A DNA stretch of 64,000 nt from an uncultured Enterorhabdus sp. (GTDB taxonomy: Bacteria > Actinomycetota > Coriobacteriia > Coriobacteriales > Eggerthellaceae), in assembly GCA_947649205.1 (NCBI GenBank), contig CANSQM010000009.1, positions 4,757 to 68,756 on the forward strand. The letters are read 5' to 3'. The translations under genes were made by a program, and so were the position numbers. This document shows, one piece after another, positions 1 to 64,000 of this stretch. The notes beneath the pieces are model-generated. The model saw nothing but the letters and a program-made list of their open reading frames with translations, made no database searches and was not told the DNA's origin. Numbering within the stretch: position 1 is the stretch's first letter; each line of letters starts with the position of its first letter.

Positions 1-291
1 GCAGACGAACCCTACGGCTACCAAGCCCCAGGCCGCCATCGCCCAATTCGCCATCGTCTTCCACGTTTCCTTGATGGTCTTTTCCATAGTTGCCACGTCT
101 CCTTTCACGAGTTCGTCGATGGACGTCTCGAACAGCTCGCTCAGCAGTAGAAGGCTCTGCACATCGGGGTACGTGCGGTCGGTTTCCCAATTCGATATGG
201 TTTGGCGCGACACGAAAATGCGCTCAGCCAACTCTTCCTGGGACAGGCCGAGGCGGGCCCGATGCTCCTTCAACGACTCCTTCAGCTCCAC
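1..291 (-). CDS. XRE-family HTH regulator with C-terminal hydrophobic segment (runs off the window edge)
   Basis: Manual translation from GTG 291: MELKESLKEHRARLGLSQEELAERIFVSRQTISNWETDRTYPDVQSLLLLSELFETSIDELVKG...; GAAAGGA RBS upstream; not in the ORF track. Confidence 0.9.
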   Translation of the reverse strand, partial: MELKESLKEHRARLGLSQEELAERIFVSRQTISNWETDRTYPDVQSLLLLSELFETSIDELVKGDVATMEKTIKETWKTMANWAMAAWGLVAVGFVC

Positions 292-477
292 TGTTCCGTC
301 CTTTCGCAATCAGAGTGACATGACGGGCACCACCCTACCACCAAAACCCTTTGACATAGCCCCTCAAGAAGGAGAAAACCCCTGCCAAAAGTCTTTGACA
401 GGGGTTCTGACCTGGTGCTTTACGAAGTATCCTGCGCGGAGTGCGTCCAAGGCGTCCCGCGCGGCTCGCCGTCGCTC

Positions 478-2234
<1,757 letters not shown>

Positions 2235-2238
<4 letters not shown>

Positions 2239-3359
2239 AGGTTCTCCAACTCTTCCATCAGGGCGGAAACGATTTCCGACTCTTGCACTTTGCGAACGAT
2301 TTTACCATGGGAGAAAACAACCCCCGAGCCCGCGCCGCAGGCCACCCCAATATCGGCATCGGCGGCTTCACCGGGGCCGTTCACCACGCAGCCCATGACG
2401 GCCACCTTCACCGGCTTGCTCACGGCGGCGAGACGCTCTTCCACCTCACGGGCCAGGCCGATGAGGTTCACCTGGCAACGGCCGCAGGTCGGGCAGCTGA
2501 TGAGTTCGGGGCTGCGGCGGCGCAGGTTCAGCGAGCCCAACAGCGTCCAGCAGGCGCGTACTTCCACCACCGGATCGTCCGTGAGCGAGATGCGCATGGT
2601 GTCGCCGATACCCTCTTCCAGAAGAACCCCCAGGCCGCAGGCGCTTTTGATGATGCCCTGGAAGGCCGTGCCCGCCTCGGTCACGCCGATGTGCAGCGGC
2701 ACCGCAGGCAACGCGGCAGCCAGCAGGCGATAGGTGTCGATGGTGGTCTGCACGTCGTGGGCCTTGGCCGACACCACGATGTCGCGGAAATCGCACTCGT
2801 CTTCGAAGAAGCGCACGTACTCGGTGGCCGAGGCCACCAGCTTCTCGGACAGCGTGAGGTCCTGGCGCTCGGCGATGGCGTCGTCGAGCGAGCCAGCGTT
2901 TACCCCGATGCGAATGGGAATGGCCGCCTCGGCTGCGGCGGCGATCACCGCGCGGGTGGCCTCCAGGCCCCCGATGTTGCCCGGGTTGATGCGCAGCTTG
3001 GCCGCGCCCCGTCGGGCCGCCTCGATGGCGATGCGGGCGTCGAAGTGAATGTCGGCCACCACAGGCAGCGGCGACGCGGCGCACACGGCCTCGAAGGCAT
3101 CGAGGCAGTCGCGGCGGGGAATGGCCATGCGCACGATCTCGCAGCCGGCCTCGGCCAGGGCTTCGATCTGGGCCAAGTTCGCCGCTACGTCGTCGGCCGG
3201 GGCATTCAGCATCGACTGCACAGCCACCGGCGCCCCGCCGCCGACAGGAACCGCGCCCACCATCACGCGGCGCGTGCGATCATGGGGCTTGCAGGCCGAG
3301 CCGTCGGCCGTAGCCGTCGGGGCGCCCTCCGGCGCGCAGGGCTTCAATGCGTCACTCAT
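2235..3359 (-). CDS. ispG: (E)-4-hydroxy-3-methylbut-2-enyl-diphosphate synthase
   Basis: VAVQSM, PVVADIHFD, LRINPGNIG, IRIGVNAGSL, LHIGVTEAG, SCPTCGR, VAVMGCVVNGPGE. Confidence 0.98.
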
Positions 3360-3446
3360 AGGCGTTCCTTACTGAGAACGAAACTGATTCCCCCATTATA
3401 GAGCAGGGACGATACCGCGATCGTCCCTGCACATCATTCGTATCGC
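3357..3446 (-). promoter_or_regulatory. ispG leader (RBS, TATAAT, hairpin); copy 1 of a duplicated module
   Basis: TATAAT on - strand at 3395-3400; 11-bp stem 3403-3413/3420-3430; similar to 4520-4606. Confidence 0.7.
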
Positions 3447-3475
3447 CTCTCCAAGAGCGGCAACGGATTTTCCCT

Positions 3476-4522
3476 TTACCCTCGTTCGGCATTCGCTGCG
3501 CTTATTCTTCGCCGCGCCCGTTCAATAGAGAGGCGCAGTTTCTCTTCCAGCAGCTTTCGATCGGGCAGCTGCGTCAGATACTCTGCGACGCGAATGCTTC
3601 CCTCATCAAGGCCCATGAGCTCAATGTGCTCGTCGTTCTTGCCCGAACAAAGAATCAGGCCGATAGGCGCATTCTCGCCTTCGACCATTTCATGCTTCTC
3701 AAGCCAACGAAGATACAACTCCATCTGCCCCTTGTACGCGGCTTCGAATTTCCCAAGTTTCAGTTCAATGGCCACGAGACGACGCAGACGCCGATGAAAG
3801 AACAGGAGATCGAGATAGTAATCCTCGCCATCGATGGTGATGCGCTTTTGTCGATCGAGAAATGCGAAATCATTCCCCAGTTCCGTAATGAACTGCTGCA
3901 ACTCGGCAATGATGGCCGTTTCCAAATCGCGCTCTGAATAGCTGTCGCGCAAGCCGAGATAGTCGAGGAAGTAGGGGTCGCGAAACACCAATTCCTCTGA
4001 CACTTCACCCGTTTCTCGCAGCCGCATCAGGTCGTTCTCGATGGTCTCCTCGGGCTTCTTGCTAATGGCTGTACGCTCGAAGAGCATGGACTTGATGCGC
4101 CCATTCAGCGTGCGCGAGCTCCAATGGTTCAGCTTGCACATTTCTGCGTAGAAATCGCGTTCTACAGGGTTTTCTATATAGGAAAGCGTCCTCATGCTTG
4201 TCCAACTCAATTCTCTACGCAGTGCGTAGAATTTCTCATCATGGGGAAATACCTTCGCAAGGCGCATGCAGTGACGCAGGTGTTGAACGCCCCACCCGCG
4301 TCCATAGGCCTCGGTCAACCTTTTCGAGAGGCCCCTCACCACATCCGCTCCGTACTCGGCGCGCTCGCCGCCGAGCACCTTCTGATTGATGGCGTTTCCC
4401 ACCTGCCAGTACAGCTCGGTCATCTCAGCGTTGACGGTAGTGGCAACCTGCTTGTGGCTCTCGCGGATGAGTCTCGAGATCTCCGAGAAGAGTTCGCCGT
4501 CCTGCGCTGTAATCTCAGACAT
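3476..4522 (-). CDS. YhcG/DUF1016-family PD-(D/E)XK nuclease domain protein
   Basis: LYWQVG, LSWTSMRTL, FRDPYFLDYLGL, SERDLE, FITELGNDFAF, DLLFFHRRLRRLVAIELK, GQMELYL, PIGLILC. Confidence 0.92.
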   Translation of the reverse strand: MSEITAQDGELFSEISRLIRESHKQVATTVNAEMTELYWQVGNAINQKVLGGERAEYGADVVRGLSKRLTEAYGRGWGVQHLRHCMRLAKVFPHDEKFYALRRELSWTSMRTLSYIENPVERDFYAEMCKLNHWSSRTLNGRIKSMLFERTAISKKPEETIENDLMRLRETGEVSEELVFRDPYFLDYLGLRDSYSERDLETAIIAELQQFITELGNDFAFLDRQKRITIDGEDYYLDLLFFHRRLRRLVAIELKLGKFEAAYKGQMELYLRWLEKHEMVEGENAPIGLILCSGKNDEHIELMGLDEGSIRVAEYLTQLPDRKLLEEKLRLSIERARRRISAANAERG

Positions 4523-4606
4523 AGGCTTTCCTTAGAACGCGATAAGTCGCCCTATTATAAAGCCAGGGACGGCCCGCAAGCCGTCCCCATACATCATTCA
4601 TTTCGC
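4520..4606 (-). promoter_or_regulatory. YhcG leader; copy 2 of the ispG-like leader module
   Basis: TATAAT on - strand at 4554-4559; stem GGGACGGC/GCCGTCCC; ACATCATTC block shared with 3431-3439. Confidence 0.7.
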
Positions 4607-4621
4607 TGTGCGCGGCAGGGC

Positions 4622-5728
4622 TTACCAATTGCCAAAGACGAAGCGCTGGATATCCTGGTTCAGCATGATGACAAAGAAGCCGAGGAACAGGGCCATGCCG
4701 GCCATGGACATGTAGTTCATGGCCTTCTGGGACACGGTGCGGCGCGTGCCCTTCTGGAAGATTTCCACCACGAAGCGGCCGCCGTCCAGCGGCGGGATGG
4801 GCAGTAGGTTCATGATGCCGAGCGACACCGAGATCATGGCCATGAACTCCAGACCCTGCACGAGACCGGCCTGGAAGAAGTCCTTCGACATGACGGCGAT
4901 GCCCACGATGGAGGTGGAATCGGACACCGTCTGGGCCGCCGTCGCGGGGTTGAACAGGCCCGCCACCGCCTGCACCACCATGCCGATGTACATGAAGCCG
5001 GCCTGAAGCGCCTGGAGCACCGAGGCGTGAATCGTGGTGACCTCGCCAGTCTCGGGGTGCTGCACCTGGAAGCCGATAACCGAGAACACCAGGATGAACA
5101 CGATCATGGCGAACAGCAGGTTCGTGGCAATGCCGGCCAGCAGGATGACCGAGCGCTTCCAGAAGGGCAGCGACCGGTACTGCTGGCGGTACTCGCTTTC
5201 GTAAAGGGCGCGCTCGTTCTCCACCGGGCGCGCCTCGCCCAGCTCATAGGAGGGCAGTGCCTTGCCTGCGGCCGTAGCCTTCTTGAGCTGGCGCTTCGTG
5301 GGAGCCACGCGCGGAGCACGGTAAGTGTTGAACTGATCGGCTTTCTGCGGGCCGATGACGCTGCCCCATTCCACCAGCTCTTCCAGGGCCTCGTAGGCCG
5401 CATCGTCGGAAATGCCGCAATCGCGAGCCACATCCTCCATGTTGGCGGTGCCGCGCCGGTACAGGGCCGCGAGCACTTCCTGCAGGTGCGGCTGCAAAGG
5501 GCCGGCCTCCATGCCGCACACCTTGGCATAGCCGCCCAGCGGCACGGCCGTCACGCCGAAGCGGGTCTCGCCGCGGGTGAAGCCCACCGACGGGCCGGGA
5601 AGGCCGAGCATGAACTCGGTCACGCGAATGCCGAACGCGCGGGCCGCCAGGAAATGGCCGCCCTCGTGGATGAACACGAGGAAGCCGATGGTGATGACGG
5701 CGCACACGAGCATGATGAGAATATCCAC
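4622..5728 (-). CDS. rseP: M50 site-2 protease (RseP-like), no PDZ domain, internal HTH-like segment
   Basis: HEGGH zinc motif, NLLPIPPLDGG motif, position between dxr and ispG. Confidence 0.88.
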   Translation of the reverse strand: MDILIMLVCAVITIGFLVFIHEGGHFLAARAFGIRVTEFMLGLPGPSVGFTRGETRFGVTAVPLGGYAKVCGMEAGPLQPHLQEVLAALYRRGTANMEDVARDCGISDDAAYEALEELVEWGSVIGPQKADQFNTYRAPRVAPTKRQLKKATAAGKALPSYELGEARPVENERALYESEYRQQYRSLPFWKRSVILLAGIATNLLFAMIVFILVFSVIGFQVQHPETGEVTTIHASVLQALQAGFMYIGMVVQAVAGLFNPATAAQTVSDSTSIVGIAVMSKDFFQAGLVQGLEFMAMISVSLGIMNLLPIPPLDGGRFVVEIFQKGTRRTVSQKAMNYMSMAGMALFLGFFVIMLNQDIQRFVFGNW

Positions 5729-5941
5729 TCACTAACTCCTTTGAATGAGAATCGTTGGTCGCCGGCCCCGTCCTTGACGGGCCGACGGGCGTGTATCGCC
5801 GCTCATTATAAGGAGCGCCCCCGATCGCGCCTTCCCGCAGCAGGGTCGCCCTTGAAATAACTACAAGGGGCCTACGGGGCCTTCACAGCTACGGCGAAAA
5901 CGGAAGCCGGAGCGGCTCGGAACGCGACGCTGACGGACATG

Positions 5942-6048
5942 GCGGGCGGTTCCGGGCGACGGAAGCGAGTATTGCGGGCGGCTCCAAACAGCGGGAGAGC
6001 GTTGTCGCGGGCGGTTCCGGGCGACGGAAGCGGGAATTGCGGGCGGCT
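5942..6048. repeat. Two 42-bp direct repeats (5942-5983, 6007-6048; 2 mismatches), plus a degenerate third copy near 6065-6093
   Basis: gcgggcggttccgggcgacggaagcg(a/g)g(t/a)attgcgggcggct read directly. Confidence 0.85.
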
Positions 6049-6301
6049 GCCCGAGCGACGCCGCTGCGACGGGAAGGGGAATTGGGGAAGGCTCTGGGAC
6101 GACGCCGGAACGGTGCGCGGCGGGAATCAAGTGCGATGTTCCCGCGACATTTCTACGGTTTTGGGAGCCTACAGTAGGCGCCGTCGAACGCGAGCCGACC
6201 CAGCTCTCCCCTCTTCCCTCTTCGGACATCGGGCCATCCCTCGCGTTCGGCGTTTCCATCGACCCGCGCGCCTTCCGGGCCAGCGCAGAAAGGAGCCTTC
6301 C

Positions 6302-9300
6302 ATGGATCCCACTCGTCCAGACCTCGCGCGGCCCGCTCCGGGCCGCGCCCAAAAGATCGTCAGCGCCATCATGGCGTTCCTCCTCATGGCATGCATCATG
6401 CCCTTCACCACACCGGCGACCGTCGTCGCCCAAGCTGACGAGCAAAGCACCGTGCCCGTCATGCTCCATTTCAAGGATGAGGCCGGAGAGACCATCGACT
6501 ACGCCGGTTACGAGGCCCCCTATCTGCGCGACGGGGACGACCTCGTCGTAACGGTGAACGACGATCCGGCCACCCTGCACTATGGCGACAACCTGTCCTT
6601 CGAGGTGTACGAGAACTACGCCGCCTTCAACTACGAGCAGCGCGACATCACCGCCGAGTGCTCCTATGATGCCGAAGCGGGCACGGTACGCCTTCCGGCC
6701 GCCTACGAAGAGGGCCGCGACAGCCTCGGGATCATCTTCTGGCTCTCACCCGCCCATCCCGCCTACGAGCGCTATGTCCTGGCCGACCTCGACACCGACG
6801 ACGTGACCATCACCTATGATGACCAGGAGATCACCTTCTCTTCCGACATCCCCGGCCTCGTGCGCGCGGCCACGGGGGCTGCGGAATCCGGTGAGAGCGC
6901 CCGCACCTTCCCCGGGCAGGCCGAGAAGCGCTATCAGCTGAACCCCCACACGCGCCTCGAGAACTTCACCGACCAGCAGATCGAGAAGCAGAAGGCCTAC
7001 GGGTTCCCGCCGGAAAAAGTGGGCAGCTACGGATTCGGCGTGCTCTTCAGCGCTTCCCAGATATGGGAGAACGGCAAGCCCAACAGCACCCACTTCAACG
7101 ACTGGTTCCTCGATGTGAACGACAGCTCCTTCGATGCCGCCGTGGACCTCTACCTGTGGGATACGGTGGCGGCCCGCAACGGATCGGCCGCCCAGTTCGC
7201 CACGGCCCAGACCGGCAGCCATTATTACGACCGCTACGTCACCACCGGCCGCGACTTCTTCGATGCCGGCATCAGCTCGGGCACAGCGCCCACCAACCGC
7301 GCCATGGCCCACGGCACCTGCGGGTCGTCCAACGTGAACAACGGCTACGGCGCCGTGACCACCAATCCCGCCGGCGATAACTACATCGTTTTCAAGGGCA
7401 CCTATGCGGGGCCTCAGACGCAGTATCAGGGCTGGTACAAGTTCTACTACAAATTCGATGCCATGTCCGCCGCCACGGGCAACGAGTTCCAGGATGTCGT
7501 GGGCTACCTGCTCGCTGCACCCGTAACCACCGGGAAGGCCCAGCTTACCAAGGTGTCTACCGAGCCGGCCATCTCCGATGCCAATGGGAACTACTCCCTT
7601 GAGCACGGCGTGTTCGCCGCCTTCGACGGGCAATCTGCTGCCGAGGCGGCATCGCGCCAGGCCCAGAGCGGCACCTGGGACACCTGGGAGGAGGCACGCA
7701 CCTGGGCCGACCAGAACGCGAGTTTCACCTTCGTGACCGATAGCGGCGGCGCGAGCAACGTCGTCGAGGACATCGAGGCCGGCACGTACTACGTTGCCGA
7801 GCTCTTCGCGCCCCCCGGCTTCCGCTTGGCGTCGTCCGTCAAGGCTCTCGCTGTGGAAGCCTCGAGCGATGCCGAGGCCGTAAGCTCTCTCGCCTTCGAG
7901 GACGTGCCCCAGCAGGGCTCCATCGACCTGCTCAAGCAATCGAATTATCCCGAGCTGACCGACAACAATCCCGGCTATACCCTCGCCGGCGCCACCTACG
8001 GCATCTACCGCGACGAGGCATGCACGCAGCTCGCTCGCGAATTGCGCACCGACCTGACAGCCGAGGGAGACGGCTATGCCCGGGCCGACGGGCTGCCCGT
8101 AGGGTCCTATTGGGTGCGCGAGACGAAGCGTCCGCTCCAGGGCTTCGCCCTCGATACCCGCATCTACCCCGTTACCGTCAGCGACGGCACCGTGGTCCGC
8201 GTCAACACCACCGCCGTCACCGACAAGGCGAAGCTAAACCCTCTGTCCATTTTCATCCAGAAACGGGATGCCCAAAGCAAGGAGAATTTTGCCCAAGGTG
8301 CGGCGACCCTGGGGGACGCGCACTTCCGTATCGACTATCATGACGTAAAGGACGGCACAGCGTCGTCCATCGCTCCCTTAACGCCGCGAGCCAGCTGGGT
8401 CGTGCGCACCAACGATGAGGGCGCGTTCGTACTGAAAGACGCGGAAGGTAGCTTCACGCACATGGACAAGAACGGGCAAGAGACGCAGCTCCCCTACAAA
8501 GTGAGCGGATCCGATTTCTACAAGCTCTCTGACGGCACCATCGCCATGCCCATCGGCACCTACGCCATCCAAGAGGTGAAGGCCCCCGAGGGCTACCGAC
8601 TCGACCCCACCGTACGCGTGCGCCACATCACCGATGCCGACCACGACGGCGAGATCATCGAGACCTATGACGCCGAGGAGAACGGCGACCTCGTAACCGA
8701 TCAAGTCGTGCGCTCCGATCTGCGTTTCATGAAGCGGGCCGAGGGGGCTGCGAAGCTAGCGGGCATTCCCTTTAAGCTCACCTCCAAGACGACGGGCGAG
8801 TGGCACATCATCGTCACCGACAAGAACGGCCTCGCCTCCACGGAGTCCACCGCAGCCCATCCCCACGACCAGCGCACGAACAGCAACGACGAGCAGTTCC
8901 GCGCCCCCGACGGCAGCTTCCGCATGCCCCTCACCCTGGACGTAGACGCCCTCGACCCCACCGCCGGCACCTGGTTCGGCCTGCGGGCCGACGGCACGGC
9001 CATCGATCCCGACAACGAGCAGGGAGCTTTGCCCTTCGACACCTACGAATTGGAGGAGCTGCGCTGCCCCGCCAACGAGTTGTTCCAGATGATCCATGAT
9101 GAGATCGTCGTGGATGAGAGCGACCAGGACCTGGCCATCGACCTGGGCACGCTCAACAACACCGCCGCCGGACGCCCCTCCATCCGCACGAGCGCCTATG
9201 ACGGCATCTCCAACGATCTCTGCGACCGCGAGATCAGCGCCGATGCCGATGTGTCCATCGTGGATCGCGTGACCTATTCCGGCCTCAAGCCGGGCGAGTC

Positions 9301-10126
9301 TTACGAGTTGCAAGCCGTGCTGATGGACAAGTCCACCGGCGAGCCCTTCCTCGCCGATGAGGCCGAGGTGGCCGCATCCGCCACCTTCACGCCGAGCGAC
9401 TACAACGGCTACCAGAACATCGAGCTGCACTTCGATGCCTCGGCCATCGAGGAATCCACCGAGTTGGTCGTGTTCGAGACCCTTCTCAAGGATGGCTCGG
9501 AGGTGGCCGCCCACCACGATATCGACGATCGCAAGCAGACCATTACCGCTAACCCCATCACCATCACGACCTCCGCCCGCGACAGCGTGAGCGGTACCCA
9601 CGAGGGCGAACCGGCCGAAGGGGTCACGATCATCGATGCCGTGAGCTACCAGGGCCTCACCCCGGGCTTCGAATACCGCCTTGTGGCCCTGCTCATGGAC
9701 AAGCAGAGCGGCGAGCCCTTCGCCGTGGGCGACGAGATCATCACCGCCGAGAAGACCTTCGTGCCCGAGCACAGCGATGGCATCGTGGAAGTGGAGATCG
9801 CCATCCCCGGCACCGATCTTGATGGCGCGAGCCTCGTCGTCTTCGAGTCGCTCTACCATGGCGATGCGGAGGTGGCCCTCCACGCCGACCTGGAGGACGA
9901 GGGGCAGACGGTCACCTACGGCTACCCCGACCTGCCGCTGCCTCCCACGGGCGGCACCGAGGAGACCGAGCCTCAGGAACCCGAGCCGAGCCAGGACGCC
10001 CCGCGCGCTCCCGGACGCTTGGCCCAAACAGGCGACGGCAACCTCGTGCCCATCTGCATCGCGGCCCTGGCCGCCTGCTTCGGCGGGGCCCTGGCCTGGT
10101 GTAGCTTCCGCAATCGCCGCAAGTAG
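6302..10126 (+). CDS. Sortase-anchored surface protein with SpaA-like isopeptide domains and two VaFE/T-Q ester-bond domains
   Basis: AAGGAG RBS before ATG 6302; signal peptide; HxDxxDxxQ twice (HHDIDDRKQ, HADLEDEGQ); LAQTG, hydrophobic helix and basic tail. Confidence 0.88.
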   Translation: MDPTRPDLARPAPGRAQKIVSAIMAFLLMACIMPFTTPATVVAQADEQSTVPVMLHFKDEAGETIDYAGYEAPYLRDGDDLVVTVNDDPATLHYGDNLSFEVYENYAAFNYEQRDITAECSYDAEAGTVRLPAAYEEGRDSLGIIFWLSPAHPAYERYVLADLDTDDVTITYDDQEITFSSDIPGLVRAATGAAESGESARTFPGQAEKRYQLNPHTRLENFTDQQIEKQKAYGFPPEKVGSYGFGVLFSASQIWENGKPNSTHFNDWFLDVNDSSFDAAVDLYLWDTVAARNGSAAQFATAQTGSHYYDRYVTTGRDFFDAGISSGTAPTNRAMAHGTCGSSNVNNGYGAVTTNPAGDNYIVFKGTYAGPQTQYQGWYKFYYKFDAMSAATGNEFQDVVGYLLAAPVTTGKAQLTKVSTEPAISDANGNYSLEHGVFAAFDGQSAAEAASRQAQSGTWDTWEEARTWADQNASFTFVTDSGGASNVVEDIEAGTYYVAELFAPPGFRLASSVKALAVEASSDAEAVSSLAFEDVPQQGSIDLLKQSNYPELTDNNPGYTLAGATYGIYRDEACTQLARELRTDLTAEGDGYARADGLPVGSYWVRETKRPLQGFALDTRIYPVTVSDGTVVRVNTTAVTDKAKLNPLSIFIQKRDAQSKENFAQGAATLGDAHFRIDYHDVKDGTASSIAPLTPRASWVVRTNDEGAFVLKDAEGSFTHMDKNGQETQLPYKVSGSDFYKLSDGTIAMPIGTYAIQEVKAPEGYRLDPTVRVRHITDADHDGEIIETYDAEENGDLVTDQVVRSDLRFMKRAEGAAKLAGIPFKLTSKTTGEWHIIVTDKNGLASTESTAAHPHDQRTNSNDEQFRAPDGSFRMPLTLDVDALDPTAGTWFGLRADGTAIDPDNEQGALPFDTYELEELRCPANELFQMIHDEIVVDESDQDLAIDLGTLNNTAAGRPSIRTSAYDGISNDLCDREISADADVSIVDRVTYSGLKPGESYELQAVLMDKSTGEPFLADEAEVAASATFTPSDYNGYQNIELHFDASAIEESTELVVFETLLKDGSEVAAHHDIDDRKQTITANPITITTSARDSVSGTHEGEPAEGVTIIDAVSYQGLTPGFEYRLVALLMDKQSGEPFAVGDEIITAEKTFVPEHSDGIVEVEIAIPGTDLDGASLVVFESLYHGDAEVALHADLEDEGQTVTYGYPDLPLPPTGGTEETEPQEPEPSQDAPRAPGRLAQTGDGNLVPICIAALAACFGGALAWCSFRNRRK

Positions 10127-10131
10127 CCACA

Positions 10132-10156
10132 GCCGGGCGGCCCCGGGCCGCCCGGC
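10132..10156 (+). terminator. GC-rich hairpin after the VaFE gene
   Basis: 11-bp perfect stem gccgggcggcc/ggccgcccggc; no U-tract. Confidence 0.55.
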
Positions 10157-10164
10157 CCCTACTC

Positions 10165-10323
10165 GACACCACGACCAAAACCATTACGGTCACACTCCCC
10201 CTCTGGCTCATTGCCGCTCTCGACGAAGAAGCCAGCCGACGCGGCATGACCCGCAAGGGAGTCATCAACATGTGGCTCGTCGACCGCGCCGACAAGGAGC
10301 GTCAGCGCGTGCTGCGAGGTTAG
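10165..10323 (+). pseudogene. 5'-truncated ribbon-helix-helix (BrnA/CopG-like) antitoxin remnant
   Basis: Manual translation DTTTKTITVTLPLWLIAALDEEASRRGMTRKGVINMWLVDRADKERQRVLRG*; no upstream start codon in frame. Confidence 0.65.
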
Positions 10324-11570
10324 CGAGCGGCGCACCACAAGCGGGCTTGGGCGCGGGCCCAACCGTCCACGGCCTCTAGCTGATCGAGGCTCTCCACCAT
10401 CTGGACGGCCGCCCGCTCGTGGGCGTCCATAGTGGCCTCCACGCAGGCGGCAATGTCCAAGTAGCCGATCTGCTCGGCCAGAAACGCCGCCACGGCCACC
10501 TCGTTGGCAGCGTTCATAACGGCAGGCAGCGTGCCCCCCACCTCACCGGCATGGCGGGCCAGAGGCAGGCAGCGGAACGTATCCGTATCGGGAGCCGCAA
10601 ACTCCAAGGTGCCCAGGGTGCGGAAGTCGAGGGGAGCCACCGGCGCTTCCCAGCGAGCCGGATAGGACAGGGCGAACTGGATGGGAATGCGCATGTCAGT
10701 CGTGCCGAGGTGCGCGAGCACCGATCCGTCGGTGAACTCCACCATGGAATGGATGGCGCTCTGAGGCTGCACCACCACCTCGATCTGGTCGTAGGGCATG
10801 GCGAACAGATGGTGCGCCTCGATCACCTCGAGGCCCTTGTTCATGAGGGTAGAGGAGTCGATGGAGATTTTGGCCCCCATGTTCCAGGTGGGATGGGCCA
10901 GGGCCTGGGCCGGCGTGATGGCCGTCAGCTCGTCGCGGGTCTTCTCCCGGAAGGGGCCGCCCGAGGCTGTCACCCACAGCTTGGACACCTCCCGGGGGTT
11001 CTCCCCCAGAAGGCACTGGTAGATGGCACCGTGCTCGGAATCGATGGGCATGAGCGCCCCCGCCGGACCCGTGGCTGGGGCCACGCCGTCGGCGCGGCGC
11101 TGCTCGTCGAGGCGAGCCGCGAGGGGCATAATGAGGTCGCCCCCCACCACGAGCGACTCCTTATTGGCCAAAGCCAGCACCTTGCCCGCAGCCAGGGCAT
11201 CGTAGCTCGCCCGCAGGCCCGCGGCGCCCACCAGGGCGTTCACTACCACATCGGCCTCGGGCAGCTGGGCCAGGGCCGCCACCGCCTCGGGCCCCACGGC
11301 GAAGGAGGCCTCGCTCTCGCCCGCAGTGCCGGGCAGCGCAGCCACCAGGGTACGCGCCTCGTCACAGCGGGGGTCGCCGGCCAGGGCCGCATCGCCCACG
11401 GCCAGATGGCGCACGCCGAACGCGCGGGCCTGGGCAAGCAGGCCGTCCAGGCTCCCATGCACGGCGAGCCCCACCACTTCCAGCTGGTCGCCATGCTGTC
11501 GCACCACGTCCAGCGTCTGGGTGCCGATGGAGCCAGTCGATCCGAGAACGACGATGCGGCGCTTGCTCAT
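10320..11570 (-). CDS. dxr: 1-deoxy-D-xylulose 5-phosphate reductoisomerase
   Basis: LGSTGSIGTQTLDV, LALANKESLV, PIDSEHGAI, TASGGPF, HPTWNMGAKISIDS, MNKGLEVIEA. Confidence 0.98.
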   Translation of the reverse strand: MSKRRIVVLGSTGSIGTQTLDVVRQHGDQLEVVGLAVHGSLDGLLAQARAFGVRHLAVGDAALAGDPRCDEARTLVAALPGTAGESEASFAVGPEAVAALAQLPEADVVVNALVGAAGLRASYDALAAGKVLALANKESLVVGGDLIMPLAARLDEQRRADGVAPATGPAGALMPIDSEHGAIYQCLLGENPREVSKLWVTASGGPFREKTRDELTAITPAQALAHPTWNMGAKISIDSSTLMNKGLEVIEAHHLFAMPYDQIEVVVQPQSAIHSMVEFTDGSVLAHLGTTDMRIPIQFALSYPARWEAPVAPLDFRTLGTLEFAAPDTDTFRCLPLARHAGEVGGTLPAVMNAANEVAVAAFLAEQIGYLDIAACVEATMDAHERAAVQMVESLDQLEAVDGWARAQARLWCAAR

Positions 11571-11612
11571 GGGCCTGCCTTTCAGGTCGGGAACAGAAGG
11601 CGAGACGCCGCC

Positions 11613-12764
11613 CTAGAAGACGACGTAGGGAATGCACCCGCCGGCCACCATGAGGATGGCGGCGGTGATGGAGGTGAGGAACAGCGAGTCACTGCGATCG
11701 AGCAGACCGCCATGGCCCGGCATGATGGTGCCGGAATCCTTGAAGCCCGAGTTGCGCTTGATGCGGCTCTCGGCCAAGTCTCCCAGCACACCCATGCACC
11801 CGGCGATAACGCCGAAGGCCACCGCCTGCACGATGGACATGGTCACGCCCGGCACGAAGGAGATGGCGCACCAGAACAGCACCGAGCCCACGAGCCCCGC
11901 GAAGAAGCCTTCCCAACTCTTTTTCGGGCTCGTGCGCGGAGCCAGCTTGTGGCGGCCGATCTTGCTGCCCACCAGGTAGGCGAAGGCATCGTTGGCCCAC
12001 ACGCTCAAGAACAGCAGCAGCACCACAATGCCGCCCCACGGCTCCGGCAGCGACACCCGGATGACGATGAGACCGCACAGCAAGAGCCCGGTATAGGCCG
12101 CGCCGAAGAAGCTCACGCCCACATCGGGAATGCGGGCCCGCAGCCAGAACACGTACCACACGATCAGCGCCAGCAGCAGCCCCAGGCTCACGAGCATGGC
12201 ACCGATGAGCCCGGCCAGATACACGCTCGCCGGATAGAGCACCGCCGCGACGATGCCGAGCATCTCGTTGGGCAGCTTCGCATCGGAGCGCAGCATGTAG
12301 AAGAACTCCCCGGCACAGATGCCAGCCACGGCCATGAGCATGAGCACCATGGGGATGTTGCCCGCCAGCACGCACACCACGGTCACCGCCGTGTACACCG
12401 CGCCCGTGCGGAAGCGCACCTGCAGATCGGAGGGGTTCTTCAGCTTCTGGGGAGTCTTGTCGAGGGCCTTGCGCTTCAGGCGGTCGCGCTTCTCCTGACG
12501 GGTCTCGCGCTTCTCCTGAAGGGCCTGCTCCTCTTCCTCGGAAAGGTCGTAGTGCCACGGCGGCCCGGAAGGCGCCGAGGCGGGGTCGCAGGCCAGCGGG
12601 GGCAGCTCGCGCTCCTCGTCCTCGTCGGTCAGCAGGCCGAAGCCGATATGCTCGGCCTTGGGCTCACAGCGGGCCCCCTTGATGCTCGGCGCGCTCTGGC
12701 GCAACCGCTCGCGGGCCCGACGGGCACGGCTCTTCTTCTCGTCGTCGGAGATGCCGCCTCTCAT
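11613..12764 (-). CDS. cdsA: Phosphatidate cytidylyltransferase with charged N-terminal extension
   Basis: SPKKSWEG, GDLAESRIKR..G.KDSG..MPGHGGLLDRSDS. Confidence 0.95.
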   Translation of the reverse strand: MRGGISDDEKKSRARRARERLRQSAPSIKGARCEPKAEHIGFGLLTDEDEERELPPLACDPASAPSGPPWHYDLSEEEEQALQEKRETRQEKRDRLKRKALDKTPQKLKNPSDLQVRFRTGAVYTAVTVVCVLAGNIPMVLMLMAVAGICAGEFFYMLRSDAKLPNEMLGIVAAVLYPASVYLAGLIGAMLVSLGLLLALIVWYVFWLRARIPDVGVSFFGAAYTGLLLCGLIVIRVSLPEPWGGIVVLLLFLSVWANDAFAYLVGSKIGRHKLAPRTSPKKSWEGFFAGLVGSVLFWCAISFVPGVTMSIVQAVAFGVIAGCMGVLGDLAESRIKRNSGFKDSGTIMPGHGGLLDRSDSLFLTSITAAILMVAGGCIPYVVF

Positions 12765-13544
12765 TTAGGCCACGCCCCCGAAACGGCGGTTGCGGCCCTG
12801 GTAGGCCAGCAGGCAGCGTAAAAACTCGTAGCGGTCGAAATCGGGCCACAGCACATCGGTCACCACGAACTCGGAGTAGGCGATCTGCCACAACAGGAAG
12901 TTCGACACGCGCATCTCGCCCGAGGTGCGAATGACCAGGTCGGGATCGGGCATGCCGCAGGTGTACAGCCCGCGCTCGAACATCTCCTCCGTGGGCTCCA
13001 GCACCGCGCCGGTTTCCTCGGCGATCAGGACCGCCTCGCGCATGCAGGCAGCCGTGGCCCGCAGAATCTCCTGGCGGCCGCCGTAGTTCACGGCCACCAC
13101 CAGAGTCATGCCCTCGTTGTCGCGGGTCTTCTCCCACGCGGCATCGAAGGCGTCCCGGGTCTCCTGGGGCAACGGCGACAGATCGCCGATGGTGCGCACG
13201 CGCACGCCCTCGGCATGAAGCCCGTCCACCTCGGCCAGCATGGTCTTGGCGAACAAGTCCATGAGCCCCACGACCTCTTCCTCGGGCCGCTTCCAGTTCT
13301 CCGTGGAGAACGAGTAGATGGTGAGGTACCGTACCCCCAGGTCGGAGGCGCAGCGAATGGTCTCGCGCACCGCCTCGATACCGGCCTTGTGGCCGCGCAG
13401 GCGGTTGAGCGCGCGCTTCTTCGCCCAACGGCCGTTGCCGTCCATGATGACGGCCACCGATTCGGGAATGCGGTCGCAATCGAGCGCCGCGGGGTCGAGC
13501 CCCGCGGGCGGCTGAGGGAATATGTAGTCTAAGCTTTTGACCAT
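12765..13544 (-). CDS. uppS: Undecaprenyl diphosphate synthase (alternative TTG start at 13568)
   Basis: VAVIMDGNGRWA, YSFSTENWKRP, NYGGRQEI, PDLVIRTSGEMRVSNFLLWQ. Confidence 0.97.
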   Translation of the reverse strand: MVKSLDYIFPQPPAGLDPAALDCDRIPESVAVIMDGNGRWAKKRALNRLRGHKAGIEAVRETIRCASDLGVRYLTIYSFSTENWKRPEEEVVGLMDLFAKTMLAEVDGLHAEGVRVRTIGDLSPLPQETRDAFDAAWEKTRDNEGMTLVVAVNYGGRQEILRATAACMREAVLIAEETGAVLEPTEEMFERGLYTCGMPDPDLVIRTSGEMRVSNFLLWQIAYSEFVVTDVLWPDFDRYEFLRCLLAYQGRNRRFGGVA

Positions 13545-13576
13545 ATCGTTTCTCGCGGGTTCGCCCAAGGAACCAA

Positions 13577-14140
13577 TTAGATCTCCATGACCTCGGCTTC
13601 CTTCTTCTTCAAGACCTCGTCGATCTCAGCCACGAACTTGTCGGTCATCTTCTGGATCTCAGCCTCGGCGCGCTTGGACTCGTCCTCGGGGAGGTTGTCG
13701 GTCTTGACGGCCTTCTCCACGGTGGAATTGGCATCGCGACGCGCGTTGCGCACGGCCACGCGAGCCTCCTCGGCGTAGGTCTTGCACTGCTTCACCAGGT
13801 CGCGGCGGCGCTCCTCGGTCAGCGAGGGGAACGGCAGGCGAATGACGTTGCCGTCGTTGTTCGGGGTCACGCCCAGGTCGCTCTCCAGAATGGCCTGTTC
13901 GATGGCGCGGAGCACGCCCTTGTCCCAGGGCTCGATGACCAGCAGATGGGCCTCGGGCGTCTTCACGCCGGCCATCTGGTTCACCGGGGTGGGCACGCCG
14001 TAGTAGTCAACCTTGATGCGGTCGAGCACCATGGCGTTGGCGCGGCCGGTGCGCACGCTGGCGAAGTTGTCCTTCAGCGCCGCAACGGCCTTCTCCATAC
14101 GCTCCTCGGCGCCCATGAGAATCTCGTCGATGTCTGCCAT
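13577..14140 (-). CDS. frr: Ribosome recycling factor
   Basis: VRTGRA, VDYYG, PNNDGNVIRL, EERRRDLVK, VRNARRD. Confidence 0.98.
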   Translation of the reverse strand: MADIDEILMGAEERMEKAVAALKDNFASVRTGRANAMVLDRIKVDYYGVPTPVNQMAGVKTPEAHLLVIEPWDKGVLRAIEQAILESDLGVTPNNDGNVIRLPFPSLTEERRRDLVKQCKTYAEEARVAVRNARRDANSTVEKAVKTDNLPEDESKRAEAEIQKMTDKFVAEIDEVLKKKEAEVMEI

Positions 14141-14224
14141 GAGGTTTCCTCCCTCTTAGAGAACAGAGCCCGCGGGCTCCTCGGATACAAAATGCGCGAC
14201 CGGAAAGGCCGCGGGCCGTGCGCG

Positions 14225-14941
14225 CTACTCGACGACCGTGCCCACCGGCTCGCCCTGGAGCGCGGCCTTGATGTTGCCGGGCGTGGTCAGGCTGAACACA
14301 ATCATGGGCACGTTGTTGTCCATGCACAGCGACGTGGCCGTGGCGTCCATGACGTTGAGGCCGCGGCTGAGCACGTCCATGTAGCTGATGCGGTCGAAGC
14401 GCTGGGCCTCGGGATGGGTCGTGGGGTCGGCATCGTAAACGCCGTCCACTTTGGTGGCCTTCATCACGCAGTCCACGTCCAGCTCGCAGGCGCGCAGGGC
14501 GGCCGTAGTGTCGGTGGTGAAGTAGGGGTTGCCCGTGCCAGCGGCCAGAATGACCACGCGGCCCTTCTCCAGGTGGCGCACGGCGCGACGGCGGATGTAG
14601 GGCTCCGAGACCTCCTGCATGTTGATGGCGCTCTGCACGCGGGAGAAGATGCCGTGGCGCTCGAAGGCATCCTGAAGGGCCAGGGCGTTCATCACCGTGG
14701 CCAGCATGCCGATGTAGTCGGCCTGGGCGCGATCCATGCCCTCGGCCGAGCCGGCCAGACCGCGGAAGATGTTGCCGCCGCCGATGACCACGGCCAGCTG
14801 CACGCCGTCGTGAACGATCTCGGCAATCTCCTCGGCCAGGTCGTCGACCACCTTCGGATCGATTCCATACCCGAGATCGCCGGCCAGCGCCTCGCCGGAC
14901 AACTTCAGCAGAACGCGATCGTACTTATATTCGTTCGCCAT
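14225..14941 (-). CDS. pyrH: UMP kinase
   Basis: [49 protein letters not shown]. Confidence 0.98.
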
Positions 14942-15080
14942 CGAGCAAATCCCTTCATCGGCAGGTTCTATCTAAACGGATACATATTACCCGAAATAGC
15001 GCCCCCGCACCCCCGCGCTCCCCCAAGACCCGAAAAAACAAACGACCCCCCAGCCCCTTTTCCTTCAATGATTTAGTACC

Positions 15081-15115
15081 AAAAAAATAAGGGGCGGGAT
15101 TCGCATCCCGCCCCT
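15081..15115 (-). terminator. Rho-independent terminator downstream of the DUF3825 gene
   Basis: ggggcgggat-tcgc-atcccgcccc stem followed on the - strand by a T-run. Confidence 0.85.
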
Positions 15116-15214
15116 AGCAACAAACTCACAAAAAGAAAATCTGAACCTAATGCCAATCAAACGCTCAAGCAAATATGACAGCGCTATCTTAAGGCAACCT
15201 CAACTCTTCGTCAA

Positions 15215-16018
15215 CTACACGTGAAGCCAGTAACTCTCAGGCCGCGCAATGAGACGCGCATTGTTGTACGCCATATCAATGGTAAGGCAAGTGTGTCCAT
15301 AATATACAGACCGGTCATCGCTCAGCGACAGCACGAGCGCGAGATCTGCGGTGTTAGGGTTCGTCAAATAGAGCGGCATAAGAAGCTGTATGCGGCCTTT
15401 ATAGTACTGAGGAACAACAGTTTTATAATTGGCCTGGATACGCTTTCTGACCTTGCGAATCTCGCCGTCGATAACAGACCTGCAGAGAGATTCGCCTTCT
15501 TCCCGCAAACTAGCGGGAATGCGCTGGAAGTTTTCGGGATCATGAATAATATGATTCCACTGCGGGATGATTTCCAACCTGCTGTCAAAAAGGAGTAGGC
15601 TGGGGTCATCAAAGTAATTTGCTCGTCTCAAACGCGAATAAGCCTCGTGGCCTACGGGTCGATATTGCATTGTGTAGCTATTGCAGAAGGAGATGAATTT
15701 CCAAGGTTGCTTGTTTTCGTTTGGGTTCTTTTCGCAATAGAAATATATCTCCTGCCAGTTTTTGTCGAAAAGTCCGGTGTTAAAGCAAGCCACATCGTCA
15801 TCTATATAAATCAGCGTCTGCTTGTCTTCATCTGCCGCATCCTCTCGATCACACCAAAGTTTCTCGAAAGTAAAATACAGGTAGTTCTTCAAGATCCCGA
15901 AATCGTTTTTTCCCGGGCAACTCCACCTTTCAGGCTCCAACTCGTCCACGGCAAGCTGCCGAACCCGGCCCGTAAAGAATTCATAGTTGCCCAGAAAAGC
16001 CCAGTCTCTTAGCTTCAT
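15215..16018 (-). CDS. DUF3825 domain protein, AT-rich relative to the host
   Basis: ILKNYLYFTF, FNTGL, NYKTVVPQYY, IQLLMPL, TCLTIDMAYNNARLIARPESYWL. Confidence 0.8.
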   Translation of the reverse strand: MKLRDWAFLGNYEFFTGRVRQLAVDELEPERWSCPGKNDFGILKNYLYFTFEKLWCDREDAADEDKQTLIYIDDDVACFNTGLFDKNWQEIYFYCEKNPNENKQPWKFISFCNSYTMQYRPVGHEAYSRLRRANYFDDPSLLLFDSRLEIIPQWNHIIHDPENFQRIPASLREEGESLCRSVIDGEIRKVRKRIQANYKTVVPQYYKGRIQLLMPLYLTNPNTADLALVLSLSDDRSVYYGHTCLTIDMAYNNARLIARPESYWLHV

Positions 16019-16169
16019 TTTTCACCCCACATATAATATGCTACTAATATCTTCCTATTATAATTAGAAAATGCAATTTAACAATAATATATGCATCAAA
16101 AGTCGAGAGTCCGCCTCCCGCAGCTATCGGCGAGAGAGGATTTTGTCATAGGGACGACTACCTGGCCAG

Positions 16170-17546
16170 CTAAAGCAGCGGTGGCACCTCGGTGGTGCCA
16201 AGATCGCAGTAGAAGGCGTTCGTCTCCATGGCAATGGCATCACCCGCGCCGCCTCCGGCCGGCGTGCCCTTGATCCTCATCACCACGCCCTGAATGGCGC
16301 CCTCGCCATCGAAATAGTAGCTGACAATGAGAGATCCAATGCTCTCCATGCCGTCGAAGAGCCCCGACGGCACCTTCGTCGGATCGGTATTCAGAACGTA
16401 TTCGATGGCTCCGTCATCATACTCGTACACATCGATACCCCCAGCGCAATCCAACAGCGCCAGCGCCTTCTCGATACCGGCGGGGTCATCCGGAACGCCC
16501 GTCTGCGATTCACCGACCACTTCGTCGCCTTGAATCACCTGCGACTGATCGCCATCGAAAATCGTAAGCGTCGCATTGTCTTCGTCCCCGTTAAGTTCCA
16601 GGTACATGGCAGCTTTGAAGCCGTCGGTGCGGTCAACCAGCGCCTCGGCGTATACCGTGGTGATTTCCTCCTGGCCGCCAACCGTCGTGGTGACCGTCGT
16701 CTCAGTTCCCACGGTCATATTGGCGGGAAGGCTCTCCAACCTCTCGCGTAGCTCGGCGGAGGCCTGCGCAGCATCACGCGTCACCAGCGCCCCCTCGTCC
16801 TCGGGCATCGGGGGTACCGTCACATTGCCCCAGTTGTGATAAGTCGTCTCGATGGCCGTGCGCGCTGGCACCGACTGGCCGCCGACCTCCGCAGCGCCCT
16901 TGGCCGTCACCGTCTCGCCCACCAGAGTTCCCATGGCGTTGAACCGACAGCTCACCTCAACTTCCGTCGGCTTCTCCACCAATCCAATAGCCTCGGGAAA
17001 TTCTCCTCCGAACCTCAGGTGGAATACCGTATCCTCTCCATCCTCTTCGACAGAGACCAAGGTGTCATAACGCCAATAGATTTCCTGCCAGCCGCCAACC
17101 AGTTGCCACCCCTCGCCACCAGTAGCTGGATTGATCGATGATACGTCAACAGCCCCTCCCTCGCTCACCTGCACGGTTTTCTCGCCCTCGGCGTACAGCT
17201 CGACGCCGTCTTTCTCTTCCCAGTCGCCTTCGTACTTGATGTACACAAGGGCGGCGCCGTCCGTGTTGTCGGCCACGGTCTCGCTGTTCAAGACGCCTTC
17301 TTGAACGGTGTCGCCCTCGCCAATGACATACCGTTCCGTTGTGTTGCAAGCATAGGAATCGGGAAGGGCGTTTAACAGCCCTTGCAGCCGCTCGGTCTCT
17401 TCCATGCCAACCCCGTCGGCATCACTCGGCTCACTGAAGCTCTCATCGCGCGTCGCATCCGCGCACGCACACAACCCCAGCGCCAGACACAGCGCCGCAC
17501 CCGCGGCCACCGCCTTCCGTGCCGCACGCGCCATACCAGCCGCCAT
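16170..17546 (-). CDS. Putative lipoprotein with two tandem LppX/LolA-like domains
   Basis: Signal ending LGLCAC; two ~190-aa repeats ending YHNWGNVTVPPMP and YCDLGTTEVPPLL; ATG 17546 after a GGAAAGGGG RBS. Confidence 0.7.
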   Translation of the reverse strand: MAAGMARAARKAVAAGAALCLALGLCACADATRDESFSEPSDADGVGMEETERLQGLLNALPDSYACNTTERYVIGEGDTVQEGVLNSETVADNTDGAALVYIKYEGDWEEKDGVELYAEGEKTVQVSEGGAVDVSSINPATGGEGWQLVGGWQEIYWRYDTLVSVEEDGEDTVFHLRFGGEFPEAIGLVEKPTEVEVSCRFNAMGTLVGETVTAKGAAEVGGQSVPARTAIETTYHNWGNVTVPPMPEDEGALVTRDAAQASAELRERLESLPANMTVGTETTVTTTVGGQEEITTVYAEALVDRTDGFKAAMYLELNGDEDNATLTIFDGDQSQVIQGDEVVGESQTGVPDDPAGIEKALALLDCAGGIDVYEYDDGAIEYVLNTDPTKVPSGLFDGMESIGSLIVSYYFDGEGAIQGVVMRIKGTPAGGGAGDAIAMETNAFYCDLGTTEVPPLL

Positions 17547-17643
17547 GGCATTCCCCTTTCCCCTCAAGCTCTCCGCATGGCAGACCGTCCCACCAAGAAG
17601 CGGCCTCCACCCCCATAGTATGCGCCCAAAGCCCGATAAAAAC

Positions 17644-17662
17644 CATCAACGTTCCGTTGATG
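17644..17662. promoter_or_regulatory. Perfect palindrome CATCAACG-ttc-CGTTGATG, candidate operator
   Basis: About 100 bp upstream of the lipoprotein start; same core as the boxes at 33400-33440 and 35790-35830. Confidence 0.7.
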
Positions 17663-17771
17663 ATGCCGCCCTGCGTCGGGAATCCGAGCGAGAACGTCGC
17701 CGGGGCAACAATCCAAAAGCCCAGCACACGCTCTGGGGAGGCGAACCGATAGGACGACTGGCTTCGCCGTT

Positions 17772-18173
17772 CTACGGCCTCACGTTCACGCGCACAATCT
17801 TCCAGCTTCCATCGGCGCCCTTGCGAATGTCAACCCATACACTATCGTATGAGCTGAGGTTGTCACCATCGGAATTCGTGTATCGCTGCGTGTAGCCAAT
17901 CCAAATACCCCCCATGTCGCCCCATACCCATGCAAAGTACTCTTGAAAGTCCTCTGTCCAAGTTCGCGACGAAAAGCCATCCTCATGGCAAACATTTTCT
18001 ATAGCGAAATGCCTCACCACCTTGTCCACTCCCTCATACTCGCTTTGCGACGAAGCCTCTATCTTTGCGACAACTTCGTAGGTGTCCACGCGAGCCCAAG
18101 CAATATAGGAGACAATCACAAGCAAGATAAGGACTCCACAGGCAACAATACGTGACCGAATTTTTCTAGACAT
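17772..18173 (-). CDS. Membrane-anchored hypothetical protein, candidate immunity for the amidase fragment
   Basis: N-terminal TM helix; ATG overlaps the upstream stop (TAATG) after GGAG. Confidence 0.7.
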   Translation of the reverse strand: MSRKIRSRIVACGVLILLVIVSYIAWARVDTYEVVAKIEASSQSEYEGVDKVVRHFAIENVCHEDGFSSRTWTEDFQEYFAWVWGDMGGIWIGYTQRYTNSDGDNLSSYDSVWVDIRKGADGSWKIVRVNVRP

Positions 18174-18615
18174 TAAACTCCTCCCCTGCTCTTGAGCCTG
18201 ACGATGTATGCGCCCTTCGATTCTCCGCCAGCATCGAGAGCCGCCTTCAACGATTGATCAAACCTACGTGTTGTGTTGGCTGCATAGTTAATCTTGTCGT
18301 CCGTTACGCCGCTCACCACTGCAGCATGATGGGCCTTGCCCTCGTCATTGTAGAAGAAGACCAGATCACCCGGCTGCACACCTAGGCCTTCCGTGCCTTT
18401 CGAAAGATCGTTGACAGCGACATTCTTCATACCGGCATTCTTCTGGGATGAATTGGTGTAGACGTTGACCACCTCGCCGACCGCATACCCATTGCTCAAG
18501 TCGCTGAAATACTCGTACTGATCCGACACGCGAATCCACGTCGTAGTGGTATCCCACTCCTTAAAGTACTTTGCATCGCCCTTCCCCGTTTCAGACCAAC
18601 CTCCCATCAACCCAT
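18173..18615 (-). pseudogene. 5'-truncated Amidase_6-like toxin C-terminus
   Basis: LMGGW...TWIRVSDQYEYF...VQPGDLVFF..GKAHHAAVVS..INYAANT; the upstream C-x-NF motif is absent; the 351-aa ORF call upstream of this is spurious. Confidence 0.65.
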
Positions 18616-19658
18616 ACGGAACCTCGGTCGTCGGGGGAGGTGAAAACAACCTGCTCGCCATAGTTGCTATCCCATACAAGCTGAAAGCCAAGACCCTCAA
18701 GACCCGCATCGACCCACCGCTCGAAAAGGAGCTGGGAGGCATACAAGCCGCCAGTCTGGTCGCCGCACAGTCGGAAAAGGTCGCACCCGGCGACACGATT
18801 GGTCGCCAAGGCGTACCGACGGATCCACATGTCGCCATTCGCCCCGCGGGCCACGTCTGTCTCCTCGCGAATGAAAGCGTCCACCTCAGGCACATCGCGC
18901 AGGTGCCACGCAAGCCCTCCGGAAATCCCCACATCCGAGGGACTCGCAACAAGTCCGCAGAGTTCCGCGAAGAACGCCTGGGCGCGACTGTCCATAAGAA
19001 GCGTACCGTCGCCCAAAGGCCTCGCATCACCCCACCCTTCCTCAACCCACGATTCGCCGGCCCACACTCTCCAGACGCGAGGCCGCCATGAGGCATCCTT
19101 TTCAACGGGAACCGCTCTCTCGAACTCGACCGTCGGCCCGGCAACGCCCGATAGCTCGATCCTCGCCCCCGGCCCAACATCGGGTTCGGCCAGCGCCATG
19201 CAGGCACGGGCGAGAGCAATGAAGCCATCCCGATTGGCGACGAGAGTCAGGCTGTCCCCATCGATTTCCGACCCCACATGCTCGCCTGGCTCGAGCTGCA
19301 GGAGAGCACAGGCGTCCCGGCCAGCGCCCTCTGAAACATCGATTGCGATCTCTCCAAGCCTTTCCGCGGGCGGGATACCGGGCCCAGCTTCCTCGCCCTC
19401 GCGAACCAGGGTCAGCTCCGTAGACCCATCCTCCAAATCGGTGCCCGTCTCAAGATGCTCATGCAGTGGGCGACCGCCGTCAAAACTCGCAAGTGACATG
19501 CAGATACGGGCGAGGGAAATAAGCCCCGGACGGTTGGCGACCACGACGATCCTCCCAGAGCGCTCCATCGTCCAAATCCTGTAGCAAGGAGCCCACCGAT
19601 ACCTCATAGTGTCCCCATCCTCCCAGAGGGGATATTCAAGCCTTCTCTTCATGGGCAC
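18591..19658 (-). CDS. Fused immunity protein: two Imm32-like domains plus a DUF1629/Imm11-like domain
   Basis: ANRPGLISLARICMSLA..HEHLE..LEDGSTEL; ANRDGFIALARACMALA; C-terminal GLEGLGFQLVWDS resembles the end of 22667-23245; GAGGAGG RBS. Confidence 0.72.
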   Translation of the reverse strand: MPMKRRLEYPLWEDGDTMRYRWAPCYRIWTMERSGRIVVVANRPGLISLARICMSLASFDGGRPLHEHLETGTDLEDGSTELTLVREGEEAGPGIPPAERLGEIAIDVSEGAGRDACALLQLEPGEHVGSEIDGDSLTLVANRDGFIALARACMALAEPDVGPGARIELSGVAGPTVEFERAVPVEKDASWRPRVWRVWAGESWVEEGWGDARPLGDGTLLMDSRAQAFFAELCGLVASPSDVGISGGLAWHLRDVPEVDAFIREETDVARGANGDMWIRRYALATNRVAGCDLFRLCGDQTGGLYASQLLFERWVDAGLEGLGFQLVWDSNYGEQVVFTSPDDRGSVWVDGRLV

Positions 19659-19882
19659 CTCCTCGCCCTAACGGAACACGAGCTGCAACTCCATTGCGAT
19701 ACCCCAATTGCACACGGCAGGCGACCAGCCGCTATCCGCGCTCGTACTTCAACGCCCCCGCCATTCGCAAGGCGACCGTCCCAGAATCCCAGAGCACTTC
19801 TCTTTCAGCATGATCGCCACGGCTCGCCCTTCCCGTCATCTACGGTATCTGCTTGCCCTGTTTTCCCGTCGCGGCCCAGCCG

Positions 19883-20398
19883 TTATGCCCGTCCCCGCTT
19901 GAGTTCTTCCAGCCACTCATGAGGCGGAAGACCCAGAGCCCCGGAGTGCTGCGCGTCGAAGGCATTCCGGTACCCCCTGCGGAACGCCCCCGCGGCCACG
20001 ACGAGAGGCGGCTCGTCGCAATCGTCGTATGCGAGATCGATGGCATCTGGAACGTAAAGGGACACACCGTACTTCATGGATTCGCATCCAGCATTATCGC
20101 ATCTGAAGTCGCCGCCCATCGCAGAGATCCCCTCCAATACCTCGACGTATTCCCCCGGGAAAAGCTGATATCCCTCAAGGAACACCTCTCCTCCGAAGAT
20201 TTCGACAAAGTCACATTTCCCATGGGCATCGAAACTAACGAACAGGTCGACAAACTCCTCTGTATCCGGATCGCCGGGCGTGCGCGAATCACGCCGAAAA
20301 CGAGTCCGAGGCTCCCCCAATATGTCATGAACCTCCTGCGTCGTCATACCAAATCGCAACCCGTCAACGCCAACATATGGTCTTATTTCATGCCTCAT
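19883..20398 (-). CDS. Putative immunity protein, probably cognate to the decayed toxin upstream
   Basis: IRPYVGVDGLRFGMTTQEVHDILGEP N-terminus typical of genes behind Rhs C-termini; GAAAGGAG RBS. Confidence 0.65.
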   Translation of the reverse strand: MRHEIRPYVGVDGLRFGMTTQEVHDILGEPRTRFRRDSRTPGDPDTEEFVDLFVSFDAHGKCDFVEIFGGEVFLEGYQLFPGEYVEVLEGISAMGGDFRCDNAGCESMKYGVSLYVPDAIDLAYDDCDEPPLVVAAGAFRRGYRNAFDAQHSGALGLPPHEWLEELKRGRA

Positions 20399-20430
20399 AT
20401 ACTCTCCTTTCCGCTATGGCTAGCGCCAAA

Positions 20431-20780
20431 CTAGATAAGCCCTTTTCGTTCGAGTTCGTTGGTGTAATCTTGCATTTGGGATATTTCTCTGTTGTATTTA
20501 TCGCCGAAGTTGCTCCGAATGTCGTCGACGTCCATCTGCTGGGCTTCCCTAAAACGTCCTTGCTCGATTTGTCGTTCTTGCTCTTTTCGATATATCGCCG
20601 CTTTTCACTTCCGCCCCAGCTAGCTGTTTGACGGTGGCCGGCCGACGTGAAGGACGAGGCTGCGTCCGCGTAGTTGCCCCTCGGCAGCGTACCACAAACC
20701 GTTAACCACGTCGGTGCCGGCACCGAAGCCCGGGACGAGCCCATGTAGGACACTGTGCCGTACAGCGTGTGCATCACCCG
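20431..20780 (-). pseudogene. Decayed PT-TG-like segment plus toxin C-terminus, two frameshifts
   Basis: Reconstructed GLVPGFGAGTDVVNGLWYAAEG/NYADAASSFTSA-GHRQTASWGGSE/KAAIYRKEQERQIEQGRFREAQQMDVDDIRSNFGDKYNREISQMQDYTNELERKGLI*. Confidence 0.7.
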
Positions 20781-20988
20781 GTGCCTGAAAGAATCGGTTT
20801 ATAGCGACCAGCTCTACGGAATAGCGCCTCTGAGGGGAGCCTGTCAGCGTCCGGCGGACGCGCCATTCATTTGCCAGGATGAAGGGGAGCAGCTCGACTC
20901 TCTCGCCACAGAACGCCATCCCTCTCGTACGTTTGCACCAGTACGGCGGCACGGCCGGACAATCGACAGCGGTTCCTGCCTTCTCGGC

Positions 20989-21567
20989 TCACCATTCAAC
21001 TGCTGCATCTTCAGGTGGAAAGCCTATAGTCAGCCTCCTTCCTTGGAGAAAGCACCGAGCCCGGTCGAGAAGGGCGCGCCTTCTCTGCGAGACAGAGAGC
21101 CCTGCAGGGCTACGGTCGGCGCTCTCTGCGGGAATATAATAGATGAAAGGCCTCATATCGGCAGGATAGCCCAGAGTCGCGTAAACATCTGCCAACGCGT
21201 CGAGGAGCTCTTCGTCAGACCCCCGCCTGTCTAGAGCGGCCTTGCACAGGACGTACTCCCATCTTTCCTCGGCCAATCCGACCGCATGAACATCGGCGAG
21301 CGTCTCTACGCGACCTATGACTTCATCACGATTAAGATCGGGCCAGCAGAGTTCTAGCAGAGCTCTCTCATCGTCTTCCCCTTGTTTTCCGTCCCCCTCC
21401 AAAGCTCGCACTGCCTCATCGGAGGCCTCCTTCTCGGCCACAAGCCCTACCTTCAACCCGAACATGACATCTACCCAGGTAGGAACTAGTCCGTACCTAT
21501 GAAACAAACCTAGAGACATATCGGCTCCCGTCCACTGTCCAGCCGCTCTTCTATCGCCGGCCCTCAT
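20989..21567 (-). CDS. DUF2247-like putative immunity protein (start uncertain, 21567-21633)
   Basis: RWEYVLC, LADVYATLGYPADMRPFIYYIP motif. Confidence 0.7.
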   Translation of the reverse strand: MRAGDRRAAGQWTGADMSLGLFHRYGLVPTWVDVMFGLKVGLVAEKEASDEAVRALEGDGKQGEDDERALLELCWPDLNRDEVIGRVETLADVHAVGLAEERWEYVLCKAALDRRGSDEELLDALADVYATLGYPADMRPFIYYIPAESADRSPAGLSVSQRRRALLDRARCFLQGRRLTIGFPPEDAAVEW

Positions 21568-21767
21568 TGTCAAACCGCACAAGGACAACCGGACAAAACA
21601 GTCTGACGTCTCATCCCACGCATAGGCAATCATCCTCTTGGACTCCCCTCCCAGCCATGTTTCTCAAGAATCTGATGTCCGTCACGGCCATGCCTTCCCC
21701 CATCTCGGTTGCTTGTACAGCGGCATCTCCTGGCCGGTGCGCGGGCCGCCGCGGGTGCCCTCGGCGG

Positions 21768-22670
21768 CTACCCGCAGTCCCAATAGTACATGACCCGCGA
21801 GAAGTCGAGGCGGCGCAGGTCGTCGCCGTTGATGAGGAACACTCCCACACCGCCATCGCCCCACTCGACCCAGGGGCGCACGCCGTCGTCGACGATGCTC
21901 GAATCCAGCTGGAACAGAACCGTGTCATAGCGGCGCAGACCCTCGCAGTCCGGCCACAGGCGCGGGTCGCACTGCTCGAAGCTCGGCCACCCGCCCACCT
22001 GACTGCGCGAGCCGCGGGGAGGGCACACGGCCGCGACCTCGTCGACCCACAGCTCCCCGGGACAGCCCTCCGCTTCCAGGAACGCCGGCAGGCCGCATCC
22101 GTCGTCCGCTAACCGCAGCGGGGCCTGGGGGTGCACGCGGCTCCAGGCGCGGACAAGCAGCGGCTCAAACCTCCATTCGCAGGCCGTCATGGGCCGCAGC
22201 TCAACAGCGGGCCCAAACCGGAGGGCCCAGGACCCGGGCGGGTAGAAGGGCAGCCGGTCGCTAGTACCCGGGGGAGGATCGACAGCGGCGAGCGGCGCGG
22301 CGTCCCAGTAGAGGACGCGGAACCCGTCCTGCACGTCGTAGCCCGACGCGCCCACGCCCCAGCCGGGGCCGGCTCCCAGGACGAAAAACTGGAGCAGGCC
22401 CGTGTGCGGGAAGCCCGGCAACGGGGCCAGATCGGCGCATTTCACCTGCGCTAGGAGCGACAGCGGCCGTCCCCGGGAGTCGCGCGGCCACTGTTCTCCG
22501 GGCGGCATCAGCGGAAGGCCGCCGAGCCGGCTGCAGAGCCGGTCGGGAGGAGCCGTCCCCCCGATCTCGAACGACAGGGCGGCCCTTCGGTGGGCCCAGC
22601 CCACTTCAAGGATGGCCTCCTCTATCTCCCGAGTCGCAGATCCCTCCGCCCCCGGCCCAAAGCCGCTCAT
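21768..22670 (-). CDS. YwqG/DUF1963-family protein (immunity-associated)
   Basis: SRLGGLP..P..WP..PLSLLAQV, GLLQFF, VGGWPSFEQ.DPR, LFQLDS, WGDGGVG.FLI..DLRRLDFSRV.YYWDC; ATGA overlap with the upstream stop at 22670. Confidence 0.85.
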   Translation of the reverse strand: MSGFGPGAEGSATREIEEAILEVGWAHRRAALSFEIGGTAPPDRLCSRLGGLPLMPPGEQWPRDSRGRPLSLLAQVKCADLAPLPGFPHTGLLQFFVLGAGPGWGVGASGYDVQDGFRVLYWDAAPLAAVDPPPGTSDRLPFYPPGSWALRFGPAVELRPMTACEWRFEPLLVRAWSRVHPQAPLRLADDGCGLPAFLEAEGCPGELWVDEVAAVCPPRGSRSQVGGWPSFEQCDPRLWPDCEGLRRYDTVLFQLDSSIVDDGVRPWVEWGDGGVGVFLINGDDLRRLDFSRVMYYWDCG

Positions 22671-23245
22671 ACGCATACCGTCCGGAAGACGATGCTGCCC
22701 TGGGGCAGCTCGCTGTCCCACACGAGCTTGAACTTCAGCCCCGTCAGGCCGCACTCCTCGACACGCCGCTTGAAGGCCTCCGTACAGAAGGGGCTGTACA
22801 CCATCTCCTCGGGAATGCCGAAGAGGGCCAGGGTGGCAATGGTCTCCCGATGAAGCTGGTACTCCAGAAAGCCCCTCACCTCCCCGGACGTCGTCCGTTG
22901 TACCACCGACCTCCCGTGGTCTACGCACCCTTCCGTCGACATCACGTGCAGGAGCCACAAAGGCTCTCCCTCCAAGTCTGCCGCCAGCAATTCGACGTTG
23001 TCGCCCATGAGATCCTCTAGGCACCTTTTAGCGCGATCGGACACAACCAGAGAGCGACCCGTGAACCACGGGGAATCGAAGTGCAAGGGGGCATGAGTGC
23101 CGTCCACCCCCTCCAACTCCAGTTGCGCCCACCCGCTTCTGCGCGGCGTATCATCGAGAACGTCGACAACAAACGGGAAGTTCCCTCCCTTCACCCGAAC
23201 CCAATCGTTGTTCTCCTCCGAATGGCCCACTTTCCACACCTTCAT
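22667..23245 (-). CDS. DUF1629/Imm11-like immunity protein, cognate to the AHH toxin
   Basis: First gene after the Rhs stop, TAAGGAG RBS; VVSDRAKRCLE, FCTEAFKRRVEECGLTGLKF. Confidence 0.8.
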   Translation of the reverse strand: MKVWKVGHSEENNDWVRVKGGNFPFVVDVLDDTPRRSGWAQLELEGVDGTHAPLHFDSPWFTGRSLVVSDRAKRCLEDLMGDNVELLAADLEGEPLWLLHVMSTEGCVDHGRSVVQRTTSGEVRGFLEYQLHRETIATLALFGIPEEMVYSPFCTEAFKRRVEECGLTGLKFKLVWDSELPQGSIVFRTVCV

Positions 23246-23257
23246 AAGTAACACTCC

Positions 23258-26200
23258 TTAATAATCGAAAGTACCCGCTACAAGCTCTCCGCGTATCTTG
23301 GCGAGCTCTTCAAGAACTTCTTTCTTCGAACCCGATGCCTTTAATATGCGCGTATTGACCTCCTTATAATACTCATTGGTATGCAGACCTGGGTGATAGG
23401 CACTGTCTGGAACGATCTCTTTTTTCGTCGGAAGATAGACCCCATTCGCTGGATCGTTAATATCGATACCCCATTTTTCAAGGACCCGTCGCGCTTCATC
23501 AGCCTTTGCTGCACCTCCCGCGATAATATGATGCGCTGCATAATCCGAACTAGGGCGAGTTACGCCCGCTTCCTTCATATTGTGCGCAAGCACTTTCGAG
23601 CTAGCCGGCCTCCCAAGCTTCAATGCTGCTGCGGATTCCTTAGATGCATCCGACGCGGCTTTTGCGATACTCTTTGCGACCTTTCCGCCCTTGAGAAGGT
23701 CACCCCCATAGGGGATGATCGCAGCAATGGCAGAAATCGCCATGTTCGTATAATCTTTTTCCCGCCAATAGGCTATCGCGTTGACGCCGTCAGACAGAGG
23801 TGTAGGGTCGAACGTCCCGATAATGTCGAGGGTAGTGTGGGTATCGGAGTTGTGATTCTTCTGCTTCGGCGCGTTGTAGTAGGGCAGCGTGGAGCACATG
23901 AGGCGCTTAATGCGGGCAGCCTCGCGCTCGGCGTAGATCTGCGCCGAACTCTTCCTCTTTTTCGATGGGGAGAATATCTTCTTGGTCGTCCTGCCGACCG
24001 ATCGGGCTGCCTGAGAGACGCTCCACGCCTTCTCAATGACACTCGATCCACTCGTGCGTATTATCGTGTTTGACTGGAACGGGGCTTTCGGTTTGCCTCC
24101 GGATGCGAGTCGCCTGTCCATGCTCCTGTTGGTAGTAAGAAGCCCAGAGGTCTTCGTTTTCAGGGCCTTCGAGGTGTAACTCCGCTGCATCCAGGTTCCC
24201 TTGCCGCCCGAGAGCACCCGGTTACGACTGTAGGAGTTCTTGCGGACCTGCTTAGCGGTCTTGCCTCTCGTCGAACGCGACTCGTGACCCGTGGGGTCGG
24301 CCGAGGCCACGGGGTTGCCCTCGGCGTAGGCGTAGCGGTTCAGGGTGGCGGGGTCGGCAGCGTCCCCCAGGTAGGTGTCCCGGCTCCCGAAGGTGCCGGC
24401 ACCCGGGTCGTACCAGCGGGCGCGCAGGTACTGCAGGCCGGCGGCGCCCGTGGCCTCCTCGCCGTTGTAGCCGTAGTGGGGCAGCTCGGACTGGTAGCCG
24501 ATGCCGCCCAGGGCCGGACCCCCGAACTCGCCGGTATCGGCGGCTGCCTCGCCCCAGGGGGCGTAGGCGTAGCTGGCCGCGATGCGGCCGTCGCCGGCCA
24601 TTACGGCGCTCACGCTGCCAAAGCCATCCTCCAAGTACGTATCGGCCACGGGCACGGCCTCAGTGCCGCCCACAGTGGATAGGCGCCCCAAGCCGTAAGT
24701 GTCGTTCAGGGCGCCCGATACACTGGATTCGCGGGCCAGAGGCTGGGCCACATCGTCGATGACCGTGGAGTTCACATAGGCCACCAGCTCCCAGCGCTCC
24801 TGCACATAGGGCGTGTAGGTGGGTATGGTGCCGTAGCGTACTTGCACGCTGTCGCCCAACGGCTTCAAGACAGCAGGCTCTTGAGCCGCTGGCACCAAAT
24901 CATTGCCGCGCAGCGGCAATGCCCGAGGGGCAGCAAGGGGCACACCTGCCGATGAGAGGATGGTCTGGCGCTCTTCGGACGAGAGCGTGGCCGCTGCCAG
25001 CAGGGCCGCATCAGTCCCCGGCAGCGGTATCCCGAACGGCTGGGCGCCATGGGTGGCCAAAGGATCCAGCAAGCCGTCCAACAACGCAACCAGAGCCGTT
25101 GCAGCCGGGCACGCCGGCACGAGGGCCGATGCGGCACCTACCGCTGCGCCATAGACCGCCCAGCGCAGAGCCGGATCGGAACCCGGGGCCTCCCGCTTGG
25201 CGGACGCGGCCCTCCACGAGGCCACGGGAGCCTCGATGGGGCGGCGCTCCCAGGTGCCAGTGGTGGCGAGGCGGCCGAACTCTGCCGCTGTCCACCGGGG
25301 TGCCACGCGGGTAGGAGCGCCCCACCAGGCAGGGTCTTCGGGCTCAGGCAGGGGCTGTCCCGGTGTAACTTCCTTGGGCTCCAGCTCCGTGAAGGGCATC
25401 GTGCCCACGGCCAGCTCGTCGGTATGGTACAAGGTGGCCTGGAACACACGGTTGCCATCGCCATCGTACGTGGCAGCCATGAGCACGCGGCCGCCCTGGC
25501 GCACAGCGGCCAGCCGGTTCTCGGCGGTATAGGCGTACTCCACAGGGTCTTCGCCGGCGGCATCCTTGCGCACCAAGTTGCCGGCCTTATCGTACTCGTA
25601 GGTCGTGCGCCCCTCCGGCCCCACCGATTCCACGAGACGGTCATCGTCGTCGTAGATGAGCTTCGTAAGCGCGGTAGAGCCCGAGACCACGTCGGTGCGC
25701 TCGATAGCCGTGCGGTTGCCGGCGGCATCCCACTGGTATTCCTCCCGGATGTGGGTCTCCCCCGAGCCGTCATCGGTCTTCTCCTCGAAGGCAATCAGGC
25801 GGTCGTCGTCATCATAGGCATAAATGCGCGCGCTTTGAATGACGACCCCATCGGGGTTCGTGAGGACCGCCTCCTCGGCAATGGGATTGCCCTCGCCGTC
25901 CCACTTATAGGCGAACGACGAGACGGAGTCGCCATCGGCCCCGGCGTTTTCCAGCTTTGCCAGCTGGCCTTCACCGTCGTACTCGTAGGTGGTGACCGAC
26001 CCATCGGGCCGCATCAAGCGCACGGGGCGGTTCTCTTCATCGTACTCGTAGGTGTAGTCACCCTCGGCCGTTCGCACCTGGATGAGATTGCCTACCGCGT
26101 CGTAGGCATAGGCCACCACCGAGCCATCGGGATAGGTAACCGAATCCAGCTCACCCAAGCTGTTGTAGGTGTACTGGATGCGGCGTCCCTGGCCGTCCGC

Positions 26201-29200
26201 CTCGGCAATGACGCGGCCCACTTCGTCGTACTCGTAAGCCGCCTCTCCCATCGCATCGGCACGAGCGGTCACCAGGCCGTTGGCATCGTAAGCGTACAGC
26301 ACCGACTGGGCATCCCCCTGGGAATAGCCCTTTTCCACCAGATTGCCCAGCTCGTCCCAGTCGTAGGTGGTGGCGTTGCCAGCGGCATCCACCACGGCCG
26401 TCACACGGCCGGCCGGATCGCGCACGAATTCTTCCAGAGCGCCAGAGGGAGACTCCACCGAGGTAAGACCGCCCTCGGCATCGTAGCCGTAGCGGGTGAT
26501 GCGGCCCATGGCATCGGTTACCTGGGCCAAGTTCCCGTCCAGGTCGTACTCGTAGGAGGTCACGGCACCCTCGGGGCTCGTCACTTTCGTCAGCTGCCCG
26601 GCATCGTCCCACTCGTAGGCCGCGCTATGGCCGTTGCGATCGGTGGCCCGAACCACACGATTGGCGTCGTCGTAGTCCCACGATGACACCCGGCCAAGGG
26701 AATCGGTGACTGCCGACAGGTTGCCGACCTTATCCCACCTATAGGTTGTGACCGCGCCCATGGGAGAAGTCTGCCGCGCGAGGCGGCCGTCGCCATCCCA
26801 TTCGTAGGCAGTTATGTTGCCACGAGCATCGGCCTGGCTGGTCAGATTGCCCGCCGCGTCGTAGGAGAACACCAGGCCCTCGATATCGGTGCCTCCCTGG
26901 GCAACGAGGTTGCCGCGAGCGTCCCAGGCCCACCGCGCCGATTCCCCTTCACCGTTGCGCTGGGATACGAGGCGGTCCAGCCCATCGTAGGCATACTCGG
27001 TACGCACGCCGGCAGCATCGGTTTCGGCGGCCAAGTTGCCGGCATCATCCCATTCCCACGAACGCTTATGACCCGCCGCGTCCTCTTGACCCGTCAGACG
27101 CCCCAGAAGATCGTAGCTGTAGGTGACGCGAGCGCCCAGGTTGTCGCGATCGACAGCAGCGTTGCCTGCTTCATCGTACTCCAGTTCGCGCACGTAACCC
27201 CGCGGCGTGGTTATGCGGGTCAGGCGGTCGAGCTCATCCCAGCCGTATTCCCAGCGACCGCCGCCCGGGGCGGTGCGCGAGAGCACGTTGCCGCGGGCAT
27301 CGTACTCATAGGCCGTCGTGCGCCCCAGCGGATCGGTCTCAGCCGTCAGATTGCCGACCGCATCGTGACGGTACGAGGTTGCCGCGCCCGCGGTGTCGGT
27401 ATGAGTTGTCAGGTTGCCGAGAGCGTCCCAGGCCCATTGCTCCTCGCGGCCCAGAGCGTCGGTGTGCGACATGAGGCGCCCCTCGCCGTCATAAGCCCAC
27501 TGGTCGCGAGAGCCCTCGGGGCTCGTTGCGGCCGTCAGGTTGCCGTTAGCGTCCCAGACAAAAACCGCGCTGTTCCCCAAAGGATCGGTGGAGCGAACCA
27601 GGTTTCCCAAGGCATCGTAACCATAGGTCGTGGCGTTGCCCTCCTCGTCCACGGCCTCGGTAGTATTACCGACAGCGTCGTAGGCCCATCGCCGCACCGC
27701 GCCCATGGCATCGGTGGCCGCAGTGATATTGCCGGCGGCATCGTACTCGTAGCTCGTGACCGCCCCATCCGCCTCTCGCGTCTCGGAAAGCAGATTGTTG
27801 CGAGCATCCCAGCCATAGGAGATAGCGTGCCCCAGCCCATCGATCTCGCGGGAAAGATTGCCGGCAGCGTCGTACTCGTAGGTCGTTACGGAACCATCGA
27901 AGTCGCTCGCCCGCACTTCGCGGCCCCAGGCATCGTACTCCAGCGACGCGGTGCGGCCCAGAGAATCAGTCGCACTCGTCAGGTTGCCGGCACCGTCGTA
28001 CTCGTAAACCTCCGCACTGCCGGCGCTATCGGAGACAGCTGTCAGGTTGTCTCGCACGTCCCATTCATAGGTGGCCTCCACGCCGGCAGCATCCACTGTG
28101 CGCACGAGCCGACCCAATTTGTCATACTCGCTGGTCTCGCGGGCCCCATCGGGCCGGACACGGGCAGTCACGCGTCCCGCTGTATCGTGCTCGTAGGCTG
28201 TGACGTTTCCCAGGGTGTCGGTGGCGCTCACAAGATTGCCCACCGCATCGTAGGCGGCCGTGCGCCGGTGGCCCAAGGCGTCAGTCACTGCCACGACATT
28301 GCCCGCCTCGTCGTATTCGCAGCGCACCGTGTTGCCCGCTGCGTCCGTGACCGCCGTCACGGCTCCGAAGGCATCGTACTCGTAGCTCGTTTCATGGCCG
28401 AGGGCATCGCACTCGCGCACCACGTTGCCAGCGCCGTCGTAGGCGAAGCGCGTAACCGCTCCCAGAGCATCAGTCTCACTGAGAGTGCGACCCTCGCCAT
28501 CATGGGTCCAGGAGGCAATGGCACCCTGACCGTCGGAAAGGCTCGTCAGGTTTCCCGCCCCATCCCACGTAAACGAGAAAGCGCGACCGGCGGGATCGGT
28601 GGCGCCTTCCATGGCGCCGGAGCCATCGTAGGCGAACGACCAGGTGCGCCCCGCTTCGTCGATAGAACTCACGCGCCCGGCAGCCGTGTATGCGTAGGAT
28701 GTCGTTGTCCCACGCCCGTCAGCGACCGATGCGCGGCGCCCACCCGGCTCCCAGGTAATTCGCTCGCTCACACCCAGGGCATCTTCGGTTTCCGTCAGAT
28801 GACCAGCAGCATCATAGCGATAGGTTGTGACATTCCCCAGCGGATCCGTATAGCTGGTCGGCACACCGTAGGTGTCGTCGTAGGCGGCCTCCTCTACAAC
28901 GCCATCGGGGCTTTCCACGCGAATGACGTTATCCCGCTCGTCATAGGCATAACGGGTCGTGTGCCCCAGAGCGTCCGTTTCGGACACCATGCGGTCGCGA
29001 GCGTCATAAGCGTAGGTGGCAACCGCTCCGCCGGGTTCGACCTGACGTACCAAGTTTCCCGCCTTGTCGTAGCCGTAGCGGGTGACACCGCCAGCTGGGT
29101 CGGTCATGGTGGCTATTCGGTAGGCGCCGTCGTAGGTGAAGGAAGTGGTGTAACCACGCTCGTCGGTGATGGCCTTTACGAGCCCTAACCCGTCCAGTCG

Positions 29201-32200
29201 GTAGGAGCGGCTTCCCCCTGCACCATCCCGTTCGCCGACGAGATGACCGGCCGCATCGTAGGCCCACGTGCGTCCGTGCCCCGCCGGGTCGGTCTCGGAC
29301 ACCTTGCGCCCCATGGCATCGTAAGCGTATCGGGTGGTGCCCGCAGCCGTTTCCACGCGCATGAGCTTCGCACCGGTCCAGGCGTAGGTTTCGCGCACGC
29401 CATCGGCATCGGTCTTGGAGGTGCAGCGATTCGCAAAGTCGTAGGTGTAGGCGGTCGTGCCCGTGGCCGGCGAGGTTTCCGAGAGCAAGTTGCCCGCGCC
29501 GTCATAGGTATAGCGGGTGGTGGCACCGTCGGGGTCAGTGCGGCTCGTCACATGGTTCTTGCCGTCATAGGTGTAGCGGGTGACGTGCCCATCGGGACTA
29601 GTGGATTGCACCAAGTTGCCGGCGGCATCGTAAGCGTAGGTACCATTCTCGTCCGAGATGAGTGTGTTATTCGCCCCATAGACGCGCGCGACCTTCCGCC
29701 CGTCGGGATACTCGATGGACGTCGTGCGTCCTCGGTCGTCATAGCGATGCACCGTCGTGCGCCCGGCCGCATCGGTGGCTCGGGTGTAGCCAGACCCATA
29801 GGAAAGCGTGTTCACATTACCAGCCAAATCCACCTGGCGTGTCACGCGATTGGCCCCGTCGTAGGTGTTGGCTACCACGCGCCGGCCATTCTGGTCGTAC
29901 CAGGCGGTCATGCGCCCAGCGCCGTCGTACTCGTAGCGCACCGCCCGACCGCCGGCATCGGTGAAGCTCGTTAGATTCCCGCCGGCATCGTAGCCGTAGG
30001 CCAAGCGCGCACCGCCGGGAAGACTCACGGCGGTAATGAGCCCCTGAGCGTTGCAGGTCACAGCGTAGGAGGTGCCCGTGCGATCGGCGAGAGAGGCGAT
30101 ATGACCGTTGGCGTCGCGCCCGATCCGCGTGATGGAGCCGCCCGCGTCCTGTATCTCGGTGAGACGACCCCACTTATCGAAGCGGCGCACCGTTCCGTCG
30201 TCATCGACGATCTCCCAGCGGTAGCGCGTGGCCGAGCCTTCTTTGTAGGCGATCTTCTTCAGGGCCAACCCCGCTTCGCCGTGCCTCTTGAAGCCGCCCT
30301 TGCCGTCGGGGTCGAACCAGTATGTCTTGCCATCGCCCACTGAGTACACCGCCGCGCCGTTTTCCTGCAGGCCCAAGCTCTCATCCCAAGCGAAGCTCCA
30401 GTTGCGGCCGAAAGACGAGAGGTACCCGTCGCCCTGGGCGTTGTAGGTGCGCGTGAGGGCAAAGTCGCCGCCGAGGCCCGGCACCGAAGCGTCGGTGGCC
30501 TCCAGGATGAAATTGCCCGTATTCAGGTTGATGGGCTCGAAGCCGTATTCGCAATGCCTGCCGCGGCCCATGAGCGCCGAATCGATGCGCTTCTTCTGGC
30601 TGTCAGTCAGCTGCTTGGGGTTATAGGCCTTAGTGGTCTTCGGATTGCGCACGAATATAGTGTTGCCGCCCACGATGAGTGTGTCCTGCACACGATTGTC
30701 CTGGGCCAATGTGTTCAGGCTGACCCCGTAATGAGACGCAATGGAAGGGAGGGTATCTTTGGCCGTGGCCTTGTACACGAGGAAGCTGTCCGATTCCACC
30801 AGTTTGCCCGAGCTGCCGTTGGCCGCGGCCCGCGCCCGCACCTTGTAGCTGGTGTTGAACGCGAAGCCGCCGAACAACTTGCTCTGCCAGTTCGACAGCT
30901 TGTCGCGGTACTTGGTACCGCTGGGTACCTGCTTCTCCCACTCCGTGCTGTCGGGGTACTTGTAGCTGCGGCTGGCATAGGCCACCCCGGCGTCGTTTTT
31001 ACCCACCAGCTCGTAGGCCACCATGGAACGGGGCTGGGCCACGCCGTCCGCGAAGACGCCGTCTAGCTGTAGCTTGCCCGCGAAATCCGCCTCGGTCACC
31101 GTGCGCAGATTGATGGTCGTGGCGTTCAGAGACAGCGATTCGCTCACCGGGTCGGGCACCGCCCAGTCAATTTCCAAGGATGGAGGGTTGTCGGCGTTCT
31201 TGTTGTCCAAAAGCTCGCACTGCATGTTGCGCTCATCGGTGGCCTTGATGCACAGGCCGTTCTGGCCCCAGGTGCCCTGCACCCAGTTGTTGACGGGCTC
31301 GCGCACATCCCATGCCAGATAGCCCTTGGAGGTGCGGGCGTTTTGCGAGGTGACGAACTCGTGACCCATGGATTTCTGGCTATTCCAGGTAATAGAGTCG
31401 AAGTCCCAGGACGACTTGTTGCGGTAGAGGCCAAGCTCTGTCTTGCCGTTGGAGAAAGCCGTACGCTGATGCAGCCACAGCTTGGCCGAATCGATGCGAG
31501 CCTCGTCCATGATGTTGCCGAAGTCGTACTGGATGGCCAGGTACACCCGGCACATTCCAAGACCGTAGCCGCCGCGGAATTCCGCTGTACCCGTCTTGTC
31601 GCCGTCGTCGTAGCCGGCATATTGGAAGTCGTTCTCGCCGACGTAGGTATCGGGCGCCAGCTGCTCTACCGCCGTCACGCGCATGGCGCTCTTGGCAATG
31701 TCGATGGTAGGATCGATGCGCACCGGGTAGGCGCGTTCGGGAGCCGAAAGCCACTCCCAATTCGCCTCCACCCGCGCCACGGGCGTACCGTCCTCAGCAG
31801 TGCCGAGGGCCATGGAGACCGAATTGTCCACCGCCTCAGCAGCGTCTATGGCTATGGGTGCCGACAGCGTGATGATCTCGCGCGGGTCCTGGGCCGTGGC
31901 CGCCAGGGCCGGATCGGCGCTCTCTCCATCGCTCGGATCGGGCGCCGCTCCTTTCTCGCGTACGATGACGATGCCCCGTTCATGCACCACCTCCAGATCA
32001 TCGTCCACGATGATCTTCATGGCCGGCGCGAAGGCCTCCACGGGGCGCGTGAGGATGACGTCCTCCTTAACCACGCCGCCGAGGAGCGTGTATTGGTAGT
32101 CCACGCCAGGACGCACCTCGGTGTAGCGAATGGCATTACCCTCGGCGGCCGAATGGGTGAAGTCTCCCTCTTCAGGGACGAGCTCGATGCGATGGCCATC

Positions 32201-33328
32201 TTTCTCGATAACGATGCCGCGCCCCTCGCCCAAGGCTGCGGGCAAACGGAGATCGAACCCGTTGGCAGCAGGTTCGTACACGGTGGCGAAGTTGGGCTCG
32301 GGAAACACGGGGGCCGCTCCATCGCCTTCGCCGGAATCGCTTGCGCCCTCGGCAACAGCCGCAGCGCTCCCCCTTTCAGGCGAATCGGGCGCGAACAGGG
32401 AAAGGAACGCGGCCACGGGTCCTTCGTTCGCCGGTTCCTCAGCGACAACCAGGGTGTTATCAATGGGTCGGGCACTGCCATCTTCGTCGACATAGGCTGT
32501 GGCCACACCACCCAGCACTGTACGGAACCGCGTCTCCGAAAGCTGGTAGACCGCCACTCCATCTTCTGCCGATATCAGCTCCCCTTCGGGCTCTGGCTCG
32601 GCGTAGTAGTCCACCGGCGGCGCAGGTTCAATCACCTCGACAACGGGAACTTCCTCGGTGGCTTCTTCCGAATGCAGACCCTCCCCTTCGGATCCCGCAT
32701 CTGCCGATGCCGAGGGATCCTCCGGCTGTTCCTCCGAAGGCAACGGCAGAACATCGTCACTCCCCAGATCCGATTCTGCCGAAGAAGGGGCGTCTTCCTC
32801 GGTCGGACTGGGAGATGTTTCTTCATCGGGCTCGTCCGCGGGCCCGGGCAGGCCCGATTGCTCCCCATCTGCGCCGGGTGTCTGAATGTCGCTTTCCGCC
32901 TGCGGTGCTCCCGTATCACCTCGCAACTCGTCAGCATAGGCAGCCACGCCATCGCCCAGCAGCGAGAACGTAAGCAAGAATGCAAGGAGGCAACAGAGGG
33001 CTTGACGACCCGATCGGCGCATCCGGGGCACCACGGCATCCAAAACACTCGCGTTGATGCCACCCCGATCGCTTCGATTCCTCCGCGAACGTCCGTAGAG
33101 ATGTCGCACGAGCATGACCATGGCTACGGTGGAAGAGCCCAGGCCGATCGCGACGGAAGCCATGCGAACGAAAGCCCGGGCCGCTGACAAGCCGTGAGCG
33201 GGCACAACCCATTCCCAGGCAGCCCAGCCAACCAGTCCTGACAGCAATGCCGCCAAAACTGCGGCGCCGAGCATAGCGCTCAAGCACTTTGCAATAACGT
33301 AGCCAAACCCCCGAGACATGGTTCTCAT
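23258..33328 (-). CDS. Giant WapA-like Rhs/YD-repeat polymorphic toxin: TM/signal region, DNRLRE, LysM, DUF6531, YD repeats, Rhs core, PT-TG-like segment, AHH nuclease (start 33319-33361)
   Basis: Unbroken ORF; EPINLNTGNF...LTRTYN; dozens of YD/YE repeats; GYNGEE..GLQYLRARWYDP..G.F; NPVASADPTG; AAHHII...NGVYLP...HPGLH. Confidence 0.95.
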   Translation of the reverse strand: MRTMSRGFGYVIAKCLSAMLGAAVLAALLSGLVGWAAWEWVVPAHGLSAARAFVRMASVAIGLGSSTVAMVMLVRHLYGRSRRNRSDRGGINASVLDAVVPRMRRSGRQALCCLLAFLLTFSLLGDGVAAYADELRGDTGAPQAESDIQTPGADGEQSGLPGPADEPDEETSPSPTEEDAPSSAESDLGSDDVLPLPSEEQPEDPSASADAGSEGEGLHSEEATEEVPVVEVIEPAPPVDYYAEPEPEGELISAEDGVAVYQLSETRFRTVLGGVATAYVDEDGSARPIDNTLVVAEEPANEGPVAAFLSLFAPDSPERGSAAAVAEGASDSGEGDGAAPVFPEPNFATVYEPAANGFDLRLPAALGEGRGIVIEKDGHRIELVPEEGDFTHSAAEGNAIRYTEVRPGVDYQYTLLGGVVKEDVILTRPVEAFAPAMKIIVDDDLEVVHERGIVIVREKGAAPDPSDGESADPALAATAQDPREIITLSAPIAIDAAEAVDNSVSMALGTAEDGTPVARVEANWEWLSAPERAYPVRIDPTIDIAKSAMRVTAVEQLAPDTYVGENDFQYAGYDDGDKTGTAEFRGGYGLGMCRVYLAIQYDFGNIMDEARIDSAKLWLHQRTAFSNGKTELGLYRNKSSWDFDSITWNSQKSMGHEFVTSQNARTSKGYLAWDVREPVNNWVQGTWGQNGLCIKATDERNMQCELLDNKNADNPPSLEIDWAVPDPVSESLSLNATTINLRTVTEADFAGKLQLDGVFADGVAQPRSMVAYELVGKNDAGVAYASRSYKYPDSTEWEKQVPSGTKYRDKLSNWQSKLFGGFAFNTSYKVRARAAANGSSGKLVESDSFLVYKATAKDTLPSIASHYGVSLNTLAQDNRVQDTLIVGGNTIFVRNPKTTKAYNPKQLTDSQKKRIDSALMGRGRHCEYGFEPINLNTGNFILEATDASVPGLGGDFALTRTYNAQGDGYLSSFGRNWSFAWDESLGLQENGAAVYSVGDGKTYWFDPDGKGGFKRHGEAGLALKKIAYKEGSATRYRWEIVDDDGTVRRFDKWGRLTEIQDAGGSITRIGRDANGHIASLADRTGTSYAVTCNAQGLITAVSLPGGARLAYGYDAGGNLTSFTDAGGRAVRYEYDGAGRMTAWYDQNGRRVVANTYDGANRVTRQVDLAGNVNTLSYGSGYTRATDAAGRTTVHRYDDRGRTTSIEYPDGRKVARVYGANNTLISDENGTYAYDAAGNLVQSTSPDGHVTRYTYDGKNHVTSRTDPDGATTRYTYDGAGNLLSETSPATGTTAYTYDFANRCTSKTDADGVRETYAWTGAKLMRVETAAGTTRYAYDAMGRKVSETDPAGHGRTWAYDAAGHLVGERDGAGGSRSYRLDGLGLVKAITDERGYTTSFTYDGAYRIATMTDPAGGVTRYGYDKAGNLVRQVEPGGAVATYAYDARDRMVSETDALGHTTRYAYDERDNVIRVESPDGVVEEAAYDDTYGVPTSYTDPLGNVTTYRYDAAGHLTETEDALGVSERITWEPGGRRASVADGRGTTTSYAYTAAGRVSSIDEAGRTWSFAYDGSGAMEGATDPAGRAFSFTWDGAGNLTSLSDGQGAIASWTHDGEGRTLSETDALGAVTRFAYDGAGNVVRECDALGHETSYEYDAFGAVTAVTDAAGNTVRCEYDEAGNVVAVTDALGHRRTAAYDAVGNLVSATDTLGNVTAYEHDTAGRVTARVRPDGARETSEYDKLGRLVRTVDAAGVEATYEWDVRDNLTAVSDSAGSAEVYEYDGAGNLTSATDSLGRTASLEYDAWGREVRASDFDGSVTTYEYDAAGNLSREIDGLGHAISYGWDARNNLLSETREADGAVTSYEYDAAGNITAATDAMGAVRRWAYDAVGNTTEAVDEEGNATTYGYDALGNLVRSTDPLGNSAVFVWDANGNLTAATSPEGSRDQWAYDGEGRLMSHTDALGREEQWAWDALGNLTTHTDTAGAATSYRHDAVGNLTAETDPLGRTTAYEYDARGNVLSRTAPGGGRWEYGWDELDRLTRITTPRGYVRELEYDEAGNAAVDRDNLGARVTYSYDLLGRLTGQEDAAGHKRSWEWDDAGNLAAETDAAGVRTEYAYDGLDRLVSQRNGEGESARWAWDARGNLVAQGGTDIEGLVFSYDAAGNLTSQADARGNITAYEWDGDGRLARQTSPMGAVTTYRWDKVGNLSAVTDSLGRVSSWDYDDANRVVRATDRNGHSAAYEWDDAGQLTKVTSPEGAVTSYEYDLDGNLAQVTDAMGRITRYGYDAEGGLTSVESPSGALEEFVRDPAGRVTAVVDAAGNATTYDWDELGNLVEKGYSQGDAQSVLYAYDANGLVTARADAMGEAAYEYDEVGRVIAEADGQGRRIQYTYNSLGELDSVTYPDGSVVAYAYDAVGNLIQVRTAEGDYTYEYDEENRPVRLMRPDGSVTTYEYDGEGQLAKLENAGADGDSVSSFAYKWDGEGNPIAEEAVLTNPDGVVIQSARIYAYDDDDRLIAFEEKTDDGSGETHIREEYQWDAAGNRTAIERTDVVSGSTALTKLIYDDDDRLVESVGPEGRTTYEYDKAGNLVRKDAAGEDPVEYAYTAENRLAAVRQGGRVLMAATYDGDGNRVFQATLYHTDELAVGTMPFTELEPKEVTPGQPLPEPEDPAWWGAPTRVAPRWTAAEFGRLATTGTWERRPIEAPVASWRAASAKREAPGSDPALRWAVYGAAVGAASALVPACPAATALVALLDGLLDPLATHGAQPFGIPLPGTDAALLAAATLSSEERQTILSSAGVPLAAPRALPLRGNDLVPAAQEPAVLKPLGDSVQVRYGTIPTYTPYVQERWELVAYVNSTVIDDVAQPLARESSVSGALNDTYGLGRLSTVGGTEAVPVADTYLEDGFGSVSAVMAGDGRIAASYAYAPWGEAAADTGEFGGPALGGIGYQSELPHYGYNGEEATGAAGLQYLRARWYDPGAGTFGSRDTYLGDAADPATLNRYAYAEGNPVASADPTGHESRSTRGKTAKQVRKNSYSRNRVLSGGKGTWMQRSYTSKALKTKTSGLLTTNRSMDRRLASGGKPKAPFQSNTIIRTSGSSVIEKAWSVSQAARSVGRTTKKIFSPSKKRKSSAQIYAEREAARIKRLMCSTLPYYNAPKQKNHNSDTHTTLDIIGTFDPTPLSDGVNAIAYWREKDYTNMAISAIAAIIPYGGDLLKGGKVAKSIAKAASDASKESAAALKLGRPASSKVLAHNMKEAGVTRPSSDYAAHHIIAGGAAKADEARRVLEKWGIDINDPANGVYLPTKKEIVPDSAYHPGLHTNEYYKEVNTRILKASGSKKEVLEELAKIRGELVAGTFDY

Positions 33329-33399
33329 CCCCTTCTGAAGCCAAGGGCCCATGAAAACCATTATGGAATCTATCAGCTAAAATATCATTCGTTTAACGC

Positions 33400-33440
33400 C
33401 AACTTATCGTTGATAAAGAAAACGATTCGTTGAGAATCAC
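33400..33440. promoter_or_regulatory. 41-bp tandem-operator box upstream of rhs
   Basis: caacttatcgttgataaagaaaacgattcgttgagaatcac; 35/41 identical to 35790-35830. Confidence 0.8.
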
Positions 33441-33456
33441 GCTCGTCTCCAGCGCG

Positions 33457-33699
33457 CTAGTCTTCAGTGTAGAAGTCTTCCTGCTCGTCCGCCTCATCGT
33501 AGACGTAATCGAGAATATCCCCTGGCTTGCAATCGAGCGCCCGGCACAGTGCATTCAGAGTAGAGAAGCGAATGGCCTTGATGCGCCCCGTTTTGATGCG
33601 CGAAAGATTGTTCTCCGAAAGGCCAATGAGCTCGGCTATTTCCTTCGACTGAACCTTCCGCTTCGCAAGCATTACGTCTAAGTTTACGATGATTGCCAT
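33457..33699 (-). CDS. Cro/C1-type (YozG-like) XRE HTH regulator
   Basis: IIVNLDVMLAKRK, LSENNLSRIKTGRIKAIRFSTLNALCRALDCKPGDIL. Confidence 0.92.
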   Translation of the reverse strand: MAIIVNLDVMLAKRKVQSKEIAELIGLSENNLSRIKTGRIKAIRFSTLNALCRALDCKPGDILDYVYDEADEQEDFYTED

Positions 33700-33711
33700 G
33701 GCTCCGCTCCC

Positions 33712-34254
33712 CTACAGGGCCTCGTCGGCCAATTCTTGCAGAGTTTTCCCATAGCTGAGAATGTAAGCAAACAGGAAGAATGCCCCAGCAGCAATAAGTG
33801 TCTCGAAGTTGAGGTTGAGCCCTCCGGGTTGATCGCTGGTAAAAATCCCAAAGTCAACACCGCCAAAAGAAAAGCTAAGCGCCGAGACCAAAGGATCCCA
33901 GAAAAGGCAAAACAGGGTAAAGCCAACCATAAGCCACCCCGTGACCAGCATGCGCCTGATTTGTTTTTCAGAAAACGGAGTGGCGCCTTTCGCCACATCA
34001 TGAGCAACGAGAGCGCAGAGGGTAAAGGCGAGGCCCATCACGACATCCTGCGTAAGAGCATACATCGCCCCAATCCAGACAGCAGCCCCATTCCCTGAGC
34101 CTGATTGCTGAACCAAAGCGACAAGAAGGAATAGGGCAAGAACGACAAAGAACGCTGCGGCTACAGCAAAAGCTACGCTAAGGAAGCGGCCCATACGATG
34201 AGCCCTCTGAAGCGATGATTCGATCTTGCCCAATTCTCTGTTGATTTTCAACAA
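33712..34254 (-). CDS. DUF2975 membrane protein
   Basis: About 4 TM helices, GATPFSEKQIRRM, YGKTLQELADEAL ending; usual partner of a YozG-like XRE. Confidence 0.85.
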   Translation of the reverse strand: MLKINRELGKIESSLQRAHRMGRFLSVAFAVAAAFFVVLALFLLVALVQQSGSGNGAAVWIGAMYALTQDVVMGLAFTLCALVAHDVAKGATPFSEKQIRRMLVTGWLMVGFTLFCLFWDPLVSALSFSFGGVDFGIFTSDQPGGLNLNFETLIAAGAFFLFAYILSYGKTLQELADEAL

Positions 34255-34287
34255 AGTTCCTTTTCTCAGTCTGCTATGCCCAACAAA

Positions 34288-34482
34288 CTATAGGACGAGA
34301 GGCTTGGGTTGAGGAAAGTAGCCTTTCTTTTCACAAAACTTGCGCACCTGGGAAGACTCGCTTTTTGTCTCCGCGCTTTGCTTCGCATAGCCGACGTTTA
34401 CGCACACGCCTCCAAACCCAATATGCTGGCAACGCGAGTGGGAAGGGACATCGAAATCATCGAGATCAGAATGAAACAGCAT
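34288..34482 (-). CDS. 64-aa candidate RiPP precursor peptide
   Basis: AAAGGAGG RBS before ATG 34482 inside the rSAM 3' end; MLFHSDLDDFDVPSHSRCQHIGFGGVCVNVGYAKQSAETKSESSQVRKFCEKKGYFPQPKPLVL. Confidence 0.72.
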   Translation of the reverse strand: MLFHSDLDDFDVPSHSRCQHIGFGGVCVNVGYAKQSAETKSESSQVRKFCEKKGYFPQPKPLVL

Positions 34483-35701
34483 GGTTTGCCTCCTTTGGCA
34501 GTTGTCGTTTGATACTTTCCAACGTTTCCCTAAAAAACACCTGGTACAAGGTGCAATATGGGTCAGTTTCCCCGCCACTTCCTATGGCGCGGGCCCGGCA
34601 ACCGGTGCCACAAAGGTAGCGCAGGTCGCACGAGGCACACGGACTCGAAGCGCTCACCTCGTGCACTCGGCGGCCAATCAGCTCGCATTCCTTCGCCGTC
34701 GGTCCCTGCCCATCAAACACATTACCCATGCCATAGCGCTCGTCGTGCATCATGTGGCAGGGGTACACCTCGCCATCGGCGGCCACACTGAGCGTGTCCA
34801 TGCCGGCACCGCAATTCTCGCGGCACTCCAACCCGCTCGCGAGTGTCTGAATGGCCGCCCCATCGCCTCCAGAGCACTGGATCATTATGGAAGCCAAGCG
34901 TCGCAAGTCATCGTCAGTGGGCATGAGGCCCTCGTCGCCCCATCCGCAAGACGTAGAAGAAAGGAGGCTGAAGTTCAGTTCGCAATGCAGCCGAGCAGCC
35001 AAATCATAGTAGAGCGGCACATCATCTATATTGAGGCGGTGCATCGTGGGGGTAATGCAGACATTGATATCCGTCGCCTGCGCCTCGGTCACGAATTCCA
35101 CCAGTCGATCGAAACGTTGCTCTCCGCGAATGAACGCTGGATGGTCGGCAGTCGCCCCGTCGAAGGAAACGGAGATCGTATCGATATAGGGAGCGCAAGC
35201 AGAAAGAAGACTCCGATCAAGCACTGTTCCGTTTGTTAGCACGTTGATGGATGAAATCCCATGATCGATAGCCGCCAACTCAAGGATAGCAGGGAGGTCG
35301 GAGCGCAAGAAGGGTTCACCGCCCGATATATTCAACTCCGCAATGCCCCGCGACGAAAGATACCGCAATGCGTTGCCAATCTGCGTTACCGTAGGGTCAT
35401 CAGCACCATTGCGATCACCAATCCAGGAATAGCATCCCTCGCATCGCAAATTGCACCGGTGGGTAATATGCAGATAGGCACTCTTCAATACAGGCAAGGC
35501 CAGCCGGTCCAATCGGCCTGCCTCCATCTGCGCCGCCAAATCAGGAGCCAATCTCCCTACCTCAGCGATGGACACTTCGCCGGCCACGAATGCCTGCGCC
35601 AGCGGCACTTCATCGGGCGAGAGGCCAATCACGAAGCCTGTCTGAGGGTTTCCAAGCATCGCAATACCGTCGACGGCGAAAAGCCGAGCCCGTTCGTTCA
35701 C
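34466..35701 (-). CDS. Radical SAM/SPASM protein with N-terminal RRE-like region, probable peptide maturase
   Basis: CNLRCEGC, SGGEP, LTNG, VSFDG; SPASM CGAG..ADGEVYPC..CASCDLRYLCGTGCRA..DPYC; GTG 35701 after an AAAGGGG RBS. Confidence 0.9.
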   Translation of the reverse strand: MNERARLFAVDGIAMLGNPQTGFVIGLSPDEVPLAQAFVAGEVSIAEVGRLAPDLAAQMEAGRLDRLALPVLKSAYLHITHRCNLRCEGCYSWIGDRNGADDPTVTQIGNALRYLSSRGIAELNISGGEPFLRSDLPAILELAAIDHGISSINVLTNGTVLDRSLLSACAPYIDTISVSFDGATADHPAFIRGEQRFDRLVEFVTEAQATDINVCITPTMHRLNIDDVPLYYDLAARLHCELNFSLLSSTSCGWGDEGLMPTDDDLRRLASIMIQCSGGDGAAIQTLASGLECRENCGAGMDTLSVAADGEVYPCHMMHDERYGMGNVFDGQGPTAKECELIGRRVHEVSASSPCASCDLRYLCGTGCRARAIGSGGETDPYCTLYQVFFRETLESIKRQLPKEANHAVSF

Positions 35702-35789
35702 TGCATTTCGCCCCTTTCGATACGCATTGTTCCTCTCAAGCCGAATCATAGTTTCCGCTCTTTCGTCGTTGTTTTCCAGTCCCGATTAT

Positions 35790-35830
35790 CAACTTTTCGT
35801 TGTTAATTGAAACGATTCGTTGATAATCAC
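35790..35830. promoter_or_regulatory. 41-bp tandem-operator box between rSAM and lysR
   Basis: caacttttcgttgttaattgaaacgattcgttgataatcac; outer arms GATTATCAAC (35784-35793) and GTTGATAATC (35819-35828) are inverted repeats. Confidence 0.8.
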
Positions 35831-35934
35831 AAGGCTCATTTTCCAGAAAGTGCCCTATATGCGATTCACAACACCCCCAATCATCGAGTATCATTGATTA
35901 CCAACGAAGTTTTGTTGATTGCGGAGATGACGAT

Positions 35935-36864
35935 ATGCATATCGATCATTTAGCTTACCTTGTCGCGACGGTGGATTTGGGCAGCATGGCCGAAGCGGCC
36001 CACCACCTGCACGTGACCAGTCAGGCAATCTCCAAGGCCATCAAAGACATGGAGAAGTACTTTGGCCACGAGATCATTGCGCGCGACGGGCGCAGCATTA
36101 AGCCCACAGCGCTAGGCACCGAGCTTGCAGACCTCGCCCGTCCCGTTGTTGAAGGGTATAAAGACTTCGAGGCATTTGGGCTAAGCTACGTTAAGGACGG
36201 CGATTCTCCTCGCGCTATTCGACTGGGCATTCCCGTTACCGCCTTACGCGGCGCTCTGTTTGATGAAAGCCGGCTCGATCTTTTCCGATTTGAATTCCCG
36301 GAAATCTCACTGGAACTATTTCACAGTTCAGCGGACGGGTGTCTGAGGGCCTTAGAGCAGGGGCTCATTGATGCAGCGGTCAGCATTGGCCGCTGCAACC
36401 AGGATGACTTTTTCAACGTGCGTATCGGCTCGTTGCAACTTAAGGTTCTGGCTCGCACAGGCCACCCCGCCGCCGTGGGCGAAGCGGTCGATTTCAACGA
36501 TTTGGCACGATTCCCCATCGCGCTTCCCGAAGACCTGCGCTTTGTATTTCCCAAAATCGATCAGCAGTTTACCCAAACAGGCCAAAGTAATCGCTTCGAA
36601 GCCCTCACGCCAACCCTCGAAGCCCACAAAGCCTTTCTCGCCAAAGATGGCCTCATCTTGGCGGGCCAGAAGAGTCCGCTTCTGGAACTGGGTGATTTCC
36701 TGTGCGAAAAGCCACTTACCGTCGAAGAAGGCATCTTCGCCCTGCCCCTTTACCTCACCTACCCCCAGAATAAAAACCACCTTAGCCTTTCCCGCCTTCA
36801 ATCCACCCTTATCCGAGGACGGGGATCGCAAGAACCGTTACCCGCGAATCGTTCCCGCCCATAA
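35935..36864 (+). CDS. LysR-family transcriptional regulator
   Basis: GSMAEAAHHLHVTSQAISKAIKDMEKYFG..IIARDGRSIKPTALG; substrate-binding domain. Confidence 0.92.
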   Translation: MHIDHLAYLVATVDLGSMAEAAHHLHVTSQAISKAIKDMEKYFGHEIIARDGRSIKPTALGTELADLARPVVEGYKDFEAFGLSYVKDGDSPRAIRLGIPVTALRGALFDESRLDLFRFEFPEISLELFHSSADGCLRALEQGLIDAAVSIGRCNQDDFFNVRIGSLQLKVLARTGHPAAVGEAVDFNDLARFPIALPEDLRFVFPKIDQQFTQTGQSNRFEALTPTLEAHKAFLAKDGLILAGQKSPLLELGDFLCEKPLTVEEGIFALPLYLTYPQNKNHLSLSRLQSTLIRGRGSQEPLPANRSRP

Positions 36865-36880
36865 TCGAGAGAGGAGAACT

Positions 36881-36982
36881 ATGTCTACAGGAGAGAATGC
36901 ACGGAGCACTAGTTTTTGGCAATTCGATCAGCGCCTTGCCCGGCGCCTCAACGAAGAGCCCGGAGGACATCCCATCGGCTAG
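36881..36982 (+). CDS. 33-aa small ORF
   Basis: GAGGAG RBS upstream of ATG 36881; MSTGENARSTSFWQFDQRLARRLNEEPGGHPIG. Confidence 0.4.
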   Translation: MSTGENARSTSFWQFDQRLARRLNEEPGGHPIG

Positions 36983-37078
36983 CACGAAGAACTACGAGCA
37001 CCAATATCCATCCTGGTCCAAAGACCAATCCCAATTGCCAACAGTCACACATTCGAGCAGCTGATTAAGAAAGGCGGT

Positions 37079-38107
37079 TTGACAATGGACGATACCTTTT
37101 CTCCATTTGGAGCTCCCGAGTGGAAGGAGGAGGCCACCGAGGAGCAAATCCGACGTTTTCGGTCCAAACTACTTGCATGGTGTGCAGAACGCCCTGCCTT
37201 GCTTGCCCTCGTTGCGAGCGCCGCAGGCTTCGTGCTCATCTTCCTCTCCTATTGCACTCAATTCGGCCGAGCCTTCTATTTCGCCATTCCAATCACTGAA
37301 ATTCCCCCTGCGGAAACTTTGGAAACCATTTTGATCATGATCGCTGCCGCCGTTATCCTGCTTGCAACAAATTCAGTTTCATATCGCGAGGTAAAATACC
37401 AGAAGTGCACCCACATCCTAAAACAACTCGTCAAATGGTGGGGCTTTTTATTCATCCTGGTAGTTATTATTTTTGTACTATATGTGCTAATTACCGCGAT
37501 AATTAACGCGCCAATTAACACATTAATTGCCCCGCAGAACGCTGAAAATGGCCAGAGCGACTCCTGGATTGAACCATTGCCAGGACTTCTTGGCGCACTC
37601 GTCCTTCTTGCTCTCCTTATATGGATACTGGTTTTTGGAATGGGAGCTATCTTCGGCCTCTCTGAGCGCAGAAGCCCCCTATCGGTCCGCTGCTACGAAA
37701 AAGACTCGCCGCAAAAAACTGCTCCAAGCAATAACGCGGGAATCATACGGAACAAAATTGGCCGCCAGGCACTTCGATATGGCCTAGCTCTAGCTATTCT
37801 GTCGTGTGGTTTTGTCGCCATAGGTTTTATCGCTCCGCAGTATCCTGGCGCTCCCGCAACTATTGCTGTTGTCGACAACGAGACCGAAGAAAAGCAAACC
37901 TGGCTTGTCGTGTTCTCTGACAAAGATCGCGTTTGCGTGGAGGAATGCGATCTAAGCGATTCCTCACTCTTGAAAGTAGACACATCTCATTTTCTATGGA
38001 TGGACAAGTCAGACCTGGTTTTCTATCCCATCTCAACACCCCGCATAACCGTAGAACTTCCTTCGGACAACGAAGTCAATCCCGATTCAAGCGCAAATCA
38101 AAATTGA
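37079..38107 (+). CDS. Multi-pass membrane hypothetical protein, lower GC
   Basis: 342-aa ORF with about 5-6 hydrophobic helices and a soluble C-terminus; GAAAGG RBS. Confidence 0.75.
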   Translation: MTMDDTFSPFGAPEWKEEATEEQIRRFRSKLLAWCAERPALLALVASAAGFVLIFLSYCTQFGRAFYFAIPITEIPPAETLETILIMIAAAVILLATNSVSYREVKYQKCTHILKQLVKWWGFLFILVVIIFVLYVLITAIINAPINTLIAPQNAENGQSDSWIEPLPGLLGALVLLALLIWILVFGMGAIFGLSERRSPLSVRCYEKDSPQKTAPSNNAGIIRNKIGRQALRYGLALAILSCGFVAIGFIAPQYPGAPATIAVVDNETEEKQTWLVVFSDKDRVCVEECDLSDSSLLKVDTSHFLWMDKSDLVFYPISTPRITVELPSDNEVNPDSSANQN

Positions 38108-38190
38108 TGGCCGCATCGGAGAAATTCAGTCTGCAAAATCACCAAACGGCTAATGACAGACTGGGGTAGCCATTAGGCAGGGCTCCTGGG

Positions 38191-38399
38191 TACCAAACCG
38201 CCTGTTTTTGACGGGCGTTTCGGGTTTTCCGTCAAAAATGAGGGGTTTGGTATCGCGGGCGGTTTTTTGGCGATGCCGTGACCTGGTGCTTCTTTGGGCG
38301 AGGGTTCCAAACCCCTGCTTTTTGCCGGGAAAAACGGTACCAAACCCCTTATTTCTGCCGGAAAATCTTCTGAGGCTGGCAGAAATGAGGGGTTTGGTA
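38191..38399. repeat. Two 62-bp long-arm palindromes (38191-38252, 38338-38399) and a partial arm at 38307-38328
   Basis: Arms TACCAAACCCCT(C/T)ATTT...AAATGAGGGGTTTGGTA read directly. Confidence 0.85.
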
Positions 38400-38500
38400 T
38401 CGAAGAGGGTCTTATGGGACCATTTTTACAGCCAGCAGGGTTATCTGCGCCGCTCTTTTTCTTCGTGGCCGACAATCGGGCCCGCCCCCACCAAACGGAA

Positions 38501-38534
38501 AGCGGGCCGGCTCCGGGAAGGGAGCCGGCCCGCT
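38501..38534. terminator. Hairpin between the convergent island gene and htrA
   Basis: agcgggccggctcc/ggagccggcccgct 14-bp perfect stem. Confidence 0.7.
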
Positions 38535-38670
38535 GAGGTGTTGGGGCGCGAGTGGTGCTTAAGCGGCGCAGGTTGACGCGAACCCTACGCGGCGCGTTGC
38601 CGCCGCTGGCTGGAGCGCTTGCTGCGCCTGGCTGCGATGCTGAGGCGACGCAGGTCGGAGCGCTCGAGGC

Positions 38671-40230
38671 CTAGGCGGCGTCTTGCTGCTGCTGGCCGTA
38701 GAGGCGCAGCATGTCCTCGATGCTCATGCCGCCCATGCCGCCCTGGGGCTGGCCCATGGACTGCTGCTCGGTCTCGGCCTTCTTCTGCTGCTGGGTGGCA
38801 GCATCGTCGCCGAGAGTCACCTGAACCTCCTTCTCCTGGCCGCCACTGTTCACAGTCAGGGTCACGGTGTCGCCGGGGTTCTTGGTGCGCACGTCCAGCA
38901 TGAGGTCGCTCGCGCTTTCCACGGGCTGGCCGTCGAAGGCGGTGATGATGTCGCCGGGCACGATGCCGGCCGCGGCGGCGCCGGAGTTCTCGGACACGCC
39001 GGCCACGTAGGCGCCAGTGTCAACGGCCAGGCCGTAGCGCTGGGCCGCCTGGGCGCTCACGGTGGACAGGCTCACGCCGAGCTGAGCATGGGTGGGCTCC
39101 TGGCCGGCGATGATCTGCTGAGCCAGGTTGATGGCGTAGTTCACCGGGATGGCGAAGCCGACGCCGGAGTAGTTGCCGGAATAGGAGGTGATGAGCGTGT
39201 TGATGCCGATGAGCTTGCCCTCGTCATCCACGAGCGCGCCACCCGAGTTACCGGGGTTGATGGCCGCGTCGGTCTGGATCATGTTCGGATAGATGGTCAC
39301 CTCGCCCGAGCCGCCGGACTGCATGGACTCGGTGGCGTCCATGATCTGGGAACGACTCGTGGCCGATACGATGCCCGTGGCCACGGACTGCTCCAGGCCG
39401 AAGGGGGAGCCGAGGGTCATGACCCACTCGCCGATAGTTAGGTTGTCGGAATCGCCGATATCCATGGGGGTAAGCCCGCTGGCATCCTTAGCCTTCAGCA
39501 CGGCCACGTCGGAGGAGGCGTCGGTGCCTACCAGCTCGGCATCGTAGGTCTCGCCGGCCACGGTCACCTTATAGGCGGCGCCACCTTCCACCACGTGGTT
39601 GTTCGTGATGATATAGCCATCCTCGGACAGCACCACACCAGAGCCCTGGGAGTACATCTGAAGTTCCTGGCCGCCCTGATCCTGCGGGGCACCATAACCG
39701 TAATTGTAGCCGAACAGCTCTTCCAGGCCGCCCATGCCGCCCATGGACTGGGGCGCGGCGTACACGTCGATGGCCACCACGGAGGGCAGGCACTTCGCGG
39801 CCACGGCCTCGGCCAACGTGGCATCCTCGCTCGGCGAGATGACCACCGGCTGGCCAGTGTTGGGGTCGGTCACCGTGGCGGCCGGGGAAGAGCCAGTCAT
39901 GGCGTCCACGGCGCCCCACACGCCGAAGGCGAGCACGCAGGCCACCAGGGCACCGGCAAACGCGATGAGGAAGGTCTTGCCGCCGGAGCTCTTCTGAGCC
40001 GCATGCTGGGCATGGACGGGCTCGGCTTCATAGGTTTGCTGGGCGCCGGCCTGGGGCGCGGCATAACCGTGCTGGGGCGCTCCGTAGGCCTGCTGGCCAT
40101 GGGGAGCACCGTGGGTCTGCGGGGCAGTCGGCGCGGGATGAACCGGCTGGAAGGGGTTCGGCTGGCCGGGCTGGCCGCCGGGGTTCGGGGTGCTCCCGCC
40201 GGGGGCGGGAGTGCCGTTCATGTCGGTCAT
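38671..40230 (-). CDS. htrA: HtrA/DegP-like serine protease with PDZ domain
   Basis: GSGVV, ITNNHVV, DVAVLK, IQTDAAINPGNSGGAL, C-terminal PDZ; AAAGGAGA RBS before ATG 40230. Confidence 0.93.
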   Translation of the reverse strand: MTDMNGTPAPGGSTPNPGGQPGQPNPFQPVHPAPTAPQTHGAPHGQQAYGAPQHGYAAPQAGAQQTYEAEPVHAQHAAQKSSGGKTFLIAFAGALVACVLAFGVWGAVDAMTGSSPAATVTDPNTGQPVVISPSEDATLAEAVAAKCLPSVVAIDVYAAPQSMGGMGGLEELFGYNYGYGAPQDQGGQELQMYSQGSGVVLSEDGYIITNNHVVEGGAAYKVTVAGETYDAELVGTDASSDVAVLKAKDASGLTPMDIGDSDNLTIGEWVMTLGSPFGLEQSVATGIVSATSRSQIMDATESMQSGGSGEVTIYPNMIQTDAAINPGNSGGALVDDEGKLIGINTLITSYSGNYSGVGFAIPVNYAINLAQQIIAGQEPTHAQLGVSLSTVSAQAAQRYGLAVDTGAYVAGVSENSGAAAAGIVPGDIITAFDGQPVESASDLMLDVRTKNPGDTVTLTVNSGGQEKEVQVTLGDDAATQQQKKAETEQQSMGQPQGGMGGMSIEDMLRLYGQQQQDAA

Positions 40231-40551
40231 AGGGGTCTCCTTTGCAGAAGGGTTGCAACGTATGCTGCGGCAAACCTTAGCACGCCCCTGAGAGAATCCA
40301 CCATGCTGGCAACCCATCGTCACGCTTGCGTCACGGAGATACACCAACTGGTGTACATCCCGTGACGCCCCATGGAAAACGGGGCGGCCCCTTGCTCGTG
40401 AAGAAGGACGGTCTGCCGGGCACGGACGTGGCGCTCAACGAAAAGCGGGGCGGCCCCTTCCGGAACCGCCCTGCTCACTCGCTCATGCTATCCGCGTTCG
40501 ACAGGCCTGGCTCGCGGCCCGGCCGACCCCGGCCCTAGCCGCCGCAGCCCC

Positions 40552-43500
40552 CTAAGCCCTGCGCCGGCTCTGACGCCGCGACCGCGCCAGGGCGATGACG
40601 GCCACGCAGCCGGCCACGCAGGCCGCGACCACCAGGAGGGCCCCGCGGGCCGCATCCCCGGTCTGGGCCAGGTACAGCAGTGTGCGGTGCTTCTTGTCAT
40701 CGTCTGCCTCGCCGCCGATGATGCCGCCCTTGGCGTTCACATCGGCCGACGGGTACACCGGGTCGGGGTTGCTCACCCCGGGATGCCCCTCGATGAAGGA
40801 GTCCCAGCCCTCGGAGGGCACGAAGGGGCCACCAGGCGTCGTGCCGGCACCGCCGGGCTCGCGGGTGGAAGGCAGCGTGCCGTGGGCCGAAGCCGTGTTG
40901 CCCACGTCCTTGCCCACCGCGTCCTCGGTCACCAGAGCGTCGAAGGTCACCGACACCGAGGCACCGCCGGGCAAGTCGCCGCAGGCCACGGCCAGCACGC
41001 GGCTGCGCACATCGTAGGCCGAATCGGGCACGTCGTGCACCGTGCCGGCGGCATCGGTCAGCTTGATGCTCTTCTCCAGCACCTCCAGCCCCTCGGGCAC
41101 CTCGTCGCGAACGACCGCGTCGTACCACATGGAATACGGCTTGGCATTGCTCACCGTTACTGTGTAGCGCACGGTATCGCCCACGTGGGTGCTACCGTCG
41201 CTGCGGTCCAGGTTCTCGGCCGTCTTCACCAACTTCACGTCGGCCGGTCCCTCGTCGTCATCTTCCAGCTTCGGATCCGACGGGCTTGCCGTGCCGGGGT
41301 CGGCCGGCTCGGAGGGCGGAATCACGATCTCCTCGTCCTCGGGAATCTCGGGGAACAGGTCTTTGATCTCGTCGATGACGTCCTTCTCCTTGTCCTCCCA
41401 CGTGGTACCGTGGTCCTCGGGGTTGTAGGGGCCGGGCGGGGTGGGCTTGCGGTCGATCTCGATGGGCCCCGGTGTGGGGTTGTCGGGATCGGGCTCGGGC
41501 ACCGTCTGCGAGGGCTGGGTGCCCAGGGGCGCCGCTATGTTGGACAGGTTGCCGTCGCCGTCCAGGGCCTCGCCGGTCACCGTGCACTCGAAGGTGACGC
41601 TGGCGCTCTTCAGCCCCGGCACATCGCCCAAGCAAAAACCGAGAATGCGCGAGGCCTCGTCCCAGTCGGCCTCGAAGTCGCGGTACTCGTTGCCCGCCGC
41701 GTCGATCACCACCGCCGAGCCGGCCACATAGGCCAGGCCCTGGGGCAGTGGATCCTTCACCACCACATCGTAGTAGGAGCTGCCGGGCTTGCCGTTGGCC
41801 ACGGTAATGGTGAAACGAATGGTATCGCCCACCAGGGCCGATGCCTGGTTGGGCCGGCTCGCGAAACCGGGGGTCACGTTCTCGGCCGTCTTGGTCGTGG
41901 TAATGTCGCCACCGGGACGAGGGTCCACGTCGTCTGGCACGATGATGAGATCGTGATCGTCGCGAGCATCGGGGTCCACCGGGTCGGGGCGCATCTCGGG
42001 CGTGATGGGCACCGTGACGATGACCTCCTCGCGAATGGGGTCGCCATCCGGGTCATCGGGGTTGGGCCGCTCGATGGTCACGGGAATGTCCACGTGGTCG
42101 GCCTCGGGGTCCTCTTCCAGCTTCTGTTTGATCTGCTCGTCCAGCTCCTTGGCAATATCCTCGGGCGACTGCGGGTCCTCCTTGTCGCCGAACTGCACGA
42201 TGACGTCGCCCTCCTGGATGGGGCGCTTCGGCGGCTGGGCATCGGGATCGTCCGGGTCGGCATCGGGGTCGGTCGGCGGAGCCGGCTTCGCCGGGTCGTC
42301 GGGGTCGGCATCCACGGCCTCGTCGAAGGGCGAGCCGGGTTTCACGGGGCCTACGGGCACGCCGGGCTTCTTCGGGCCGTCGGGGTTGCTCGGGTCTTCC
42401 GGCTCCGGGTCCTCCAGGTCGCCGCCGAGAATCTCGGTGGCCGTATCGGGGTCGGGCACAATGGGCTCCGGCTCCGGTTCGGGAGCGGCATCGGGGCTCG
42501 GGGGCAGCGTCGGGTTGGCCTCGGCCTCGGCCGGGGTCACCTCCACGCCGTTCTCGGTATCGATGCGGTTATCCCAGTCGAAGGCGTCGGGATCGATACC
42601 GTAGACGCCCGACACCTCGGAATGGCTCAGGAACTCCGGTTTCTCGCCCGGCTGCTTGTCCAGCACATCGGTCTTCACGACCACGTCCAGCTTGAAGCGG
42701 TAGGACTGGCCGCCGAACAGCGTGGGCAGGCTCTTCACCACCACCTTGTCGCCGACCACCTCGTAATCGGCCTGCACCTCGTTGCCCTCAGGGTCAACGA
42801 TGGTCAGGGCCGAGAAGTCGGTGTCGCCGGGAATGCCCAGCTCGTACACGGGGTTGATGCAGGCGGTGTCGTTCTTCTCGTTGGTGGCCGTCACGACATA
42901 GCGCAAGGTGTCGCCGGGGCGAATGGTGCCGTCGGTGCGCGACATATCGTAAGCCGTCTCGGTCATGGCCAGCTCGGGTTCCTTGGCCAGGTCGGGGAAG
43001 ATGTACACGTCGAAGCTCTTGGTCACGCTGCTGTAGGCGCCCGTGCCCTTGATGGTGGCCGTAATGGTGGTCTTGCCCGCCGACATCACCCGCGCCACGG
43101 CGCCCACGCCGTAATCCACCTTGCCGTCCACATAGGGGCGGTTCGTGGTGAAGTCGTTGGGCTCGATCTTAATCACGCCCGGGTTCGAGCTGGTGAACAC
43201 GATGTCACCGATGGAGTTGGACTGCACGTACAGCGGGAACCAATCCGCATGGGTCGCGATCACCGTGCCGTCCTCGTCGGTCTCGTCGCGGAACTTCGAC
43301 ACGTCGGTCTCTTCCCGCTTGCCGCGGGGCTCCTTGGTGGCAGGGTCAACCCAGTCGCGCTCGGTCTTCTCGTTGATGTTGGCCTTCACGGTAGCCTCGT
43401 TGGCGGCTTGCTCGGCCTCGCTGAGCCCCTCGCCATTGGGCACATAGCCGGTGTCCTTCATGTTGAACAGGCGGAAGTCCGGCGTGGCCAGCTCAATTTC

Positions 43501-46500
43501 CACCGGTGCCGCCTCGTTGGCCGACTCGTAGTAGTTCACGTAGGCGGAATCGTTGTGGGCCGGCTGCCAGGCTTCACGGGGCTCGGTGCCCATGATGCGG
43601 GCCAGAGCCGAGGCCACAGCGGCGCCGGCAGCGGCCTCGTCGCGCGGGTCGGATCCCGGGCGGGCGCTCGTGTACTCCACATACACATGGTGCTCGTTGC
43701 CCTCGGCGCTCTTGTCCTCCAGGCCGAAAGCCTCCAGCTGGCCGCGGGTCAGGTTGAAGTAGGCCATGGTGTGCTCGCGGCCGTCCTTGTCCTGCTTGAT
43801 CCACGCCTTCTCGAAGGTGTCATCCTCCAGCTCGGCGCGGTCGAACTCGATGACGCCGCCGAGGCTCTCGGGCACCGCGCGCCCGTCGATGTACAGTTGC
43901 AGACGGCCCGTCGGCGCCTTGCAAGTGGGCTTCGACATATTGGAACCGTCGGGATAGGTGTCGCCGAAAGGCAACTTGTCGCTGGCCACGTCCACGGGCA
44001 CCACAAGGTGGTTGTTCGTGGCAGTGTTGAAGTTGCCGGCGTTCTCATCCTGGGCCCAGGTGGGGCCGGTGTACTCCTTCTCCACCTTGTTGCCGTCGCC
44101 GTCGGTGATCTCCAACTTCAGCGGCTCGGTCAGCTCCCAGGAGGTCTTCGAGGTCACCGGCGAGATGATGGCGCTGCCCGTAGCCGCATGGCCCCAGTAG
44201 GTCATGTTGAAATTCGTGTCGGAGGCATACTGATTGGAGCGTACTTCGATGGTGTACGTTCCCGCAGCGGTGGGCGTCTTGGTATTCTCCGACGCGCTGC
44301 CGACCGTCTCACCGTCCTCATCCACCTGCCAATAGTAGTACTTGATGAACTTGTTCTGGTTCAACTCGCCGGCAGGGGGATCGTCGACGGGAATGGGGGT
44401 CTTTTCCACGTCGACTGGCTCAAGCTGTTCTCCATCGTAGTACTTGTTCCAGTTCTCCTGCACGAAGGTCTCGTCCAGCTCGAAGACGTTCCATTCCTTC
44501 GGCTTGGTGTCACCGCCGTCCACCGATCCGGGGGGAAGGGTGGTATTGGAGGTGAGCAGCTTGTCTCCCACATAATAGGAGAAATTCGCATCAATCTGAT
44601 GATCGGCGTTCGTGCCTTGGGGAAGCCAGAGATACAGCTTGCCGTCGTTCAGGTTCGCCGGTGCCCCATAGCGTGGGTCGGAAAGCTTCTTGTCAAGCAG
44701 AAGCTCCCAGCTCTCCATCTTGGCGTTGAAGTCAGGCGTAACCCCGGCCTTGTCGGCCGCCGCCTGAATCTTCGACTTCACGTCCACGGTAATCATGCCG
44801 ACCTTCTTGGTCTTCTCCACGTCGCCCCATGCAAAAGCGGTCTGACCCGGCGCCACGCCGTTGCCTTGGAAGCGCGTGCAGTAGACCGAGCCGCCGGTGA
44901 TGATCACATAACCGCCGTCACCGCCGATCTCGAGGTAACCAGCGCCGTTGCCCCAATGGGGAAGCAGCGTACCGCCGGTGATGAGAATGGTCTTTCCTGC
45001 ATTGGTGCCCGCGCAACCCTGGCCGAAGGCATTGCTGTGCTCGGCGCCAAAGGCCTCGATGAAGCCACCGTTAATGGTGATGTCGCCAGCCACCGTGGCG
45101 TGGGCGTTACGCGTTATGAGAGCATCCTGGAAGGGGAATGTGTACTGGGTTCCCAGGGACATGCCGCCCTCGTAGGTGCAGCCGCCACCGATGGCCGCCC
45201 CATGATAGGAGGCATAGGCTTTCACCTCGCCGCTGTTGAAGATAGTCTCGGTGCTGCCCGCTGCGTGGCCGCCGCCGATGCCGCAGCCGGCGCCGTTGCC
45301 AGTTCTGTCGTTTGCCTCGGCATGGATAATGCCGCCGTTGAACGTCATGTGACCCGAATTCTCCAGAGGGCCGCCGCCGATGGCCGCCGCACGAATGCCG
45401 CCATAGGCGTTCAGGGCTCCCGGGTTGCGGCTGTCGAGGTTCGAGAGGCTGTTGACCAGATCGGAGCCTTTGGCCGTAGCCGTCTGCGTGTCGCCGTCCT
45501 TATCGCGGTACTTCGTGCCTGCGGGAATCATGCCCTGCTCGGGAACAATGGCCCTGCCGGCCGTGTCCACGTTGCGGACCGCGTCGTCTACCACGAGGAC
45601 CGAACCCTCGCCGCAGCGAAGGGCCGGGTACTGCTGATAGCGCGTGGGGTCGGTGGCAGTGTTCGCCGTCTTCGTAAGGTGCTGGTTGGCGTAGAGCGTG
45701 TTCACCGTGCCGTCAGCGAGGGTGAGGTGCACGGTCGTCTTGTTCTTCACATCGTCAGCAGACACCTCAGTTGTAAGGTAGGAGCCGTTATCGGTGCTGT
45801 TGGTGACGATGTTGAAGGGAAGTTCGCTGCGAATGTTCACGCCCTCGAAGGTGATATCGGCCTTCACGCCGGGCTCGACCCGGATGGAGGTGGCCACCGC
45901 CGTATCAACCCCCTGGGTATTCTTCAGACGATAGGTGCCGTCTTTCTTGATGACGAGGGAGGATATCGTGTTTTCGGCCTTGTACTGAGGGTACACCGTA
46001 ATGTCGCGGCCGCTGTTCGAGCCAGCGGGACGCGTGCTGCTCCGACAGTAATGGGTATAGGTCACCGTCTCCAAATCGTAGTCGGTGCCGGGCGTGCCGC
46101 CCTGGATGGAGAGGCCGCCGTAGTCGGTGAAGCCGTCACCGTCGGCCTGGGGCGCGGGCTCGCCTTCCTCGGAGGCCGCGACGATGCCATCATCGGCTGG
46201 GGGAGCAGCGACAGCCGGGGCATCGGCAGAGTCGGCGGCATCGACAGCGGGATCGGCTACCTCTTCCTTAGAAGCGCCCCCCCCCGTGGCGTTTTCGGAG
46301 CCATCGCCGGGTGCCGAGCTGTCAGGCGCAACGCCATCGCCACCAGCGGAAGTGTCGGCGTGCTCATCAGATTCGGGCGGCAGGGCCTCGCCAGTGCCAG
46401 TTTCGCCGGCATCCAGAGGACGGTCGTTCACCGTCAGCGAATCGGAAGATGTTTCTTCAGGGCTTCCGTAGGCGAATGCACCCACGGACGGCAGGGTCAA

Positions 46501-46566
46501 GCCCGCCGCCAGGGTTACCGCCAGGATGCAGCGAAACAGCTTCTTTTGGGGTACGTTTTCTTTCAT
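40552..46566 (-). CDS. ~2,000-aa sortase-anchored adhesin: Gly-rich beta-helix-like region, DUF11/fimbrial-isopeptide-like domains, Pro/Asp-rich stalk
   Basis: Signal peptide from ATG 46566; AAIGGG/GCGIGGG repeats; three (P/V)GDT.R(Y/F)..T..N domains; LAQTG, TM helix and RRQSRRRA tail. Confidence 0.85.
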   Translation of the reverse strand: MKENVPQKKLFRCILAVTLAAGLTLPSVGAFAYGSPEETSSDSLTVNDRPLDAGETGTGEALPPESDEHADTSAGGDGVAPDSSAPGDGSENATGGGASKEEVADPAVDAADSADAPAVAAPPADDGIVAASEEGEPAPQADGDGFTDYGGLSIQGGTPGTDYDLETVTYTHYCRSSTRPAGSNSGRDITVYPQYKAENTISSLVIKKDGTYRLKNTQGVDTAVATSIRVEPGVKADITFEGVNIRSELPFNIVTNSTDNGSYLTTEVSADDVKNKTTVHLTLADGTVNTLYANQHLTKTANTATDPTRYQQYPALRCGEGSVLVVDDAVRNVDTAGRAIVPEQGMIPAGTKYRDKDGDTQTATAKGSDLVNSLSNLDSRNPGALNAYGGIRAAAIGGGPLENSGHMTFNGGIIHAEANDRTGNGAGCGIGGGHAAGSTETIFNSGEVKAYASYHGAAIGGGCTYEGGMSLGTQYTFPFQDALITRNAHATVAGDITINGGFIEAFGAEHSNAFGQGCAGTNAGKTILITGGTLLPHWGNGAGYLEIGGDGGYVIITGGSVYCTRFQGNGVAPGQTAFAWGDVEKTKKVGMITVDVKSKIQAAADKAGVTPDFNAKMESWELLLDKKLSDPRYGAPANLNDGKLYLWLPQGTNADHQIDANFSYYVGDKLLTSNTTLPPGSVDGGDTKPKEWNVFELDETFVQENWNKYYDGEQLEPVDVEKTPIPVDDPPAGELNQNKFIKYYYWQVDEDGETVGSASENTKTPTAAGTYTIEVRSNQYASDTNFNMTYWGHAATGSAIISPVTSKTSWELTEPLKLEITDGDGNKVEKEYTGPTWAQDENAGNFNTATNNHLVVPVDVASDKLPFGDTYPDGSNMSKPTCKAPTGRLQLYIDGRAVPESLGGVIEFDRAELEDDTFEKAWIKQDKDGREHTMAYFNLTRGQLEAFGLEDKSAEGNEHHVYVEYTSARPGSDPRDEAAAGAAVASALARIMGTEPREAWQPAHNDSAYVNYYESANEAAPVEIELATPDFRLFNMKDTGYVPNGEGLSEAEQAANEATVKANINEKTERDWVDPATKEPRGKREETDVSKFRDETDEDGTVIATHADWFPLYVQSNSIGDIVFTSSNPGVIKIEPNDFTTNRPYVDGKVDYGVGAVARVMSAGKTTITATIKGTGAYSSVTKSFDVYIFPDLAKEPELAMTETAYDMSRTDGTIRPGDTLRYVVTATNEKNDTACINPVYELGIPGDTDFSALTIVDPEGNEVQADYEVVGDKVVVKSLPTLFGGQSYRFKLDVVVKTDVLDKQPGEKPEFLSHSEVSGVYGIDPDAFDWDNRIDTENGVEVTPAEAEANPTLPPSPDAAPEPEPEPIVPDPDTATEILGGDLEDPEPEDPSNPDGPKKPGVPVGPVKPGSPFDEAVDADPDDPAKPAPPTDPDADPDDPDAQPPKRPIQEGDVIVQFGDKEDPQSPEDIAKELDEQIKQKLEEDPEADHVDIPVTIERPNPDDPDGDPIREEVIVTVPITPEMRPDPVDPDARDDHDLIIVPDDVDPRPGGDITTTKTAENVTPGFASRPNQASALVGDTIRFTITVANGKPGSSYYDVVVKDPLPQGLAYVAGSAVVIDAAGNEYRDFEADWDEASRILGFCLGDVPGLKSASVTFECTVTGEALDGDGNLSNIAAPLGTQPSQTVPEPDPDNPTPGPIEIDRKPTPPGPYNPEDHGTTWEDKEKDVIDEIKDLFPEIPEDEEIVIPPSEPADPGTASPSDPKLEDDDEGPADVKLVKTAENLDRSDGSTHVGDTVRYTVTVSNAKPYSMWYDAVVRDEVPEGLEVLEKSIKLTDAAGTVHDVPDSAYDVRSRVLAVACGDLPGGASVSVTFDALVTEDAVGKDVGNTASAHGTLPSTREPGGAGTTPGGPFVPSEGWDSFIEGHPGVSNPDPVYPSADVNAKGGIIGGEADDDKKHRTLLYLAQTGDAARGALLVVAACVAGCVAVIALARSRRQSRRRA

Positions 46567-46752
46567 TGCTGCTCCCACCTGGCCTTCCACAGCCGATGGA
46601 CCGAGGAAGACGCAAACGTAATCGTCAGTATAGGTGTCGCACAGTATACGCCAACCCGACGATTTTTCAACAAAGCGTCTTTGCTCGGGAACGAAACATG
46701 CCGTTAAGAGTCCCGCTGCACCGTTGGGCGGGAGCCGATGCAACTCCAGCAG

Positions 46753-47445
46753 CTAGCCCGCCAAATGATCGGTGGCGCCGATGGCCCCCACGGAAATGGC
46801 GCCATCATCCCACACCACCTCGGTGATAGAGGCATTCTCGATCTTGGAGGGAAAGGGCACGTCATCGCGGGCGTACAGGAACACCAACGCGCGGATGAGC
46901 AGGGCATGGGACACCACGAGCACATTGCCACCGCCCGCCTCCTCCACGGCGCGGCCGCATTCGTGCAGGAACGCCTCGATGCGGGCAGCTATGGCAGCGA
47001 AATTCTCAGCCCGTTCCATTGGATCGGTGGCATTCAGATAGTCGGCGATCTCGTTGAGGCGCCGATTCTGGGCTTCCCGGGGCAGATCCTCCCCGAACAG
47101 ATCCCGCAGGCACTGGCGCATGGCCTCAGAGGGTTCTCCCTCCAGCGCCCCGAAGCACCACTCGCGCAGCCGTGCATCTTCGCGTACGGGAACGGGCGCA
47201 ATAGCCCGTCCCTCGCAGGCACGCGCCTCTGCCCGGGCTTCCAAGGCCAGGGCCAGCGTATCGCGGGCCCGGGAGGCGTCGCTGGCATAGGCGGCCGCAA
47301 AATCCCGATCGGCCAAGCCCCGGCCGAGCAGGCGGGCATCGCGCACACCCTTCTCGGTGAGGGGCGAATCGCACCAGCCCTGAACGCGGTTCTCAACATT
47401 GAACTGGGTTTCCCCGTGGCGGGTGAAGTAGAAGGTGACGGCCAT
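46753..47445 (-). CDS. Histidine phosphatase (phosphoglycerate mutase) family protein
   Basis: RHGET, QGWCDSPL, LREWCFG, VSHA. Confidence 0.92.
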   Translation of the reverse strand: MAVTFYFTRHGETQFNVENRVQGWCDSPLTEKGVRDARLLGRGLADRDFAAAYASDASRARDTLALALEARAEARACEGRAIAPVPVREDARLREWCFGALEGEPSEAMRQCLRDLFGEDLPREAQNRRLNEIADYLNATDPMERAENFAAIAARIEAFLHECGRAVEEAGGGNVLVVSHALLIRALVFLYARDDVPFPSKIENASITEVVWDDGAISVGAIGATDHLAG

Positions 47446-47454
47446 GACGTGCGG

Positions 47455-48225
47455 CTAATCTCGGTCGTAGTTCGCCAGGAAGGCCCGGGTGCGGTCGTGC
47501 CGGGGGTTGTTGATGACCTCGCTGGCCGGTCCCTGCTCTACGATAACGCCGCCGTCCATGAAGATGATCTGATCGGCCACGTCGCGGGCAAAGCCCATCT
47601 CGTGGGTGACGATCACCATGGTCATATGCTCGGCCGCCAAATCGCGGATAACCTTCAGCACCTCGCGCGTGAGCTCCGGGTCCAGGGCACTCGTCGGCTC
47701 GTCGAAGTACAGCACATCGGGGTTCATGGCCATCGCCCGAGCAATGGCCACGCGCTGCTGCTGGCCGCCGGACAGATCGCAGGGCACCATGGATTCCTTA
47801 TCGGCCAAGCCCATCTTCGCCAGCAGATCGCGCCCCCGGGCCAAAGCCTCGTCCTTCGGCATCTTCTGCACGCAGATGAGGGCATCGGTCACATTCTGCA
47901 GCACCGTATAGTGCGGAAACAGGTTGAAGTTCTGGAACACGAGCCCATAGCGGGTCTTGGCCGTCGCGATGGTGGCCGCATCTCCGTACACGGCGCGGCC
48001 CTCGGCGTTGTTGGAGCACACCACCAAATCGCCGTAGGACAAGTCGCCCGAGTTCAGCGTTTCCAACAGCGCCAGGCAGCGCAGCAGCGTGGACTTCCCG
48101 CCGCCCGACGGCCCGATGACCGCCAGCACGTCGCCCTTATTCACCGTCAGCGAGATATCCTTCAGGACCTCGTTGTCCCCGAAGGCCTTCTTGCCGTGGT
48201 TCAATGTTACAACAGCGTTAGTCAT
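47455..48225 (-). CDS. Polar amino-acid ABC transporter ATP-binding protein
   Basis: [43 protein letters not shown]. Confidence 0.95.
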
Positions 48226-48871
48226 GATAATAATCCAGCTTCTTCTCGACGCGGTTCAGGATAAACTCGATGACCAGACAGAACACCCAGTAGATGAGGG
48301 CGGCGATGGCGTAGGGGATCATGGACACCTCGCTGGCCGCGAGCGCCTTGGCTGCCGAGAACATCTCCATGATGCCGAGCACGAAGGCCAGAGACGTGTC
48401 TTTCACCAGGGTGATGATCTCGTTGCCCATGGCCGGCAGAATGCGCTTGATGACCTGGGGCAGCACAATCTTCGTGAAGGTCTGGGCCTTGGAATAGCCC
48501 AGCACCGTGGCCGCCTCGTACTGGCCGCGGGGAATGGACTGGATGCCCGAGCGGTAGATTTCCGCGAAGTAGGCCGCATAGTTCAGGATGAAGCCGATGG
48601 CGCAGGCCCAGAACTTCCAATCGCTACCCATGTTCAGGCCGAACAAATAGTAGGGGCCGAACATGATGGCCATAAGCTGCAGCATGAGCGGTGTGCCGCG
48701 CAGGATGGAAATGTAGAGCTGGGCGAGCCAGGCCAAGGGCTTGAACCGGCTCATGCGGGCCAGGGCCACCACAATGCCGAGGGGCAGCGACCCCACGAGC
48801 GTAATGACGAAGATTTGGGCCGTCAGCCCGAAGCCTTCCATGAGAATGCCCATCATAACGGGAAATTCCAC
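48218..48871 (-). CDS. Polar amino-acid ABC transporter permease
   Basis: [39 protein letters not shown]. Confidence 0.95.
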
Positions 48872-48940
48872 GCCTCTCCACTTCCTCTCTAGCCGTCCGG
48901 CCTACACCCGGGTGCCCATGATACCGCACCCCAGCGCCAC

Positions 48941-48972
48941 GGAGGGCGAAGCCCGTCAGGACTTCGCCCTCC
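48941..48972 (-). terminator. Hairpin between the binding-protein and permease genes
   Basis: ggagggcgaag/cttcgccctcc 11-bp stem. Confidence 0.55.
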
Positions 48973-49035
48973 CTCTATATATCTTTACCTACTTCTCGCT
49001 GGTTCGCCCAAGGAAGTCAGCGAGGTTGCGACCGG

Positions 49036-49890
49036 CTAGTCAGTCAGCACCCAGTTGTCGATGCTGATGCCGTACTCGCCCCACTTCTCGCACAGCTGGG
49101 CGATGGTGCCGTCGTCGTACATCTCCTTCAAGGTCTTGTTCACGGCGTCCACCATGGCGGTATCGCCGTCCTTCGCGAAGCCCACGGCGTAGTTCTCGGT
49201 GGACAGGGGCTCCAACTTCACGAACATGTCCGGCTTGGCAGCCATCTGGTAGTCGGCAATGGACAGGTCGCAGGCCACGGCATCCACGGCACCGGACTCC
49301 AGCTGCATGAAGGCGTTGTTGTAGTCGCCGATGGTCTGGGCCTTGCCACCGGCAAAGGTGTCGGCCAGGGCCTTTTGATCGCCTTCGAGCACGTCCAGGG
49401 CGGCGGAGTCGGCCTGGGTCATGACGTTCTTGTCGGCCAGATCCTCCAGCTTGTTAATGCCGGAGTCCTTCTTCACCACCACGACCTGCTCGTTGTGCAT
49501 GTAGGGCTTCGAGAAGGCGTACTTGCCCTCGCGGCCCTCCATGGTAAATCCGTTCCAGATGCAGTTGATGGTGCCCTGGCCCAAGAGCGCGTCCTTGGCA
49601 TCCCAGTCGATGGCCTCCAGCTCAAGGTTCCAGCCGTTGCGAGCGGCCACCTCGGTGGCCAGGTCGATATCGAAGCCGGTCAGGTTGCCGTCGTCGCCGA
49701 TGAAGCCGTAGGGCGGGTAGGCGTTATCAAGACCCACAATGAGCGTGGTGGTCTCGGGATTGGCCGCAGCACCGTTGTCAGCGCTGTTGTCGGCCGCGCC
49801 GTTATCGCCGGAGCCGGCGCAACCAGCCAGCAGCGCCGCACCGAGGCACAGGGCCGCGGCCATGGCCGCGAGTTTCGTCAACTTCTTCAT
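49036..49890 (-). CDS. Amino-acid ABC transporter substrate-binding lipoprotein (SBP family 3)
   Basis: LAGC lipobox; YPPYGF, GFDIDLA, IDWDAK, INCIWNGFT. Confidence 0.93.
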   Translation of the reverse strand: MKKLTKLAAMAAALCLGAALLAGCAGSGDNGAADNSADNGAAANPETTTLIVGLDNAYPPYGFIGDDGNLTGFDIDLATEVAARNGWNLELEAIDWDAKDALLGQGTINCIWNGFTMEGREGKYAFSKPYMHNEQVVVVKKDSGINKLEDLADKNVMTQADSAALDVLEGDQKALADTFAGGKAQTIGDYNNAFMQLESGAVDAVACDLSIADYQMAAKPDMFVKLEPLSTENYAVGFAKDGDTAMVDAVNKTLKEMYDDGTIAQLCEKWGEYGISIDNWVLTD

Positions 49891-49981
49891 AGGTTCCTCC
49901 CTTGAAGGCGACGGACCGCTCGTCCGCCCCTTGTCCGTTGCTTCCGTCGCACCGCTTCTCCGGCGCGTCCGTTCACTTTAC

Positions 49982-50001
49982 CTCTTTAGCGTACTAAAGT
50001 A
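49982..50001. promoter_or_regulatory. Palindromic operator resembling a HisR (YerC/TrpR-like) box
   Basis: - strand TACTTTA-GTACGC-TAAAGAG versus the recalled consensus YACTTTA-N6-TAAAGTR. Confidence 0.5.
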
Positions 50002-50043
50002 CCGAAGTGTTGGCAAGTATAACACGGGAAACGGCAGAACCCA

Positions 50044-51210
50044 CTACTTTTTGCGGTTAAAGAGCTTGTTGTTGCCGCTCTTGGAGGCGGAAATCTCCAC
50101 GAGGCGCGGCTCGAAATCGAACAGCTCGGCCATGGGAACCACGGGGATAATTTCGATGCACTTCTTCAGGCAGGCATCGGCGCACAGGTTGCACTGGGTG
50201 CAGTCGGCCATGGAGAACTCCACGTAGCCGCGGGTTTTGTCCGGGTGCACGTCGAGGCTCTTGCGCAGGGCGTCGGTGGGGCAGAACATCACGCACATGC
50301 CGCAGCCGTTGCATTTCTCCACGTCGATCTCGATGTCGCCGAAGATGCGCGTGAACATCTCGGGCACCTCCGGCTCGCCGATGCGGCTCATGGCATCGAG
50401 AATCTCGAGGTTGCGCTCGGCCTCGATGGTGGGCATCTTCCCCGCCCCGTTCTTCACGCCGAGCTTCTCCCGCAGGGACTGCTCCTCCTTCTGGAGTTTC
50501 AGCTGCTTGAGCTTCTCGTTCACCATCTTCTCGGCCGCCGTCTTTGCCACGTCCTTGGCGTAGTGGCCCGTGGAGGTGAAGAACTCGCGGCGGGCGGCCC
50601 CCACGGCCTTGTGCAGGTCGGCCACCTTCACGGTCTCGGGGAAGTCGTCGCTGCGGGTGATGACGGTGGCAGACCCCACGGCCTCCAGCAGCGTGCGGGC
50701 GGATTCCACGGTGTCGTCGATGTAGGGCACGGCGGCGCGGTACTTGCAGGTGCGGCAGGTGCCGTCGATGAGCTGGATGTCCTGGATGCCCCGGGCGGCC
50801 AGCTCCACCAGCAGGCGCTCGTCCATGCGGGCCAGACAGGGCACCACGGCGTACTTGTCCGGGTCGCCAGTCTGGCGGGCGGCCTTTCGGGCGCAGGCGA
50901 TCACGGTCACGCCTTCCGCAGCGGTGGTCGTGGCGGCCACGGCGGCGGCCAGCTCCTCTTCCATGGGATCCACCGAGATGAGGGCGCTCGTGGGGCACAC
51001 CGCGATGCACGCCCCGCAGGCCACGCAGGCTCCGGCGTCGATGGTTAGCTCGTTCTTCTCGATCAGGATGGCATCGGCCAGGCAGGCGTCGGCGCACTTG
51101 CGGCAGGTGGAATGGCGGTTGCGCACGGCCACGCAGCGAGTCGGCGCCGTGATGACCGCCTTGGTTTCCAGGGCGTCCACCATCTCCATGATGTCGTTCA
51201 AATTGGGCAT
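50044..51210 (-). CDS. 4Fe-4S dicluster ferredoxin-type protein
   Basis: Four CxxCxxCxxxC-type motifs. Confidence 0.88.
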   Translation of the reverse strand: MPNLNDIMEMVDALETKAVITAPTRCVAVRNRHSTCRKCADACLADAILIEKNELTIDAGACVACGACIAVCPTSALISVDPMEEELAAAVAATTTAAEGVTVIACARKAARQTGDPDKYAVVPCLARMDERLLVELAARGIQDIQLIDGTCRTCKYRAAVPYIDDTVESARTLLEAVGSATVITRSDDFPETVKVADLHKAVGAARREFFTSTGHYAKDVAKTAAEKMVNEKLKQLKLQKEEQSLREKLGVKNGAGKMPTIEAERNLEILDAMSRIGEPEVPEMFTRIFGDIEIDVEKCNGCGMCVMFCPTDALRKSLDVHPDKTRGYVEFSMADCTQCNLCADACLKKCIEIIPVVPMAELFDFEPRLVEISASKSGNNKLFNRKK

Positions 51211-51300
51211 GACGTCCGTTCCTTCCGTTTACAAGCGAGCCGTGTCCGCCGCGGGAGCTTAAGCCCCCGGCAGCGATGCGGGCCGATTTTTCGTGCGCTC

Positions 51301-52668
51301 CTATTCTCCCAGATAGGAATCTTCGATGCGAGCCAATTCTTCCGGCGTGTTCGCGTTGATGAAGCAGCCGCCGCGCGGTTCCACCTCGAGCACCTTGTCC
51401 TGGGTGTAGGGAAGCACCGTGAGCTCGGGGTCGTCGAAGAAGCTCTGCACCCGCTTCTCCCCCCGATCGGCGCGGCGGTGCACGGCGGGCATGCAGGTTT
51501 CCTTACGGTACATGGCATGCAGGGGCTCGAAGCCGTGCTTGTTGTGGGGAGCCACCACATCGGCGCCGCTCTCGTGCATGGCCAGGGCCTCGGCTACCAC
51601 CAGACGGGCGCTGGCGAACACCATATCGCAGGCCACCACGGCCACATAGGGGTTCTGAGCGGCGGAAAGGGCCGTGTACATACCGGGAAGAGCCCCGCGC
51701 TCGTTGTAGGCATCGGGCACGAGGCGAATATCCAGGTCGGGGTACATATCGTGGAGGAACGCCAGGTTGGGAGCCTCGTTGGTGGTGATGATGAGCTCAT
51801 CGGCCACGGGCGCGAGCCGCTCCACGAGCCGGCAGATGAGGGGGCGGCCAGCGAAGGGCACCGTGGCCTTCGAGCGGCCCATGCGCCGCGATTCGCCGCC
51901 GGCCTGGATGACCACGGTAACGCGGGGGCGCACGTAGTGCTCGGCTAGGAAGTCGGCGAGGGCCGCCGTGTCCTCCAGGTCCACGGCCGGAATGCCGTAG
52001 AGGGCCGCCGCCTCGCGGGCCGCGGGAATGTCGGTGACCACGGCCACGGTGGAGGCCGCGGGCATCTTCTCGCGCTCGTCGGCGGCGAAAGGAGCAGCGG
52101 CCGGGGCGGCAGCAGAGCCGACGGTGGCGGCCGGGATGGCGGCCGGGGCCAGACCGCCGGCGGAAGCGGCGGCCGGGGCGGCAGGGGCGTCGATCTTGGC
52201 CGCAGCCGCCCCGTCGCCGCGGCCCATCTGCACGTGATCGGCCCCCAGGGGCACACCCTCGCGGGCGCCCCGCAGGAACACCTCGGCCGTATGGGCGTCG
52301 GCGGCGTTGCCCGCTCGCATGATCTCAATGGTGGGCAGACCGCTCTTGCGATAACCCTCCACCACCACGATGTCATGGCCGGGCATGGAACGCACCAGCT
52401 CGTTGCATTCCGCCTCGCCCTCGATAGTCTTTATGCGCGCCACCTGGCCCGGAGCCGCAATAACAGTCTCGGAGGCACCGGCGGCGCGGTGGCGGTAGGA
52501 GTCCTTCCCTGGGTAATCTATGTCGAATCCGACATGAGAATGATGCTTGATGGAGCCCACGTCGTAGCCGCGGTCCACCAACTCGGCGATAAGCCGCTCA
52601 ATGAGCGTGGTCTTCCCGGAATTGTGCCGCCCCACAATGGCAATGGCCGGGCTCGGTATATCGATCAT
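51301..52668 (-). CDS. mobB: MobB-MobA fusion (molybdopterin guanine dinucleotide biosynthesis)
   Basis: GRHNSGKTT..IKHH..GKDSYRH..VEGYR (MobB); IQAGGESRRMGRSKA..GALPG..VVACDM..NANTPEEL (MobA). Confidence 0.88.
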   Translation of the reverse strand: MIDIPSPAIAIVGRHNSGKTTLIERLIAELVDRGYDVGSIKHHSHVGFDIDYPGKDSYRHRAAGASETVIAAPGQVARIKTIEGEAECNELVRSMPGHDIVVVEGYRKSGLPTIEIMRAGNAADAHTAEVFLRGAREGVPLGADHVQMGRGDGAAAAKIDAPAAPAAASAGGLAPAAIPAATVGSAAAPAAAPFAADEREKMPAASTVAVVTDIPAAREAAALYGIPAVDLEDTAALADFLAEHYVRPRVTVVIQAGGESRRMGRSKATVPFAGRPLICRLVERLAPVADELIITTNEAPNLAFLHDMYPDLDIRLVPDAYNERGALPGMYTALSAAQNPYVAVVACDMVFASARLVVAEALAMHESGADVVAPHNKHGFEPLHAMYRKETCMPAVHRRADRGEKRVQSFFDDPELTVLPYTQDKVLEVEPRGGCFINANTPEELARIEDSYLGE

Positions 52669-53056
52669 AGTATCCCTCAACCTCTCTGCGAGCGCCCCGC
52701 CTCCCCAGGCCGCAGCACGAATACTGCCGGGTCGCGCCCCCTCGTCATAGTTCCGGGCCAGTATAGCACGAGCGCGCGGGCCCGTCCCCAGCGAGCTGCG
52801 GGGGCAAATCGCGGGCGCCGGTCAGTTTCCCTGCCCACGAGGAGGATCGCGAGCGCCGCCCAACGCCCTGCCCAAGAGGCGGATCGCGGGTGCCGCCCTG
52901 TGTTGCTGCGTGAGGCGAAACAAGCGGCGCACCGCCACACCGCCTCGGCGCGTCGTGAGCTTCACCCCCTTCCCTGCAACGAAAAGGGCCCGACCGCATG
53001 GCCGGGCCCGAGGGTTCCCTGCAAGCGAGGCCAGAGGTCCTCGCCAAAGAGAGGGG

Positions 53057-54574
53057 CTACTTCAAGCCCTCCACCTCGAAGGAGGCCGCCTCCTCGATGT
53101 ACTCTTCCACCGGGTTGTCGCCGTAATCGGGCAGGTCGGCGGTGGTCCAGCACTCGCAAGCCGGCATACCGGGCACGCTCGAAGCCAAGAACACCGGGTC
53201 TTTGCCCTCCTCGCGCTGACGGGTGTAGTCGGCCAGCGCGGCCAGGGCCCACTTGCCCAGCAACAGGATGGCCACGAGGTTGATGATGGCCATAAAGCCC
53301 ATGAAGATGTCGGCCAGGTTCCACGCCAGATCGAAGCTGTTCACGCAGCCGTAGAAAATGGCGGCCAAGCACAGCACGCGGAAGACCACCATGCCCCACT
53401 TGGTGTTCTTGAAGATGTAGCGGAAGTTCGTCTCGGCGTAGAAGTAGTTGCCGATGAGGCTGGAGAACGCAAAGGCGAAAATGGCGAAGGTGATGAAGTG
53501 GATGCCCACCTCGCCCACGGCGTTGTTCACGGCCAGCTGCACCAGCGGCATGCCGTTCAGGGCCGCGGCGGCCTCGGGATCCTGCACCCAGAAGATCATG
53601 ACCATCATAGCCGAGCAGGTGCAGATGAGCAGCGTGTCGATGTACACGGACAGGCTCTGCACAAGGCCCTGCTTCACCGGATGCGACACCGAGGCGGTGG
53701 CGGCGGCGTTGGGGGCAGAACCCATGCCGGCCTCATTGGAGAACAGGCCGCGCTTGATGCCGAGCATGACCACCGAACCGGCGAAGCCGCCGGCAATGGA
53801 CTGGAAGTTGAAGGCCGACTCGAAGATAACGGCGAACACGGCGGGCAGCTCGCCGATGTTGGTAACCGTGGTCCACACGGCCAGCACGATATAGGCGATG
53901 GCCATGATGGGCACGATGATGGAGGTGATGATGGAGATGCGCTTCGCGCCGCCGAAGATGACGAAGGCGGTGAACACGATGAGCACAATGCCCACGCCGA
54001 TGGCGGTGCCGTTGGTGGCGTAGTCGGGGATGTAGTACTCCAGCGCCGAGGTCATGTTGAAGGCCTGCAGGCCGTTGAAGCCGAAGGCGAAGCACAGGAT
54101 GAGCGCCCAGGCGAAGATGATGCCGAGCCAGCGCTGACCGAGGCCCTGCTGAATGTAGTAGGCCGGGCCGCCGCGGAACTCGCCTTCCTTGCCGCGGATC
54201 TTGTAGATCTGGGCGAGGGTGGACTCGATGAAGGCCGACGCAGCGCCAATGAGGGCCATGGCCCACATCCAGAAGATGGCGCCCGGGCCGCCGGTGGCCA
54301 CAGCCGTGGCGATGCCGGCAATGTTGCCCGTGCCCACGCGGGAGGCAGTGGACACCATGAGGGCCTGGAACGACGAGATGGACTTCTCGCCTTCCACGTG
54401 CTTCTTCTCCGTCAGCTGGGTGAACATATCCTTGATGTAGCGGATCTGCACGCCCTTGGTGCGGACGGTGAAATAGATGCCAACGAACACGAGCAAGATC
54501 ACCAGGATGTAGGTGTACATGAACCCGCTGATCTCGCCAGTCCAGGCAACGAGCATCTCATTCAAATCGGTCAT
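53057..54574 (-). CDS. Alanine/glycine:cation symporter (AGCS family)
   Basis: RVGTGNIAGIATA, GGPGAIFWMW, GGPAYY, GIKRGLFSNEAGMGS, DTLLICT. Confidence 0.95.
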   Translation of the reverse strand: MTDLNEMLVAWTGEISGFMYTYILVILLVFVGIYFTVRTKGVQIRYIKDMFTQLTEKKHVEGEKSISSFQALMVSTASRVGTGNIAGIATAVATGGPGAIFWMWAMALIGAASAFIESTLAQIYKIRGKEGEFRGGPAYYIQQGLGQRWLGIIFAWALILCFAFGFNGLQAFNMTSALEYYIPDYATNGTAIGVGIVLIVFTAFVIFGGAKRISIITSIIVPIMAIAYIVLAVWTTVTNIGELPAVFAVIFESAFNFQSIAGGFAGSVVMLGIKRGLFSNEAGMGSAPNAAATASVSHPVKQGLVQSLSVYIDTLLICTCSAMMVMIFWVQDPEAAAALNGMPLVQLAVNNAVGEVGIHFITFAIFAFAFSSLIGNYFYAETNFRYIFKNTKWGMVVFRVLCLAAIFYGCVNSFDLAWNLADIFMGFMAIINLVAILLLGKWALAALADYTRQREEGKDPVFLASSVPGMPACECWTTADLPDYGDNPVEEYIEEAASFEVEGLK

Positions 54575-55012
54575 AGATGCTTCCTTTCCGAAACGCGCCG
54601 AGCATCAGCCCAGCCGTTCCCAGACGGGGCCCGTCTTTCTGCGCGCGAATCATGGGCGCTGCGCACCGTCGGGCGGCGTCGGCGTGATTCGCGATAGGAA
54701 AACGGCCTCTTGGTCACGACGCGCCGGCCCCTACCGGCGCGAGATAGTGTTCCTATTTTACACGACGGACAACCCCAAACCCCCGAGGTTGCCCAGGTAT
54801 TTCGGAGCAACCCCCTCATCGTGCACCTGATGGGAGCCCACGACGACTTGGGCGGGAACCCACGACGGCTCGGGCGAGGCTGGGTAACGACTGCCTGCGC
54901 CCCTCAAGTACGACCCAAGTGCGAATGGGGCCAAGTATCCTGTCGAAACCACAAGGCAAGCAGCAGCGTGGTGCATTTGGTAGTATAATAAAGTAGTACT
55001 AAAGGATACCGT

Positions 55013-55270
55013 ATGCAAGACATCATCGTTCATCCTCACGCGCTCAAGCATGGTCTCAGCGTGGAAGCCATCGAAGCAGCCTGGGGAAACTTCGTGAGAA
55101 GAAGACCGCGCGGAGAAGACTGCTGAGTGACGATCGGCTACGACCGCGAAGGTCACGAAGTGGAACTGGTGGGACTGTCGCTGGCAGACGGTTCGACGTT
55201 GGTTATTCATGCGCTATCGCCAGCAACCAAGAAGATGAAACGCGAATTGGGACTGGGAAGGAGCCGATAA
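55013..55270 (+). pseudogene. Type II toxin (BrnT/RelE-like) with in-frame TGA at 55124-55126
   Basis: MQDIIVHPHALKHGLSVEAIEAAWGNFVRRRPRGEDC*VTIGYDREGHEVELVGLSLADGSTLVIHALSPATKKMKRELGLGRSR*; AAAGGA RBS; TAATG coupling to the antitoxin. Confidence 0.75.
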
Positions 55271-55554
55271 TGGCAGAGTACAAGCTCAAAAGCGGCAAAA
55301 CCCTCACCGATGAGGAGATTGAGGCCATGGCCGAGGCCTTCGAACGAGGTGACTACCCGGGCAGCTGGTCAGGCGAGGTGCGCGTGGGGAGGCCGCGCCT
55401 ATCGCCTGAGCCCCTCGATGTCATCAGCTTCAAAGTGCCGCACTCGGCAGCACTGGCCATCAAGCAAGCCGCCGAGCGAGAGGGAACGTCGCGCTCGGCC
55501 TTCCTCCGCCAAGCCGCCCTCGAAAGAACCGAACGCATCCTCGCCGCTGGATAA
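55270..55554 (+). CDS. RHH/CopG-type antitoxin
   Basis: VGRPRL..ISFKVP..AAEREGTSRSAFLRQA. Confidence 0.85.
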   Translation: MAEYKLKSGKTLTDEEIEAMAEAFERGDYPGSWSGEVRVGRPRLSPEPLDVISFKVPHSAALAIKQAAEREGTSRSAFLRQAALERTERILAAG

Positions 55555-55650
55555 AGCCCTAATAAGGCGCAAAACGTCGAGTATTCCCTGAAAACAACTG
55601 CTCACACCGCGAAAACGGGGTTGAAGAAGGCGTCTACGCACCCCGTTGGC

Positions 55651-55677
55651 AAAAATTGCAAAAGTTGCAAAAGTTGC
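55651..55677. repeat. Tandem 9-mer AAAA(A/G)TTGC x3
   Basis: aaaaattgc aaaagttgc aaaagttgc. Confidence 0.8.
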
Positions 55678-55850
55678 AAAAAATGTCAAGGAACAACGAC
55701 AGCCAGGGCCTCATTCGCATAGAACTTCCCCTGTTCAAGGACTACCTCCGCGAACAACTTCTTTAGAGCGGCCTCGGGGACGCGAACGACGCGATTGGCG
55801 GTAAGCGGCTGCTTCGAAAAGCCGGCGCGGTCTTACCGCAGGATAGGAAG

Positions 55851-55888
55851 AGCGAGGGAGGCCGTCCCGTGGGGCGACCTCCCTTGCT
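55851..55888. terminator. Imperfect hairpin downstream of the LAQTG gene
   Basis: agcgagggagg...cctcccttgct. Confidence 0.55.
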
Positions 55889-55915
55889 ATGGCTCTATGG
55901 TGGAGCGTTACCGTC

Positions 55916-57748
55916 CTAGCGGCGGACGTGGCGGCCATGGCGGCCGCGCACACCGAGGGCGGCGAACACCGCCGCGCCGGCGGCGGCCGAGGCCAGGGCG
56001 ATCAGCGCGAGCACGGGGGCGGCGTCCCCGGTCTGGGCGAGCGGCGCGCGGGAAGTGGCCTTCTCGCCGTCGTCGCCGGAGTCCGGGGCGGCAGCCGCGC
56101 CGCCGGCCCCGTCGTCGTCGGCCGGCAGGCCGCCGTCGGCCAAGGCGAAGGTGGACAGGTCGGTCACCGTGAAGGTGACGTAGCCGCCCTTCGCCACCGC
56201 GCGGGACGTGGTGATGGAGCCGTCCTGGTGGCGATGGTAGATCACGATGATGTGGCCGTTGTAGGCCTCAGGAACCGGCATGGAGATGGTCATCTCGCCG
56301 AAGCCGTCGTGTATCTCCTTGCCGTTGACGAGCAGTGTGACCTCGAAGATGTCGCCGATGCGGTCGGGGACGGCCGCGTCCAGGTCGTTGTAGGCCGCGC
56401 CCGAGGTCACCTTGGAGGTGCCCACCTCGATGTCGGCCCCCTCGGGGACGTTGGGCCCGGACAGCTTGCCGCTGGCCTTGATGCCGGTGCCCCCTGTGAC
56501 GGTCAGCGCGGGAGCATCCTCGTCGGCATCTTCATCGATCTCGTAAGGGTCGCCATAGCCGTAGACAACGAGAAGGTCGGCAAGGTCGGTATCAGTGAAG
56601 CTCCAAGGGCTCTTGCCCACAAGCTCATTCAGACTGAGCGGGCCACCAGAGGGAACCGTGCCGCCCTGGCAGAAACCTGCCATTGAGTAAATGCCCATGA
56701 AAGATCGGTCGCCAGTGAACTGTTTTGCGTACTCCGTGAAGTATTCAAACATGTACTTCAGATCTGATTGGGTAAAGACATAGCCCTCGGGCACTACGAA
56801 GGTGTCAGGAGCGGCGGACGTGGTCGTATTGTCGGTTTCATTTTCTTGCAATGCCACCTCAAACACTATATATCGAAATTCCGCATGATGATAGACAGGG
56901 AAGAAGGATGCGTCCTCTTTGACCACCGTCCCCTGCGCCTCATAGCACCTACCGAGATCGCCATGACTTTCTGAAAGACTCCAGTCGGCATTCCCGTGCA
57001 GGGTCACTGCATTGCCCTCGGCCGTATCCAGATACGCCAACCCATTCTTGATTTCCCCCTTATACCAACCGACGAACGTACCTTCATACCCGCCCTCGAA
57101 CCACACATCATCAAACTTGCAGGTTGCGGGCGCGGAAGGCAGGTCGGCGGCGGTGAGTACTGTTCCAACGGGGAAGGTTTTCTCGGTTTTGCTCGGACCA
57201 TAGAAGGTAACAGTCACCTCGCCTTGCGGATCTTCAGCTGCGGGATCAGACGCACCCTCTGGAGCGCTTTCCCTTTCAACTTCGACCGTAGCGCCAGTGC
57301 CATCGGTCGTAAGCTCATCGCTGGACTGCCCTTCTCCGGGAACGGCCACTCCCGCATCGTCGCCGGCCACGGATCCACTGACCTCGGTGTCGGCCCCTCC
57401 CTCGGGCTCAGGGGCACCGGCCTCGATGCCAGCACCCTCGACCTCAGAGCCGTCTTCGGCAGAGTCGGCATCGCCCTGGCCGGCGCCCTCCTCAACCGCG
57501 GCATCCGCGGCCTCTTCCTCGGCGGCCGCGCCGCCCGGGGCCTCCCCGCCATCGGCCGACCCCGTCTCCGGCAGCGCGCCGTCGCCAGGGGCCGGCGCGT
57601 CGCTCACCTCCAGGGCGGGCTGCTCGACGGCCTCGCCCTCGGCCCAGGCCAGGTACGGCACGGCGGTGCCGAGGGCCAGGGCCAGGGCGCACAGGCACGA
57701 GACCGCCGCGTGGCGCCTCTGTCGTCTCTTCACTTTCTCGGGATGCAT
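55916..57748 (-). CDS. Sortase-anchored (LAQTG) surface protein, mosaic
   Basis: GAAGGAG RBS before ATG 57748; signal peptide; acidic linker; C-terminal GYVTFTVTDLSTFAL domain; LAQTG, TM helix and basic tail. Confidence 0.85.
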   Translation of the reverse strand: MHPEKVKRRQRRHAAVSCLCALALALGTAVPYLAWAEGEAVEQPALEVSDAPAPGDGALPETGSADGGEAPGGAAAEEEAADAAVEEGAGQGDADSAEDGSEVEGAGIEAGAPEPEGGADTEVSGSVAGDDAGVAVPGEGQSSDELTTDGTGATVEVERESAPEGASDPAAEDPQGEVTVTFYGPSKTEKTFPVGTVLTAADLPSAPATCKFDDVWFEGGYEGTFVGWYKGEIKNGLAYLDTAEGNAVTLHGNADWSLSESHGDLGRCYEAQGTVVKEDASFFPVYHHAEFRYIVFEVALQENETDNTTTSAAPDTFVVPEGYVFTQSDLKYMFEYFTEYAKQFTGDRSFMGIYSMAGFCQGGTVPSGGPLSLNELVGKSPWSFTDTDLADLLVVYGYGDPYEIDEDADEDAPALTVTGGTGIKASGKLSGPNVPEGADIEVGTSKVTSGAAYNDLDAAVPDRIGDIFEVTLLVNGKEIHDGFGEMTISMPVPEAYNGHIIVIYHRHQDGSITTSRAVAKGGYVTFTVTDLSTFALADGGLPADDDGAGGAAAAPDSGDDGEKATSRAPLAQTGDAAPVLALIALASAAAGAAVFAALGVRGRHGRHVRR

Positions 57749-58069
57749 TCTCGCTCCTTCCTCACTCTCTTGGAAGAAGCCCCCCCCCGTGGCACTAAAA
57801 TCGGATGGTCGCGAGAGAGGCAACGCCAGCCCAACCAGGGCATAGCACGGCTTAGTATAGCAGAGCATTCACTTATAGAAGAACTTTTCGAGCGACGGAT
57901 TCAACTTAGAACCCGCGATTACCCCGTCGCGACGCGAGCGAGACTCCTTGCGTCTCCAGCGCGGTTTGCGGACGGCCCCCAACGGGACATTCCCGCGACA
58001 AAACTACGGTTCTTTGAGTGTACGGTTCCCCTTAAACCGTTCGGCTTCGCAGCGTGGTAGGTAAAGCAA

Positions 58070-58083
58070 TATCATATATGATA
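58070..58083. promoter_or_regulatory. Perfect palindrome TATCATATATGATA, probable hicAB operator
   Basis: Immediately upstream of the hicA RBS. Confidence 0.6.
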
Positions 58084-58096
58084 CTATGGAGGTGTT

Positions 58097-58345
58097 ATGG
58101 GAACCTTTGAAAAGCAAGTGCGGGAGATCCTTGAGACCAGGGGGCCGCTCCCCTTTCCCGCCGTTAAACTCGTTTGCGACCGGCTCTTCGGGGCACCCAG
58201 AACAAGAGGGTCTCACTTGATTTACCGAACTCCCTGGCGGGGAGACCCTCGTATCAATATCCAAAATCGCAAAGGCTACGTTGCCTTTTACCAGGTGAGG
58301 CAAGTAGCCCAAGCGATCGTTCGATTGGAGGAGCTTCATGATTAA
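58097..58345 (+). CDS. hicA: HicA-family toxin
   Basis: RGSHLIYRTPW..PRINIQ..KG..YQVRQV; overlaps the antitoxin start. Confidence 0.8.
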   Translation: MGTFEKQVREILETRGPLPFPAVKLVCDRLFGAPRTRGSHLIYRTPWRGDPRINIQNRKGYVAFYQVRQVAQAIVRLEELHD

Positions 58346-58658
58346 GGCCCAAGATTACGCCTATCGCGTGCTGTGGTCGCCTCGCGATGGCGCCTATGTT
58401 GGCACGGTGGCGGAGTTTCCCTCGCTTTCGTGCGTCGAAGAAGACCAGGGCAGCGCGTTCTTCGGCATTATCGACCTTGTTGAGAGCGTGCTCGAAGACA
58501 TGGCCGCCACCGGAGAAGAAGCGCCCATTCCCTTCGCCCTGCGCTCCTACTCCGGCAAGTTCGCCCTCCGCATTCCACCTGAGAAGCACCGCCAGCTGGC
58601 CATCGAGGCAGCTGAGCAGCACGTCTCCATTAACCAGCTGGTGGTCTCTCGTCTGTAG
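58338..58658 (+). CDS. hicB: HicB-family antitoxin
   Basis: YRVLWSPRDGAYVGTVAEFPSLS, YSGKFALRIPPEKHRQLAIEAAEQHVSIN. Confidence 0.88.
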   Translation: MIKAQDYAYRVLWSPRDGAYVGTVAEFPSLSCVEEDQGSAFFGIIDLVESVLEDMAATGEEAPIPFALRSYSGKFALRIPPEKHRQLAIEAAEQHVSINQLVVSRL

Positions 58659-58872
58659 GAGGGGAAGCCAAGCGCTCGGGATGGCACGCAGTCCGGATGG
58701 ACCTCTTGCGGATGACGAACGGCCCCGACGGGCACCTCGCGGGCGGAGCACCTCCCCGACGGACCCCGCCGCACAGTACCCACGACTACCCCACGTGCGC
58801 CGCGCGCAACCCCGGACGGGCCCCACGCGCGCAGCGCACGCCCCGGTCGGCTGTCCCGCGGGCAGCCCCCCC

Positions 58873-59400
58873 CTACTTCAGGGCGGCGGCTACCTTGCGG
58901 GCAGCGGCGGTTATGGTGAGGTCGTTCACGTCCACGGTGATGTCGGCGTACTTCTCGTAGAGGGGCAGGCGCTCGTCGTACAGATCGCGCAGACTCATGC
59001 CGATGCCGTCGCGCATGACCACGCCGCGGTCGGAGAAGTCAGCCAGGCGGTGCTTCAGCTCGTCGAAGTTGATCTTGAGGTACACAATGCGCCCGATTTC
59101 GCCGAGGTGCTCCATGGCCGCGTCGCTGTAGACGGCCGAGCCGCCCGTGGCGATGACCGAGTGCTCGAAGCTCATCTCGGAGAGCACCTGGTTCTCGATC
59201 TCGATGAAGGCGTCGGGGCCCAGCGTGTCGATGAGCCGCTGGAGCGACTTGTCGCAGGACTGCTGGATGAGCAGGTCGGCATCGACGAAGTCCATGCAGA
59301 GGATCTTCGCCAGCACGATACCCAACGTGGACTTGCCGGCGCCGGGCATGCCGATGAGCACAACGTTGTCGCGGCCGGGATCGAAGGACTTCTCTTTCAT
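58873..59400 (-). CDS. aroK: Shikimate kinase
   Basis: LIGMPGAGKST, FVDAD, VIATGGS, ERLPLYEKYAD. Confidence 0.92.
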   Translation of the reverse strand: MKEKSFDPGRDNVVLIGMPGAGKSTLGIVLAKILCMDFVDADLLIQQSCDKSLQRLIDTLGPDAFIEIENQVLSEMSFEHSVIATGGSAVYSDAAMEHLGEIGRIVYLKINFDELKHRLADFSDRGVVMRDGIGMSLRDLYDERLPLYEKYADITVDVNDLTITAAARKVAAALK

Positions 59401-59450
59401 GGGGCTTCCTTTCTTGTTGAGGCGGCTCGGCGCCGCCAAGGCAGATGGGG

Positions 59451-61370
59451 TCAGGACACTTCGGCGCGATGATGGGCCGCTCGCAGGGCATCCCCCAGAG
59501 CGCGGGACAGGCGCGGTGCCAGGTAGGCCAGGGTCGCCGCCAAGGTCGCGGGCACGAGGATACCGGCGGCCACGGGCTGGCCGGACACCGTGCTGCCCAC
59601 CTCTTCCCCGTACTCGGGAACGCCGAACAGGTAAGCGTAGATGACCAGCTCGGGGCGATCGATCTCGGCCCGCACATCGCCATCTCGCAGCCAGTTGCGC
59701 AGGGCCTTGGCACGGGCGACGATGTTGTTCCCCTCCACGGAGCGGCGCATGGTGTAGTTACCGAGCACGGCCGTGGCGCCGGCGGCGGCCAGGGCCAGCA
59801 GGGCCGGCAACCACCCGAGAGTGAAGAAGGAGATCATTGCCAGCAGGGCCACCAGGGCAGCGGCCAGCAGCACCACGCGCTGGGCGCGGCGGCTCCCCTG
59901 ATCGAAGAAGCGGTAGGGTTCCACCAGAGCCGTGAGCGACAGCTGCCACGCCTGCTCGGCCTGCAAAAACTCGCTCGGATGAGAGCGCGCGAAGGCAGCT
60001 GCGGTGCCCACGGAGAGCTCCTCGGCCCCTTCGGCCAGGGTGCGCAGCAGGCGCAGCGTGGCGCCGTCGAGGGCGGCCTCGGCCTCGGCCCGGGTCGCTT
60101 CGCCAGGGGCACGATCCTCCCCATCGGCCGCCGGAGCATCGCCTTCCGGCCCTGCGGCCACCACCGCGGACTCCCCGTCGGTCCGCTCCGCCTCGGCCCG
60201 GGACGTCGTTCGAGCGCCGAGGTCGGGCAGCAACACGAGGGCCGCCGGGCGCCCGTCGTCGTCGCGGCGCACCGTCAGGGCCCCGCGGCGCACCATATCG
60301 AGCACCGTGGCCACCACATCGTCGGGACTCTCGTGGTTCCAGCGCCACAGGCGTCCCATGACCGCCGGGGCAAGGCGCGCATCGGGCACTTCGTCCCCGT
60401 AGTCGCCGGTGAAGGCCGGCGGCCGCTCGCGGCCCCAGCGCCGATAGACGAGCAGCGCCCCCACGAGCACCAGCGCCGCCAGGCCCAGCAGCCCGATGAT
60501 GAGCCGCAGCTGGATGATGGTACGGTAGGTATCGCGATCGACCCACTCGGCCTCGTAGCGGGGCGTCCAGGAATACTGGGGGTTGCCCTGATTCGCCAGC
60601 CGCGCCTCGTCGCTCAGGTTAGTGAGCCAGTCCACGGGAAAGAGCACCCGGGCCTCGGCGAACTGGGTGGGCTCCACCTCGGGGTCGGTGAACGTGATCG
60701 ACCCGTCCAGGGCGATGGACACCGACCCGTCTGCCGGCCCGTGGCCCCAGGCGTACACGTTGTCCTCGGCCCGCACGGTGTCGTCGGCAGCCAAGGGTAG
60801 CACCACCTCGGCCGTCACGCTATCGAGGGCCACAGCGTAGTCCCGCGGCACGTACAGCCATTGGAAATCGGCGGCATCGTCGTAGGCCACCACGGCATCT
60901 TCCACCCGATAGGCCACCTCGAACACCACCCGGGAGGGCAGATGCCCCACGAAGGCGTACAGCCGATGCTGGAAGCGGTCGTAGGCCCAGGCATCGTTCT
61001 CGGGACCGCCCCCTGAGCGCCAGGGAAGCTGGAAGGTGGCCTCGGAAAGGTCCACCCATTCCCCGTCCACGGCCCCCTCGGCATTGGCCGGGGCCATGCG
61101 CACCCGCTCCACCACCAAGGTGGCGTCCTCGGGAAAGCCCTCGTAGAGCCACTTGAGGGTCTCGCGCTCGGTGCCGTCAAACTCGAAGATGCGCTGGTCG
61201 ACCACGGACACGGAACCGTCGGTCTGTACCTGGGCCACGAGGTCCACCTCGGTGCAGCGGTAGTCGGCCGCCCAGGCCGCAGGGGGCGCCACGGCTATCC
61301 ACAGCAGGGCGAGCACCACAGCGCCCAGGGCGCCGAGAAACCGCAGACTATGTCGCGACCGCTGACGCAC
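59451..61370 (-). CDS. DUF2207-family membrane protein (GTG start near 61370)
   Basis: QTDGSVSVVD, YRVEDAVVAYDD, AWGHGP, VRVLFP-like EARVLFP, TM pair, RNWLRD ending. Confidence 0.8.
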   Translation of the reverse strand: MRQRSRHSLRFLGALGAVVLALLWIAVAPPAAWAADYRCTEVDLVAQVQTDGSVSVVDQRIFEFDGTERETLKWLYEGFPEDATLVVERVRMAPANAEGAVDGEWVDLSEATFQLPWRSGGGPENDAWAYDRFQHRLYAFVGHLPSRVVFEVAYRVEDAVVAYDDAADFQWLYVPRDYAVALDSVTAEVVLPLAADDTVRAEDNVYAWGHGPADGSVSIALDGSITFTDPEVEPTQFAEARVLFPVDWLTNLSDEARLANQGNPQYSWTPRYEAEWVDRDTYRTIIQLRLIIGLLGLAALVLVGALLVYRRWGRERPPAFTGDYGDEVPDARLAPAVMGRLWRWNHESPDDVVATVLDMVRRGALTVRRDDDGRPAALVLLPDLGARTTSRAEAERTDGESAVVAAGPEGDAPAADGEDRAPGEATRAEAEAALDGATLRLLRTLAEGAEELSVGTAAAFARSHPSEFLQAEQAWQLSLTALVEPYRFFDQGSRRAQRVVLLAAALVALLAMISFFTLGWLPALLALAAAGATAVLGNYTMRRSVEGNNIVARAKALRNWLRDGDVRAEIDRPELVIYAYLFGVPEYGEEVGSTVSGQPVAAGILVPATLAATLAYLAPRLSRALGDALRAAHHRAEVS

Positions 61371-62041
61371 TACAGGCTCCGGAACGCCTGCCGCACGTCG
61401 TCGAGCACGTCGTTGTCGGCAACGACGATGGCCTTGTCCCCGGGATACAGCAGCGTGTCGGCGTTGGCCACTTCCACGTCGCCGCCGCTGGACACGGCCG
61501 CAATGAGAGCGTTCTCCGGCAGGGGAATCTCCTCGATGAGCACACCGTCCTCGTTGGAGAAATGGCGCATGCGCGGCACCGTCACCTCGGCGAGGGCCAC
61601 ATTGCCGTGGGTAAGCGATGAGACGACCGACACCGAGCCCAACAGGGCTTCCTCCTCGATGAGGTTCGCAATGAGGGTCGTGGAGGACACGCACTCGATG
61701 CCCACCTCGCGGAAGATGCGCTGGTTCTTCGGGTTGTTCACGCGAGCGATGCAGCGGGGCACGTGGAATACCCGCTGGGCGATCTCGCAGGACACCAGGT
61801 TGGAGTCGTCCTGGCCCGTCGTGGCCACGAACACGTCGGCACCGCGAATGCCGGCGTCCTCCTGGTAGCGGGAATCGCAGCCATCGCCATGGATGACCAG
61901 GTAGCGGCCTTCTAACTGTACCGAAAGGCGATCAGCCGTGGCCAGCTTCTGCTCGATCACGGCCACTTCGTTGCCGCTCTTCAGCATGATGGAGGCCAGG
62001 TAGGAACCGATTTTGCCGCCGCCGGCAATGACAATGTACAT
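61370..62041 (-). CDS. trkA: TrkA/KtrA-family potassium uptake protein
   Basis: IAGGGKIG, IHGDG, VATTGQDDSNL, IARVNNP; TrkA-C domain. Confidence 0.92.
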   Translation of the reverse strand: MYIVIAGGGKIGSYLASIMLKSGNEVAVIEQKLATADRLSVQLEGRYLVIHGDGCDSRYQEDAGIRGADVFVATTGQDDSNLVSCEIAQRVFHVPRCIARVNNPKNQRIFREVGIECVSSTTLIANLIEEEALLGSVSVVSSLTHGNVALAEVTVPRMRHFSNEDGVLIEEIPLPENALIAAVSSGGDVEVANADTLLYPGDKAIVVADNDVLDDVRQAFRSL

Positions 62042-62050
62042 GGGGCGTCC

Positions 62051-62713
62051 TTAATCCAGAATATAGCGCGAGAACTGGGAGATCACGTCGTGGCGCACGC
62101 AGGCGAGGATGGAGTCGCCGGCATAGAGCAGGGAATCGGCCGTCGGGATGGACGAGGCCGAGCCGTCGGCCCGCTCGAAGGCGATGATGCGCACCTCGTG
62201 GTCGCGCTCAAGCTCGGACACGCGCACGGTGCGGGCGTTGTCGCGGCTCGACAGATCCAGGGTGAAGCGCAGCACCTCGAACTCCCCGAAGGTGTCGATA
62301 TGGGAGCCGTGGCCCGACACGATCTTCGAGAACACGTCCTCGGCCACGAGCGACGTGCCGCACACGTAGTCGATGCCGAGCTGCATGTAGGCCCGCTCGT
62401 GATCGGGGTTGTAGAGGCGGGAAATGACATGGGGCACGCCGAACAGGTGGTTGGCCACCTCGGCGCACATGAGGTTCGCGTTGTCGAACTGGGTCACGGC
62501 CGCCAACACGTCGCACTCCTCCACGCCGGCCCGCAGCAGCACGTCCTCGTCGAAGCCCACGCCCTGCACGGTGCTGCCGTTGAAGTTGCGCCCCAAGTTC
62601 GCGAAGGCGTCGGCGTTCTTGTCGATGACGCAGACGTTGCTGCCGTTGTCGGACAGCATGTTGGCCAGCTGCGACCCCACGCGCCCGCAGCCCACGACAA
62701 TGACGTTGCTCAT
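62051..62713 (-). CDS. trkA: TrkA/KtrA-family potassium uptake protein
   Basis: VVGCGRVG, GVGFDEDVL..AG, DNANL, ISRLYNP. Confidence 0.92.
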   Translation of the reverse strand: MSNVIVVGCGRVGSQLANMLSDNGSNVCVIDKNADAFANLGRNFNGSTVQGVGFDEDVLLRAGVEECDVLAAVTQFDNANLMCAEVANHLFGVPHVISRLYNPDHERAYMQLGIDYVCGTSLVAEDVFSKIVSGHGSHIDTFGEFEVLRFTLDLSSRDNARTVRVSELERDHEVRIIAFERADGSASSIPTADSLLYAGDSILACVRHDVISQFSRYILD

Positions 62714-62845
62714 AGCCCGCAGTCCTCCCTTACCAAGCCGATAGTGAACTCATTATAGGCCCGCGAGCGCCCGTGGAATGCGGCAGCGCCCGCGACCGAC
62801 CATGCCCCTATACAAGAAAATGGCCGAAGCCATTTTCTCATTCTT

Positions 62846-63664
62846 TTAGATCTGCTGCATCTGGCCCAGCGTATCTCTGTACCAGTTGTCATAATTCGGG
62901 GGGCAATAGCGCATGGCGTAGGAATAGCTGATGGTGAAGCCGTAGCCGCGGGCCAAGCCGGCCACGTGGGCGCGGATGGCCGTGTCCCAATCGGGCCAGT
63001 GGGTCTGGTCCCAGCCCCAGGCGTTGTGGGACTTGAAGCACACGCGGCCCTTGGTGGACTCGGTGTTGGAAATGGCCGGCGACCAGCGCGGATCGATGCC
63101 CGCTTCCCAAGCGGCCTCGGCGAAAGTGGAGCCGTGGCCGGCCAAGGGGCTGCCGAACAGGTAATCATCGATGCGCTCGGCCCATTCGGCGATGAAGGCC
63201 TCGCGACCGACGGAGAAATCGACGTCGCCGGCGGGCAGGGAACCGAAGGTGGCGTAGTATTCAGAGCGGGTGGCGTCAGCCCGGGCGATGGCGCGCTGCT
63301 CGGCAGCGCGGGCCTCCTCCTCGGCGGCGATGCGGGCGGCCTCTTCCTCGGCGGCAATCTCGTCGACACCGGCGCTCACGTCGCGGGAGGACGCAGTCTG
63401 GAGAGAGGCGGCCTCGGCCACGTCTTCCACGGCCAGCATATCGGCATTGGATTTATCCTGCACCGTTTCGGGAGAAACCTCGCCCTCGGGGCGGTTCTCG
63501 GAGCTCATGCGCTCCAGACCGAAGGTGGTGGCGTTCGTATCATGGGAACCTGCAGAGGCCCATCCGAATCCGAGGAAGCCCACGGCCAGCATCGACAGCA
63601 CGCAGGCGGAAACCATCGTCAGAACGACAGCCCCCCGATGACTCTGCTTGCGACGAGTAACCAC
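62846..63664 (-). CDS. Membrane-anchored protein with C-terminal lysozyme-like (SLT/glucosaminidase-like) domain
   Basis: N-terminal TM helix, Ala/Glu-rich linker, GIDPR..AISNTESTKG..HNAWGW. Confidence 0.6.
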   Translation of the reverse strand: MVTRRKQSHRGAVVLTMVSACVLSMLAVGFLGFGWASAGSHDTNATTFGLERMSSENRPEGEVSPETVQDKSNADMLAVEDVAEAASLQTASSRDVSAGVDEIAAEEEAARIAAEEEARAAEQRAIARADATRSEYYATFGSLPAGDVDFSVGREAFIAEWAERIDDYLFGSPLAGHGSTFAEAAWEAGIDPRWSPAISNTESTKGRVCFKSHNAWGWDQTHWPDWDTAIRAHVAGLARGYGFTISYSYAMRYCPPNYDNWYRDTLGQMQQI

Positions 63665-63889
63665 TTACTTCCTTTCATGACAGCACGAAATCAGCCGCAG
63701 AAGCGGCAGCAGCGTGTTGGATTAAGGTAGGTGGTTTGCTGCAAGATGTTGCGCTCTATATTGTTTTCGACAGGGGCTATTTTAGCGTAGTTGGCCGCTG
63801 GCGCAAAAGCGGCAACGGCCGATGTTCACGTTTTGTTCGCTTGACAAAGCAGGCCCCTCGGGTTCCCGCAGGTGGAACGCGCGGACGCC

Positions 63890-64000
63890 CTAGGCAGTTG
63901 CGGAGGCGTCTCCACAACTTTCGTCGGCGATTTTGCGCACCCGAATAAGGGAGATGCGGCTGCGGCGCATCTTCTCCACTTTGAAGGAGAAGCCGTCCAC
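63890..64000 (-). CDS. C-terminus of a hemolysin/CNNM-family protein (CorC_HlyC domain), partial
   Basis: Manual translation VDGFSFKVEKMRRSRISLIRVRK...*. Confidence 0.65.
   Translation of the reverse strand: MDGFSFKVEKMRRSRISLIRVRKIADESCGDASATA

Follow-up and report, generated by a model that had tools for sequence, protein, structure and literature searches.

The window, by which we mean the whole 64,000-nt stretch of DNA that was analysed, contains a radical-SAM (rSAM)/SPASM maturase gene followed on the minus strand by genes for a short precursor peptide, a membrane protein, an XRE-type regulator, an Rhs toxin and a lipoprotein, with an immunity array between the last two and a lysR gene on the opposite strand (Table 1). 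The gene order proposed in the initial annotation, including the single strand, the short gaps and the divergent lysR, matches the sequence throughout, as does its statement that no RiPP exporter is present, since none was found at the locus. The gap between the XRE gene and rhs is 95 nt, or 137 nt when counted to the second rhs ATG. The divergently oriented LysR-type gene encodes both an HTH_1 and a LysR_substrate domain, and the HTH_26 domain of the XRE protein is YozG-like. The maturase, peptide, membrane-protein and XRE genes make up a cassette, and the cassette region has a GC content of 52-54% compared to ~64% genome-wide. An HtrA-like protease gene is located 3 kb upstream of the cassette (38671-40347).

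Table 1. Genes and candidate regulatory sites of the locus, with positions in the window
Feature	Position	Strand	Basis and remarks
LysR-type regulator	35935-36864	+	HTH_1 3e-15, LysR_substrate 4.8e-17 (Pfam); divergent from rSAM operon
lysR-proximal dyad AATCA-N11-TGATT, second candidate regulator site	35879-35899	-	Read from sequence
Upstream operator U, tandem dyads CAACGAATCGTT and CAACGAAAAGTTG 20 bp apart	35790-35830	-	42-82 nt before rSAM ATG
Radical-SAM/SPASM peptide maturase	34466-35749	-	Radical_SAM PF04055 7.5e-21, SPASM PF13186 9.9e-5
64-aa precursor peptide, "MLF" family	34288-34482	-	17-nt overlap with rSAM stop
DUF2975-family membrane protein, 180 aa	33712-34254	-	33-nt gap after peptide; alignment of homologues
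XRE-type regulator	33457-33699	-	HTH_26 PF13443 6.6e-22 (cut-off 22 bits); 12-nt gap from membrane protein
Downstream operator D, second tandem-dyad copy	33400-33440	-	17 nt past XRE stop
Promoter-like site of rhs, ATGATA-17-CATAAT	33360-33388	-	Consensus scan only; identical in L091
Rhs polymorphic toxin, 3367 aa	23258-33361	-	43 RHS repeats, DUF6531, LysM, CBM96, AHH
Imm11, candidate cognate immunity	22667-23254	-	PF07791 2.1e-5
Orphan immunity array	17772-22530	-	Domain matches: DUF1963, DUF2247, Imm32 x2, others
Third site, perfect dyad ATCAACGGAACGTTGAT	17644-17660		~90-115 nt before lipoprotein start; unique in genome
Lipoprotein with two predicted LolA-like domains	16170-17567	-	Lipobox LGLCAC; AF2 and Foldseek

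The CxxxCxxC motif of the maturase (CNLRCEGC, residues 99-106) is invariant across 13 homologues, and so are the SPASM cysteines C313, C331, C371, C374, C384 and C399, with C380 nearly invariant; the SPASM match (PF13186) is above its cut-off. The closest solved structures are CteB, PqqE and SkfB. The best NCBIfam matches are MftC, ScmE and PqqE, with a top score of 95.1 bits compared to the MftC cut-off of 265, and all 70 NCBIfam matches (MftC, PqqE, ScmE, SCIFF/CteB-type, StsB, PapB, WgkB and others) fall under their curated cut-offs. No NCBIfam or Pfam model matches the precursor family. Naming a known family for the enzyme or the peptide was rejected, as these two collections give generic matches only.

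The window precursor reads MLFH...C-x8-C-x3-GY followed by a basic C-terminal extension, and a long basic extension of this kind is borne by the clade-I precursors. Of the 43 family cassettes described below, 39 have an MLF-family peptide at the corresponding position, and such peptides are present also in Firmicutes relatives. Among 44 peptides compared (40 from the 43 cassettes and four from further relatives), 43 fit the pattern M[LV]F-x(6-15)-C-x(2-3)-[ILV]G-x(2-6)-C-x(2-4)-G. The precursors span 27-64 aa, and their core holds one or two conserved cysteines, the feature bearing on sactipeptide or ranthipeptide membership that can be read from sequence alone. The assignment of the membrane protein to DUF2975 held at the level of the family, in which 6 of 16 aligned homologues match PF11188 (best 3.6e-8), but not for the window protein itself, which has no Pfam match at E<=0.01 and none to PF11188 at E<=1. 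The motifs PF[ST]xxQ and, at the C-terminus, YGxxLQxxSDxxV are conserved in this family. The searchable literature gave no source for the claim that DUF2975/YozG pairs are known to work as a regulator and its membrane partner.

The Rhs protein begins with N-terminal transmembrane segments and continues through CBM96, LysM and DUF6531 (1.8e-16) domains into an RHS shell of 43 repeat stretches, which ends at DPTGH (the translation reads "NPVASADPTGH") and is capped by an AHH nuclease tip (2e-20). The Imm11 gene starts 4 nt past the rhs stop codon. In G007, another species of the same genus, a homologous toxin tip is followed by an Imm11 homologue (72% identical), indicating that the tip-immunity pair is conserved, and in strain L174, which has a 95%-identical lipoprotein, the array after rhs differs from that of the window. 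The locus thereby resembles Gram-positive Rhs/WapA-type loci, which likewise have an N-terminal secretion and wall-binding part, DUF6531, an RHS shell with a DPxG end, an exchangeable C-terminal nuclease (here AHH), cognate immunity and an orphan array varying by strain.

The lipoprotein that closes the array has no sequence-family match in Pfam or NCBIfam. An AF2 model built from 16 sequences (pLDDT 80, pTM 0.74) gave LolA as the top Foldseek match (E 1.6e-6, prob 1.00), with a TM of only ~0.43 per domain on the target and an rmsd of ~7 A, and the predicted fold is tandem LolA-like. The LolA-like fold carries hydrophobic ligands. Homologues were observed directly after the cassette XRE gene in L092 (E 7e-20) and G252 (40% identity), and another closes the Rhs array of G007; members of the family were limited to 7 of 151 genomes, of which 4 are Rhs-positive. 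Judged by these gene neighbourhoods, the lipoprotein is a recurrent cassette partner. As it directly follows cassettes in two other genomes, the Rhs island of the window genus would sit between the cassette and its partner. Literature searches returned no Rhs array that ends with a LolA-like lipoprotein gene.

Across the same 151 Eggerthellaceae genomes, 43 copies of the cassette were detected in 38. The peptide, membrane protein and XRE regulator are conserved in position, the XRE gene coming after the membrane protein gene in nearly all cassettes, and a divergent LysR gene is found at 17 of the 43. Only 4 of the 43 cassettes touch an Rhs gene. The window genome itself has three cassettes, and its two other copies are without rhs. 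In addition, no Rhs gene was detected within 10 kb of any of 51 further loci (+-10 kb flank). The recurrence of rhs near rSAM-peptide homologues that the initial annotation had put forward as its test was thus mostly absent (0/51 loci; 39/43 cassettes without rhs). The cassette is autonomous and does not, as a rule, include the toxin; cassettes of this family are frequent among Eggerthellaceae and other Coriobacteriia, where they normally have no connection with Rhs. Giant proteins were considered as frequent cassette neighbours and rejected.

Seen from the Rhs side, a cassette lies directly at the rhs 5' end in 4 of 10 readable Rhs loci, with chance adjacency of cassette and Rhs estimated at ~1e-3 per locus, and from this side the link is non-random. 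The four Rhs-linked cassettes represent clades I, II and III and two orientations, the opposite orientation being seen in another genus. Sampling Rhs at the class level yielded only two more genomes with Rhs, both distant and both without a cassette. One and the same chromosomal slot can be filled by different cassette clades in different species: at the HtrA-rhs slot the cassette belongs to clade I in G000 and to clade II in G007, and at the CoA-transferase slot it belongs to clade II in G000 and G143 and to clade I in G434, G070 and L092.

The initial annotation had placed one palindromic operator before the rSAM gene, rhs and the lipoprotein gene. This was confirmed for the first two, each preceded by a copy of a 41-nt element made of two CAAC-N5-GTTG dyads 20 bp apart, of which these are the only copies in the 2.7-Mb genome; the lipoprotein gene has one perfect dyad, not the 41-nt element. 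As the 41-nt pattern gave 2 matches compared to 0 in 100 shuffles, the 14-mer TCAACGAATCGTTT occurs genome-wide (2.7 Mb) only at the rSAM-side and rhs-side sites, and 3 of the 6 genomic places of TCAACG-N3-CGTT fall within the 18-kb stretch of the locus, the repeats exceed chance. Dyad sites elsewhere in the genome (C4:58158, C29:8060, C5:54996) have no clear promoter context. The predicted rhs promoter would put the D dyads near -74 and -54, and no terminator-like site was found between the XRE gene and rhs in the window.

Relatives provide additional information on these sites. L091 has an rSAM protein 71% identical and an Rhs N-terminus 66% identical to those of the window, and there the arms of both rhs-side dyads are kept, the spacers and the remaining intergenic DNA have diverged, and the 27 nt after the dyads (GTTAAACGAATGATATTTTAGCTGA) are identical. 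Given this conservation of arms over diverged spacers, the rhs-side operator looks functional. The dyad-flanking bases also co-vary between the rSAM-side and rhs-side copies inside each genome. The evidence for the third site is a single dyad in one genome and one near-identical strain (L174), in which the arms are kept with a single change in the central N5. In G031 and at A. muris loci, XRE is followed by decayed or variant D copies, and the variant downstream copies there precede secreted proteins or lipoproteins, and sequence comparison indicates that a copy downstream of XRE is a clade-I trait. A dual operator general to cassettes was rejected, as words common to the upstream and downstream regions occur only in the window, L089, L091 and, weakly, A. 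muris (36 loci; G031 was added later). A shared operator in G007 was rejected as well, the rSAM and rhs upstream regions having no sequence in common. That species has a syntenic HtrA-cassette-rhs arrangement with a terminator-like hairpin after XRE and a 340-nt XRE-rhs gap, and it follows that adjacency is not always accompanied by a shared operator.

U-like dyads occur at the same position in 11 of 17 LysR-bearing cassettes and in 1 of 26 LysR-less ones. The CAAC dyads also track one residue of the XRE recognition helix, so the data do not separate the two candidate binders, and a division of the sites that assigned the CAAC dyads to XRE and AATCA-N11-TGATT to LysR was dropped for this reason. 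The latter dyad is conserved in L091 and in the distant LysR-bearing Collinsella locus L038. The classical LTTR box is T-N11-A; no fitting reading of it was found in the lysR-rSAM intergenic region, where the dyads are CAAC-N5-GTTG (T-N13-A when extended). As in other divergent pairs of LysR and target operon, the intergenic region between the two contains a pair of dyads at a distance of about two helical turns; the window differs in having no evident T-N11-A box, in carrying the same sites at two further promoters, and in that the in-operon XRE is an equally good candidate binder.

The reading we favour, with moderate confidence, is that the locus consists of three separable adjoining units that form a local regulon, with LysR or XRE as its regulator. 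The first would be a self-contained RiPP-like cassette (divergent lysR, rSAM/SPASM maturase, MLF precursor, DUF2975-family protein and HTH_26 regulator), the second an ordinary Rhs/AHH-nuclease toxin with Imm11 and an orphan immunity array, and the third the gene for the putative tandem LolA-like lipoprotein. As the tandem dyads of the rSAM promoter are repeated before the predicted rhs promoter and a single perfect dyad lies ahead of the lipoprotein gene, one regulator encoded at the locus, LysR or the cassette XRE, is predicted to control all three transcription units, and read-through from XRE into rhs may strengthen the coupling. The conserved sequence common to the cassette and rhs suggests that both are probably activated jointly in this lineage. 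The sequence data establish which genes are present, how the families are distributed, that the sites are unique and conserved, and that cassettes recur beside Rhs and lipoprotein genes; we infer the binding of a regulator at these sites, its identity, the direction of its control and the action of the modified peptide. Of the RiPP-Rhs system originally proposed, local coupling is supported by the conserved D site, the lack of a terminator and the 4 of 10 Rhs loci, but a dedicated system is contradicted by the 39 cassettes and 51 further loci without Rhs.

The operator common to the rSAM operon and rhs could also mean that the modified peptide is itself a signal or cofactor, sensed through DUF2975/XRE or acting as a LysR co-inducer, that induces Rhs and makes the cassette a dedicated control module for antagonism. 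Exporter and leader-peptidase genes are missing from the Coriobacteriia cassettes, whereas Firmicutes relatives carry ABC transporters; a membrane protein and a regulator always accompany the cassette; cassettes lie at Rhs 5' ends in three clades; and the recurrent partner is a LolA-like lipoprotein. However, an inducer role does not follow from co-regulation, export and sensing of the peptide are putative, Rhs is absent near most cassettes and all further loci, and G007 has the adjacency without the shared operator, which leaves this account unlikely. A broader version, to which we also assign a low probability, is that the MLF cassette is a peptide sensing circuit of gut Coriobacteriia, with handling of the hydrophobic modified peptide at the membrane by DUF2975 and the LolA-like protein, readout by XRE/LysR and an output promoter driving variable cargo; with a contact-dependent Rhs nuclease as the cargo here, the RiPP would gate interbacterial killing.

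Alternatively, the modified peptide may be an antimicrobial or fratricidal RiPP, with DUF2975 serving for immunity or handling, and cassette and Rhs would be independent tools in the same variable region, deployed jointly through a common regulator. The rSAM-MLF clusters of Enterococcus, Streptococcus, Staphylococcus, Bacillus and Lachnospiraceae encode transporters of the ABC exporter or immunity type, some with several tandem precursors as in bacteriocin clusters; the closest solved enzymes CteB and SkfB form thioethers; the precursor core has one or two conserved cysteines; and self-targeting sactipeptides of similar size exist (PMC9389541). The window cassette, however, has neither transporter nor protease, and with the long basic extension of clade-I precursors this makes such paired weapons improbable. 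That there is no functional link, the Rhs island having inserted by an older cassette in a recombination-prone low-GC region with the 41-nt repeats as cassette-exchange scars, would fit the low GC content, the presence of different clades in the same chromosomal slots and the direct orientation of repeats that bracket exactly the four cassette genes, but is very unlikely, as a scar should decay evenly and the arms are kept where the spacers are not over ~30% protein divergence, a third dyad lies 16 kb off before a gene that partners cassettes elsewhere, and the adjacency is seen again in another genus in the opposite orientation.

Known rSAM/SPASM RiPP clusters (CteA/CteB, SkfA/SkfB, GggA/GggB streptosactin, MftA/MftC, PqqA/PqqE) have, like the window, CxxxCxxC and the full SPASM cysteine set, and such clusters (sactipeptides, ranthipeptides) also place the enzyme gene beside a short Cys-containing precursor. 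In contrast to them, the window maturase scores far under every family cut-off, the MLF precursor (MLF start, C-x7-9-C, [IV]G-x end) matches no model, and Coriobacteriia cassettes are without transporter or peptidase and always have a DUF2975-family protein and an HTH_26 regulator. Streptococcal RaS-RiPP operons, in which shp/rgg lies upstream of the streptide, tryglysin and streptosactin clusters (PMC9389541), are similarly small rSAM-RiPP operons with a dedicated adjoining transcription factor, and their products often target kin of the producer. What their regulator detects is a separate SHP pheromone, and it controls the RiPP operon only, whereas the window regulators are of LysR and XRE types and the operator also precedes the Rhs toxin and lipoprotein genes. 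Literature searches returned nothing relevant on DUF2975 with radical SAM, Coriobacteriia or Eggerthella RiPPs, Rhs with radical SAM, or streptosactin-type precursors, and neither a curated model nor a paper describing the MLF cassette (rSAM/SPASM, precursor, DUF2975-family protein, HTH_26) was found. In agreement with the initial annotation, no description was found in the literature of an Rhs locus that follows a RiPP cassette and has an operator in common with it.

Members of the Eggerthellaceae are common in the gut, and their genetics has been little studied. The cassette defined here is a widespread, uncharacterised RiPP-like cassette of this family, which in some lineages is tied physically, and probably transcriptionally, to a LolA-like lipoprotein and a nuclease toxin of the Rhs type. 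Should this coupling prove true, it would be a first example of a RiPP operon and a contact-dependent toxin under one operator, and the three short DNA sites, with the two regulator candidates, would give a handle on the timing of antagonism. If it is mere co-location, the cassette family would still be a useful target for RiPP chemistry.

Gene content was checked by ORF listing and Pfam searches, which bore out the genes, order and strand described in the initial annotation, with intergenic gaps of 33, 12 and 95 nt (the last being 137 nt if the second rhs ATG is counted). The GC content of the window is ~64%, except around 14-22 kb and around 32-38 kb, where it falls to 52-58%. The rSAM enzyme carries a CxxxCxxC motif and a complete SPASM cysteine set and is similar to CteB, PqqE and SkfB, and it scored under the cut-off of every curated family. 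A Pfam search yielded no match for the window's own membrane protein; DUF2975 was matched by 6 of its 16 aligned homologues (best 3.6e-8). An HtrA-like protease gene lies 3 kb upstream of the cassette (rSAM enzyme, precursor peptide, membrane protein and XRE regulator). Upstream of this protease, a surface-type protein of 2063 aa carrying DUF11 repeats is encoded (40552-46743, minus strand), and the 2006-aa ORF opposite it is almost certainly a shadow ORF due to high GC. Closely following lysR on its own strand is a low-GC ORF of 342 aa (37079-38107, plus strand) that matches no Pfam family. At least the start of this ORF is kept in L089 and L091, the close relatives of the window copy, and the ORF is missing from the locus of a same-genus species (G007); it may form one operon with lysR.

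Genes of the window locus and the two further cassettes of the same genome (C12 and C16)
Feature	Coordinates	Strand	Basis or gene order
rSAM/SPASM enzyme	34466-35749	-	ORF listing, Pfam
64-aa ORF, 17-nt overlap with rSAM stop	34288-34482	-	ORF listing
Membrane protein, 180 aa	33712-34254	-	ORF listing
XRE regulator, HTH_26	33457-33699	-	Pfam
Rhs protein, 3367 aa: CBM96, LysM, DUF6531, 43 RHS repeats, AHH nuclease tip	23258-33361	-	Pfam
Imm11, DUF1963, DUF2247 and Imm32 genes		-	Pfam
Lipoprotein	16170-17567	-	ORF listing
lysR, divergent from the minus-strand genes	35935-36864	+	ORF listing, Pfam
C16 cassette	C16:58813-60024		rSAM, peptide MLFYGEPEPQNVCFYVGPSAPCLKVGI, membrane protein, XRE
C12 cassette	C12:42062-43279		peptide, membrane protein, XRE, rSAM

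The cassette is a general, widespread module that is independent of Rhs. Across 151 Eggerthellaceae genomes, 43 cassettes were found in 38 genomes, and Rhs adjoins only four of the 43. The window's own genome (G000) holds two further rSAM paralogues, 42% and 39% identical to the window's enzyme; each is accompanied by a peptide, a membrane protein and an XRE of its own, and there is no rhs near either cassette. Recurrence of rhs within 10 kb of rSAM-peptide homologues was not seen in a family scan using one genome per species, in which 0 of 51 further loci had Rhs within ±10 kb. About 30 of the 51 loci are from Coriobacteriia, with the XRE gene 650-900 bp beyond the rSAM gene; Firmicutes relatives have MLF peptides, sometimes in tandem, with ABC transporters replacing the membrane-protein/XRE pair. 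No paper describing the cassette was found in the literature. Because the cassette is general and Rhs-independent, the "new RiPP-Rhs system" of the initial annotation is too strong a description.

The precursors themselves are short, mostly 26-29 aa, and 43 of 44 match the pattern M[LV]F-x(6-15)-C-x(2-3)-[ILV]G-x(2-6)-C-x(2-4)-G; this set comprises 40 sequences from the Eggerthellaceae cassettes, where a precursor is present at 39 of 43, and four from further relatives. Peptides of the window's clade bear in addition a basic extension of ~30 aa that shows 66% conservation in L091. In Firmicutes relatives (L027:11260-11727, L052 and L057) a single rSAM gene is followed by two to four MLF-family precursors in tandem, for example four in one Lachnospiraceae MAG. 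ABC transporter genes (ATPase and large permease) adjoin the C12 cassette (C12:36500-41000) and one cassette of another Eggerthellaceae genome (G070_b, locus L159). The C12 cassette is also near a relaxase, so that mobile elements appear to carry some of the cassettes.

The cassette-Rhs neighbourhood nevertheless recurs above chance expectation. With one assembly counted per species, 12 of 151 genomes have the Rhs N-terminal architecture, with 13 loci in all, and at four of the ten loci with a readable upstream flank a cassette lies directly at the rhs 5' end (G000, G007, G082 and G024). The arrangement of the window, Rhs N-terminus (66% identity) included, is repeated in L089 (96% identity) and L091 (71%). 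In G007 the cassette lies on the same strand, with an rSAM just 36% identical to the window's, and in G082 and G024, from another genus, it is divergent from rhs and ordered peptide, membrane protein, XRE, rSAM. The rhs-adjoining cassettes are spread over three well-supported clades of the rSAM tree. With 1-3 cassettes per ~2.5-Mb genome, we estimate chance adjacency at ~1e-3 per locus, so that even two independent events would be unexpected.

G000 and G007 are syntenic, with the HtrA gene (71% identical) followed by cassette and rhs, and in G007 a separate contig carries the continuation of the locus (rhs 3' end, Imm11, array and lipoprotein). This HtrA-rhs slot holds a clade I cassette (the window's clade) in G000 and a clade II cassette in G007. 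A second slot, at a CoA-transferase, holds clade II in G000 and G143 and clade I in G434, G070 and L092; the slot observation also covers loci L116, L136, L145, L090 and L092. The presence of different clades in the same slots across species points to an exchange of cassettes between fixed slots or paralogous sites. Behind rhs, a strain with a 95% identical lipoprotein (L174:5083-9745) has a wholly different array from that of the window (17772-23254), made up of a protein of 214 aa, a lone HTH_26 gene, DUF4240 and others, between lipoprotein and DUF3825 genes that are retained. This is a classic replacement of toxin tip and immunity genes.

The same operator had been described before the rSAM gene, rhs and the lipoprotein gene, and this holds for the first two: a 41-nt block, GTGATTMTCAACGAATCGTTT-N7-CAACGAWAAGTTG, is present at 35790-35830 and 33400-33440, each copy containing two 13-bp CAAC-N5-GTTG dyads spaced 20 bp apart. 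The block had zero occurrences in shuffled sequence, and beyond these two positions the 2.7-Mb genome has no further occurrence of its 14-mer core. The lipoprotein gene is instead preceded by one perfect dyad, ATCAACGGAACGTTGAT (17644-17660), with a single occurrence in the genome; in L174 its arms are intact and the sole change is central. The looser pattern TCAACG-N3-CGTT has six sites genome-wide, three of them within this 18-kb stretch. In a consensus scan, the second block was closely followed by a promoter-like site for rhs, and the XRE-rhs interval contained no terminator-like site. In L091 the arms of both pre-rhs dyads are intact, with site B altered only within its N5 spacer, and the 27 nt that follow, including the promoter-like site, are identical to the window, while the spacers and remaining intergenic DNA have diverged. 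Within each genome, the bases flanking the upstream copy vary in step with those flanking the downstream one (GTGATT...CGTTT in the window versus TATTA...CGTTC in L091). In the A. muris loci and G031, both clade I, the XRE stop is immediately followed by variant downstream copies, ahead of genes for secreted proteins or lipoproteins. No downstream copy was found in the other clades; G007 lacks one too, and its XRE gene is followed by a hairpin.

Two regulators are candidates for these dyads. With ≤1 mismatch allowed, 11 of 17 cassettes with LysR have CAAC-N5-GTTG at 40-110 nt ahead of the rSAM start, versus 1 of 26 without, and the LysR-bearing cassettes belong to two clades that are far apart; G114, G001 and G065 likewise show the tandem 20-bp spacing. 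The dyad likewise tracks a recognition-helix residue of the XRE protein (NVNLSR, 7 of 11 cassettes; NVNMSR, 1 of 9). No T-N11-A box is evident. A second dyad, AATCA-N11-TGATT, lies nearer lysR and is shared with L091 and a distant Collinsella locus. The CAAC-N5-GTTG dyad persists in L090 and L092 though their lysR is reduced to ~90 codons. The divergent lysR of the CoA-transferase slot is an intact ORF of ~85-95 codons with HTH_1 only (L090:9429-9713, L092:9469-9726 and G070/L145), and as it is kept in three genomes it may encode a functional DNA-binding-only mini-LysR rather than being a pseudogene.

Finally, the lipoprotein is itself linked to cassettes. It has full-length homology (25% identity, E 7e-20) to the gene right after XRE in L092 and is 40% identical to the gene after the clade II cassette in G252, from the same genus and without Rhs. 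The Rhs island in this genus thus separates a cassette from a gene that comes straight after the cassette elsewhere. The family is tiny, with 22 representatives among 1.8 billion proteins, and is found in 7 of 151 Eggerthellaceae genomes; all seven belong to three genera, including the two in which a cassette adjoins rhs. An AF2 model (pLDDT 80) has two beta-rich domains, whose best fold matches are LolA proteins (probability 1.00, with only modest TM scores). In the metagenomic relative L092, the start of an 11,519-residue gene call lies past cassette and lipoprotein (14095-21224), with no Pfam match in its first 2376 residues. Because of the conservation of the dyads, a lineage-specific coupling of cassette, rhs and lipoprotein gene through common sites is well supported as a predicted regulatory link.

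Follow-up and report, generated by a model that had tools for sequence, protein, structure and literature searches.

A duplicated box of paired dyads before a radical SAM operon and an rhs toxin gene as a probable LysR-type operator in Eggerthellaceae

We have analysed a 41-bp box that occurs twice in the window (the whole stretch of 64,000 nucleotides studied here) and that, judged by its sequence, is two copies of one operator. One copy precedes an operon encoding a radical SAM (rSAM) enzyme, a short peptide, a membrane protein and an XRE-family regulator; the other precedes the gene of an Rhs toxin ending in an AHH nuclease. Our preferred reading, held with moderate confidence, is that the boxes form a tandem operator of a LysR-type transcriptional regulator (LTTR) and that the LysR protein encoded divergently from the operon co-controls, and probably activates, both the operon and the toxin gene. 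To our knowledge, little is known about the regulation of giant Rhs/WapA-type toxins in Gram-positive gut Actinobacteria. The locus would represent a compact, testable regulon, with three sites and one LysR of its kind in the genome, and the pattern CAAC-N5-GTTG, paired at 20 bp, can serve as a working consensus for a LysR subfamily that is uncharacterised but common among Eggerthellaceae.

Anatomy and uniqueness of the box

A repeat search confirmed the duplication on which the original prediction was built. Positions 33400-33440 (box 1) and 35790-35830 (box 2), both read on the minus strand, are identical at 35 of 41 positions (85%), with sharp edges and unrelated flanks. When the whole genome (2,735,181 bp, 65% GC) was scanned with mismatches allowed, no further 41-mer came within 11 mismatches of either box, and the 21-nt core AAACGATTCGTTGAKAATCAC has two matches in the window against 0.01 expected. 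Each box holds two 13-bp dyads of the form [C/A]AAC-N5-GTTG whose starts lie 20 bp apart, CAACTT[A/T]TCGTTG and AAACGATTCGTTG. The two imperfect CAACG-N3-CGTTG palindromes described earlier are present at the spacing given, and they fit the pattern CAAC-N5-GTTG better, with 0 and 1 mismatch. In box 1 the proximal dyad (33400-33412, CAACTTATCGTTG) is separated by a 7-nt spacer from the distal dyad (33420-33432, AAACGATTCGTTG), which is followed by an 8-nt flank; box 2 repeats this layout, with its proximal dyad at 35790-35802 (CAACTTTTCGTTG), a spacer, the distal dyad at 35810-35822 (AAACGATTCGTTG) and the flank. Four of the six differences between the boxes fall in the 7-nt spacer (hypergeometric p ~0.0045, own calculation). 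The boxes are direct repeats on either side of the four-gene operon: box 1 lies 17 nt past the XRE stop and 80 nt upstream of the rhs start, and box 2 stands upstream of rSAM at 88 nt from its start, with the LysR ATG 105 nt away.

Searches with shorter patterns indicate which form of the motif is specific. The sequence TCAACG-N3-CGTTGA, proposed earlier for a genome scan, has one match, at 17646-17660 in an unrelated GC-rich context, and matches neither box exactly. When the genome was scanned loosely for two dyads 19-22 bp apart, four matches were found: both boxes and two overlapping matches on contig C19, in the intergenic region of a different LysR gene. Single exact CAAC-N5-GTTG dyads are about as frequent in the genome as chance predicts (25 versus 28 expected), so a lone dyad cannot define a regulon and the specific form is the paired or positioned one. 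When metagenome contigs were searched for exact matches to the box core, three were found, all in unrelated DNA without a homologue of any protein of the locus.

A third, partial site is located at 35895-35914 on the plus strand, opposite to the boxes and 21 nt before the LysR ATG. It is composed of TGATTACCAACGAA, the reverse complement of the box end TTCGTTGNTAATCA, and a one-mismatch dyad, CAACGAAGTTTTG, at 35902-35914, and it overlaps the predicted region of the LysR transcript start. The original prediction did not include this site. The sequence TTCGTTGNNAATCA occurs three times in the genome, every time within this locus, and box 2 and the third site both lie inside the 185-bp intergenic region between LysR and the rSAM gene. 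A site at the regulator's own promoter would suit the autoregulation that is usual for LTTRs.

The boxes might instead work at the RNA level as hairpins (for attenuation or processing), or they might be promoters on the plus strand for lysR and for an RNA antisense to xre. Both strands of box 2 fold well (z -3.7 and -4.2), but for box 1 the folding is no better than that of shuffled sequences (z -1.4 and -0.2) and gives a different structure, so a shared RNA structure is rejected; nor did either box have a match in Rfam. As for promoters, both boxes contain a 9/12 match to sigma-70 elements (TTGATA/TTGTTA-16-GAGAAT/GATAAT), although the -10-like flank is not conserved in strains L135 and L137 or in the Slackia-like loci. 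We regard this explanation as extremely improbable.

Genes of the locus and predicted promoters

Domain matches showed that the earlier identification of the rhs, rSAM, XRE and LysR genes was right. The operon is encoded on the minus strand and begins with the rSAM gene (34466-35701), which starts at GTG 35701 behind the ribosome-binding site AAAGGGG, in a reading frame that is open up to ATG 35749. Its product matches Radical_SAM (7.5e-21) and SPASM (1e-4) in Pfam and, together with the adjoining short Cys-containing peptide, has the features of a radical SAM/SPASM peptide maturase; it cannot be placed in a specific family, since its score reaches the cut-off of none of the named NCBIfam maturases. 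The peptide gene (34288-34482, 64 aa) overlaps the rSAM stop, and the conserved N-terminal half of the peptide is shared by its orthologues, among them a version of 35 aa from Slackia-like loci without the rSAM gene. Next are a 180-aa membrane protein with a TTG start (33712-34254), which belongs to no Pfam family and is the constant partner of XRE, and, as the last gene, an 80-aa XRE/HTH_26 regulator with an acidic tail (33457-33699), which is the rival candidate for binding the boxes. The rhs gene (23258-33319, minus strand) starts at ATG 33319 behind AAGGGG and encodes CBM96, LysM and DUF6531 domains, 40 RHS repeats and a C-terminal AHH nuclease. DUF6531, the TEN_YD-shell, the AHH nuclease at residues 3260-3349 and the DUF1963 and DUF2247 genes downstream identify it as an Rhs polymorphic toxin. 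The divergent LysR gene (35935-36864, plus strand, 309 aa) encodes the Pfam domains HTH_1 and LysR_substrate and is the sole member of its subfamily in the genome; the subfamily has the helix motif [TS]xQA[IV]SKA[IV] and falls below every NCBIfam cut-off (best CidR, 77 bits versus 415).

Single-nucleotide indels in two strain variants throw the first in-frame ATGs (35749 and 33361) out of frame and so exclude them, leaving GTG 35701 for rSAM and ATG 33319 for rhs as the true starts. The stated distance of 70-90 bp between box and start codon holds with these corrected starts only (88 and 80 nt). The whole module lies inside a low-GC island (33300-38350, 48-58% GC) in a neighbourhood of 62-69% GC, with box 1 at the edge on the rhs side. 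An origin of the module from a mobile element or plasmid was considered and set aside, as 33300-38300 had no plasmid match.

For rhs, a promoter was predicted by consensus match only at 33360-33388 on the minus strand, with the -35 element ATGATA (33388-33383), a 17-nt spacer and the -10 element CATAAT (33365-33360); the proximal dyad of box 1 ends 11 nt upstream of this -35. The same promoter is identical in five strain variants, and the Slackia-like loci have equal spacing and CATAAT as well. The rSAM operon has a putative -10 (TATGAT, 35745-35750, minus strand) 39 nt past the proximal dyad, predicted from the sequence and from an alignment of dyad-bearing loci. A LysR promoter (TTCACA-18-TATCAT, 10/12 match) was predicted at 35865-35894 on the plus strand. 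At the rhs and rSAM promoters the proximal dyad thus stands 34-39 nt before a -10-like hexamer, and, counted from the predicted -10 hexamers, the dyad centres lie upstream of the -35, at about -53 and -73 for rhs and about -58 and -78 for the rSAM operon. In the alignment of dyad-bearing loci, many loci have their dyads 34-45 nt upstream of CATAAT-like hexamers, a placement that, relative to such predicted promoters, is that of an activator. From this position upstream of the -35, LysR would co-regulate, and probably activate, the operon and rhs. Each dyad pair, two helical turns apart, would suit a LysR-type tetramer in the usual LTTR arrangement of recognition site and activation site. The earlier remark that this is no canonical T-N11-A LysR box is correct to the letter, since the outer bases are C/A...G (C-N11-G), but it is misleading: the geometry of 13-bp dyads, two turns apart and upstream of the predicted -35, resembles that of an LTTR site.

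Conservation and the identity of the regulator

Conservation of the motif in orthologous loci, which had been named as a test of the prediction, was found both among strains and in another genus. Across five strain variants the dyad arms are invariant, with variation in the flanks and in the N5 of the distal dyad of box 1 (GA->TT). Slackia-like loci have two dyads 20 bp apart upstream of the operon and likewise upstream of rhs. Their rhs boxes keep the CAAC/GTT arms with a free N5; in their operon boxes both dyads are identical to those of box 2, including N5 (CAACGAATCGTT and CAACGAAAAGTTG), and the spacer and flanks differ. The 8-nt flank common to boxes 1 and 2 is conserved neither in the strains nor in the Slackia-like loci. 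Identity to the Slackia-like orthologues is 53% for LysR, whose recognition helix is near-identical there, 64% for the membrane protein (full length) and 91% for XRE. GTDB representatives had given the view that the link to rhs is unique to this genome, which was overturned by contigs encoding close XRE homologues. The linkage of LysR, divergent from (rSAM)-peptide-membrane-XRE, with Rhs behind the operon occurs in at least three lineages: this Adlercreutzia species, Slackia isoflavoniconvertens-like genomes and contig L147.

These comparisons lend good support to the idea that a shared regulator acts through a duplicated operator, given the clustering of differences in the spacer, the conserved arms and the recurrence in another genus. 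They also make it very unlikely that the boxes are without function, left by duplication of a 41-bp segment or as a scar of recombination where the low-GC island ends. Such an origin would fit with direct repeats that bracket the operon, with box 1 sitting exactly where GC drops from 62% to 52%, and with a shared 8-nt flank that is not conserved. It does not fit with arms that are invariant among strains while differences collect in the spacer, or with a double dyad kept at both promoters of another genus despite complete turnover of N5 and spacer and at a distance to the -10/-35 conserved to the base (34 nt). Orthologous GTDB cassettes without rhs, moreover, have no downstream copy.

The original prediction left the regulator as either the adjacent XRE or the divergent LysR. 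Comparison across Eggerthellaceae narrows this choice, as the dyad tracks the LysR subfamily and not XRE. The exact dyad is present upstream of the rSAM gene in 6 of 12 LysR-linked cassettes versus 0 of 18 LysR-less cassettes (one-sided Fisher p = 0.0016, own calculation), and the LysR-linked cassettes do not form a single clade in the rSAM tree. It is also present in 10 of 30 upstream regions of LysR homologues, versus about 0.15 expected from shuffles. Dyads exactly 20 bp apart were found at our own locus L068, at L070, L071 and L084, and at L013 as a fifth. Furthermore, some LysR loci that carry the dyad, namely L098-L100 and the genus-g54 group L128-L130, lack any XRE, membrane-protein or rSAM gene within 8-15 kb. 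The dyad-carrying LysR homologues are 26-40% identical overall to the LysR of this locus. The correlation with LysR is not perfect: at L012 the LysR is full-length but the only dyad is a decayed one, and a clear dyad is missing from several LysR-linked cassettes. An LTTR operator is expected to adjoin a divergent LTTR gene and to co-occur with it across genomes, and both were found here. We therefore infer that the divergent LysR is the most likely binder of both boxes.

Binding by XRE/HTH_26, which would use box 2 to autoregulate its own operon and box 1 to control rhs, is in our judgement unlikely, though it accounts for several observations. XRE is present at every locus with a dyad before rhs, so LysR and XRE are never cleanly separated there, and on the Slackia-like contig L140 the rhs dyads persist although no LysR is adjacent. 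XRE is also very conserved, the operon-box dyads are conserved between genera with their N5, and box 1 lies just behind the xre stop. The word TCAACGA[AT] is found in four of the five dyads of the locus and twice, 21 bp apart, upstream of the XRE-only membrane-XRE module L046, so XRE may read the same DNA. The rhs boxes of the strains and Slackia-like loci, however, lose CAACGA while keeping the arms. All 18 LysR-less cassettes, none with the dyad, encode an XRE with a near-identical recognition helix, XRE-only modules have dyads at the chance rate, and dyads occur at LysR loci without any XRE. Five XRE paralogues are encoded in the genome, in which the LysR subfamily has a single member; the paralogue on C6, which is 72% identical and differs by one residue in the recognition helix, is without a box, and no further copy of the box exists in the genome. 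An operator of the XRE/Cro type should co-occur with its cognate XRE and close paralogues, a pattern that was not seen, and small HTH-only repressors do not usually bind upstream of the -35, the place predicted for the dyads.

A second conserved element, the 21-bp palindrome A1 (35879-35899, minus strand, AATCAATGATACTCGATGATT), lies between LysR and box 2 and is a candidate XRE site or a candidate LysR autoregulatory site. With a matrix built from orthologous sites it scores 26.1, the next unrelated site in the genome scoring 13.4, and it is kept in all close orthologous loci and also in the XRE-only module L046; the matrix stays below threshold at the rhs promoter and near the other XRE paralogues of the genome. 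Motif A (TTTATCAT..AAACGATAAA; AATCAATGATAAACNTTGATT in close orthologues), considered as a possible XRE operator, is found again before rSAM cassettes, whether or not these have LysR, but is mostly missing from XRE-only modules, and its matrix finds only one site in this genome. A related word, [GT]TAAACGA-N-TGAT, stands in the rhs promoters of both genera, downstream of the proximal dyad and ahead of the -10.

Another reading is a composite site, in which LysR would read the CAAC/GTTG arms and activate the operon and rhs, and XRE, made from the operon, would read overlapping or adjacent AT-rich words and feed back negatively; its words would be TAAACGA-N-TGAT over the rhs -35 and A1 at the LysR promoter. 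That A1 is the only strong genome match to its matrix and that the rhs word recurs in two genera are consistent with this arrangement. The failure of the A1 matrix at the rhs promoter and at the other XRE paralogues argues against it, and the AT-rich resemblances are short and may be due to chance; we think it improbable. Equally speculative is an extension of the LysR reading, which we doubt in its full form, whereby LysR, peptide, membrane protein and XRE make up a conserved Rhs toxin control module with an incoherent feed-forward circuit in Eggerthellaceae. Acting through the duplicated operator, LysR would fire the Rhs nuclease at the same time as the peptide/membrane/XRE operon, and the membrane-XRE pair, possibly sensing the (rSAM-modified) peptide, would feed back on lysR and rhs through an A1-type element. 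If true, such a peptide-gated circuit would time the deployment of a contact-dependent toxin.

Comparison with known systems

In the literature on DUF2975/XRE pairs, Eggerthella rSAM peptides and LysR control of Rhs, nothing was found on this system. The kind of mechanism proposed is ordinary, an LTTR with a duplicated operator. Well-known LTTR sites include the OxyR tetramer site with four ATAG elements, sites 1-2 of BenM/CatM, and the sites of CbnR (Maddocks & Oyston 2008). The boxes resemble them in having interrupted dyads of 13-15 bp, two of which are set about two helical turns apart in the way a tetramer binds them, in their predicted position upstream of or abutting the target -35, in the divergent, adjacent regulator gene and in the extra site at the regulator's promoter. 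Unlike those sites, they have CAAC/GTTG arms in place of T-N11-A, and a second full copy stands 2.4 kb away and would control a separate gene, rhs. Operators of the Cro/CI (XRE) type likewise have tandem short palindromes at about two-turn spacing and a small HTH protein encoded in the regulated operon. The dyads here differ from them in lying upstream of the predicted core promoters and in being absent at LysR-less XRE cassettes and at XRE paralogues.

The Rhs-type toxin gene wapA of Bacillus subtilis is regulated by the two-component regulators DegU and YvrHb. As in that case, a Gram-positive, Sec-type Rhs/WapA-like toxin would here be under a dedicated transcription factor and not part of a secretion-system regulon. 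The two differ in the family of the regulator, and unlike that of wapA, the toxin promoter here shares its operator with a neighbouring peptide/rSAM operon, a linkage that extends across genera.

A duplicated box upstream of rhs and the rSAM operon

The module forms a 5-kb low-GC island (~33300-38350). Read on the minus strand, the region runs box 2, the rSAM/SPASM gene, a 64-aa peptide, a 180-aa membrane protein, a small 80-aa XRE protein (HTH_26; 33457-33699), box 1 and Rhs, with a LysR gene divergent from box 2. Rhs, also on the minus strand, is 3,353 aa long from its true start and carries 40 RHS repeats and a C-terminal AHH nuclease. The XRE family is unusually conserved, sharing 68-72% identity with proteins attributed by NCBI to Roseivirga, Flavobacterium and Desulfolutivibrio.

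A repeat search of the window confirmed the original observation of a duplicated 41-bp box: 33400-33440 (box 1) and 35790-35830 (box 2) are a 41-nt direct repeat of 85% identity with unrelated flanks. Two 13-bp dyads occur per box, with starts 20 bp apart, and match CAAC-N5-GTTG with 0 and 1 mismatch. The boxes differ at six positions, four of them within the 7-nt spacer that separates the dyads (our own hypergeometric p ~0.0045). The 21-nt box core was matched twice in the window versus 0.01 expected, and a search of the complete 2.74-Mb assembly (65% GC, 70 contigs) found no third 41-mer within 11 mismatches of either box. A partial, inverted third copy lies just 5' of the LysR ATG (35895-35914), and all three genomic occurrences of TTCGTTGNNAATCA fall within this locus. 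When the genome was scanned loosely for dyad pairs spaced 19-22 bp, the only matches besides the two boxes were two overlapping ones on contig C19 (19889-19990). That stretch separates another LysR gene (309 aa) from a divergent Tat-signal flavoprotein gene and contains four xGTTG elements at ~21-bp intervals. The motif proposed for scanning the genome, TCAACG-N3-CGTTGA, did not recover the boxes; its sole match is 17646-17660, a perfect 15-bp palindrome (TCAACGTTCCGTTGA) located 79 bp upstream of a 465-aa ORF (16170-17567), in GC-rich surroundings and without a second dyad.

The exact XRE protein was found on hundreds of same-species metagenome contigs, from which five locus variants were read. 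In two of these (L135 and L137), 1-nt indels throw the first in-frame ATGs of rSAM and rhs out of frame, while GTG 35701 and ATG 33319, each preceded by an AAGGGG ribosome-binding site, remain in frame. This puts the box ends 88 nt (rSAM) and 80 nt (rhs) upstream of the true starts, near the 70-90 bp first estimated. The strain indels show 33319-33361 and 35701-35749 to be 5' leader and not coding sequence; the in-frame ATGs at 33361 and 35749, 14-16 codons upstream of the true starts, are those chosen by gene callers. A promoter scan predicted ATGATA-17-CATAAT between box 1 and rhs, a stretch that is invariant in all five variants, and the operon promoter has TATGAT 39 nt past the proximal dyad. 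With these hexamers as the predicted -10 elements, the dyad centres would lie near -53/-73 (rhs) and -58/-78 (operon), upstream of the -35. An RNA structure common to both boxes is unlikely, as box 2 folds strongly and box 1 does not, adopting another fold; the boxes had no Rfam match.

Conservation among strains and genera

The CAAC and GTT arms never changed among the strain variants. In the distal dyad of box 1, TT replaced GA within the N5 (central 5 nt), and the two boxes were variable in their 5' flanks. Slackia-like loci lie on contigs that NCBI names Slackia isoflavoniconvertens and whose XRE is 91% identical. They lack rSAM and encode LysR (53% identity), a peptide of 35 aa, the membrane protein (64% identity), XRE and Rhs. 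The 35-aa peptide homologue (MLFYSDPEIEGQSHSRCQHIGISGFCINTG...) is present in L139 and L141-L144 (~4230-4337), where the rSAM gene is absent; the peptide can thus be kept in the absence of its presumed maturase.

The Slackia-like operon box has two dyads 20 bp apart, CAACGAATCGTTC-N7-CAACGAAAAGTTG, and is essentially box 2 with a changed spacer. The rhs box likewise has two, CAACAAAAAGTTC-N7-CAACCAATCTTTG or CAACTATAAGTTT-N7-CAACTAAACGTTG, at the same 34 nt from CATAAT as in the window locus. With dyad pairs before both operon and rhs, the duplicated operator is thus conserved across genera; the rhs copies retain arms and phasing alone. In another lineage, L147, a short LysR is accompanied by rSAM, membrane protein, XRE and Rhs, and rhs is preceded by a dyad with 1 mismatch. 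A neutral duplication scar is at odds with the spacer-clustered differences, the invariant arms and the cross-genus retention despite N5 turnover. Plus-strand promoters within the boxes were also rejected. Both boxes have a plus-strand sigma-70 match (33410-33437 and 35800-35827; TTGATA/TTGTTA-16-GAGAAT/GATAAT, 9/12), which at box 1 would run antisense to xre, but the hexamers are not conserved in other strains or in Slackia-like loci.

At the syntenic HtrA/rhs position, the same-genus GTDB relatives G009, G007 (contig C3), G002 and G335 have a different, LysR-less cassette with a 43%-identical XRE, a long rhs leader and a terminator, and no dyad was found there. These cassettes (L104-L107) have an in-frame stop in the rSAM frame, and that of G002 aligned in two pieces only. 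The low-GC island in the window versus the LysR-less cassette in relatives suggests cassette replacement at this interval.

LysR and XRE as candidate binding proteins

Cassettes of the rSAM-(peptide)-membrane-XRE type make up a large family of paralogues in Eggerthellaceae. Thirty were fetched; a divergent LysR, confirmed with a profile of the LysR N-terminus, accompanies 12 and is absent from the other 18. The rSAM frame is preceded at 40-75 bp by an exact dyad in 6/12 LysR-linked cassettes versus 0/18 others (our own one-sided Fisher p = 0.0016); allowing one mismatch, the counts are 8/12 and 1/18, against 1.2 and 1.7 in shuffles. LysR-linked cassettes are not one clade in the rSAM tree. Among LysR homologues, 10/30 have an exact dyad within 300 bp upstream, and four of these ten have the paired 20-bp form (our own locus L068, with L070, L071 and L084), as does L013. 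No XRE, membrane-protein or rSAM gene was found within 8-15 kb of the dyad-bearing LysR loci L098-L100, and in a fourth group, genus g54, a LysR gene and an ABC-transporter operon flank [C/T]AACAATTAGTTG. The genome encodes only one LysR of this subfamily and five XRE paralogues. The XRE recognition helix is almost identical across all cassettes; the paralogue on contig C6 is 72% identical with one helix residue different, yet the genome lacks a box outside the window locus. Together, the dyad tracking LysR, the near-constant XRE helix, the uniqueness of the box and the lone LysR favour LysR over XRE as the predicted binder.

XRE may nonetheless act in addition to LysR or, less likely, instead of it. 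It is found at every rhs-linked locus, and the operon-box dyads are kept between genera, N5 included. TCAACGA is present in 4/5 dyads of the window locus and twice, 21 bp apart, upstream of the XRE-only module L046. The Slackia-like locus L140, on a contig near-identical to LysR-bearing ones, retains the rhs dyads without an adjacent LysR. The LysR-dyad correlation is also imperfect: L012 combines a decayed dyad with a full-length LysR, and the closest GTDB orthologues have a LysR ORF of only ~95 aa and a single or degenerate dyad. In several orthologous cassettes (L009-L011, L147 and L148) the LysR ORF, at 94-99 aa, comprises the DNA-binding domain alone; wherever their sequence was readable, the dyad is at most single, decayed or differently built, not paired.

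A second conserved element between LysR and box 2, the 21-bp palindrome A1 (AATCAATGATACTCGATGATT; 35879-35899), overlaps the predicted LysR -10. It scores 26.1 with a matrix from orthologous sites and is the sole strong match, the next unrelated genome site scoring 13.4. A1 is conserved in Slackia-like loci, L147, L029 and others, is also present in L046, and may be an XRE site or a LysR autoregulatory site. An AT-rich palindrome, TTTATC-N7-GATAAA, recurs ~130-200 bp upstream of rSAM in many cassettes, whether or not LysR is present (L014, L016, L019, L020, L022, L023 and others), and may serve the cassette family itself as operator or promoter.

A putative LysR-type operator

The comparative evidence supports the proposal of one regulator common to both boxes. 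Between the two proteins originally named, the divergent LysR is the best candidate. Judged by position, it would probably activate both the peptide/rSAM operon and the Rhs/AHH toxin gene. The main value of these findings is that Gram-positive Rhs toxin regulation is made directly testable. As first noted, the putative operator departs from the canonical T-N11-A box of LysR-type transcriptional regulators (LTTRs), being C-N11-G, yet its tandem layout is LTTR-like.

What the first reader, a model, noticed from the sequence alone, without database searches (positions are those of the whole stretch)
34288..35701. Radical SAM/SPASM maturase with a hidden, overlapping 64-aa precursor peptide
An AAAGGAGG RBS inside the rSAM 3' end drives ATG 34482 (17-nt overlap); the ORF track starts this ORF too early. 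The peptide has an acidic leader-like part (MLFHSDLDDFDV), then RCQHIGFGGVC (C18, C27) and a third Cys (C50). The enzyme has CxxxCxxC, a full SPASM Cys set and an ~70-aa N-terminal region resembling an RRE. I cannot assign it to a named class (SCIFF/ranthipeptide, sactipeptide, triceptide, mycofactocin). Thioether or aromatic cross-links are inferred.
Basis: partly seen in the sequence, partly recalled or inferred. Interest (0 to 1): 0.85.

Follow-up and report, generated by a model that had tools for sequence, protein, structure and literature searches.

The report
Hidden peptide beside radical-SAM maturase
A small overlooked gene overlapping the end of a radical-SAM enzyme gene encodes that enzyme's probable peptide substrate, and the pair belongs to an undescribed four-gene cassette found in many gut Coriobacteriales.

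Summary
ATG 34482 lies 6 nt after AAAGGAGG and 17 nt inside the rSAM/SPASM gene (34466-35749, minus strand). It opens a 64-aa ORF.

In 30 of 37 homologous loci an ORF starting MLF lies at the rSAM stop. The family consensus is MLF[YH][SG][ED]-x6-C-x2-[IV]-G-x3-5-C-x3-G-hydrophobic. Most members are only 27-28 aa and were uncalled in the four annotated records inspected.

Codon comparisons show strong purifying selection on residues 1-33. The C-terminal 31 aa, including Cys50, evolve almost neutrally. They replace the terminator-bearing spacer of canonical cassettes.

The enzyme has CxxxCxxC, the 7-Cys SPASM motif and an N-terminal RRE-like domain of three strands and three helices. Its best structural match is CteB. 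It reaches no curated NCBIfam cut-off.

The peptide and enzyme always travel with a DUF2975-like membrane protein and an HTH_26 regulator, in three different gene orders. The window's genome holds three such cassettes.

My best reading is a new thioether-type RiPP family of Coriobacteriales. The chemistry and the biological role are inferred, not shown. No description was found in the paper library.

The parts
34466..35749 (-). Radical SAM/SPASM peptide maturase, 427 aa. The true start may be GTG 35704, which would give 412 aa like the homologs.
   Evidence: Pfam Radical_SAM 7.5e-21 and SPASM 9.9e-5. No NCBIfam cut-off is reached. The AF2 model has pLDDT 88 with residues 1-15 disordered. The best PDB matches are CteB 5WGG/5WHY by sequence profile (8e-29) and by fold (E 8e-19, 447 aligned columns).
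35516..35692 (-). N-terminal RRE-like domain, about residues 20-78, with three strands followed by three helices.
   Evidence: The AF2 full-length model gives E22-26, E29-34, E39-42, H45-55, H61-67 and H69-77 at pLDDT above 90. The domain modelled alone has pLDDT 85.5. Its top five PDB fold hits are the lasso-peptide RRE TbiB1 bound to leader peptide. ThcOx, CteB, lasso B1 and the PbtF RRE also appear, but E is only 0.15-1.6. No Pfam PqqD hit was found.
35432..35455 (-). CxxxCxxC radical-SAM cluster motif (C99, C103, C106).
   Evidence: These residues are invariant in 29 aligned homologs.
34553..34813 (-). SPASM auxiliary-cluster domain with the 7-Cys motif: C313-x12-G-x4-C331, C371xxC374x5C380x3C384 and C399.
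   Evidence: C313, C331, C371, C374, C384 and C399 are invariant and C380 is present in at least 90% of 29 homologs. An extra C309 is present only in the clade above about 45% identity.
34489..34496 (-). Shine-Dalgarno sequence AAAGGAGG for the peptide gene, inside the rSAM coding sequence.
   Evidence: Sequence. The same AAGGAGG lies 6-9 nt before the MLF start in nearly all homologous loci.
34384..34482 (-). Conserved part of the precursor peptide, residues 1-33: MLFHSD leader element, C18-QHI-G22 and C27-VNV-G31-Y-A.
   Evidence: The family alignment of 30 unique peptides is. For window vs L083, codons 7-33 show 6 synonymous and 3 nonsynonymous changes, and codon-position identity is 0.93/0.93/0.70. 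For L081 vs L082 the core shows 14 synonymous and 0 nonsynonymous changes.
34288..34383 (-). Clade-specific C-terminal tail, residues 34-64 plus the stop, basic in composition and including Cys50.
   Evidence: Window vs L083 gives 4 synonymous and 12 nonsynonymous codon changes. L081 vs L082 gives 2 synonymous and 22 nonsynonymous. All six tails keep K+R at 7-8 and D+E at 2-3. The tail occupies the position of the terminator-bearing spacer of canonical cassettes and ends at a TATAGT/TATAAT box.
33712..34254 (-). DUF2975-like membrane protein of 180 aa, with a KG-x-[ST]PF loop motif and a C-terminal YG-x-x-LQ-x-x-x-D motif.
   Evidence: It follows the peptide in every cassette layout. Relatives give weak PF11188 hits, the best at 5.6e-6 and 26.8 bits against a cut-off of 27.
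33457..33699 (-). Small XRE-type regulator of 80 aa (HTH_26).
   Evidence: PF13443 at 6.6e-22. It lies directly after the membrane gene in all layouts.
35790..35830 (.). A 41-nt box with two CAAC-N5-GTT(G) palindromes, 41-81 nt upstream of the rSAM ATG. It is a candidate operator.
   Evidence: One search shows it as a direct repeat with 33400-33440 at 85% identity and with an internal inverted repeat. It occurs only twice in the genome. It is conserved in L083. A CAAC-N5-GTTG site lies upstream of the rSAM gene in 8 of 37 loci, against about 0.4 expected.
33400..33440 (.). Second copy of the 41-nt box, between the HTH stop (33457) and the rhs start (33361).
   Evidence: The same placement is seen in L083.
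35935..36864 (+). Divergent LysR-family regulator of 309 aa.
   Evidence: Pfam HTH_1 and LysR_substrate. It is also divergent from the rSAM gene in L083 and L117, and it is truncated in L081 and L082.

Best explanation
The 64-aa ORF is the precursor peptide of the overlapping radical SAM/SPASM enzyme. Together they form a RiPP (ribosomally made, post-translationally modified peptide) pair.

Proposed mechanism, all inferred: the enzyme's N-terminal RRE-like domain binds the invariant N-terminal MLF[HY][ST][DE] element. The radical-SAM cluster generates 5'-deoxyadenosyl radical, which abstracts a hydrogen from an acceptor carbon. The two invariant cysteines (C18 and C27 here) are then joined to acceptor residues as thioethers with the help of the SPASM auxiliary clusters. 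The most likely acceptors are the invariant glycines four residues downstream (G22 and G31). That would give two small unnested sactionine-type rings and a mass loss of 4 Da.

Only residues 1-33 are the functional substrate. The 31-aa basic tail is a clade-specific read-through into what is a terminator spacer in canonical family members.

The pair is half of a conserved four-gene cassette that also holds a DUF2975-like membrane protein and an HTH_26 regulator. That second pair probably senses, exports or gives immunity to the product and autoregulates the operon through the CAAC-N5-GTTG boxes.

Shown here: gene anatomy, conservation, selection pattern, enzyme fold and synteny. Inferred: the cross-link chemistry, leader recognition, and the roles of the membrane protein and the regulator.
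For: - **Start site.** RBS, ATG and the 17-nt overlap are in the sequence.
- **Peptide conservation.** MLF-peptides lie at the rSAM stop in 30 of 37 loci from Eggerthellaceae, Coriobacteriaceae/Atopobiaceae-type genomes, Collinsella and Olsenella.
- **Family alignment.** M1, L2, F3, the first Cys, the Gly at +4 and the terminal x3-G-hydrophobic motif are invariant or nearly so.
- **Wider search.** A profile search of 1.84 billion proteins finds 25 further representatives with the same N-terminal core and variable tails.
- **Selection.** The core shows 14 synonymous and 0 nonsynonymous changes in L081 vs L082, and 6 vs 3 in window vs L083.
- **Specificity.** A genome-wide motif scan gives three peptides, each beside an rSAM paralog.
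- **Gene linkage.** All four genes are kept in a permuted order, peptide-membrane-HTH-rSAM, in L118 and in the own-genome locus L115.
- **Enzyme.** CxxxCxxC and the 7-Cys SPASM motif are invariant. The RRE-like fold is predicted. The best PDB relatives are thioether or RiPP maturases: CteB, PqqE and SkfB.
- **Closest curated family.** For canonical members the best sub-threshold NCBIfam hit is the streptosactin sactisynthase StsB, at 1.7e-39. Streptosactin has two small unnested Cys-x2-Ser/Gly sactionine rings (PMC9389541, PMC8172795).
Against: No experiment or mass spectrum exists, so the chemistry is a guess by analogy. Single-Cys family members (C-x4-G-x3-G-hydrophobic) keep the terminal G-hydrophobic motif without a second Cys, so the two CxxxG motifs need not each be a ring. 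The RRE assignment has weak statistics (Foldseek E 0.15-1.6) and no PqqD Pfam hit. The cassette has no protease or dedicated transporter, so leader removal and export are unexplained. Every curated maturase family is missed by a wide margin.
Confidence: 0.8

Rival explanations
1. The pair is a RiPP pair, but the chemistry is not two local Cys-to-Gly sactionine rings. Possibilities are nested or long-range thioethers, beta- or gamma-carbon (ranthionine) links, a reaction at the C-terminal G-hydrophobic residue as in mycofactocin, or an aromatic cross-link using the invariant Phe3 and Tyr/His4.
For: Single-Cys relatives keep x3-G-hydrophobic at the C-terminus. Canonical peptides stop exactly one residue after the last Gly. 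The window enzyme's top NCBIfam hit is the mycofactocin maturase, at 95 bits. CteB and PapB make gamma and beta links (PMC9389541). F3 and Y/H4 are invariant or nearly so.
Against: Tails of 2-36 aa after the G-hydrophobic motif are common, so a free C-terminus at that point is not required. The last residue varies (F, I, V, L, Y or A), unlike the Tyr of mycofactocin. The only residues conserved around each Cys are the Gly at +4 and, in the first motif, I/V at +3.
Confidence: 0.3
2. The small ORF is not the enzyme's substrate. It would be a short membrane-active or regulatory peptide that belongs functionally to the DUF2975-like/HTH_26 pair, for example a partner or upstream leader ORF of the membrane gene. 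The rSAM would act on something else.
For: In all three layouts the peptide lies directly upstream of the membrane gene, while the rSAM gene lies either before the peptide or after the HTH gene.
Against: Canonical cassettes place a hairpin plus T-run terminator between the peptide and the membrane gene. A solo membrane-HTH pair in the same genome (C6) has no peptide. No peptide is found without an rSAM in this genome. Translational coupling or overlap with the rSAM stop is the rule. The enzyme carries a peptide-binding RRE-like domain, and invariant Cys residues fit SPASM thioether chemistry.
Confidence: 0.08
3. The rSAM is a non-RiPP SPASM enzyme, such as an anSME-like protein maturase or a cofactor enzyme, and the small ORF is a chance frame.
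For: anSME structures are strong fold hits (E about 5e-14). Haem d1 and NirJ-type families appear among the sub-threshold NCBIfam hits.
Against: The peptide is conserved at the amino-acid level with synonymous-only change. The peptide motif is found only beside rSAM paralogs. The fold alignment to CteB is about 75 columns longer than the alignment to anSME, which matches the extra N-terminal domain. No sulfatase or haem genes are nearby.
Confidence: 0.02

Closest known systems
Streptosactin system (GggA/GggB = StsA/StsB), a type-2 sactipeptide of Streptococcus thermophilus
   Same: It pairs an rSAM/SPASM enzyme with a short peptide carrying two Cys donors, each followed a few residues later by a small acceptor (Cys25-Ser28 and Cys31-Gly34). 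The result is two unnested small rings (PMC8172795, PMC9389541). StsB is the best sub-threshold NCBIfam hit for canonical members of this family.
   Different: The scores are far below the StsB cut-off: 82-136 bits against 625. The spacing here is C-x3-G, not C-x2-S/G. The precursor has no GGG motif. There is no protease/transporter gene and no Rgg/SHP regulation. Instead the cassette has a DUF2975-like protein and an HTH_26 regulator. The hosts are Actinomycetota, not streptococci.
SCIFF/CteA-CteB ranthipeptide system (PDB 5WGG/5WHY)
   Same: It is the best solved-structure relative by sequence profile (8e-29) and by fold over the full length including the N-terminal RRE. It has the same RRE, rSAM and 7-Cys SPASM architecture. 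It is also a minimal cassette without a protease or transporter.
   Different: TIGR03974 scores 71 bits against a cut-off of 425. SCIFF peptides carry six Cys in a C-terminal core behind a long leader. Here there are one or two Cys, the conserved element starts at Met1, and the peptides are typically 27-28 aa.
Mycofactocin (MftA/MftC) and PQQ (PqqA/PqqE)
   Same: Both have very short precursors (about 22-30 aa) recognised by an RRE and modified by an rSAM/SPASM enzyme. MftC is the top NCBIfam hit for the window enzyme.
   Different: The scores are 95 against a cut-off of 265 for MftC and 85 against 381 for PqqE. There is no C-terminal Gly-Val-Tyr and no Glu/Tyr pair. No mftB/D/E/F or pqqB/C/D genes are nearby.
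DUF2975 membrane protein plus HTH_26 (YozG-like) regulator gene pairs
   Same: The second half of the cassette is such a pair. A solo copy also exists in this genome at C6.
   Different: Neither half of such pairs has a known function that I could find; DUF2975 appears in only 4 papers of the library. I found no description of a link to an rSAM and peptide.

Membership tests
Radical-SAM-modified RiPP (rSAM/SPASM maturase plus precursor), generic class | CxxxCxxC radical-SAM cluster motif | tested here: met
   C99, C103 and C106 are invariant in 29 homologs. Pfam PF04055 scores 7.5e-21.
Radical-SAM-modified RiPP (rSAM/SPASM maturase plus precursor), generic class | SPASM 7-Cys auxiliary-cluster motif: CX9-15GX4C ... 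CX2CX5CX3C ... C | tested here: met
   The motif reads C313-x12-G-x4-C331, C371xxC374x5C380x3C384 and C399. PF13186 scores 9.9e-5.
Radical-SAM-modified RiPP (rSAM/SPASM maturase plus precursor), generic class | RiPP recognition element (PqqD-like winged helix of three strands and three helices) | tested here: inconclusive
   AF2 predicts three strands and three helices at pLDDT above 90. The top five fold hits are the TbiB1 RRE and other RREs follow, but E is 0.15-1.6. No PqqD Pfam hit was found.
Radical-SAM-modified RiPP (rSAM/SPASM maturase plus precursor), generic class | Conserved small peptide gene adjacent to the enzyme and under purifying selection | tested here: met
   Present in 30 of 37 loci. 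The core shows 14 synonymous and 0 nonsynonymous changes. The genome scan gives 3 of 3 peptides beside rSAM paralogs.
Radical-SAM-modified RiPP (rSAM/SPASM maturase plus precursor), generic class | Demonstrated post-translational modification of the peptide | not testable with these tools
   This needs co-expression and LC-MS/MS.
Sactipeptide (including the StsB/GggB type 2) | Maturase reaches the curated family score (NF045574 StsB, NF012164 AlbA) | tested here: not met
   For StsB the window enzyme scores 82.4 bits against a cut-off of 625, and canonical members score up to 136 bits. For AlbA the scores are 73-80 bits against 850.
Sactipeptide (including the StsB/GggB type 2) | Cys sulfur to alpha-carbon thioether | not testable with these tools
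   This is inferred only from the invariant Cys and the Gly at +4.
SCIFF / ranthipeptide | Maturase TIGR03974, and a peptide with six Cys in about 45 residues | tested here: not met
   TIGR03974 scores 71.2 bits against a cut-off of 425. The family peptides have one or two conserved Cys. No NCBIfam peptide model hits.
Mycofactocin | MftC equivalog score, an MftA C-terminal GVY, and mftB/D/E/F neighbours | tested here: not met
   TIGR03962 scores 95.1 bits against a cut-off of 265. The peptide's C-terminus is variable. The neighbours are a DUF2975-like protein, an HTH, a LysR regulator and rhs.
PQQ (PqqE) | PqqE equivalog score, a PqqA Glu/Tyr motif, and pqqBCD neighbours | tested here: not met
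   TIGR02109 scores 85.1 bits against a cut-off of 381. No pqq genes are nearby.
Anaerobic sulfatase maturase (anSME) | TIGR03942 score, no RRE, and a sulfatase partner | tested here: not met
   TIGR03942 is not among the window enzyme's top hits. For P0025 it scores 71.5 bits against a cut-off of 349. An extra N-terminal domain is present. No sulfatase gene is nearby.
DUF2975 (PF11188), for the membrane protein at 33712-34254 | Pfam gathering score of 27 bits | tested here: inconclusive
   The window protein gives no hit. Cassette relatives score 16.6-26.8 bits, and a precomputed weak hit exists in L119.

The most novel reading that the evidence does not exclude
The four genes form a self-contained peptide-signalling circuit. 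The rSAM-cross-linked MLF-peptide would be the ligand of the DUF2975-like membrane protein. That protein would control the HTH_26 regulator, which would bind the CAAC-N5-GTTG boxes in front of both the maturase operon and the neighbouring 3367-aa Rhs toxin gene. A RiPP autoinducer would then gate Rhs toxin deployment in gut Eggerthellaceae, and the widespread DUF2975/HTH_26 pairs would gain a first function. A more speculative side reading: because every family member begins Met-Leu-Phe, an unprocessed secreted product would carry the N-terminus of the classic formyl-peptide chemoattractant fMLF. I state that resemblance from my own knowledge.
Probability: 0.12. Interest if true: 0.85.

Novelty: new variant of a known kind. 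Interest (0 to 1): 0.62.

Why it matters
The finding defines a previously unannotated precursor-peptide family and a matching rSAM/SPASM maturase clade. The clade was found in 46 of 201 sampled Eggerthellaceae genomes and occurs in three families of Coriobacteriales. These bacteria are prominent in gut drug and polyphenol metabolism, and I found no radical-SAM RiPP described from them in the paper library.

Most precursors are 22-28 aa and were not called in the four annotated records I inspected. Maturases of this family can therefore look like orphans.

The family offers a compact substrate for studying thioether-forming SPASM enzymes: a 12-residue leader that starts at Met1, followed by one or two Cys motifs. 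It also gives the first functional handle on DUF2975/HTH_26 gene pairs. Finally, the shared operator-like box suggests a possible regulatory link to an Rhs toxin locus.

Tried and rejected
- **Genome-contig scan.** Only L001-L004 were relevant, so I switched to the look-up of encoding contigs and the genome search.
- **Peptide word search.** The word-based homolog search found only two clusters. The profile search was needed.
- **Family models for the peptides.** NCBIfam and Pfam gave nothing.
- **PqqD/RRE by sequence.** The Pfam scan of six N-terminal domains gave no hit.
- **Terminator after the window peptide.** None was found. The hairpins exist only in canonical cassettes.
- **Peptide relic upstream of the solo membrane-HTH pair on C6.** None was found.
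- **Literature.** Searches combining RiPP, radical SAM, SPASM, sactipeptide or ranthipeptide with Eggerthellaceae, Coriobacteriia or genus names, and searches for the peptide N-termini, found no description. The library does not hold most subscription journals, so absence is not proof.
- **Tail frame kept open by selection.** The other two frames are also nearly stop-free, so this idea was rejected.
- **Rhs adjacency as a general family feature.** It is seen only in the window, L083 and L118, so it was rejected as general.
Full report
**1. Observation**

On the minus strand the sequence reads ...CTGCCAAAGGAGGCAAACCATGCTGTTTCATTCTGA.
- AAAGGAGG occupies 34496-34489.
- After a 6-nt spacer, the ATG lies at 34482-34480.
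- The rSAM frame ends with TGA at 34468-34466, so the two genes overlap by 17 nt.
- The mechanical ORF list begins this frame at GTG 34578 and gives 96 aa.
- The 64-aa product is MLFHSDLDDFDVPSHSRCQHIGFGGVCVNVGYAKQSAETKSESSQVRKFCEKKGYFPQPKPLVL.
- The enzyme ORF (34466-35749, 427 aa) carries C99xxxC103xxC106 and the SPASM pattern C313-x12-G-x4-C331, C371xxC374x5C380x3C384 and C399.
- Its first 15 residues are disordered in the model, and close homologs start at the equivalent of GTG 35704. The true start may therefore be that GTG.

**2. Is the peptide real?**

The enzyme has about 200 word-search homologs, and those that carry names are almost all Eggerthellaceae: Adlercreutzia, Gordonibacter, Arabiibacter and Parvibacter.

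I fetched loci in three ways: by exact protein, from 201 genomes of the same family, and from 301 genomes of the class.
- In 30 of 37 loci an ORF beginning ATG-CTN-TTY (Met-Leu-Phe) starts between -48 and +19 nt of the rSAM stop. It is preceded by AAGGAGG-like sequence.
- Thirty unique peptides align to MLF[YH][SG][ED]-x6-C-x2-[IV]-G-x3-5-C-x3-G-hydrophobic.
- Typical members are 27-28 aa and stop one residue after the last Gly, for example MLFYSEADPRSVCYPIGFNGSCFAIGF.
- In members from the other two families of the order, including Collinsella (L002) and Olsenella (L003), the peptide is 22-25 aa with a single Cys, for example MLFVIERTDEISPTCVPIWGVLIGY.
- None of the four annotated public records I inspected calls the short gene.

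Selection is clear.
- L081 vs L082, codons 1-30: 14 synonymous and 0 nonsynonymous changes.
- Window vs its 71%-identical relative L083, codons 7-33: 6 synonymous and 3 nonsynonymous changes. Third-position identity is 0.70, against 0.93 at positions 1 and 2.

A six-frame motif scan of the whole 2.74-Mb genome returns exactly three peptides. Each lies beside one of the three rSAM paralogs.

A profile search of 1.84 billion representative proteins finds 25 more members of 30 aa or longer. All have the same N-terminal core and very variable C-terminal tails.

**3. What is special about the window's copy?**

The window belongs to a same-genus clade (50-100% enzyme identity) with three shared traits:
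- the peptide start overlaps the enzyme gene by 17 nt;
- the enzyme therefore ends ...KE-x-x-HAVS[FHQ];
- the peptide runs on for 28-36 further residues after G[FY]A.

These tails evolve without amino-acid constraint.
- Window vs L083: 4 synonymous and 12 nonsynonymous changes.
- L081 vs L082: 2 synonymous and 22 nonsynonymous changes.
- Cys50 lies in this region and is not conserved.

In canonical cassettes the corresponding DNA is a 70-130-nt spacer with a GC-rich hairpin followed by a T-run, for example AAAGGCCCTTTGAATTCAAAGGGCCTTT. In the window clade no terminator is found. The ORF ends in or beside a conserved TATAAT/TATAGT box 33-40 nt before the membrane gene.

All six tails nevertheless keep a net charge of +4 to +5, which I cannot explain. 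Short tails of 7-8 aa also occur in the permuted subtype. A free C-terminus right after the G-hydrophobic motif is therefore not obligatory.

**4. The enzyme**
- No curated NCBIfam model is reached. For the window enzyme the best score is the mycofactocin maturase at 95 bits against a cut-off of 265. For canonical members the best is StsB at up to 136 bits against 625.
- A profile of 29 homologs matches CteB (5WGG, 8e-29), then PqqE, GDGT-MAS, SkfB and anSME.
- The AF2 model (pLDDT 88, pTM 0.87) aligns best with CteB over 447 columns. It aligns with anSME over only about 365-390 columns. The difference corresponds to the extra N-terminal domain.
- That domain has strands at 22-26, 29-34 and 39-42 and helices at 45-55, 61-67 and 69-77. 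Modelled alone it reaches pLDDT 85.5.
- Its top PDB fold hits are the leader-binding RRE TbiB1 (ranks 1-5), ThcOx, CteB, lasso B1 and the PbtF RRE. E-values are only 0.15-1.6, and Pfam PqqD is not detected.
- I therefore call the domain RRE-like, supported by fold but not proven.

**5. The cassette**

Directly after the peptide comes a membrane protein of about 180 aa. It has a conserved KG-x-[ST]PF loop and a YG-x-x-LQ-x-x-x-D tail. Relatives give weak DUF2975 hits. An 80-aa HTH_26 regulator follows.

Three layouts exist:
- (a) rSAM, peptide (27-28 aa), terminator, membrane protein, HTH;
- (b) the window clade, with a divergent LysR and the long overlapping peptide;
- (c) the permuted order peptide (34-35 aa), membrane protein, HTH, rSAM. 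This is seen in L118, whose rSAM (P0073) NCBI names from Parvibacter caecicola, and in the window's own genome at C12.

All four genes stay together through a rearrangement, which is good evidence of a functional unit.

The genome holds all three cassette types: C9 (the window), C16 and C12. It also holds one solo membrane-HTH pair on C6 with no peptide or rSAM.

No cassette contains a protease or a dedicated transporter.

**6. Mechanism (inferred)**

I reason by analogy with CteB, SkfB, AlbA, PapB and especially GggB/StsB. GggB/StsB makes two small unnested sactionine rings, Cys25-Ser28 and Cys31-Gly34 (PMC8172795 and PMC9389541).

I propose the following steps:
- The RRE-like domain binds the invariant MLF[HY][ST][DE] N-terminus.
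- The enzyme links each invariant Cys to the invariant Gly at +4, or to a neighbouring residue.
- Each ring removes 2 Da.

The single-Cys relatives keep the terminal x3-G-hydrophobic motif. This warns that the topology cannot be read from sequence alone. I give about 0.8 to the statement that this is a maturase-precursor pair. Within that, I give roughly even odds to the two-local-rings model.

**7. Regulation and neighbourhood (partly followed)**
- A 41-nt box with two CAAC-N5-GTT(G) palindromes lies 41-81 nt upstream of the rSAM ATG. A second copy, 85% identical, lies between the HTH stop and the start of the 3367-aa rhs gene.
- These are the only two copies in the genome. Both positions are conserved in L083.
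- A CAAC-N5-GTTG site lies upstream of the rSAM gene in 8 of 37 loci, against about 0.4 expected from the background density.
- An rhs homolog also abuts the cassette, divergently, in L118.
- The cassette, LysR and a 342-aa membrane ORF sit in a 51-57% GC stretch (about 33000-38500) of a 65% GC genome.

**8. Comparison and novelty**

The pair works like known thioether RiPP systems. It fails every curated membership score that I could test. Its precursor family has no model in NCBIfam or Pfam.

Six literature searches found no description (and the streptosactin reviews). The paper library lacks most subscription journals, so large-scale rSAM-RiPP mining papers may list the clade without my seeing it.

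I class the finding as a new variant of a known kind.

**9. Limits**
- No biochemical evidence exists.
- The RRE statistics are weak.
- The organism name was not determined directly. It is inferred to be Eggerthellaceae from the named homologs.

Noticed in passing
window 35790-35830 and 33400-33440: A 41-nt box holding two CAAC-N5-GTT(G) palindromes flanks the cassette. One copy is upstream of the rSAM gene and the other is between the HTH stop and the rhs start. These are the only two copies in the 2.7-Mb genome. Both are conserved in L083, and similar palindromes lie upstream of the rSAM gene in 8 of 37 loci.
   Followed up: partly
window 23258-33361 (-); L083:3774-4352; L118:1-4827: A giant Rhs-repeat protein gene lies directly next to the cassette in the window and in L083, in the same direction. 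In L118 (rSAM named from Parvibacter caecicola) it lies next to the cassette but divergently. In 8 other loci with usable flanks (L002, L003, L081, L082, L115, L116, L117, L119) tblastn found no rhs.
   Followed up: partly
G000 C16:56500-62500 (L114), C12:39800-45800 (L115), C6:97500-103500 (L120): The same genome holds two further complete cassettes. One is canonical, with the peptide MLFYGEPEPQNVCFYVGPSAPCLKVGI. The other is permuted, with MLFFSNFDCMAGCIYVGPTGFCISHGAIAVSENKQ. There is also one solo DUF2975-like/HTH_26 pair without an rSAM or a peptide, and its HTH is 73% identical to the window's.
   Followed up: yes
L090-L113, spacer between the peptide stop and the membrane gene: Canonical cassettes carry a strong GC hairpin plus T-run directly after the 27-28-aa peptide gene, which suggests separate rSAM-peptide and membrane-HTH transcripts. 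The window clade has lost the hairpin, and the peptide ORF reads through to a TATAAT/TATAGT box.
   Followed up: partly
window 34474-34482 and all family peptides: Every family member begins Met-Leu-Phe. From my own knowledge, this is the sequence of the classic formyl-peptide chemoattractant fMLF. The match may only reflect leader recognition.
   Followed up: no
window ~33000-38500: This stretch has 51-57% GC in a genome that averages 65.2% GC. It contains the cassette, LysR and an unannotated 342-aa membrane ORF (37079-38107) with no Pfam hit. It may be a horizontally acquired island.
   Followed up: partly
L118:7299-8675 and L102 (ORF 185 nt after the rSAM stop): In L118 a protein of about 450 aa follows the rSAM gene and gives weak circularly-permuted ATP-grasp / glutathionylspermidine-synthase-like Pfam hits. 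A 440-aa ORF with a similar N-terminus (MVTNAEY... vs MATNAEL...) follows the rSAM gene in L102 and was not scanned. These could be an extra tailoring enzyme.
   Followed up: no
window 34823-34825 (Cys309 of the rSAM): An additional Cys four residues before the first SPASM Cys is present only in the clade above about 45% identity, including the window. It could be a fourth ligand for auxiliary cluster I. Canonical members have the open-site 7-Cys pattern seen in CteB.
   Followed up: no
It is followed 2 nt after its stop by an uncalled 25-aa ORF, MLFVVEIKADSLSGCLDILGVRIGA. This ORF is probably its missing substrate.
   Followed up: partly
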